30,641 nt of DNA from a virus (lineage: Duplodnaviria > Caudoviricetes). Below are positions 1-30,641 of this stretch, piece after piece; position 1 is the first letter of the stretch; every line of letters begins with the position of its first letter. Position numbers and translations under genes: made by a program. The stretch is taken from positions 1 through 30,641 of the IMG/VR virus record IMGVR_UViG_3300023105_001878, one strand, 5' to 3'. The notes below the pieces were generated by a model. That model had not been told where the DNA came from. It saw nothing but the letters and a program-made list of their open reading frames with translations, and made no database searches.

Positions 1-2
1 GT

Positions 3-110
3 ATAGAAGCACATGCAGAAGCTTATAATAAAATAGCTGTAGAGTCCGAGCGTGATTATGCTACTGTTACACTTATAATTAGTGGCTTTTCTGATATTAA
101 AATAGTCTAA
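3..110 (+). CDS. 3' end of a gene entering from the left edge (…IEAHAEAYNKIAVESERDYATVTLIISGFSDIKIV*), function unknown
   Basis: Hand translation: open frame from nt 3 to TAA at 108-110, followed directly by a large inverted repeat. Confidence 0.5.
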   Translation: MEAHAEAYNKIAVESERDYATVTLIISGFSDIKIV

Positions 111-117
111 AATACAA

Positions 118-171
118 AACCAGGTCTTATGATATATTTTAACACGTTGTTTTCTATCATAAGACCTGGTT
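118..171. repeat. Perfect 17-bp inverted repeat with 20-nt loop between convergent genes; probable terminator or processing hairpin
   Basis: AACCAGGTCTTATGATA (118-134) and TATCATAAGACCTGGTT (155-171) are exact reverse complements; on the minus strand the stem is followed by TTGTATTTT. Confidence 0.9.
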
Positions 172-207
172 GTTATAAAACAAATTTTATATATTTGTAA
201 TACATCA

Positions 208-381
208 TTATACTGACTTAGGTCGTTTACGACGTTTACCGTAGCCTAATCTATGCATAATCGACAATCGTTTTTCGTCATCCATTTGCATCCACATGCA
301 AATTTCTTCTTTTGTTCTGCCACACCCTACACATATGCCTTCTACAATTTTACATACGCTCATGCAAGGTGTAATATACAT
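208..381 (-). CDS. Small Cys-rich DUF1289-like (predicted Fe-S/metal-binding) protein, 57 aa; absent from the ORF track
   Basis: Hand translation MYITPCMSVCKIVEGICVGCGRTKEEICMWMQMDDEKRLSIMHRLGYGKRRKRPKSV*; fits the PCxxxC…CxGCxRTxxEIxxW signature; ATG overlaps the upstream TAA (TAATG). Confidence 0.85.
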   Translation of the reverse strand: MYITPCMSVCKIVEGICVGCGRTKEEICMWMQMDDEKRLSIMHRLGYGKRRKRPKSV

Positions 382-3300
382 TAAGTATCTACACCTTTAT
401 TTTTTATATCTTGGTATTTTTGTATGAGCTTTTGTCTCAGTTCATCATTAATACGCTTTGGTAAGTCTCGGCTACGATAATCACCTGGATTTTTAGAAAT
501 ATAGTGATTGTAAAAATTAATAGCTTTGTCTATATCATAATCGCCTGGCCATTGAATCGAATCGCTATACAAATCGTAAACAGGACTAGGTGCGCCTGAA
601 GACAATCTAGATAAAAATGCATCAGTAGTCTTAAAGACTAACGGACTATCTAATCTATCTATTTGTATACCAGGAGCGATATAATAAGGAATAGGTTCTA
701 ATTCATCAGCACTGTAGGAGACATCATCATCATCGGGTTCATCGATTGGCTCATTAGGTTCATCGATTGGCGTATCAAACTCATCGTCATAGTCTGGTTC
801 ATTTGTTGGCTCAACATCAGGATCTTGGACTGGCTCTGGCTCTGGTGATAATGGAGGTTCTTCGCTTGTAGGAATTTTGGTATTTGGTCCTGTGTAAGTA
901 GGCTCTGTACCGTTTTGTGCAGCTTCGTAAGCTGCTTTAAGTTGAGTTGCAATTTGTCCTGTAATCGGATAAGGCACACCTGGCTTTCTAGTATATCTTC
1001 TTTTTTCGCCGCCGTCGTTATAATACTGTATAGTAGCATCCATATCATAATTAGCAGGCCAAGGTATATTCTCATGTATTCTTTTAATGTAACCTAGCAA
1101 ATAAGCAATTACATCGCTAGTTGCTGCATATTGTACAAGATCGCTGTCACCAACTGTGTTACCGTAGACATGGTTAGGTATTTTTAATTCCTTTTCAATG
1201 TTTGGATCTGGTCTAAGATAGTCAGTTGCCCAATCACTACTGCTTATAGAATCTTTGCTTTTTGGCTCAACGCCCGGTAAAGGAATTGCTCCTAGTTCGA
1301 TTTGAGCTTTGTGATCTCTGTAATCTCCAATAGAGTATGGTAATAATCTTCTTAATTCAGCATTTGTTGCTGGTTCTATTTCTCCTGCCTTTACTTTTTT
1401 TGCAAAATAGCCTGGCAATAATATTTCTATATCTTTTAGTTTTCCTAGTTCTTCGACAGTATTTTTAAGTTCATTAATTCTAGTTCTTATATATTCTGGC
1501 TCTACAGTTTTATTGTTTCTCTTCTTCCAGTTTGCAAGCAAAGTTTCACTTTTCTTAATAGCTATAGGTAAAGCAAATTTGTATGCTCTACTAAAATGTG
1601 CATTATACATTGCCCGCAGAGCTTCTTCGTATATAACATCAAATCTGTCTAAAAGATTTTTATCAACAGCCCGTCTCAGGTTCCAGCCGCCCATAAACAT
1701 GTCGCCGTCTAATGCCGCTTCAATTTTTTGAAGTTGATCAAGATCGTCATTTAATAAAATGTGTCGATACATTTCAGTCCAGCCTGGATTGGTTTTAATG
1801 TACGGTGCCATACTATTTGATATTTCTATATTGTCGCCCGGAAGCGGCGGACGATTGTAATAGTTTAATGGCTTTGGCTTAATGAATCTTTTGTCTGCAC
1901 CTATTTCTTTTAAGAAGTCGCCCACTACTTTACTTGTATCGTAATAGAGTTTTTTCCAATAACTTATGGGGTAATCTTTAGTGTTGAATATCCCGTTATC
2001 AAAAAATTTCATACGTCTTTCTGGAGTAGTACCGGCAGCATAATCAACTGCATAAATCAATGCATGCTCTGCCCAAGCACCAGTTGCAATCTCTATTTTG
2101 TCCCAATCCGTGTACTTTTCATCGCCATAGCTTCCCCACCATTTACCTCCTGGTTTTAGATCTGCAGGTAGTTTGTTTCTCAAAGCTGGTAGCAAACTTA
2201 TAATATTAAATGCTCTGTGTCTAATTTCATGAGCATCAGTTCTTGCAGCTCTTGAAGGATGATATGCCATAAGTTGATCTTCTCCAGATAGGAGAGTATC
2301 TTCGCCATATGGGCCGCCGTATGCTGCGCCCCATATTCCCATGCCAGGCCATCGTGCTATAACTTTTCTTTCGGGATACTTTTCTGGCAACCCTGGAGAC
2401 GCTTTTAACGTGCTTTCTATATTTCTAGGATCGCCCATTATACCTAGTTGCAAAATAGGGTCATCTAAATTATTAATTGGATCTACAAATTTATTTTTTG
2501 CTAACAGTCGCATGTTCCAATCGAATACGTCATAGTCTACAGCAACTACGCTAACATTAGCCAAATAGGCAGATATTTTTTCTGGACTCAATTTTTTCCA
2601 ATAACCTTTTACTCTTTCGCCTAATATTTCTTCAATGTCATCGACATAATCCTCGGTATCATATTTTAGCATTTGCTGCTCTAACGACTTTTCTGCTACA
2701 TCTCTTGGCGCACCGGGTCTAGGCAGTTTAGGAAGAGTATCAGGATCAACCACGTATCTTTCGCGACTGCGTCCTAAGCCCGGATGAGCTCCGGTGTCTT
2801 CTAGATCAAAACCGTATTTTAAATGTATTTTATATTTTTGCCATGCTGTGTTTTTTACATCGTTAGGTAAATCTTCCCACGCTTTGAGCACAGGATTGGT
2901 TTTTTCTACATTTCTGTATCTCTTTAAAATTTCAAGAATTGCAGGATAATTTATTTTTTTCTTACCATAATTTTTATCTACAACTTGCCAGTAATGTTGG
3001 CGCATTTGTTGCATTGCAGCAAGTCCATCTTGAGACGAGGCTGCAATAATTAAGCTTATTAACTGCACAACTGAATCTTCTGTTCTACGAATAAAAGACA
3101 TTTCCCAACCGTCAGCTCTTTGAGCATGATTATATAAATCCTTTAGTAACGACGCTTCTGAAGTTCCATATGTTGGTGTTGGTGTTGTTGGTTTGTATGT
3201 ACCACCAAATGGTTCTGCATCTGTTGGTTCATTAGATGTAGGTGTAGTTTGAGTGTTAGGTTTGCCTAATGAACCTCTACGGGACGAAGTGTCTCTTAAT

Positions 3301-3695
3301 TTTACAGGATCCCATAAATCGTTTTCTTTATTAAATTGGTGTTCTCTTTTTAATTCTGTAGCAGTTGGAAATCCTGATTGGAATAATGAATTTATTGTTC
3401 TTTCTTTATAAGGAAAATTACTTGCTTTAAATTTGCCTTTTGTTATTGCAGAACGTGCTTGTGGGTAAGTATCAATGTAATGATCTATTATTTTATAAAT
3501 TTCATCAGAAGATAAATCTTTTAAAGCACTAGAATATCCATCAAATAAATGTTTAAGTTGAAACAAGTTAGGACTACCTGTTAATAATATAATTGCAGCC
3601 CAATCACGGCTAGTATGATTATTTTTTAGATAAGGCTTTAGTACTTTATCAAAATCTTTTACTCTATCTTCAACTAATAATTCTCGTAAAAACAT
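381..3695 (-). CDS. 1104-aa probable virion/head-packaged protein with a zincin-like HExxH motif and a duplicated C-terminal domain
   Basis: Long ORF; AAGGT SD and TAAATA upstream; TDAHEIRHRAF motif (nt 2217-2231); Pro/Thr and Pro/acidic linkers; two WPxxYDxDxxIxxYN repeats. The virion role is an inference. Confidence 0.6.
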   Translation of the reverse strand: MFLRELLVEDRVKDFDKVLKPYLKNNHTSRDWAAIILLTGSPNLFQLKHLFDGYSSALKDLSSDEIYKIIDHYIDTYPQARSAITKGKFKASNFPYKERTINSLFQSGFPTATELKREHQFNKENDLWDPVKLRDTSSRRGSLGKPNTQTTPTSNEPTDAEPFGGTYKPTTPTPTYGTSEASLLKDLYNHAQRADGWEMSFIRRTEDSVVQLISLIIAASSQDGLAAMQQMRQHYWQVVDKNYGKKKINYPAILEILKRYRNVEKTNPVLKAWEDLPNDVKNTAWQKYKIHLKYGFDLEDTGAHPGLGRSRERYVVDPDTLPKLPRPGAPRDVAEKSLEQQMLKYDTEDYVDDIEEILGERVKGYWKKLSPEKISAYLANVSVVAVDYDVFDWNMRLLAKNKFVDPINNLDDPILQLGIMGDPRNIESTLKASPGLPEKYPERKVIARWPGMGIWGAAYGGPYGEDTLLSGEDQLMAYHPSRAARTDAHEIRHRAFNIISLLPALRNKLPADLKPGGKWWGSYGDEKYTDWDKIEIATGAWAEHALIYAVDYAAGTTPERRMKFFDNGIFNTKDYPISYWKKLYYDTSKVVGDFLKEIGADKRFIKPKPLNYYNRPPLPGDNIEISNSMAPYIKTNPGWTEMYRHILLNDDLDQLQKIEAALDGDMFMGGWNLRRAVDKNLLDRFDVIYEEALRAMYNAHFSRAYKFALPIAIKKSETLLANWKKRNNKTVEPEYIRTRINELKNTVEELGKLKDIEILLPGYFAKKVKAGEIEPATNAELRRLLPYSIGDYRDHKAQIELGAIPLPGVEPKSKDSISSSDWATDYLRPDPNIEKELKIPNHVYGNTVGDSDLVQYAATSDVIAYLLGYIKRIHENIPWPANYDMDATIQYYNDGGEKRRYTRKPGVPYPITGQIATQLKAAYEAAQNGTEPTYTGPNTKIPTSEEPPLSPEPEPVQDPDVEPTNEPDYDDEFDTPIDEPNEPIDEPDDDDVSYSADELEPIPYYIAPGIQIDRLDSPLVFKTTDAFLSRLSSGAPSPVYDLYSDSIQWPGDYDIDKAINFYNHYISKNPGDYRSRDLPKRINDELRQKLIQKYQDIKNKGVDT
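736..771. repeat. Short direct repeat (GGTTCATCGATTGGC x2, 21-nt period) encoding PIDEP twice in an acidic linker
   Basis: Copies at 736-750 and 757-771. Confidence 0.85.
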
Positions 3696-3718
3696 AATAT
3701 TACCTTATATAGATAAAA

Positions 3719-3724
3719 TATTTA
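3719..3724 (-). promoter_or_regulatory. TAAATA late-promoter-like motif upstream of the 1104-aa gene
   Basis: Minus strand reads GATAAATATTTTATCTATATAAGGTAATATT-ATG; resembles the T4 late promoter TATAAATA core. Confidence 0.6.
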
Positions 3725-5356
3725 TCTGTTCCAGTCTGTAAACGAATACACGTCGACCATGCTAGTATCAATAAAGTCGCTATTATTACTATGCTGTATA
3801 CGACCTTGACCTTGAACTATGTCACCGTCTCGATAAGATACTGCACGTTTAACTACAATGTCGATGTATTCTCCGTAGCCTATGCCAAGGGTAAGAAAGG
3901 TTACCCAACGGTTGCCTTTGCCCCTATAACAACGCCCATTAGCAATAACACCTGCAAACTCGACCCTATCGAGCCATAGTTGTCGAACCCCTACATTATT
4001 AGGGAACCCCCTATGCCACCATCCTGAATATGTGGGTATACCCTGACGGTGGGCCTCTACTTGATATACCCAGGGTCTGTATGACCCTTGGCAATGTTTT
4101 ATATTTGCACGCCAAAATTCTTTAGGGTTATGCGCTTTTTGGTAAGCTAGGGCCCATATAAGACGACCTAAGTTAACTGCGTGTGCACGACATAAGCCAA
4201 ATCCTGATAAACTTTGTAAGGCAGCCATGGCCTCTTGCTTTCGGGGGTGTACTCCCATGCGTTCTACAAATTCTAAAATCTTTTCATCATTCTTTTTTGC
4301 AAATGCACGTCGATACATATCTGCTTCATACATATCAACACCTATTATATCTGATATAATTGATATTGCGTCGTCTTCAAACACTATACTATCCTGTATA
4401 GCTTCTTGACTCCAGTCTTGAAACATTGCTGCTTTTTGTCTGCCGCTCATAGCAACTGGCCTAACCATAGCTGTAGCAAACACACAATCGTGAACTGAAG
4501 TTGGCTGTATTGCTCTAAACAATCTTCGCATAGCCGGTGACTCACCCTGGGTAACACCTAGTATGTCGCCGCGACATAACAACTCACTTGTCTTTTGATC
4601 TTCTTCAGGGTAATCTGCTAAAGCAGTATCAGGATCAATTTCGAGTAGTTGCGACAAACCTCTGTTTGCAAGTATGTCAACTTTAAGGTGTTCTAAATCC
4701 TCTACTTCATATTTGTCTAACAGTATTTGATTATCTTGAGAAATTAAACTTTTAGGTAATTGTCGTGTAAACATTACAATGCCGCCGCAATGTTTTGATA
4801 TTGCTCGCTTCTTACCGATAAGTCTATTCTCGATACGCTTTGCTTCCTTTGGATCAATGTCGTAATCTTCATACTTAAAGTTACGGGGTAGATTCCCTTT
4901 AACTCCTAAGCGTTTAGCTGCTTCTTTACGTGCACTTTTTTGCCTGTACATTACATAATTGCTTAGGCGAGCAGTCTTACCAGGCCATTTTTTAAATATG
5001 CGATCCATTACTTCTAGCTGACGATGATGTTCGAAGTCGATATCAACATCTGGTAAATCGTCACGCATTGGATTCATAAATCGTGCTACGGGTATACGCC
5101 ATTTAATTGGATCTACGTCAGTAATGCCTAACAAGTAGCAAACTAAGCTACTTCCTGCAGATCCTCTAGTCATGTGTGTTAAGTCTTGAGTAAGATCTAT
5201 AATGTCACAAATTTGTAAAAAATAATCTGTGAATCTCTGATTTAATATTAGTTCAAATTCTTCAACTAGCCTAAGTGTGTATTCTTCTGTTTGCGGTATT
5301 GGTCTTTTAAATCTTTGTAATAGTTTTTCTATGTTTTCTAAATCGTTGTCTGCCAT
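3722..5356 (-). CDS. dnaE: Compact family C DNA polymerase (DnaE-like): palm/thumb/fingers plus OB fold, no PHP domain, 544 aa
   Basis: RGSAGSSLVCYLLGITDVDP, RFMNPMR, PDVDIDF, KHCGG, LKVDIL, GVTQGES, ADMYRRAFAKK, AYQKAH, and an OB-like VEFAGVI…VTFLTL…IDIVV, all in DnaE order. Confidence 0.92.
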   Translation of the reverse strand: MADNDLENIEKLLQRFKRPIPQTEEYTLRLVEEFELILNQRFTDYFLQICDIIDLTQDLTHMTRGSAGSSLVCYLLGITDVDPIKWRIPVARFMNPMRDDLPDVDIDFEHHRQLEVMDRIFKKWPGKTARLSNYVMYRQKSARKEAAKRLGVKGNLPRNFKYEDYDIDPKEAKRIENRLIGKKRAISKHCGGIVMFTRQLPKSLISQDNQILLDKYEVEDLEHLKVDILANRGLSQLLEIDPDTALADYPEEDQKTSELLCRGDILGVTQGESPAMRRLFRAIQPTSVHDCVFATAMVRPVAMSGRQKAAMFQDWSQEAIQDSIVFEDDAISIISDIIGVDMYEADMYRRAFAKKNDEKILEFVERMGVHPRKQEAMAALQSLSGFGLCRAHAVNLGRLIWALAYQKAHNPKEFWRANIKHCQGSYRPWVYQVEAHRQGIPTYSGWWHRGFPNNVGVRQLWLDRVEFAGVIANGRCYRGKGNRWVTFLTLGIGYGEYIDIVVKRAVSYRDGDIVQGQGRIQHSNNSDFIDTSMVDVYSFTDWNR

Positions 5357-5358
5357 AC

Positions 5359-5376
5359 TTGCCTTTCTTTGCCTTA
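5359..5376 (-). promoter_or_regulatory. 18-nt leader element TAAGGCAAAGAAAGGCAA over the dnaE ribosome-binding region; near-identical to the ssb leader element
   Basis: 17/18 identity to 26540-26557; ends 2 nt before the ATG. Confidence 0.7.
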
Positions 5377-5381
5377 GGCAG

Positions 5382-5387
5382 TATTTA
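5382..5387 (-). promoter_or_regulatory. TAAATA late-promoter-like motif between helicase and dnaE
   Basis: Minus strand TAG-TAAATA-CTGCC, directly after the helicase stop codon. Confidence 0.55.
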
Positions 5388-6818
5388 CTATTCCTCAGTT
5401 GACAAGTTGTTCAAGAAAGAGCGTAACATAGTACTATCTGTTTCTGCTTTGATTTTACCTACAGTATCGCCTTCGGCTGGATTTTTCTTTTCTTCTTCAA
5501 CGGGTGCAGTTGAGTTACCTCGTTTAATTTGATCAAATACTGTAGATTTACGTTTTGAAAATTCTTGATAATCACTATCATCTGCAAGATCTCTAATACG
5601 CAAGCTATCAACGTCGAATTCAAGATCAACTTTAGAGCCCACGCCGCTAGACGAACGTGTTTTCATAAGTTGTATTTGATAGCGTCCACGTTCACGCATA
5701 GCTCTACTAGTAAAGATACCAAACACATTATCGGCTGTATTGATCTTGCTAAGGCCGCCGGAAATATGTGAATGATCAAACTCTACTTCTTCAACTGCTC
5801 CTCTGTTTAACTGCGAGGCAGTTACAAATACAGTATTAAGTTCCATTGCTAGGTTACGCAGTTCTTCAGATACATATTTGTCTTTTACAAACATGTCACT
5901 AGGTGATACTTTAACACCCATTGGCATCATAAGATCGAGATAATCTACTAGTACTACATCAACTTTTCTATCAGTTTTAATTTCATACTCTTTAATATAA
6001 CTTCGAAGATCATTTGCTGTGCAGCCACTCGGCATGTACTTAACCTGCATTGCACCTGCTTTCTTTCCTATCATTTTTACTTTCATTTCAACATCTTCTA
6101 TTGACTTGAAAACATCTTTTGTAGGAATGTCTGTAGTCATCGAATCTATTCGCATACTCACTAAGTTTTCGGAAAGCTCAAATGTAAGATACAATACATT
6201 AAGGCCTGTCAAACACCAGTTAACACCCAAGTTTGCCATGAACAAACTTTTACCAGAGCCAGAGCCGCCTGCAAATATATTAAGTTCGCCTCTGTTAAAA
6301 CCGCCGAATAATTTCTTATCTAAACTATCCCAACCAGTACTAACTTGCCCATTTTTATCTTTAATTGCTTCAAGTCTAGCTCGTGGATCTGCAAAGTAGT
6401 CTGTTCCTAAATCTTTTTGTAAACCAATCTGCACGGCCTTCTTAACTAGATCTTCAACAGGTCCGTATTCGCCTTTTTCTAGTAAGTCGGCGCTTTTTAA
6501 GATAGCAGACTCTAGTGCTTTGTGTCTACTAAACACTTCAAATTCTTTTAATAGCCAATCATAGTGTTCTTCTCTTAATGCACCGGGATCTTGAAGTGCA
6601 GTTTGACACGAAGCATTGACCATTTGAAAAGTAGGCAACGAATTATGATCAGCAACATAATTTTTTAAAAATTCTGCTGCCGGCTGTAGTTTCCTATCAA
6701 ACGCTGACGGATCAAATACACTTTGGCATCTTACAAATGTTTCAGCATCTGTAAGCATCATTTCTAAATAAACTTTTTGTATATCGTATCCGTAATCAGT
6801 GTTTTGAGTTGTTGTCAT
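5388..6818 (-). CDS. Replicative helicase, DnaB/T4 gp41-like (SF4), 476 aa
   Basis: STGW..LD, Walker A GGSGSGKS, Walker B VLVDYLDLM, TASQLNR, MKTR. Confidence 0.95.
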   Translation of the reverse strand: MTTTQNTDYGYDIQKVYLEMMLTDAETFVRCQSVFDPSAFDRKLQPAAEFLKNYVADHNSLPTFQMVNASCQTALQDPGALREEHYDWLLKEFEVFSRHKALESAILKSADLLEKGEYGPVEDLVKKAVQIGLQKDLGTDYFADPRARLEAIKDKNGQVSTGWDSLDKKLFGGFNRGELNIFAGGSGSGKSLFMANLGVNWCLTGLNVLYLTFELSENLVSMRIDSMTTDIPTKDVFKSIEDVEMKVKMIGKKAGAMQVKYMPSGCTANDLRSYIKEYEIKTDRKVDVVLVDYLDLMMPMGVKVSPSDMFVKDKYVSEELRNLAMELNTVFVTASQLNRGAVEEVEFDHSHISGGLSKINTADNVFGIFTSRAMRERGRYQIQLMKTRSSSGVGSKVDLEFDVDSLRIRDLADDSDYQEFSKRKSTVFDQIKRGNSTAPVEEEKKNPAEGDTVGKIKAETDSTMLRSFLNNLSTEE

Positions 6819-7063
6819 TTAAATCTCTTTGCAATACGTTTAGCTAGGTACTTATGTAAGATGTAAAACCAAAAGCCATTTAATATTGGTTCAATAAGCG
6901 CAGTTAATCCTGCATCAAACCAATTAGCTCCAGTAATTAATCTAACTGTACTAATTGCAATTACAAAATGACCAAGCGTGTAAATAATAGCAAGTATAAC
7001 ACTATTGCCTACACTAAGTTTTTTGAGTACTTTAAATATTCCGTTTGTAAATTCATTAAACAT
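6815..7063 (-). CDS. Small membrane protein (DUF2061-like), 82 aa
   Basis: Two hydrophobic segments and an ALIEP…FYILH motif; start moved to ATG 7063, which has a GAGGA SD; ATGA overlap with the helicase. Confidence 0.6.
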   Translation of the reverse strand: MFNEFTNGIFKVLKKLSVGNSVILAIIYTLGHFVIAISTVRLITGANWFDAGLTALIEPILNGFWFYILHKYLAKRIAKRFK

Positions 7064-7067
7064 AATG

Positions 7068-7184
7068 TTAATCCTCGTAAACAAAAGGATCTTGATCCTT
7101 TAATTCTTTCAGTCTTTTTCTAAAACGTATTTCTTCAGTGATACGTCTATAAGGCCATAAAATTATATTGATTATCCAAACCAT
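7068..7184 (-). CDS. 38-aa microprotein MVWIINIILWPYRRITEEIRFRKRLKELKDQDPFVYED; absent from the ORF track
   Basis: Hand translation; fills the gap between primase and the membrane protein; ATG overlaps the primase 3' end; hydrophobic N-terminus, basic helix, DPFVY end. Confidence 0.65.
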   Translation of the reverse strand: MVWIINIILWPYRRITEEIRFRKRLKELKDQDPFVYED

Positions 7185-8155
7185 TTCTTTTCCTTTAATT
7201 TTATTTTCACAGCGTATGATTCTGCCTGTGTGGCAATACTGTATAACGTATAGATCTTTCCGTAACGTTCAACTGCATCTGCAATGTCGCTAATATCGTC
7301 GTCCCAGTCAGGCATACTAACGCTCCACCCTTGCTCTATTGCAGCCGATACAAGCTTCTTGCCTGCTTTATCTCTATCGGGTACAACTATAACTTGTTTG
7401 TTTAATTGATTGATTAATAGTGCTTGCTGCTCACTTATTTCCGATCCAAGTAAACCGATTCCGTCAACGTGTATAGCATCAACAACACCTTCGCAAACAA
7501 TTGCAAATACTTTATTATCAGTTTGATTGTCTAAGTTAAAACAATAGCCAGGCTGTTGCTCTGATAGATACTTCGGCTTTTTATCAGCTTGTATAGTTCT
7601 TCCTGTCCAACCTACAATATTACCTTTGTAGTAAAATGGAATAATTAATCTATCTCTAAAAGCTAAATCTGCTGACCAATAAAAAGTATAATCATCAGTG
7701 TTTAGTTGACGACTGTGCATATATTCAAAAATACTTGCTAGATGCTTAGGTGGTTCAGCAATGTCTATAATTTTTTCAGCATTTGGTGGTAATTGTACAC
7801 TAGTAAACTCGGGAAGATCATATGTAAACTCTTTTACTTGAATACCTTCGTTAGAACGCATTACTTCTAATGCAAGCTTATTAATTGTATCGTCAGGTAC
7901 ATTTAGCCATTGAAGTAATTGTCTTAATTTATAAGATATGTTGCGACCAGGCTGCCATCCTGTTTTAAATCCGCAATTAAAACAATGGTATGACACTTCT
8001 CCGTCGGACCCTTTAATGATGCCGCCACGCTGTCTTGTGTCAGCAGAAGTTCCGTTGTGATGACAACAAGGTGCATTGAAAGATGTCCATCCTGATGGTG
8101 TAACTTTCTGCTGCGACGGCAAATGTAATGTAATCACATCTTGAACTATATTCAT
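7172..8155 (-). CDS. DNA primase (T4 gp61/DnaG-like; Zn finger plus TOPRIM), 327 aa
   Basis: NAPCC…YHCFNC Zn-binding region, RLIIPF, GWTGR, PKYL, CEGVVDA, PDRDKAG. Confidence 0.92.
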   Translation of the reverse strand: MNIVQDVITLHLPSQQKVTPSGWTSFNAPCCHHNGTSADTRQRGGIIKGSDGEVSYHCFNCGFKTGWQPGRNISYKLRQLLQWLNVPDDTINKLALEVMRSNEGIQVKEFTYDLPEFTSVQLPPNAEKIIDIAEPPKHLASIFEYMHSRQLNTDDYTFYWSADLAFRDRLIIPFYYKGNIVGWTGRTIQADKKPKYLSEQQPGYCFNLDNQTDNKVFAIVCEGVVDAIHVDGIGLLGSEISEQQALLINQLNKQVIVVPDRDKAGKKLVSAAIEQGWSVSMPDWDDDISDIADAVERYGKIYTLYSIATQAESYAVKIKLKEKKWFG

Positions 8156-8161
8156 ACTACT

Positions 8162-8189
8162 ATTATAGCAAGAATAAGTTTATTGTCAA
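8162..8189 (-). promoter_or_regulatory. Consensus sigma70 promoter for primase (probably giving a leaderless mRNA)
   Basis: TTGACA (8184-8189), 16-nt spacer ending TGC, TATAAT (8162-8167); ATG follows after 6 nt. Confidence 0.85.
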
Positions 8190-8983
8190 TTTCTAATTTG
8201 AATTTTTTCTATATCTTCAGGATCTGCATCTGCAAAAAATCTTAAATATGTATATACACCATTTATGTTTTTTACAGTAGGCGATGTTGAACCGTCAAAT
8301 GCTATTGTAGAAACATCTACCCAATTAGTGCCATTAGTAATTTGATTTTCTAGAGTAGCTTGAATTTTAATGTTACCGGCGTAAGTGCTAGTATAAAATG
8401 CAATAGTATGCAGCGCATCATTATTGTTTGATTCAGGTTTTGCATATATAGATTCAGTAACCCATTCAGTTGTGCTGTCATACAATGGTGCAATTTCTGT
8501 CCAATTACTAGTCTCAGTTGTAGCTTGAGGGTCGGGATAAATGCTATCAGATAAATGTATAGTATTTGTGCCGTCAAAGTATGAATTAACATAAGTCAAA
8601 ACATTTTCATTAGATGTATTTTTAAAATAAATGCTATATGTTAAAAATTGATCATCAAGATCTTGAATATCAGCCTGCTCTAAGGCAACTTCAAATAAAC
8701 CTTTGTTTTTAAAAACTGTGCTATCTGATGTTTGTAACGAAGTGCCTATTTTTTCTATTACTGTGCTTTTGTTTTCATCATACGCTACAAAGTAAGGCGT
8801 AAGTGCACTTATATCTTGCGGTTTTTGATCAGCATTTAGTAATCTAAATTGTAATTTATTGTCTATACCTTTATATACTTTTAATTGTTTTTGATACACT
8901 GCTCTATACTCCGTGACGAAGCCAGATTCATTCATAATAATGTCTGTTCGGTTGTTTAATAAATATACTGGCGTGTTTTGCAT
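8186..8983 (-). CDS. Hypothetical beta-rich protein, possibly a virion structural protein, 265 aa
   Basis: Clean ORF rich in T/N/S/Y; TAAATA 4 nt before the ATG. No catalytic motif recognised. Confidence 0.55.
   Translation of the reverse strand: MQNTPVYLLNNRTDIIMNESGFVTEYRAVYQKQLKVYKGIDNKLQFRLLNADQKPQDISALTPYFVAYDENKSTVIEKIGTSLQTSDSTVFKNKGLFEVALEQADIQDLDDQFLTYSIYFKNTSNENVLTYVNSYFDGTNTIHLSDSIYPDPQATTETSNWTEIAPLYDSTTEWVTESIYAKPESNNNDALHTIAFYTSTYAGNIKIQATLENQITNGTNWVDVSTIAFDGSTSPTVKNINGVYTYLRFFADADPEDIEKIQIRN
8960..8965 (+). promoter_or_regulatory. TAAATA motif that could drive the plus-strand gene at 9001
   Basis: AATAAATA 35 nt upstream of ATG 9001, inside the 5' end of the divergent gene. 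Confidence 0.45.
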
Positions 8984-8987
8984 ACTA

Positions 8988-8993
8988 TATTTA
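8988..8993 (-). promoter_or_regulatory. TAAATA late-promoter-like motif, TAAATA-N4-ATG
   Basis: Minus strand AATAAATA-TAGT-ATG; no room for an SD. Confidence 0.65.
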
Positions 8994-9000
8994 TTTGTTT

Positions 9001-9372
9001 ATGTTATTAAAAAATATTGAAAAAGATTTTCCATTTATCAGTGTAGTTACATACGGTGGTAATGAATATGTAGGAATAATATCCAATCAAGATGCTGTTG
9101 TCACAAACATGTATGTCTTTACATTGTTACGATCTGATGACGAGAAGCATAGATTTTTAGAACTGGGGAATGCCTGGTGGTGGGAATCTAACAGACTTAT
9201 ACCAATAAATATTTTTTTGCGGAATGAAATAAAAGAATTTAGTTATTGCCAATTATCTATGAACACCAAAGACGTGAAGATTACTTTCGGTCCGTGTGTG
9301 AATTTAACAAATTTAAGTGTTAAGAGAATAAAAAGAAAAAGTGTCCAACTAATTCGTAAAGCTAAAAACTAA
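9001..9372 (+). CDS. Hypothetical phage protein, 123 aa
   Basis: Only ORF filling the gap; FPFISV…EYVGII…WWWESNR.IPINIFL; ATG 9001 preferred to TTG 8995. Confidence 0.75.
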   Translation: MLLKNIEKDFPFISVVTYGGNEYVGIISNQDAVVTNMYVFTLLRSDDEKHRFLELGNAWWWESNRLIPINIFLRNEIKEFSYCQLSMNTKDVKITFGPCVNLTNLSVKRIKRKSVQLIRKAKN

Positions 9373-9938
9373 GTATATCCGTAAGAAATTTTTTCACAAA
9401 TTAAATTCATATGTACAATCACAGCAAATGCATACGAAAAAGAATGACTCTTTTTAAAGAAATATTCATCACCGTCTGGTTGTACCCAAACTTCACGTAA
9501 AATTGTATCCCAATCAGAATTTAAAAGATACCGTTTAGCAGGTCGTATGATTGCAAGTGTAGCTGCTAGTTGCTCTACGTTACGTGGTTTCAATTTTTGT
9601 AAAATTTCACTATGTCCGTTAAGATGAAACACTAAATCACTAAAGTCTTTTTGCCACAACAGATCCCATAACGGTTCTTTGCTAACTAGATAATCTAATT
9701 GATCTTCGCTTTGAATATCTTTGTATATGCTTACGTTAAGAAAATCTAATTTAAAATATCCTCGATCATCTGCGTCTTTGTAGTTTAGTGTAGAGCAGTT
9801 GTCTATAGGATTGTGCGGAATTTCTGTCGGATATATTCCAGTGTTATGCTTTTTTCCGTTAGAAAGCATTGCAACTCTGTGCTGTAGTTTTTCTAGTATA
9901 ATAGATCTGTCAGCAAAGTCAATGTCAACGTCGGGCAT
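9369..9938 (-). CDS. Miniature DnaE-like catalytic module (189 aa), probably the C-terminal half of a split family C polymerase
   Basis: Begins MPDVDIDF; then KHNTG, GYFKLDFL, VFHL, KP…LAIIRP, YFFKKSHSFSYA. All three catalytic Asp are present; there is no RGS motif, PHP domain or OB fold. Confidence 0.85.
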   Translation of the reverse strand: MPDVDIDFADRSIILEKLQHRVAMLSNGKKHNTGIYPTEIPHNPIDNCSTLNYKDADDRGYFKLDFLNVSIYKDIQSEDQLDYLVSKEPLWDLLWQKDFSDLVFHLNGHSEILQKLKPRNVEQLAATLAIIRPAKRYLLNSDWDTILREVWVQPDGDEYFFKKSHSFSYAFAVIVHMNLICEKISYGYT

Positions 9939-10416
9939 TTTTCTTTGCTTTCTTTTCAGCTAAGTTCCATTTTAATTTAGATACTCTATCTTTAAATGTT
10001 ATGCCGTTTAAATGATCAAGTTCATGTAAAAATAATCTTGCACTGTAATCAGAAGTTACTGTTCGATTCAACTCTAGATTTTCGTCATAGTATTCAACAA
10101 GAATATCTCTTGGGCGCTGTACTTGAATGTTTATACCAGGAAAGCTTAAACAACCTTCGATATCAAGACTTTTTGTTTCTGTATATTGTAACACTTTAGG
10201 ATTAATGCACATAACTGCATCTTCTCTAGTATTTCCCATAACAAAAAGTCTGTAATCTAGCCCTACTTGATTTGCGCTTAAACCAATGCCTATATTAGAT
10301 AACATTATGTCTAACATTTGTTCTTTAATATCTTTAGTGTCAAAAGTTATATTTTCTATATCAACTTCGTCTAAAGTTTTAGATAAAAATTCGTTAGGAT
10401 AATACAATAAATTCAT
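9925..10416 (-). CDS. def: Peptide deformylase, 163 aa
   Basis: GIGLSANQVG, EGCLS and HELDH: all three PDF motifs. Confidence 0.97.
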   Translation of the reverse strand: MNLLYYPNEFLSKTLDEVDIENITFDTKDIKEQMLDIMLSNIGIGLSANQVGLDYRLFVMGNTREDAVMCINPKVLQYTETKSLDIEGCLSFPGINIQVQRPRDILVEYYDENLELNRTVTSDYSARLFLHELDHLNGITFKDRVSKLKWNLAEKKAKKNARR

Positions 10417-11117
10417 AATTTACTTTCTTTAACAACTTGTTTTACTAGCTCAACATCTGCAGGCTTACTTTTAAATTTCCTACTCCAGTGTTTTGGATCA
10501 ATAACATTTACAAGCATATTCAATTGTTCATCTGAAAATTTACCTAGCATATTTTTTCCTGTAGTGCAGTTAAGCACTAACCATGGAGAAATTTTTCCGT
10601 CTTTTAGATGCCATACTGCTCTGTTAGGATTAACATATTTAAAGTAATGATTCCAAGGCGATGGTGAGTTATCTTTACTCCATTCTATCATTGTATTAAT
10701 CGATCTTTCTAATGCAGTTTGTACATCTTCTTTTAAAATTAGATCTAGCACATAAGCTTCATATAAATCATCTTTACACCAATGATCTAGTTTAATGCCA
10801 CTTGTTACAACGTGATCGATATATCTTTCTGTGTATAAAGGTTGTACATTATTTAAATAACTTCCAAATTTTACAAAAGCATTATAGTATGGTGACTTGC
10901 AAAAGTCGTCGTATGTCTTTTCTTTTTTACTTCCTGCACTTAGCTTATAAAATCTGTTAAACGCCCATAAACCTAACAATGCAGGCTTTGTGTCTTTTTG
11001 TAACCAACGCCTTTTTGGCTCACACATATGAGCTGCTAGTGTTTTTTCTCTAGCATAACTTTTTTTGCAGTATTCACAAGTATATGACTTTTCAGAGTCC
11101 TTTAGTGTCGACGCCAT
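10413..11117 (-). CDS. Protein with an N-terminal C2H2/C2HC-like zinc finger, about 234 aa
   Basis: YTCEYCKKSYAREKTLAAHMC; start moved to ATG 11117 to reduce the overlap with the upstream gene. Confidence 0.7.
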   Translation of the reverse strand: MASTLKDSEKSYTCEYCKKSYAREKTLAAHMCEPKRRWLQKDTKPALLGLWAFNRFYKLSAGSKKEKTYDDFCKSPYYNAFVKFGSYLNNVQPLYTERYIDHVVTSGIKLDHWCKDDLYEAYVLDLILKEDVQTALERSINTMIEWSKDNSPSPWNHYFKYVNPNRAVWHLKDGKISPWLVLNCTTGKNMLGKFSDEQLNMLVNVIDPKHWSRKFKSKPADVELVKQVVKESKL

Positions 11118-11559
11118 GGTCTTCAGCCAGTTGTTTGATTTGTTTTTTTGTAAGTGTTCCAGCAAGAAGTTCTACCTCGTCCATCTTCATATTTGGATAA
11201 ATGCCTGCAAGCATGTTTACTATTTTAGAGTTTGCGCCTTTTTTCTTCTTAAGGCCAATCCAAGGATGAAACTCTTTTTTTCCTGTCTTGCCTGCAACAC
11301 ACAGTAATTGCCATTGCAACTTAGGATGTTTTGCACCTATCTCTGCCCAATGTTTATTATAGTATTCGTTTACTTTAAATACTGCTAATTCTTGTTTCTC
11401 TCTGTTACCCTTAACACTACTTATGTATCTATTTAGATTCCATAAATCTAGTTTTATATCTTTTTTGCCGTCGTCGCTAGCAGCATCGTATAGTTCTTTT
11501 ATTCCCATATCAATAGCAGGAATAAGTTCTTTAAATAAATCTAATTCTTTATTTGGCAT
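11092..11559 (-). CDS. Probable sliding-clamp loader small subunit (T4 gp62-like), 155 aa
   Basis: Size and pattern LNRYISS…N…LQWQLL…FHPWI..KK…Y resemble gp62; lies in a replication operon. The similarity is remote and judged by eye. Confidence 0.5.
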   Translation of the reverse strand: MPNKELDLFKELIPAIDMGIKELYDAASDDGKKDIKLDLWNLNRYISSVKGNREKQELAVFKVNEYYNKHWAEIGAKHPKLQWQLLCVAGKTGKKEFHPWIGLKKKKGANSKIVNMLAGIYPNMKMDEVELLAGTLTKKQIKQLAEDHGVDTKGL

Positions 11560-12748
11560 TAATTAATTCTTCTAGTATCGCTAAACAAGCAGTAGATTGG
11601 TTTGCTGCTCCCTCAGTAATAGCTATTTTAACACATCGTCTAGTAAAGTCAAGCGGAAAGCGAACACCTTTTTTGTCCATACCAGTGTTTACCAAATACA
11701 CATTGCATTTGTGTTCGTCTATCTTTTTCATTAGTAAATCACTATATTCACTTACTGCTCTTGGCATAAATGGCGAGCCATAGCAAGGCGAAAATAAAGG
11801 CTTAATCTCGTCAGTGCCTGCTTCGGTGCCTGGCATTTGACTAGTGTACCCTGTTTCAAAGAAACGCTTTACTGTGTCTCCGGTAATTTTGCTTATTGAG
11901 GGAAATACACCTTTTGCATCCATTGTTAAGAAAAAGATGTTTTTAGGGTGATTAAATTCGCGATCTTGATGATATGCATTTTCAACACAATGCAACGGAT
12001 AGCTTAATCTAGCATTCGGCACTCCGGGATTTTCGATCACAAGTGTATTATGATCTTTTGCCTTTTCAACTGCATTGAATATAGTTTCGTGTGTATCAGG
12101 TGTAAGCCCCTCGCTTTTTGCATAGCAACCAGTTTCGATCATTTCAATGCCCTTGTTATGCCATGCAATCTCATCATCACCTATGAGCATGAAATCAGGG
12201 TCACTACTTAACGTAGTTTTTCCTGTACCAGATAATCCAAACATAAGATTTGTAGTGCCAGCAAATGTAAATGCACTACAATGCATAGGTAAAATATTCT
12301 TTTTTGGTAGTAAGAAACTTACAACTCCAAATACAGACTTTTTAATTTCACCCATAAATGTTGTGCCAGCAATTAAAATATCACAACTATCTAAGTTAAT
12401 ATAGATCTTTGGTTCTTCAATATTTAACGAAGTGCTATGACAAATAGTCCAATCCCAAGACTCTTCGTCTGCCCAATCTTCGTCGGTGAACATATTTCTT
12501 ACAAACTGGGCATGCCGATAATCGTTAGTTATAAATCTAAAACGTATTCCGCAAGTAGTAAAATAGATAATATGATCTAAATCTTCGCAACTTGTAATTT
12601 GATCAAAGAACTTTTCAAAGTCTTCATCTTTACCGATTTTATTATATTTAGGACGAGTTAAATCTAGCTCGCTTGTAAGTTCGCCGAAATAGTATTTGTT
12701 ATCGGGACTTCTTCCAGTAGGTACTGTACTAATTTCTACATTTGGCAT
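11549..12748 (-). CDS. pckA: ATP-dependent phosphoenolpyruvate carboxykinase, unusually short (399 aa)
   Basis: TGRSP, GEIKK, MHCSA, FGLSGTGKTTLS, LIGDDE, GCYAK, NARLSYP, HPKNIFFLTMDA, GTE, FSPCYGSPFMP, VYLVNTG. Confidence 0.95.
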   Translation of the reverse strand: MPNVEISTVPTGRSPDNKYYFGELTSELDLTRPKYNKIGKDEDFEKFFDQITSCEDLDHIIYFTTCGIRFRFITNDYRHAQFVRNMFTDEDWADEESWDWTICHSTSLNIEEPKIYINLDSCDILIAGTTFMGEIKKSVFGVVSFLLPKKNILPMHCSAFTFAGTTNLMFGLSGTGKTTLSSDPDFMLIGDDEIAWHNKGIEMIETGCYAKSEGLTPDTHETIFNAVEKAKDHNTLVIENPGVPNARLSYPLHCVENAYHQDREFNHPKNIFFLTMDAKGVFPSISKITGDTVKRFFETGYTSQMPGTEAGTDEIKPLFSPCYGSPFMPRAVSEYSDLLMKKIDEHKCNVYLVNTGMDKKGVRFPLDFTRRCVKIAITEGAANQSTACLAILEELINAK

Positions 12749-13445
12749 TATGCTTGCGCCATTCCTCTAAATCTGTTGGTGTATTTATTTCCATACCATT
12801 GAAGTCTACCTTCTGTATATTAATATTAACACCGTTTTGAAGAAAACGCAACTGTTCTAATTTCTCTATTTTTTCTTCTTCAGACTGGGGCATAGACTTA
12901 TAGCTAACCAGTGTGCGCCAATTGTAACCATATACACCGAGATGATGATCACCGTACTCTAAACTTGCTCTACAAAACCAGTGCGCATGTGTGCCGTTGT
13001 GAATCATCTTAACTGAGTTAGGATCTGTGCGCAGCTCAGGAGCCATATCAGTGTATGCTGTTACTACCTTATGCCCTTCGTCTAACCCTTGCTTAATAGC
13101 AAGGATTATATCTTCAGTAATGTCAGGCATGTCGCCTTGAACATTAATATAACTTTTATATATTCCCGAAGCTCGTCTAAAAAAGCCTTTGCCCGATACT
13201 GCTTCAACGCCGTGTGCGCAACGTTCAGTGCCGTTATCAGCGTAAGGTGTAATGAATACATGCTCAGCTGGTATTTCTTCTTTTATTTGGGCACTGTCGG
13301 TTAACACATAGGTATCTAATCCAGTAGCTACGCATTTGTCGTACACTGTACGAATAAGACTTTTGCCGTTGAGGTCAGCAAGCATCTTTTTTGGAAATCT
13401 AGTGCTTGCTAATCTAGCTGGTATAAAAATAGCAGTGTTATTCAC
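12729..13445 (-). CDS. kdsB: 3-deoxy-manno-octulosonate cytidylyltransferase (CMP-Kdo synthetase), about 238 aa
   Basis: IPARLASTRFPKK, NGTER, INVQGDMP, HLGVYGY, EKLEQLRFL, INTPTDL; GTG start at 13445 overlaps the kdsA stop. Confidence 0.95.
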   Translation of the reverse strand: MNNTAIFIPARLASTRFPKKMLADLNGKSLIRTVYDKCVATGLDTYVLTDSAQIKEEIPAEHVFITPYADNGTERCAHGVEAVSGKGFFRRASGIYKSYINVQGDMPDITEDIILAIKQGLDEGHKVVTAYTDMAPELRTDPNSVKMIHNGTHAHWFCRASLEYGDHHLGVYGYNWRTLVSYKSMPQSEEEKIEKLEQLRFLQNGVNINIQKVDFNGMEINTPTDLEEWRKHNAKCRN

Positions 13446-14214
13446 GATAGCTATCCTTAATGTCCTTAATAACTGTTTCAAAGTTATCAAGACGTATCAT
13501 ATTAGGACCATCACTAGGTGCATTATCAGGGTCATCATGGACTTCTAGGAAAAAGTTGTCCACGCCCATAGCAGCAGCGCCGCGGGAAAGTGGAGCAACA
13601 AAATTCCTGTTACCACCCGAGCTTGAGCCTTTACCACCTGGTTTCTGTACTGAGTGGGTAACATCAAATACAATAGGATTGTTGTAGTGCTCAAGCATGT
13701 AAAGTATACCAGTGAAATCAACCACCAAAGTGTTATATCCAAAACTTGTTCCTCTTTCAGTTATCCATACTTCGTTAGCACTTTTGGTTTTTGATAATAT
13801 ACCTTCAACATCCCATGGTGCTAAGAATTGTCCTTTTTTAATGTTAACAATTTTTCCTGAATTACAAGCGGTTGTAATTAAGTCTGTTTGCCTACATAAA
13901 AACGCAGGAATTTGAATTACATCTATAGCATTATACCATTCGTCGACACCTCGCCATGCATGAATTTCAAACACACTATGAAAGTCAGTAAGAATCTTAA
14001 CATCAAGATTTTCTTTTATTTGTACAAAGTCGTCCATAGTGCGTTGCATGCCACGACCACGCTTACCGTTAGCACTTGTCCTGTTTGCTTTATCAAAGCT
14101 AGCTTTGAAATAATAGTCAATGCCTAGATCGTCGCACACTGACTTACAGTGTTTGGCAATCATTGTGCTATGTTCAAGGCTTTCGTGTTGACACGGTCCT
14201 GCTATAATTTTCAT
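13438..14214 (-). CDS. kdsA: Kdo-8-phosphate synthase (metal-dependent type), 258 aa
   Basis: IAGPC, FKASFDKANRTS, QIPAFLCRQTDL, NIKKGQF, ERGTSFGY, FDVTHSVQ, EVH…SDG. Confidence 0.97.
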   Translation of the reverse strand: MKIIAGPCQHESLEHSTMIAKHCKSVCDDLGIDYYFKASFDKANRTSANGKRGRGMQRTMDDFVQIKENLDVKILTDFHSVFEIHAWRGVDEWYNAIDVIQIPAFLCRQTDLITTACNSGKIVNIKKGQFLAPWDVEGILSKTKSANEVWITERGTSFGYNTLVVDFTGILYMLEHYNNPIVFDVTHSVQKPGGKGSSSGGNRNFVAPLSRGAAAMGVDNFFLEVHDDPDNAPSDGPNMIRLDNFETVIKDIKDSYRE

Positions 14215-14474
14215 TGATTATCCTTTATAAGGAAATATAAATCTAAAAGTTTAGACATTTGTTTTTTAAGTGCTGGATGTTCTTTTGCTAACTTATTCAT
14301 AGTTTCAAAATCATTCCAAGACAAAAACGATCCTTTTGCTTTAGCAACAGCATCGGCATCCCCACCTATAATCCAACGAGGTTGATGATTATAAGGGGGA
14401 TCTCGATATCGTGCATATACTACACCGTCAACTCGCTCATAAATTAAAGCTTGTCCGGTAATGTAGTCAACCAT
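14211..14474 (-). CDS. Hypothetical phage protein, 87 aa
   Basis: ORF overlaps both neighbours in the operon; LIYERVDGVVYAR; function not recognised. Confidence 0.7.
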   Translation of the reverse strand: MVDYITGQALIYERVDGVVYARYRDPPYNHQPRWIIGGDADAVAKAKGSFLSWNDFETMNKLAKEHPALKKQMSKLLDLYFLIKDNQ

Positions 14475-14805
14475 TTATCTTTTTTTCAAGTTCAGCAATT
14501 ATAGCTGCTTTACTTGCTGATGCAGCTACTTTAATTTTTTGCTTCTTTGCTTCAGCAACAAGATCTGCTTTTTTCATCGAAGCAAAATCAGTAGCTTTTG
14601 ATTTTACATCAGCTACTTTTGCTTTTACTGCTGTTTTCTTAGCAGCTACTTTTGACTTTACTTCTGACATTGTGCCACTTACTTCTTCTTTTACAGTAGC
14701 TTTTACATCAGAAATTTTTTCTTTAACAGCAGCACGTTTTTCTGCAACTTTTGCTTTTACTGCTTGACGATTGATACCTAAAATATCATATAACCATTGT
14801 AACAT
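14467..14805 (-). CDS. Lys/Ala-rich protein with five 11-residue repeats and a C-terminal Rho-N/HeH-like motif, 112 aa
   Basis: VKAKVAEKRAA/VKEKISDVKAT/VKEEVSGTMSE/VKSKVAAKKTA/VKAKVADVKSK, then MKKADLVAEAKKQKIK…SKAAIIAEL. Confidence 0.7.
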   Translation of the reverse strand: MLQWLYDILGINRQAVKAKVAEKRAAVKEKISDVKATVKEEVSGTMSEVKSKVAAKKTAVKAKVADVKSKATDFASMKKADLVAEAKKQKIKVAASASKAAIIAELEKKING

Positions 14806-14808
14806 TTT

Positions 14809-15174
14809 TTATTCCCTTATTACGTGTGTTCCAATTGTGCGACGTACAATATCATCATGGGCAAATTCAGCCCAATAAAGTTCAAAAGCTACGCCATCTT
14901 TTAAACCTTGGAACTGATGAATCTTTCCTGGCTTGACTTGGGTAAAGTCTCCTGCCTTTAAAATTGTTTCATCAACTAAACCTTCTTGATCGTCGTCTTG
15001 CCATACTCTAACTAACATTTCGCCCGACTCGACATAGAAGCCGTTCCATTTAAACTTGTGTTCGTGTTCTGAACACTTGTATCCTGCTTTGAATTCTATA
15101 CGATGGAATTCTAATACACCGTTGGCATGTATTAATTCGGTATTACCCCAAATCTTTCCAGCTTTTATTCCCAT
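14809..15174 (-). CDS. Cupin (RmlC-like) protein, sugar isomerase-like, 121 aa
   Basis: KIWG, CSEHEH…FYVESG, LKAGDFTQVKPGKIHQF; AAGGA SD. Confidence 0.85.
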   Translation of the reverse strand: MGIKAGKIWGNTELIHANGVLEFHRIEFKAGYKCSEHEHKFKWNGFYVESGEMLVRVWQDDDQEGLVDETILKAGDFTQVKPGKIHQFQGLKDGVAFELYWAEFAHDDIVRRTIGTHVIRE

Positions 15175-15185
15175 GTATTTTTCCT

Positions 15186-15695
15186 TTATAGCAAATTGTG
15201 TAACTGTAAGGTTTCACTTTGTCTGTTTATTTCCCTAATAAAATATGCACACCTTGGTTCGTCTGTTTTTTCAATCGGAATTGTTAAGAGCTGAGCATTT
15301 TTTGTTTTAGGAAAATACCATTTTACATCATTATATATGTTTGTAATTGTTACATTAAGAAATTTGTGAGTATAACTGGATAACGGATTAAAAATAAACG
15401 CTTCGAAGCCCCTATCATTAATACTTGTCAGCGGTAATATTTCTAAGTCATTGCCTGCCATCGGATCACCAACTAATATATTCCAGTCCAAAGGCATAAT
15501 GAATTTATTACCGTCTATTTCAAGTTCCATTGCAGGAGAATTAAAAGACTCAACAAATATCAATGGCAAGAAAAAGAAATCTGGCTCTGCTGTGTTTGAA
15601 TTATCTAATATACTAAATCGTATATCGTCTTCGATTTCGTCATTAGGTAATTGATTCAAACTAAAATATTTGTTATCTAATGTTAGTATTTGCAC
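15186..15695 (-). CDS. Hypothetical phage protein downstream of uvsW, 169 aa (GTG start)
   Basis: Clean ORF starting immediately after the uvsW stop; beta-rich. Confidence 0.75.
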   Translation of the reverse strand: MQILTLDNKYFSLNQLPNDEIEDDIRFSILDNSNTAEPDFFFLPLIFVESFNSPAMELEIDGNKFIMPLDWNILVGDPMAGNDLEILPLTSINDRGFEAFIFNPLSSYTHKFLNVTITNIYNDVKWYFPKTKNAQLLTIPIEKTDEPRCAYFIREINRQSETLQLHNLL

Positions 15696-15696
15696 G

Positions 15697-17160
15697 TTAA
15701 GTCCAGTCTTGTTTTTCTATACTATAGGGATATTCTGCTTCTTTATAAAATTTCTTACGTTGTGTTAAGTGTCTTTTTGCAAACTTGCAAGTACTAGTTA
15801 TATCCCAAATCTGTACAAAGTCTTTATCTTTTGCTTTACGTACACCACGTCCTATACTCTGAATTACCCTAACAAAACTCTTGCCAGGCTCAATGAGCAC
15901 AAGATTAAAAATACGAGGTATGTTAATTCCCACAGCCGCAACCCCGTAAGTTGCAATAACAACGTGATTAGTTCCTTCATTGATTTCATCGTAAGCTTCC
16001 TTTCGATCTTTTAATTTTACATCCCCCTTAACAAATACACTGCCTGGGATGAGGTCTTGCAACATTTTTCCTGCTGAAATTCTGTCTACTAGTATTAGTG
16101 TGTTGCCTGACTCTTTCACACTGTTAAGTATACTTGCTATATATTGTATACGTTTTTCATTTGTTGTCAAGTATTTTAATTCAGTTTGATAATCATTATA
16201 AGCTACTGGGTCTTTTAACTGCACTACATTTACATGACAATTAGATAATACGCCTTTGTCTTGTAACTCCTTAGCAGTAATTTGTCCAACTACAGGACCT
16301 AAGCTTGCGTGTATACTTTCAAATTCAAAAGGTTCTTTAGGCACAGTACCAGTAAGTCCCCAACGTATTGGTGCATTTTTTAAATTACGAGTCAATAAGT
16401 TTTTTAAAACTTCTGCTTTTGCTTGATGCACTTCGTCTACAATTACAGTGCTAACACCATCCAAAAATTCAGCTAGCGATAGCACGGCTTTTCCGTCTTT
16501 ATGTTTTTTGTCTAATATATTTAAACTTTGCCAGGTACAAATAGTGTGGGTCTTACCTAACTCTTTTCGGTCTCCAAAATAAACGCCAACATCTAGTCCA
16601 CAATTAATGTAATCTTCTTCTGTTTGCGTAACGAGTGATTTATTTGGAACAATTACCAAACTGCGTCCATACTTTTCACTCATGTGTGATAGTGTAGCAG
16701 TTGTAATGGTTTTACCTGCACCAGTTGCAATCTGTTGCAAGCTCTGTGGATTGTTTGCAAAGTTGTTAATTGCTTCTACCTGATAGTCACGTAGAATAAC
16801 TTCTTCGCCTTCTGCAGGATGTCCTTTTGGCCATACAATACCTTTATCAGCCCAATAGCGATCTGTAACTTGTGCAAAGTCAAGTTGTATAGAATGACGT
16901 TGATCATCAATTTCTGTAATTGTAACTTTATTATCAGCAAGTACTTTTGTGATAGTATCAAGATGATTTACATATCCAGTACCGCCGATGCCAAAGAATG
17001 CCACCTTACCATCCCATCTTCCTAATTTGTATTGCGGCATATATCTAGCATACGGTACTTCAAACTTTAAAGCATTAGCTAGTTTACGTCGTATATCTAC
17101 CTCAAGACCTTCGAGCTTGATGTTTACTTCATCCTGAATTATAAGTTTACATGTTGGCAT
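15697..17160 (-). CDS. uvsW: UvsW-like superfamily 2 helicase, 487 aa
   Basis: WDGK, LRDYQ, ATGAGKT, IVDEVH, GLTGT, GINIP, QSIGRGVR. Confidence 0.92.
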   Translation of the reverse strand: MPTCKLIIQDEVNIKLEGLEVDIRRKLANALKFEVPYARYMPQYKLGRWDGKVAFFGIGGTGYVNHLDTITKVLADNKVTITEIDDQRHSIQLDFAQVTDRYWADKGIVWPKGHPAEGEEVILRDYQVEAINNFANNPQSLQQIATGAGKTITTATLSHMSEKYGRSLVIVPNKSLVTQTEEDYINCGLDVGVYFGDRKELGKTHTICTWQSLNILDKKHKDGKAVLSLAEFLDGVSTVIVDEVHQAKAEVLKNLLTRNLKNAPIRWGLTGTVPKEPFEFESIHASLGPVVGQITAKELQDKGVLSNCHVNVVQLKDPVAYNDYQTELKYLTTNEKRIQYIASILNSVKESGNTLILVDRISAGKMLQDLIPGSVFVKGDVKLKDRKEAYDEINEGTNHVVIATYGVAAVGINIPRIFNLVLIEPGKSFVRVIQSIGRGVRKAKDKDFVQIWDITSTCKFAKRHLTQRKKFYKEAEYPYSIEKQDWT

Positions 17161-17163
17161 ATT

Positions 17164-18162
17164 TTACTCTATTGTTTCTAATAATGGAAAGCCTGAATTA
17201 TTATAACATATAATTAAATCAGATAACGGAAATTTTCTAAACCAACCTTTAGTTCGCGGATATAGTGCAAATATTGTTTCTGTTTTTGTATCTTGTTCTA
17301 AATTAAGTTGCATAGTTATTTCACCTGTATAGGTAGTTTCTAACTCATCTCGTATTTTAAAAGCTTCGTCAGTGAGATCATCAAAGAAATTATAATCATG
17401 AACAAACAAAATTTTATCTCTGTTAAGTTTATTTAAGGTTTTTGCTATTTCTTTTATTGAGTCGGAAGGCGAAATATAAACAAATCTTGATTTTCTATTG
17501 ACAATTTTTTCTAAGTATTTGTCGTTAGAATTAAAAGTTGTATCTATAATTTCAAGACCTATTCGTTGTTTGCGATCTATGTACATGTGTAAATTTTCAT
17601 TTGACGGAGCACCGTACTTACTAGTATAAAAATTAACAGCATCTAGCGGAAGGTTTTTGATTTCATAATTATAAAGTCCTGGCACATAACTAGTAGGATC
17701 ATTTTTTATTTTCTGCAATTCTACACATCGCTGAGTTAACTCGGGTGCTATTTCAAAATTATGGTGTTGTAGTATATTAACTATTTCAAAACAGCTTTGA
17801 TCTGTAAATTTATACGTGTATGTATTATCTATTTTGTTTTTACTTACTAGCCATTGTTTTGCTAGTTCTATAAAATTTATAAGTTTTTTATTAAAAACAA
17901 ATCTCACAATAATTTTATCTTGAGTAAATTTTACATAGCGAGATCTATCAATAAATCTAATCGGAAATTCCAAAGGCAACTCGGATGCGTCTTTGTATTT
18001 AGAATAAGTTTTTAATTTTGTTAATGCTAGCTCTAGTTGATTGTCTGTAAGTGCACGACTTTTTCTATAAACCTGTACACATAAACTTTTAAATAATTGT
18101 CTATGGTTGTCGGTTACAGACTCGTCTTCGCTAGCCTTACTAATCAGTTGTTCTAAAAACAT
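17164..18162 (-). CDS. Hypothetical protein, 332 aa, first gene of the uvsW operon
   Basis: Long ORF directly behind a sigma70-type promoter; no motif recognised. Confidence 0.75.
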   Translation of the reverse strand: MFLEQLISKASEDESVTDNHRQLFKSLCVQVYRKSRALTDNQLELALTKLKTYSKYKDASELPLEFPIRFIDRSRYVKFTQDKIIVRFVFNKKLINFIELAKQWLVSKNKIDNTYTYKFTDQSCFEIVNILQHHNFEIAPELTQRCVELQKIKNDPTSYVPGLYNYEIKNLPLDAVNFYTSKYGAPSNENLHMYIDRKQRIGLEIIDTTFNSNDKYLEKIVNRKSRFVYISPSDSIKEIAKTLNKLNRDKILFVHDYNFFDDLTDEAFKIRDELETTYTGEITMQLNLEQDTKTETIFALYPRTKGWFRKFPLSDLIICYNNSGFPLLETIE

Positions 18163-18167
18163 TCTTT

Positions 18168-18196
18168 ATAATAATTTATTAAAGACGTTCTGTCAA
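18168..18196 (-). promoter_or_regulatory. Sigma70-type promoter heading the 18162-to-9369 gene run
   Basis: TTGACA (18191-18196), 17 nt, TATTAT (18168-18173), 5 nt, ATG. Confidence 0.75.
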
Positions 18197-19024
18197 GTAT
18201 ATTATAGGTATGCCTGCTTGTATTTCCGGAACAGAATATTCTTTGTGAGCATAATCATTTAACCATTGTGTCCTGTCAGGTGTTAACGGATTTTCTATTG
18301 TACTGTAGCTATGATTACCTACTTCGTATGCTAAACTACTAGGACCTATAAACACAGGTATACCTTGAATAGCAGCTTCTATCGCAGGATTGCTTGACCA
18401 ATTTACTACTGCCCATGACTTCCTGCAATTAAAATCAAAATCATCATAAGTTCCGTCTAACTTTTTTGGCTCTTGCACTCTGACATTTTTAAACTCAAAT
18501 TGCAGGCCTGAAAGTCTGCAACGAGGATGTGATCGTACTGTGATTTGTCTATCAGTATATCCTCTAATTTCTTCTATTGTTTCGTAAACCCACGTGGACA
18601 TAGAAGGCATGTTTTTCCATTGTTGACTTTTATCATGTTGAGTAACAAGTAGAATATCTCCGTCTCGATTATCTCGCCACGGCTTTGTTTGTAAGTTTAG
18701 TATATATTTTCTTGCGCCGTCAAAACCAGTAGGAGCAAAATAAGCATCGCGGTTTATACCATTTAGGCCGACTTTCCAATATGTACCTCTATTCAAAACA
18801 CCAACTTCTAATACAATTACAGGTTTATTTTGTTGCCTAGCTCTATGCCAAATCTTTTCATTTGGTGCCATACGTCCGTGCCACAGCACACTCCATATCA
18901 CGTCTATGCCGTCAGTACTGTTGTGTACAACTTCGTGTCCTAGAGACTTAGCTCCGATTTCAAAAGCTTTGAACACAGGACTACTATTCATTGCTCCATT
19001 ATTTGTCCATAGATTGAATTTCAT
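18179..19024 (-). CDS. GT-B glycosyltransferase-like protein resembling the KpsS/KpsC capsule-synthesis family, about 281 aa
   Basis: VLEVGVL, LLVTQHDKS, VRSHP, VVNWSSNPAIEAAIQGIPVF; start moved to ATG 19024. Confidence 0.65.
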   Translation of the reverse strand: MKFNLWTNNGAMNSSPVFKAFEIGAKSLGHEVVHNSTDGIDVIWSVLWHGRMAPNEKIWHRARQQNKPVIVLEVGVLNRGTYWKVGLNGINRDAYFAPTGFDGARKYILNLQTKPWRDNRDGDILLVTQHDKSQQWKNMPSMSTWVYETIEEIRGYTDRQITVRSHPRCRLSGLQFEFKNVRVQEPKKLDGTYDDFDFNCRKSWAVVNWSSNPAIEAAIQGIPVFIGPSSLAYEVGNHSYSTIENPLTPDRTQWLNDYAHKEYSVPEIQAGIPIIYLTERL

Positions 19025-19027
19025 AGT

Positions 19028-19033
19028 TAAATA
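19028..19033 (+). promoter_or_regulatory. TAAATA late-promoter-like motif, TAAATA-N4-ATG
   Basis: TAAATA-CCTT-ATG (19038); same geometry as at 8988-8993. Confidence 0.65.
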
Positions 19034-19037
19034 CCTT

Positions 19038-19889
19038 ATGCAATTTAAAGATATAAAAGTAGTTACCACTTTTCACAAGCCTGGCTTAGATTTGTACGGG
19101 CAAAAGTTTATCACCAGTTTTGAAGAGAATGTCGACAAACGTATACAACTTTATGTATATGCAGAAGACTGCTCTCCAGTTGTAAAAGATCCAACACAGG
19201 TATTAGTATTTAATGCAAAAGAAGCACTACCTAAACTAAATGCGTTCAAAGAAAAATGGGGCAATGTACCTAAAGCAAACGGCATACCTCCTGAAGATAT
19301 AAAAGCTAAAAGACCTAGAGATTATCATAAAGCATTTAAATGGGATGCTGTACGTTTTGCAAATAAAGTCTACGCAGTGTTTGATGCATGTGAAAAATCA
19401 TATGACTGGTGTGTGTGGATGGACGCAGATACTGTTGTTCATTCTAAATGGTCATACGATCAATTTAAAAATCTATTACCCGACGAAAAATGGATTACAT
19501 ATGTAGGCAGAGGCAAAGGTTCACAAACATGGCCTGAGTGTGGATTTTATGGTATGAATCTAAATGATAAAACATGTCAAAAGTTTTTGAAAGAATTTGA
19601 ACGTGTATATGAAGATGCCGAGAATGGTATCTTTAAATTAGAAGAATGGCACGACAGTTTTGTGTTTGGCGATTTATTAAACAAAATAAAAGAACGTGAC
19701 CCTAATGTGCTAGATTACAGTGCTGATATGTACTTAAAAGAAGCTAAAACAGGGGGCGGAGGACACCCACTAATTAACACAGTGCTAGGTACTTGGATTG
19801 ATCACATGAAAGGTGATAGGAAAAATACAGGTAAAAGTTTAGCTAAAGATTTAATGGTAAACAGAAAAGAAAGATATTGGAATAGCTAA
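19038..19889 (+). CDS. GT-A fold glycosyltransferase, about 283 aa
   Basis: VVTTF, VRFANKVYA, WMDADT (DxD), ECGF, WHDSFVF, IDHMKG; start moved to ATG 19038. Confidence 0.8.
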   Translation: MQFKDIKVVTTFHKPGLDLYGQKFITSFEENVDKRIQLYVYAEDCSPVVKDPTQVLVFNAKEALPKLNAFKEKWGNVPKANGIPPEDIKAKRPRDYHKAFKWDAVRFANKVYAVFDACEKSYDWCVWMDADTVVHSKWSYDQFKNLLPDEKWITYVGRGKGSQTWPECGFYGMNLNDKTCQKFLKEFERVYEDAENGIFKLEEWHDSFVFGDLLNKIKERDPNVLDYSADMYLKEAKTGGGGHPLINTVLGTWIDHMKGDRKNTGKSLAKDLMVNRKERYWNS

Positions 19890-20809
19890 CTGCAATATTG
19901 TCTCATATGTTTCCAGCATTTGCCGCTGCTTAGTTCTCCCAAGCTCCAATGAAACATACTAATTCTTTCTAACCATTTTTGCCTATCGAATAGGTTTGGA
20001 TTTTCTATTAAACTTAGATCTGTGTTTGCTACCTCAGCACAATGACTGTCTTTTGGATCAGTGATAAAAGCATGATGACCTTTTATAATAGGTCCTACAA
20101 TGCTACTACTATTATGATTTACTACAGCATGACATTTAAATAAATCGTTTTCTAAAGGCGTGCCAATGGGGCTTATTACCGCATCAAGTTGATCAAGCTC
20201 TCTAAGCTGCGGTGCCTTAAGCCATTCTTTTGCACGTTTGTCACCTGGATGAGATCTAACTACAATTTTTCTATCTGTATGCATGCGTAGCTTTTTAACC
20301 GTAGATAATATCCAATCTATATTAGAAAGACCTTTCATGCTCCAACCACCGTTACGTTGAACACAAAGTAAAACTGTTTTTCCTTTTTTTATCGGTTCGA
20401 TATCTATATTAATCGTATTTTTAATTTTATTCCATCTATTTGGATCAACAGTATCGTCACAATAAATACCAGTGCTAGGAAATACGCCATTGAAGCTATA
20501 TCTTAAAAATAAATCTTTTTTGTTAGGTACAAAGCCAAAAAGATTTGCATCTGCAATGCAAACAAATCTATTGTTTGCTAGTTGATTTTTTATTATTTCT
20601 GATCTTAATCTAAGATGCGAAGTTGATATATTATCATACACCCAACCCTGTATTACAGCTACGTCTGAAGGTTGCCAGTTTTGTACAGCAAGTACTTGAC
20701 CTTCGTCACCTAACTTTTTTGCACCTTCTGCATAATTTATTAATAGATCAGTTTTTGTTTTATTGCTATTACGTTCCGGTACTGATTTTAAATAGCTGAT
20801 TATTTTCAT
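19886..20809 (-). CDS. Second KpsS/KpsC-like GT-B protein, about 307 aa
   Basis: LLCVQRNGG, VVRSHPGD, AVVNHNSSSIVGPIIKG, DRQKWL; paralogous pattern to 18179-19024; start moved to ATG 20809. Confidence 0.62.
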   Translation of the reverse strand: MKIISYLKSVPERNSNKTKTDLLINYAEGAKKLGDEGQVLAVQNWQPSDVAVIQGWVYDNISTSHLRLRSEIIKNQLANNRFVCIADANLFGFVPNKKDLFLRYSFNGVFPSTGIYCDDTVDPNRWNKIKNTINIDIEPIKKGKTVLLCVQRNGGWSMKGLSNIDWILSTVKKLRMHTDRKIVVRSHPGDKRAKEWLKAPQLRELDQLDAVISPIGTPLENDLFKCHAVVNHNSSSIVGPIIKGHHAFITDPKDSHCAEVANTDLSLIENPNLFDRQKWLERISMFHWSLGELSSGKCWKHMRQYCS

Positions 20810-20813
20810 TGCA

Positions 20814-22523
20814 TCATTCCATTGACCGGAGTGTTTTCCATGCAAAACCCGAACGCATTTCAGCAGAGGTAAATTGATTATACGACAAATGTCTTGCAAA
20901 AGCTTCTACTAGATCTGTAGATATCATCGGCAGGCTTTCTATATTTTCTATTTTAGCATCGTAAATCATTGATGCTGCATTAGGTGCTAAAGTTATTGCA
21001 GGCTTACCATAAAGTAAGGCTTCTGTTGCTGCAATACTGTTAAATGTTACTAAGCAATGCATGTCATCAAATTCGCTTTGAATCGGATTTGTGGTAACTC
21101 TTTCAGTACGACTTGGCTTTAATCTTATTCGTATTTCTCTATCAGAGTGCTTTTTGATTTGTGCAATAGTTTTATCCATCCAAGTATCTAAATCTTGGTT
21201 ATAAAACTTCATTACTTTTTCACTTGGCGGACAAATGAGAATATAAGAACCGCCTCTGTGTTTACGTGGCCTCCAATTTAACCTGTTCAATCTATCACTA
21301 GGAAAATCTTTAAGTGGTCCAAGATTCTGTAAACTATTTTTTGTTATTCTGTGATATTGTTTTGTTTTAGCTAGCTTTGGTTGTATATAACCTGTATCTA
21401 TTGCATAAAAATCAATATTATTTTTTTGACACCATTTTAGTGCCTTTTGTCCACCGCCGCCAAGCCCCCTTATTACTATTGTATGATCTTTCAAACTTTC
21501 TTTATCGTCAAAATCCCCAATTTTTCCGCCTACGCCTAAAATGAAGTCTTTAAGATACGGATCATAATCTACACCTTTGCGACGATAATCAAAATCAGTA
21601 TCGTCTTGTTTTTTAGTTAGAATCGATGCAACTTTAACGCCCATCATTGTCTCCATTTGGTTTTCAAAATCATTTTTTAAATATTTTTGAGTTGGATCTA
21701 ACATTTTATTAGTTAGACTAATGTATATTTCCTTTAACTCGGCAGATAGCGTTAAATCCTCAATTCTAATGACTCTTGTTTTTAGGTCGCTGATTTTTTT
21801 TTTGGATTCTTCAAGAAGATCATTTACTATTGTATGCTCTATTTTAATCCAATCAATTGCATATTCGCATTCTTGGTATTCTTCAAACCAAGGACCGCCT
21901 TCGGTATAGTGTAGGGCTTTAGGTTTCCCGTCTTTTGGTTCTTTATACCATCCTACTAACCAATTCCATTCATGACTTAATTTACCGATATCTTGATCGT
22001 CTAACCAGCTGAATCTGTGCACATAAGCTGCACTAGTACTTTCTGCATTAATGTTGTCAGGTGTTAAAAATTCTTTATTTTTTGGATGTGCACAATTAAG
22101 CAACATCATACTAGACCAGTTTTTTCGGGGATAAGGAATTTGTTGTTTTCCGTCCATTTTCCTTCCCGGTTGGGGAGTATAATCGTGTTGCGCACACATT
22201 ACTGCATAGTTGTCATTTACCTGTTCGAATAGTTTTGCAACATCATCTAGAAAAAGAAAATCACAGTCAATAAACAGCGCCCAGCCTTTATAATCAGCAA
22301 GATATGGAACAAGATATCTAGTAAATGTAAATTCAGTGCTGGCTAATTTATCTTCGTCTCTTAGATACACACCATCTCTACGTAGCTCTCTTTGCTTAAT
22401 TGGTTGAATATCAACAGGCACCGAAGCAAGATTTTCTATGCTTTTCTTTGCAACTTGATATGCTATATCTTCACGACTATCCCAGCCAATAAAAATCTTA
22501 AGAGGAGTTTGTGTTTTTGTCAT
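20814..22523 (-). CDS. Two-domain glycosyltransferase: N-terminal GT8-like GT-A domain fused to a KpsS-like GT-B domain, 569 aa
   Basis: N-terminal: IFIGWDSRE, STEFTFTR, FIDCDFL (DxD), PRKNWSS, WNWLVG, HYTEGGPW. C-terminal: AIDTGYIQP, LVTFNSIAATEALLYGKPAI. Confidence 0.8.
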   Translation of the reverse strand: MTKTQTPLKIFIGWDSREDIAYQVAKKSIENLASVPVDIQPIKQRELRRDGVYLRDEDKLASTEFTFTRYLVPYLADYKGWALFIDCDFLFLDDVAKLFEQVNDNYAVMCAQHDYTPQPGRKMDGKQQIPYPRKNWSSMMLLNCAHPKNKEFLTPDNINAESTSAAYVHRFSWLDDQDIGKLSHEWNWLVGWYKEPKDGKPKALHYTEGGPWFEEYQECEYAIDWIKIEHTIVNDLLEESKKKISDLKTRVIRIEDLTLSAELKEIYISLTNKMLDPTQKYLKNDFENQMETMMGVKVASILTKKQDDTDFDYRRKGVDYDPYLKDFILGVGGKIGDFDDKESLKDHTIVIRGLGGGGQKALKWCQKNNIDFYAIDTGYIQPKLAKTKQYHRITKNSLQNLGPLKDFPSDRLNRLNWRPRKHRGGSYILICPPSEKVMKFYNQDLDTWMDKTIAQIKKHSDREIRIRLKPSRTERVTTNPIQSEFDDMHCLVTFNSIAATEALLYGKPAITLAPNAASMIYDAKIENIESLPMISTDLVEAFARHLSYNQFTSAEMRSGFAWKTLRSME

Positions 22524-23147
22524 TTATTCCCATCCAAAAATATAATCTTTTCGTACATTTGTAATTTCTATTGCTCCGAGTGATCTCAAATACTCACCGG
22601 CACAAAAGTTAGTATCAGCCTGCTGTTCGCATACAATAATAGGTTTATACTTTAAAATAGTTTCTGTTGCACCTTTAAGAACTTCAAGTTCATGACGCTC
22701 GCAATCTATTTTGAATAATCCAAACTTAGGCAAATTTAAATCATCTATACGTTTTATTTCAATGCTGCCGGATCCAACGGTGGTTATAAAACTTCCGCCT
22801 GTATTTTCACTATCGTATATCATTTCAACAACAGTATTTTCGTTACCAACTGCATGTCTGTAAATTTCAACGGGCAGCCCAGTTACATTTTTTTCTAAGC
22901 AGGAATACACTTGTTCTAATGGTTCGTAAGCAATTACTTTTTTAAACTTTTCAGCAAGTGGCTTAGCCCATAAACCTACGTTAGCGCCTGCATCTACTAC
23001 AACGTCAAAATCAGTTACATGCTTATACGCAGCATCTCTTACATCATCTTGATATTCAGCAGGTCCGCCGTTTTTAACACGCTTTGCAATTAATCTCTCA
23101 AAGTGGTCATCAGTATCGGGCATCCAGTAGTCAAATACTTTTTTCAT
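22524..23147 (-). CDS. FkbM-family SAM-dependent methyltransferase, 207 aa
   Basis: VVDAGANVGLW, AYEP, IDDL, FKIDCERHELEVLKGA…P.I..E. Confidence 0.92.
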   Translation of the reverse strand: MKKVFDYWMPDTDDHFERLIAKRVKNGGPAEYQDDVRDAAYKHVTDFDVVVDAGANVGLWAKPLAEKFKKVIAYEPLEQVYSCLEKNVTGLPVEIYRHAVGNENTVVEMIYDSENTGGSFITTVGSGSIEIKRIDDLNLPKFGLFKIDCERHELEVLKGATETILKYKPIIVCEQQADTNFCAGEYLRSLGAIEITNVRKDYIFGWE

Positions 23148-23148
23148 A

Positions 23149-23706
23149 TTATTTTCTTTTTAATTCTATTATAAATTTAAGAGAATGTAGTACGCCTGCT
23201 TTTTTTGTTTTTCCAACTTTAATGTAATCTTCAGAATGTACAATTTCCCATTCAGTACCAAGTCTTTTTGTAAATTCTTTTAACCACCATTCGGGTTGTT
23301 CTATAATCAAGTGTGCATTTCTTCCATCACTTAAAGACTTTTTTGCAGGATGGCATGCAATTAGATGCCATTGATGTTTTGAACTTTTAAAAAGATAGTC
23401 CATTGTTTCATCAAAATAGTCTGGTTCGATATGTTCTAACACATCTGCACTATATATGAGATCTACATTATTAGGTAATTCAATTGGACTAGTAACAGGA
23501 TCATAACTAATTACATTGACTGTTGGCCATTTGTTTTTAAATGCTTCTGAAGTACCTCCTTTACCACTACCGTAATCTAAGATACTTTTTATATTATTAT
23601 TTTCAACAAGTGATTGTACTTGTTTGTGTATTTTGGTACTATTGCCAAAACTTTTTATGACATGCAAATTAGTTAATTGATCTAAATACTCTTTTGAATA
23701 GTTCAT
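23149..23706 (-). CDS. Class I SAM-dependent methyltransferase, 185 aa
   Basis: ILDYGSGKG, SYDP, DVLEHI, NAHLI. Confidence 0.9.
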   Translation of the reverse strand: MNYSKEYLDQLTNLHVIKSFGNSTKIHKQVQSLVENNNIKSILDYGSGKGGTSEAFKNKWPTVNVISYDPVTSPIELPNNVDLIYSADVLEHIEPDYFDETMDYLFKSSKHQWHLIACHPAKKSLSDGRNAHLIIEQPEWWLKEFTKRLGTEWEIVHSEDYIKVGKTKKAGVLHSLKFIIELKRK

Positions 23707-23714
23707 GGCTTTCC

Positions 23715-24170
23715 TTACAGAACTGCATCTTCCATACCTGCAACTCTTAACTTAACTATATTAGTTATCTGCCATTGCTTCTGATCTAGGCCTTTTAAGA
23801 CTCCTAACCAATTATTTCTAATTAGGGCAAACTCATTTACTAATTTTTCATAATCGACAACATCAGCTTCGCCGTCGACATATTTTTCAACATCTCGACT
23901 GCTAAGTGCACGTTGATAATTTTCTAAATACTTTTTAAAAAAAGAACTACGCAACCTACGCAGTTCAATATTAAGATAATTTAATATAGCTTCAATTTCT
24001 TGCAATTGATTAAATCTATATTCTACTGTTCCGGGCAAAGCTGCTGCTGCTTTTTCTACACTGCCTGATAACTTTACTTCGGCCCTGGCCGATACAAGTT
24101 CCTTTTCGTAAAAATCTACAGCAGCAGGTATTTTAGCCACGTCTCTTGATATTTCACTATACCAGCCCAC
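23715..24170 (-). CDS. uvsY: UvsY-like recombination mediator, about 151 aa
   Basis: Helical protein ending KGLDQKQWQITNIVKLRVAG; size and position downstream of uvsX; GTG start overlaps the upstream TAG (ATG 24182 is an alternative). Confidence 0.75.
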   Translation of the reverse strand: MGWYSEISRDVAKIPAAVDFYEKELVSARAEVKLSGSVEKAAAALPGTVEYRFNQLQEIEAILNYLNIELRRLRSSFFKKYLENYQRALSSRDVEKYVDGEADVVDYEKLVNEFALIRNNWLGVLKGLDQKQWQITNIVKLRVAGMEDAVL

Positions 24171-24400
24171 TACTGTTCCCACTCTTCGTCGTCGTCGACA
24201 TCAGCGTCGTCTTCGTCTAAGTAATACTCAATAGCTTCGTCTAGTATAACATCTTGACCCAAACAGTCACGCAGTGTTTCGTCAGCAACACCATAATCTA
24301 CAAGAGTGTCAACATAGCGCTCAGCTACATCGTGTACACTTTTTTTGTCAAGATATTCTTTAAATACCGCCCATACATCAATGATTTGATTCTCGTCCAA
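24170..24400 (-). CDS. Small acidic hypothetical protein, 76 aa (TTG start)
   Basis: AAGGGAG SD; very acidic tail; sits between uvsX and uvsY. Confidence 0.75.
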   Translation of the reverse strand: MDENQIIDVWAVFKEYLDKKSVHDVAERYVDTLVDYGVADETLRDCLGQDVILDEAIEYYLDEDDADVDDDEEWEQ

Positions 24401-24415
24401 TGTATTTCTCCCTTT

Positions 24416-25489
24416 TTATTCTTGAACTAGTTCTTCTGTATCCTGCTCTAATTCAATTTCTTCGTCGGTATTTATATTTCTAAGATGATATTCTTCCATT
24501 ACTGTATCTAGTAATTCGCCTGTCCATTTTTTTCTATATTCAAGAATTTCTTCGCCGCTAGCGCTAACATACTTTAGTCGATTACCGCTTTTTTCGATAA
24601 GACCTTTTGCTTCAAAAAGTTCAAGAAGACCACTGTATGGATTCATACCTGTTTCGTAGGGAATTTTTACTTGCACACCTTCAAACGGTTTTGCATAACG
24701 AGTTTTCATTACTTTACATCCAGCACGGATACCACGTACTTCTGAAATTTTATTTCCGTCTTCATCTTCTTTAAGTTTAAGCTTTTTCATTGCAACTACA
24801 ATACTAGATGCATAGATAAAGCCTTGTCCGCCTGAGATCTTATCATCCGGATCAAACATATCCTGCGATGCATAAGTGTGATTAGTACATACTAGTCCTA
24901 CATTGTGTGAACCGATCATGTTAACAGTATTTCTTACAAGTGAAGTAAGCGCCTTAGGTTTACGGCCCATATCACCCTTCATGTCACCTTTGTTAAATTG
25001 ATCAACATCTGTAGGTGTAAGCAACATACCTAAAGAGTCAATTACAAACAATACCTTTGGACGTTCTTCTTCGTTCATTGCTTTATAATCTGCCATAAAT
25101 GTTGAAATTGTTTTTGCAACATCATCAATCATTGACATATTAAGTTTAAGCAGTTTTTCTTCTGACGTATCTACATCAAGTGCATGTAACCATGATTCGT
25201 CAAGTGCATTTTCTGAGTCAATCAATACTACAAAAATACCTTGTTCTTGTGCATGACGTACAATGTTTCCTGCACAAATATAAGATTTGCCTGCACCTGA
25301 TTCGCCAGCAAAAACAGTAACCTTACCCATCGGCACTCCTTTGTTAAAGTCGCCGGAGATAAGATAGTTTAAAGCAAAATTGCCAGTTGAAATCCAATCA
25401 GTTGGATCGTGAAAGCCAGCACTCATGCCAGGAATAGATTTGGTAATGCTATTTCTAAATTTAGTCGGGTCGAAAGCCTTTGTTGTCAT
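24416..25489 (-). CDS. uvsX: RecA/UvsX recombinase, 357 aa
   Basis: ISTG..ALN, Walker A GESGAGKS, IDSENA, VIDSLG, TNHTY, SGG. Confidence 0.95.
   Translation of the reverse strand: MTTKAFDPTKFRNSITKSIPGMSAGFHDPTDWISTGNFALNYLISGDFNKGVPMGKVTVFAGESGAGKSYICAGNIVRHAQEQGIFVVLIDSENALDESWLHALDVDTSEEKLLKLNMSMIDDVAKTISTFMADYKAMNEEERPKVLFVIDSLGMLLTPTDVDQFNKGDMKGDMGRKPKALTSLVRNTVNMIGSHNVGLVCTNHTYASQDMFDPDDKISGGQGFIYASSIVVAMKKLKLKEDEDGNKISEVRGIRAGCKVMKTRYAKPFEGVQVKIPYETGMNPYSGLLELFEAKGLIEKSGNRLKYVSASGEEILEYRKKWTGELLDTVMEEYHLRNINTDEEIELEQDTEELVQE
24469..24476 (-). promoter_or_regulatory. TATAAATA (exact T4 late consensus) inside the uvsX 3' end, upstream of the uvsY/methyltransferase/GT run
   Basis: Plus strand TATTTATA at 24469-24476, about 70 nt before the next start codon. 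Confidence 0.5.
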
Positions 25490-25506
25490 TAATTTATCCT
25501 ATATGT

Positions 25507-25540
25507 AAAAAAGTAGAGCTATGCATTACATAGCCCTACT
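25507..25540 (-). terminator. Rho-independent terminator between ssb and uvsX
   Basis: Minus strand AGTAGGGCTATG-TAATG-CATAGCTCTACT then a T tract: 12-bp stem with one G-U pair. Confidence 0.85.
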
Positions 25541-25551
25541 ATTATCAAACG

Positions 25552-26532
25552 TTAGTCGTTTTGACGTGCACGAATCATTGCAAGAATATCTTGCGATTGT
25601 GGTGCTGCTGTTTCTGCTGCTGGTGCAGGATCAGGCTCAAAAGGCGGGTCAACAGGTGTTGATTCTGATACTGTTTCAACTGGCGCTGCTGGTGCAGGCG
25701 AAGGTGTTGATGCCGGTGCAGGTGCTGCTGTTTTTACTGGATCGCCAGTATTCATACCTGGAGCTTTAAAATACTGCCCCCAGGCATCTGGATCATATGC
25801 TTCGCCATCGACAGATGCTTCAAACATATCTGTCATTACTTTGATAGCAGTTTCATCAGGTTGACTTGGCAAAAAGTCGTTAAGGTTAAACAAACCATAG
25901 TTGTTTACAGCATGCATTTCCGCATCACTTAGTGGGCGTTCTCTACGTGCCCATGTAGATGTAGAATAGTCTGCATAACCGCCCTTTGAACTTTTGTTAA
26001 GTCTAAAATCAATACCCTGAGTATAATCAGTTGGAAGTTCTTCCATATCAGGATCCATAAGAGCTTGTTTGATAATTTGGAAGATCTGAGGACCAATGAT
26101 AAATCGTCGGATAGGATTCTCCGGCGCTTCGTCGTCAGTAAGAGGATTGTCTGTTACAAAACCTTGGAAGATGTAACTGCGTTTCTTCCAATACTTACGA
26201 CCCATGTCTTCAAGACTTGGATCTTTAAACCAACCACGTACTTCCGAAAGAATAGGACAGCTTGCTCCATACATTTCCATACAGGGAACTTGAACTACAA
26301 TCGGTTTACTGTCTGTTTGACCTTTAATACCCGCAAACGGGAGCTTGATCATTAGACGTTCACGCCAGAAAAAAGTGTTATCAGGATCGCCATCAGGAAG
26401 GAATCGAATAGTTGCACTTTCGCCTTCTTTGATATTCCAAAATGGGAAAATAGGATTAGGACCGCTTGGACCTTGAGTTGAGTTGCTTTCTTGCTGTTGC
26501 AGTTTTGCTCGGATTTCAGCTAGTGATGTCAT
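25552..26532 (-). CDS. Single-stranded DNA-binding protein, T4 gp32-like, about 326 aa
   Basis: ATIRFLP, C…CPI, YWKKRSY, GIDFRLNK…GGYADYSTS.W, Pro/Ala-rich tail; likely start MTSLAEIRAKL at 26532. Confidence 0.88.
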   Translation of the reverse strand: MTSLAEIRAKLQQQESNSTQGPSGPNPIFPFWNIKEGESATIRFLPDGDPDNTFFWRERLMIKLPFAGIKGQTDSKPIVVQVPCMEMYGASCPILSEVRGWFKDPSLEDMGRKYWKKRSYIFQGFVTDNPLTDDEAPENPIRRFIIGPQIFQIIKQALMDPDMEELPTDYTQGIDFRLNKSSKGGYADYSTSTWARRERPLSDAEMHAVNNYGLFNLNDFLPSQPDETAIKVMTDMFEASVDGEAYDPDAWGQYFKAPGMNTGDPVKTAAPAPASTPSPAPAAPVETVSESTPVDPPFEPDPAPAAETAAPQSQDILAMIRARQND

Positions 26533-26539
26533 AATATTT

Positions 26540-26571
26540 TTGCCTTTCATTGCCTTAATATATTGTGCCTA
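26540..26571 (-). promoter_or_regulatory. ssb leader with three AGGCA repeats, including the 18-nt element TAAGGCAATGAAAGGCAA
   Basis: Minus strand TAGGCACAATATATTAAGGCAATGAAAGGCAAAAATATT-ATG. Confidence 0.7.
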
Positions 26572-26597
26572 AAGATGTAATATAAAGCACATTGTCT

Positions 26598-26626
26598 ATA
26601 TTACATAATAATATTTAGTCTGTCAA
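26598..26626 (-). promoter_or_regulatory. Sigma70-type promoter for ssb with a TAAATA motif nested in its spacer
   Basis: TTGACA (26621-26626), 17 nt containing TAAATA (26612-26617), TAATAT (26598-26603). Confidence 0.78.
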
Positions 26627-26633
26627 CTAGTTT

Positions 26634-27056
26634 TTATAAATTTTTGATATAATTTTCTAAGTCTACAGATTCAGGAAGTTTGTTCGCAGCTAGAAATTTA
26701 TAATCACGACGAGTGTTACTATCTTTATTGATATTGCGAACATCAAAGCCTAACATTCTAGATCTAGAAAACTGTCTTAAACCTTTTAGAAAGTTATACC
26801 AATCTTGTCTATCGTGCTCTGCTTCATCACCTACAAGATTATCACTATACATTATAGTAATTTTTTCTGGGTCTAAAGCACAACTTACTTTGCCTACAAC
26901 TGCACCTTTATCTGCATATTCAAAATCATAAAATCGTGCATCAGAAGGAACATTAGTTGTATTGCCATCTGCATCGCCGATAGTTATATTTGGAAATCTT
27001 CCTCTTATTTTGTTAAAAAGCTGTTCAGCTACAGTGTTCAATCTATCATCTGCCAT
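26634..27056 (-). CDS. Hypothetical phage protein, 140 aa
   Basis: GAGGA SD, TAATG coupling with the upstream gene; LFNKIRGRF…ARFYDF…WYNFLKGLRQF. Confidence 0.75.
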   Translation of the reverse strand: MADDRLNTVAEQLFNKIRGRFPNITIGDADGNTTNVPSDARFYDFEYADKGAVVGKVSCALDPEKITIMYSDNLVGDEAEHDRQDWYNFLKGLRQFSRSRMLGFDVRNINKDSNTRRDYKFLAANKLPESVDLENYIKNL

Positions 27057-30000
27057 TAGTTTTCCTCATCTTTTAATAAATCTGATCTAATATCAAACTC
27101 GTTACCGTATCCCGGAGGATCTTTCAGTTGTGGCATATATTCGCCTGCAAGATTTATATAAGAGTCTAGATAATTATCAAGCATAAAGCCTGTCATCAGG
27201 GTAACAACTTCTATACGTTTCAAACCAGGATTATCATGGAATACTGCTTTGCCCACCTCTTTAATGTAAGGATCTTTTTTTGCCTGTCCCGGTTTTGAAA
27301 ATTGTGTTAAAGTTTCAAAATGTTGTTTTCTTCTTTTGAATAACATACGTCTTACTTCTTCAGGTGTACTATCAATTACTGTATCTCTAATAAACTTTTT
27401 ACGCTGCTTTTCAGTCTCAAGTTTTTTCCCTTCATTGTCGAATAAAGGTAGTCCTATCTTATCCGTTAATGTACGCCTCCAAGCAACAGTATCGCCCCCG
27501 CCGGATCGCAGCCCGAGCCGTTGAGGACCATACTTTAAATACCAATCTAAAAAGTCGTCTCTACTTCTGCCACTAAACGGCATTTTATCAATAGGTATAT
27601 TTTTAACTATAAATGCAATTTGTTCTGCAACTGTGTTATATAAATCCGATGGCTCTAAATCTAATGCATCATACATTTCTTTTATTGTTTGCCATAGTTC
27701 CCACATATATTTGTAAGGTTCAAAGTCTTCATAAGTGTATTCATTAGGATTTTTTGGTTGGCCTTCGGCATCTACAAGAGTACTTCTTATTTCATCCCAT
27801 AACCTAGATGCTTCTCTTAATTTCGAACTGACCACATTGTCGATTAATGTTTCCATGCTATCTAAATGATTATCATAATTTAATTGCATATTATCATCTG
27901 TAATTAAACTTTCTAATTCATCTATCTTCTCTAACACATTCAGTAAATCTTCAAGTTCGATATTATTTGTATTTTTATAAATTTCAATGAAATCTTTTTG
28001 AATTTCGTACCATAAAACAAAAAACGGGTCATTATTTCTTTCTAGCCTACGATTTAATTCTAAAATTGATTTTTCTAATTGCTCTAGTTTTTGTTCGACA
28101 GCACTTGTATTTAGATCTAATTCAGGAAAGCCGCGAGGATATGCTGCATTTAATTTATCTACATTTGATTCTTGAAAAATTGTTAAAAGCTGTGTTACAA
28201 TATCTTGATTTATATCTCTGTTAGATTGTTTATCAAGTTCTTCTTGTGCTAAATCGTTTGCCTGATCAAGATCAGAATCAATATCGGCTAGTTTTACCCT
28301 GAACAGATTTTGTAAATTTTCATCAACGTCTTTTAACTTATTACTAATTCTAGTATTTTCATAATACTTGTTGTCTAAACTTTGAAACACTGTTACAATA
28401 TAACTTACTACATTGTTGATGTCTTTGATAGATCTATTACCTATGTCATTTGTAGCAACGTTTATTGCTTCTAAGATTAAATTCAAAGTTTCTAAGGTTC
28501 GTGTTGTAATTACACTAGCACTAATTTGTTCATCACGCAAATTAAATTGTGCCTGTATAGCATATGCATTTGCAGATCGTTGCGCACGAATCTGTTCTGC
28601 TTTTTCTTCTGCACGTTGTCTTATTTGTTCTCTGTTTGCAAATTCTTCTTCACCGGCTGTGCTGCTCATTTGTACAAGTTCAAACATTTGATCGGCTTGG
28701 GTTTGTGCTTTTTTATCTAAGGCAGCATAATCCACTGACACTTCTGCACGTTCAATAGCAGTATCTTTTCTATTATCATAATCACTTATACGTCCGGGCA
28801 GTCCTCTAGCAAACCAGTCAATATAATATTTTATTTGAAGACTATTAGCTATTGTGTGTAAATTAAAACCTACCCAATTTGTTTTTTCACCTGTTTCGTC
28901 ATCTGTAGTGGTTAATTTCAAAGGAGGCCTATTCGGTAGTTTTAAGGTAATAGGATTTCCTTCTTGTAGTTTTGATAACTTGTTTAATGACTCAACTGTA
29001 ATATATAAATTTTGTAAGGTATTGATAGCTTGCATTCTATCTTCGGGTGAAATCACATAATTTTTGTAAACTGCTTTGTCTTTTAAACTTTTTTTCAAGT
29101 TTTCATAAAAATCTAATTGTTGACTGTTAGCAGTTTTTACATAATTACGCACTAAGTCCAATACCTGCTTTTCTGTATCTAAAGCTCCTAACGGCAATGT
29201 AAAAGCAGGCATAGCCTTATTATTTTTAGGTAGACCACCGCCCGATATATATGTTGGACGCTGTGTAGAAGCCTCTCTCCACAGCAGATCAGGAATTTGC
29301 TTATAGAAATTTTTCATAGACTCTGCATCAGCTGCTTTAAATTGTTGTAGCTTTGCATATCGTTCTGCTTCTTTTTGCAATTTGATTAATTTTGCAATAG
29401 CTGCTTTCCATGCAGCCATAGCTTGTTTTGCAGCTATTGCATCTTTTGTTTCCTGATACTTTAACTGGTAATCAGCAATGCCTTGTGCTAGTGGTGCTAA
29501 CTGTTGTAAATAAGGCAAAGTCTGATTTATTTGAGGTCTCAGCACATCCCTGATGTAAGCTCGAAGCGGATCAGCTGGACGTATTTGATCACCTTCTTTA
29601 GATAGATACACTTTAAGTTCTTTAGAGAAATAAAGGTCTAATAATGACTGTTCCGTAGGTGATAAATTTGGATCGTTTGTTCTAAAATTTTTATTCTTTT
29701 TGTTATCATAAATTTTTTGCCACTGATCCCAAGAAAAAACAGCAAGTTCTTTTGAGGTTGCTCCGGTGTTTGGGTTAAAAGCTGCATATGGATTAATCGG
29801 ATCTACATCAAGATTATCTGCTGCGTCGTAATATGTAGAAAATAAACCATCAAAAATCTCAAATTGTTTTTCTATACCACGTTGCAGATTAGGTAGTATG
29901 TTGTTTTGAACTTCAATCCACGATATTTTTTTATTTGTTAAATCACTTAATGCTACATTAAATGCAACTTCTTTACGCCTAGCATTTACTAATGCTTTAC

Positions 30001-30640
30001 GTAAAACATCATAAGGTATATCTAGATCTAAATCTGGAATGTCAACCTTTTGTGTAAGACTGTGTGTTTCTATACCATAGTCGCCGTCAACTTTGAGACC
30101 GTTATCTTTTTGAAATTCTTTTATTTTTTTTACAAGCTCGTCGTCATAAGGATCATTTGTTTTGGATTGTAAATTAAAAGTTTTTCTAACCTGGTTAGCT
30201 AGTTTATTTAAACTTTTATTTTTAGGATAAAATCTTGCACATTTCATTAAACCCACATTAGACGCAAAGTAATCCTTAAAACTTTTATAGTCCGCTTTGG
30301 GATCACCGCAGGTAGTTCTTTCTGCAGCTCTATATTGCAATACCCTCGGCATATGAGCTGTTAGTGCCCATTCACGTCTGTTGCCAATAAAAGGATTACC
30401 CCTAGCTACAATATCACCTTTAACAAAATTCTCCCAGTCTCTTACTGCTTTATCTGCAACTTCTTGTTCGATAGTAACTCCAGCGATAGCTGCTGTACCT
30501 AACTGGCGAAGATCTTGCGCAGTATAAGTCTCCTTCTTATTTTTAAGACGGTTATAAACTATTTGAGGTGTCTGTCTTTGTTCAGACAAAACATATTTTT
30601 TTGTAATATCATTTATCTTTTTTTCATAGGTGTTATACAT
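27056..30640 (-). CDS. Giant alpha-helical protein (1194 aa or more) with a peptidoglycan-binding motif; probable virion protein. The start is at the window edge and may lie further upstream.
   Basis: YDDELVKKIKEFQKDNGLKVDGDYGIETH (about nt 30061-30150) fits the PG_binding_1 pattern FQxxxGLxxDGxxGxxT; long coiled-coil-like stretches. Confidence 0.65.
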   Translation of the reverse strand: MYNTYEKKINDITKKYVLSEQRQTPQIVYNRLKNKKETYTAQDLRQLGTAAIAGVTIEQEVADKAVRDWENFVKGDIVARGNPFIGNRREWALTAHMPRVLQYRAAERTTCGDPKADYKSFKDYFASNVGLMKCARFYPKNKSLNKLANQVRKTFNLQSKTNDPYDDELVKKIKEFQKDNGLKVDGDYGIETHSLTQKVDIPDLDLDIPYDVLRKALVNARRKEVAFNVALSDLTNKKISWIEVQNNILPNLQRGIEKQFEIFDGLFSTYYDAADNLDVDPINPYAAFNPNTGATSKELAVFSWDQWQKIYDNKKNKNFRTNDPNLSPTEQSLLDLYFSKELKVYLSKEGDQIRPADPLRAYIRDVLRPQINQTLPYLQQLAPLAQGIADYQLKYQETKDAIAAKQAMAAWKAAIAKLIKLQKEAERYAKLQQFKAADAESMKNFYKQIPDLLWREASTQRPTYISGGGLPKNNKAMPAFTLPLGALDTEKQVLDLVRNYVKTANSQQLDFYENLKKSLKDKAVYKNYVISPEDRMQAINTLQNLYITVESLNKLSKLQEGNPITLKLPNRPPLKLTTTDDETGEKTNWVGFNLHTIANSLQIKYYIDWFARGLPGRISDYDNRKDTAIERAEVSVDYAALDKKAQTQADQMFELVQMSSTAGEEEFANREQIRQRAEEKAEQIRAQRSANAYAIQAQFNLRDEQISASVITTRTLETLNLILEAINVATNDIGNRSIKDINNVVSYIVTVFQSLDNKYYENTRISNKLKDVDENLQNLFRVKLADIDSDLDQANDLAQEELDKQSNRDINQDIVTQLLTIFQESNVDKLNAAYPRGFPELDLNTSAVEQKLEQLEKSILELNRRLERNNDPFFVLWYEIQKDFIEIYKNTNNIELEDLLNVLEKIDELESLITDDNMQLNYDNHLDSMETLIDNVVSSKLREASRLWDEIRSTLVDAEGQPKNPNEYTYEDFEPYKYMWELWQTIKEMYDALDLEPSDLYNTVAEQIAFIVKNIPIDKMPFSGRSRDDFLDWYLKYGPQRLGLRSGGGDTVAWRRTLTDKIGLPLFDNEGKKLETEKQRKKFIRDTVIDSTPEEVRRMLFKRRKQHFETLTQFSKPGQAKKDPYIKEVGKAVFHDNPGLKRIEVVTLMTGFMLDNYLDSYINLAGEYMPQLKDPPGYGNEFDIRSDLLKDEEN

Positions 30641-30641
30641 T

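Follow-up and report, generated by a model that had tools for sequence, protein, structure and literature searches.

AGGC(A/U) words before the ssb and compact dnaE genes of uncultured giant phages: a candidate translational operator that the phage single-stranded DNA-binding protein may read

The window considered here, that is, the whole stretch of 30,641 nt that was analysed, carries on its minus strand a gene for a gp32-fold single-stranded DNA-binding protein (ssb, 25552..26532; 326 aa, phrog_1192 at E 4e-63), which is the proposed reader of the words described below, with uvsX/recA downstream of it (24416..25489, minus). Judged by its AF2 model (mean pLDDT 72.8), the SSB has the fold of T4 gp32, with which it aligns over 194 residues (VIA-align, Z 12.5, rmsd 2.9); RB69 gp32 follows at Z 12.1 and the next hit lies at Z 3.6, while a PDB sequence search with the SSB or the SSB alignment gave no relevant match. 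C84 is invariant and C92 nearly so, no other conserved Cys or His lies nearby, and from these conserved residues the full gp32-type zinc ligand set is not apparent; the zinc subdomain of gp32 is Cys77-X3-His-X5-Cys-X2-Cys90 as written in PMC535899. The SSB is 44-57% identical to those of PA5oct, Phosso, Atu_ph07, GAP32 and RaK2.

At the other end of the window, also on the minus strand, a compact DnaE of 544 aa (3722..5356) lies directly downstream of a DnaB/gp41-like helicase gene (5388..6818, minus). It contains the catalytic and finger domains of Pol III alpha (PF07733 at E 8e-42, plus PF17657) and no PHP domain. D103, D105 and D227 are invariant in 10/10 aligned proteins, the third catalytic aspartate being one that we take from its motif position, and by these alignments the protein is a C-family polymerase with three aspartates. 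The best NCBIfam match was NF004225 with 175 bits against a cut-off of 939, the DnaE1 models scoring 158-163, and the short length of the protein precludes reaching the cut-off. That this is an accessory enzyme, as the first-pass annotation of this DNA supposed, agrees with its sporadic occurrence and with its presence beside the split minimal Pol III piece of the phage family, here 189 aa (9369..9938, minus; phrog_11778; context only), a form described in PMC7824862. The 544-aa DnaE was not found in the seven cultured relatives searched, no relatives came up when the distant DnaE of LR756508 was used as query, and an SSB of the window's family was not found in that record.

The first-pass annotation had drawn attention to one 18-nt element over the ribosome-binding sites of both genes. 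Both copies are found, on the minus strand, as TAAGGCAAAGAAAGGCAA (5359-5376), which leaves 2 nt to the dnaE ATG (5356), and as TAAGGCAATGAAAGGCAA (26540-26557), 7 nt ahead of the ATG of ssb (26532). Their match at 17/18 is present but by itself within chance when 18-mer pairs are resampled: 18-mer pairs that differ at no more than one position form 6 clusters in the window, and 40 order-2 Markov resamples gave 0-6. A scan for AGGCA-N5-AGGCA, suggested as a check, returned 2 hits at one mismatch with 1.5 expected, and no third copy of the 18-mer was found at up to three mismatches. The 18-mers contain AGGCA words, all on the minus strand. In the dnaE leader the first copy lies at 5370..5374 and the last at 5360..5364, 3 nt before the ATG and fused with a weak Shine-Dalgarno sequence (SD; GAAAGG). 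In the ssb leader, word 2 (26551..26555) and word 3 (26541..26545, fused with the SD) are preceded by a further AGGCA that had also been noticed (word 1, 26566..26570), which forms the 3' arm of a predicted helix, P1. A two-word leader occurs before no other called gene of the window, as had been observed, the helicase leader having no words and that of uvsX, taken as a negative control, no repeat. In these comparisons chance does not account for where the 5-nt word stands and for its conservation.

Across related phages the conserved unit of the aligned leaders is AGGC(A/T), in 2-4 copies at free spacing, and here the proposal of an 18-nt unit was mistaken: the orthologues keep the 5-nt word instead. 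The 18-mer occurs in 1/78 dnaE leaders (the 100%-identical one) and 0/79 ssb leaders, and as a lineage-specific likeness within chance it was rejected. At least two words are present in 66/66 ssb leaders and 50/52 compact-dnaE leaders against only 18/2650 other leaders, so that an element common to the two genes and specific to them, kept in the leader alignment that had been called for, holds up well. The ssb leaders carry 3-4 AGGCW words in 79/79 cases, with short spacers that are 50% A, and the last word ends 3-5 nt before the ATG in 51 of 55 unique orthologous dnaE leaders; two words stand in only 3/64 uvsX leaders. The likeness of the 18-mers in the window's lineage fits a lineage-wide SD shift with loss of GGAG, which is found in 0/26 ribosome-binding sites of the window versus 24-36% in seven related contigs; apart from the window, GAAAGGCA is the end of the ssb leader in L081 alone and of the dnaE leader in L001-L003 alone. 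The word has been kept although the SDs of this lineage lost GGAG.

By this analysis a large family of uncultured giant phages, known from contigs that are all fragments, at most 83% complete, has kept the AGGC(A/T) words. A pattern-drawn sample gave 102/116 ssb leaders with at least two words, at SSB identities down to about 55%, and the word hardly varies among SSBs that are 55-100% identical; in a quick version of the SSB tree, word-less rows tend toward long branches. In deeper lineages the words are separate from the SD. Spacing ranges from 7 to 59 nt, and 40 of the 65 distinct spacers of at least 23 nt fold into hairpins. By these counts ssb is the most constant carrier: three words stay in the ssb leaders of G001, G007, G011 and G012, and the compact DnaE was not found in these four contigs although they span the helicase. 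The DnaE is itself an unlikely reader, given that the ssb words persist in contigs without it. In G011 and G012 ssb is the only gene with at least three words, and of the 327 genes on the 203-kb contig G013 only three reach that number, namely ssb, dnaE and a small holin-like gene.

A third carrier, in some lineages, is the holin-like gene, whose words lie well upstream of the SD and number fewer than two in 9/22 leaders; it was not found in nine further records (no positive control). Cultured relatives have other repeats at the same place in the ssb leader. The 10-mer AAAGAAGCAA of GAP32 and a doublet of Atu_ph07 each occur only in the ssb leader, and a repeat search in Phosso, with 14 hits against 7 for the control, was uninformative beyond it. 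Such lineage-specific repeats are as expected of an operator drifting with its own protein. In the window's subclade, early genes have GAGGGC(A/T) in common at the SD (47/182 versus 6/2455). This motif was set apart from the regulon, there being no excess of a second upstream word (7/60 versus 4/37 other early leaders) and the motif being nearly absent from G011-G014.

Two hairpins are predicted in the ssb leader. P1 (TGTGCT with AGGCACA, 26564..26591, minus) is the predicted 5'-terminal hairpin of a sigma-70 transcript, with 93% of cells paired and little covariation (117/500 shuffles as high). P0 (ATGTAATATA with TATATTACAT, 26575..26606, minus), predicted for a longer late or read-through transcript, has two-sided changes in 5/10 pairs, many of them G-U, and 0/500 shuffles scored as high; it would compete with P1 and free word 1. 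The predicted sigma-70 promoter, TTGACA-17-TAATAT (26598..26626, minus), holds a TAAATA late core in its spacer (26612-26617), and among ssb leaders the sigma-70 pattern is seen in 59/66 and TAA(A/G)TA in 39/66. The TAAATA that had been pointed out before dnaE (5382..5387, minus), directly after the helicase stop, is its predicted late-promoter core; it recurs in 57/57 dnaE leaders versus 565/2663 others, and ATAAATA is the predicted late motif of phage CBB (PMC5259590). A TGCC-TAA-GGCA mini-hairpin reported next to it does sit at 5370..5380 (minus), its 5' arm probably upstream of the late start site, but it is not conserved, since the short-type dnaE leaders have the TGCC arm in 2/32 cases (TGYY in 22/32), and it was rejected as part of the element.

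P0 and P1 lie in H-type order but have five columns in common. A pseudoknot test on 135 of 167 leaders gave S1 a score of 15.5 against nulls of 11.7 (swap) and 10.6 (shuffle); S1 runs over the S2 arm, and the H-type pseudoknot was discarded and kept only as two alternative hairpins. In the leader alignments P0 and P1 thus look like alternatives, not a T4-type pseudoknot, and the hairpin inserts between words together with the G-U-rich covariation of P0 point to an element acting at the RNA level. The predicted unpairedness of the words is only 0.26-0.63, and folds of the window leaders are no more stable than shuffles. The RNA runs X1-X4 were available as contigs only, with small shares and mostly relatives' sequence, and show neither transcript starts nor strand or levels. 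No LexA box was found near the ssb or dnaE leader. Rfam gave chance-level hits for the window (E 2-5) and 0 matches for 12 related loci, and no paper describing the element was found, though motif tables in supplements or non-open papers could hold it; the STAXI motif is, by its description in PMC2864571, a different, pseudoknot-repeat element.

We favour, with moderate confidence and from comparative sequence evidence, a reading in which the SSB is the repressor of its own mRNA and the sporadic DnaE has come under the same operator. The AGGC(A/U) words would be a translational operator on the mRNA: the gp32-fold SSB, when not occupied by ssDNA, is predicted to bind them, and binding would close the ribosome site on its own message and, probably, on the message for the accessory DnaE as well. 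The putative operator is laid out as a predicted 5' hairpin, absent from the short dnaE leaders, followed by 2-4 words set in A-rich, presumably single-stranded spacers; as a rule the last of them overlaps the SD. The same words stand before dnaE, and before the holin-like gene of some lineages, under a predicted late promoter, and ssDNA, by drawing SSB away, would raise the translation of these genes. What the sequences show is the words with their specificity and conservation, the covariation of P0 and the predicted fold of the SSB; the transcription starts, the identity of the reader, the repression and its release by ssDNA are what we infer. A wider reading is tentative and as a whole rather doubtful: the SSB of these jumbo phages may, by recognising AGGC(A/U) words, be a sequence-specific sensor-repressor of a small regulon, in which ssDNA load releases translation of SSB, of a minimal damage-tolerant DnaE and, via a structural switch, of the holin-like gene. 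The result would be an SOS circuit that needs no LexA and works at translation; new genes would enter it by acquiring 5-nt words, and the ssb message, made from two promoters, would have two alternative 5' folds.

The words could instead serve a different sequence-specific RNA-binding repressor of phage or host, one acting in the manner of RegA or of CsrA/TRAP and controlling ssb, dnaE and the holin-like gene together, which we regard as unlikely. Short, freely spaced words of which the last covers the SD, as in these leaders, are typical of multi-site RNA-binding repressors; the near-invariance of the word across diverging SSBs also suits such a protein, and because all contigs are incomplete, a regulator gene may lie unseen. 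RegA (PF01818) was found in 0/18 records, mostly fragments and with no positive control, and PMC7824862 places RegA in group 2.1. Also against another repressor, an autoregulation-like leader is seen in no other gene family, and ssb is alone with three words in G011 and G012. For CsrA/RsmA the consensus needs a GGA core, whereas the upstream words, (T/A)AGGC(A/T), lack GGA and only the SD-fused copy of the relatives has it. An antisense RNA of the phage whose UGCCU-bearing loops pair with the words and mask the ribosome-binding site seems improbable. The GAGGGC(A/T) shared by early genes would suit it, as would TGCCTC-repeat intergenic stretches in L003 and G002 that could pair with the SD-fused GGAGGCA of the relatives' ssb. 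Yet no recurring element with multiple UGCCU loops was seen by eye in 236 kb of intergenic DNA, the candidates are mostly TGCCTC where T or A mostly precedes the upstream words, five-base pairings at free spacing are weak, and in deeper lineages the words stand apart from the SD.

Cleavage or processing by a RegB-like endoribonuclease, or stability elements, with the words setting mRNA half-life, has a slim chance of being correct. T4 RegB, which cuts a short word in SD regions (PMC3014915), is the precedent, the last word overlaps the SD, and GGAG is under-used in coding sequences of these phages; however, 581 coding sequences show no depletion of AGGC(A/T) (z -0.8 versus synonymous shuffles), and a cut needs no multiple copies per leader. 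Slimmer still is the chance of a DNA-level operator, a generic SD context, a translation enhancer, or chance or recent copying, for although the 18-nt likeness is lineage-specific and P0 overlaps the -10 box and could be a DNA inverted repeat, two-word leaders are rare elsewhere, CA or CT follows GAGG in only 34/354 other leaders (a generic context having been named beforehand as what would undo the proposal), the spacing varies continuously and includes hairpin inserts, and G-U pairs persist in P0.

Autoregulation of T4 gp32 is a textbook circuit. The present leaders, more than 160 of them, offer a natural panel in which the 5-nt word is defined, lineages have variants and cultured phages have words of their own; through it the question of how a non-specific SSB picks out an RNA becomes directly testable. 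A review (PMC3014915) calls for work on gp32 autoregulation in diverse relatives and states that there is no structure of gp32 with RNA. Should a second polymerase be under the same operator, the phage would have a response to damage or replication load without LexA, with polymerase output tied to exposed single-stranded DNA.

Gp32 of T4 and of RB69 represses its own leader via 5' structure and short repeats, and for T4 the only specific target described in the two sources is its own message, with UUAA(A) repeats (PMC535899; PMC3014915). The candidate operator resembles the T4/T2/RB69 gene 32 operator in lying in the leader of a gp32-fold SSB gene, in having 5' RNA structure and then short repeats along an A-rich, unstructured stretch reaching into the ribosome-binding site, and in varying in sequence between lineages. 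It differs in its word, AGGC(A/U), in two competing hairpins that are tied to two predicted promoters and replace the mapped pseudoknot, in an SSB whose zinc ligands are not all apparent, and, compared with what those papers describe, in words that also precede the compact DnaE and holin-like genes. M13 gp5 represses another replication gene (PMC535899), and the SSB here would likewise be a specific repressor of such a gene, as the M13 gene V protein is on gene II mRNA, although the two proteins are unrelated, M13 is an ssDNA phage, and here the SSB's own message has the operator too. The T4 RegA protein covers about 30 mRNAs (PMC3014915). As in that regulon, one putative repressor would cover the initiation regions of several phage mRNAs, but only two or three gene families carry the repeat and PF01818 had no match in the records searched. 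DnaE2 and ImuC are SOS-induced error-prone polymerases, and the compact DnaE is, like them, a dispensable additional polymerase of the C family, which ssDNA load could turn on; unlike them, it has 544 aa and no PHP domain, falls far below every NCBIfam cut-off, and would be controlled at translation, with no LexA box nearby. Finally, the window belongs with the group 2.2 jumbo phages (PMC7824862) and has their split Pol III alpha piece, from which the 544-aa DnaE differs in being a separate one-chain enzyme.

The AGGC(A/T) words preceding ssb, the gene of a gp32-fold SSB, and dnaE, the gene of a compact 544-aa DnaE, are a real, conserved cis element and likely a translational operator. In the window, which spans an entire 30.6-kb virus record, both 18-nt AGGCA-repeat elements (18-mers) lie where the first-pass annotation had placed them and as far from the ATGs as it stated; the third word before ssb, the TAAATA and the mini-hairpin were confirmed too. 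The 17/18 match between the 18-mers, which it pointed out, carries little weight after a chance check, as the six clusters of such pairs in the window fall within the 0-6 obtained in 40 Markov resamples, and the match by itself proves little. Among the best 80 of 191 dnaE loci and the best 80 of 600 ssb loci, which yielded 78 and 79 usable leaders, the 18-mer recurs in 1/78 and 0/79, respectively; what is kept in orthologues is the 5-nt word, AGGC(A/U) in the mRNA, with at least two copies in 76/78 dnaE leaders and at least three in 79/79 ssb leaders. A wider, pattern-drawn sample of 120 ssb loci gave 116 usable leaders, with at least two words in 102, one in 11 and none in three, and word variants including TGGCA and AGACT. 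One ssb leader (L260, from contig G015) lacks AGGCA words and has a direct duplication of approximately 35 nt instead.

The last word usually overlaps the Shine-Dalgarno sequence (SD). GGAG is found in 0/26 ribosome-binding regions of the window, whereas its share in relatives' contigs is 24-36%. In the window's lineage GAAAGGCA closes both leaders; such a GGAG-less site with a common ending fits the unusually long 18-mer likeness there. It also shows that the word was retained in this lineage although the SD changed. GGAG is also under-used in the coding DNA of the window (35 vs 55 expected), as it is in relatives, and its scarcity may stem from a RegB-like nuclease or from the SD preference of the host.

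Specificity was assessed with our own simple ORF caller on 201 redundant sequences (2.4 Mb, 3268 ORFs), counting distinct 70-nt leaders. At least two words precede ssb in 66/66 and dnaE in 50/52, compared with 18/2650 of all other leaders, so that the motif is rare before unrelated genes and not the generic SD context which the first-pass annotation had considered. In the 203-kb contig G013, at least three words precede only 3/327 genes: ssb, dnaE and one for a holin-like protein. That number is reached by ssb alone among the 199 genes of G011 and the 166 of G012, and by none of the 301 genes of G014. The holin-like gene, absent from the window, encodes 85-98 aa with a C-terminal hydrophobic helix (L034:1791-2048, minus strand; L329-L361; G013:143636-143893; G014:23700-23996). 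Two to four words lie downstream of TAAATA in 13/22 of its distinct leaders (12/22 before correction of the G014 start), mostly within a loop closed by GATGC/GCATC, with another hairpin beside it that may occlude the SD.

Sigma-70-driven early genes carry GAGGGC(A/T) at the SD (47/182 vs 6/2455), for example in arrays at L053:17646-20654, L176 and L003:8880-9884; a follow-up comparison gave no support for this motif as a single-site extension of AGGCA-word control. Stretches with TGCCTC repeats, candidates for an antisense RNA, are located at L003:7447-8379 and at L175:13973-14272. The primase gene (window 7172-8155, minus strand) starts about 6 nt past a sigma-70 -10 box, as does the counterpart of window 17164-18162 (minus strand) in several relatives, and both thus look like leaderless mRNAs. 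The replication region also contains PEP carboxykinase (ATP), CMP-KDO synthetase-like and KDO8P synthase-like genes (window 11549-14214, minus strand). Two large late-type proteins are encoded on the minus strand at 381-3695 (1104 aa, no Pfam match) and 27056-30640 (at least 1194 aa).

TAAATA precedes 57/57 dnaE leaders versus 21% of others; in phage CBB, ATAAATA was predicted to be the late motif (PMC5259590). The first dnaE word follows at 7-10 nt or 19-24 nt, and a hairpin intervenes in 25/25 leaders of the long type. The ssb leaders show a sigma-70 pattern in 59/66 and TAA(A/G)TA in 39/66, and two predicted 5' helices with bases in common, P0 and P1, begin near the expected starts of the late and the sigma-70 transcript, respectively. 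In 38 of the 80 ssb loci, chosen without long inserts, P0 is 92% paired with two-sided changes at 5/10 pairs and frequent G-U; 0/500 shuffles scored as high, and RNAalifold recovered it unprompted. Since kinship among sequences can beat such shuffles, slid controls (6-68% paired) count too. P1, within which word 1 is paired, is 93% paired, with covariation not above shuffles. In the window, the long form of the ssb leader is predicted to adopt P0 and the short one P1, with neither fold exceeding shuffles in stability. The distance between words varies continuously from 7 to 59 nt; 40/65 distinct spacers of at least 23 nt contain hairpins, and the word that opens 3 of the 65 lies ahead of the promoter.

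The window SSB shares 44-57% identity with those of PA5oct, Phosso, Atu_ph07, GAP32 and RaK2, listed as group-2.2 jumbo phages (PMC7824862), and its structure model matches T4 gp32 (Z 12.5) and RB69 gp32 (Z 12.1), the next match being at Z 3.6. The compact DnaE, with catalytic and finger domains, three invariant aspartates and no PHP domain, is accessory. Among 10 ssb-picked contigs spanning the helicase, all fragments, it is present in G004, in G013 and, truncated by the contig end, in G005; it was found neither in G001, G007, G011, G012, G014, G015 and G016 nor in seven cultured relatives.

We consider it somewhat probable that SSB itself reads the words, a prediction favored because ssb is their most constant carrier, their presence is independent of dnaE, the layout resembles that of gene 32, and cultured jumbo phages (ssb leaders L161-L168) have different, lineage-specific repeats at the same place before ssb: TAGCACAA in Atu_ph07 and AAAGAAGCAAA in GAP32, both restricted to that place, (G/A)GCTC-type in Phosso and CTACTTAAA in Vibrio 2.275.O. 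Such repeats may be autogenous operators, open to test in culture. The words are predicted to be only moderately unpaired, which counts against SSB. As to a gp32-type zinc site, C84 of the SSB is invariant and C92 nearly so, and no other Cys or His close to them is conserved. The LexA-independent, SOS-like circuit proposed in the first-pass annotation would further need damage-responsive release and a lesion-tolerant DnaE, and is doubtful. A protein other than SSB is an unlikely reader; RegA was not found among 18 records, searched without a positive control. Pairing of an antisense RNA with the AGGCA words is improbable, as no recurring UGCCU-loop element stood out by eye in 236 kb of intergenic DNA, and a nuclease or stability element is more improbable still, the word not being depleted in 581 coding sequences. 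Least probable is a DNA-level, generic or chance origin.

The element has no Rfam match, and no description of it was found in the open-access main texts searched. M13 gp5 is described as an SSB that represses another replication gene (PMC535899), which speaks for SSB as the reader. By its predicted layout, the element would have its nearest functional counterpart in the operator of T4 gene 32, in which a 5' structure, repeats and the SD likewise follow one another along the leader (PMC535899; PMC3014915).
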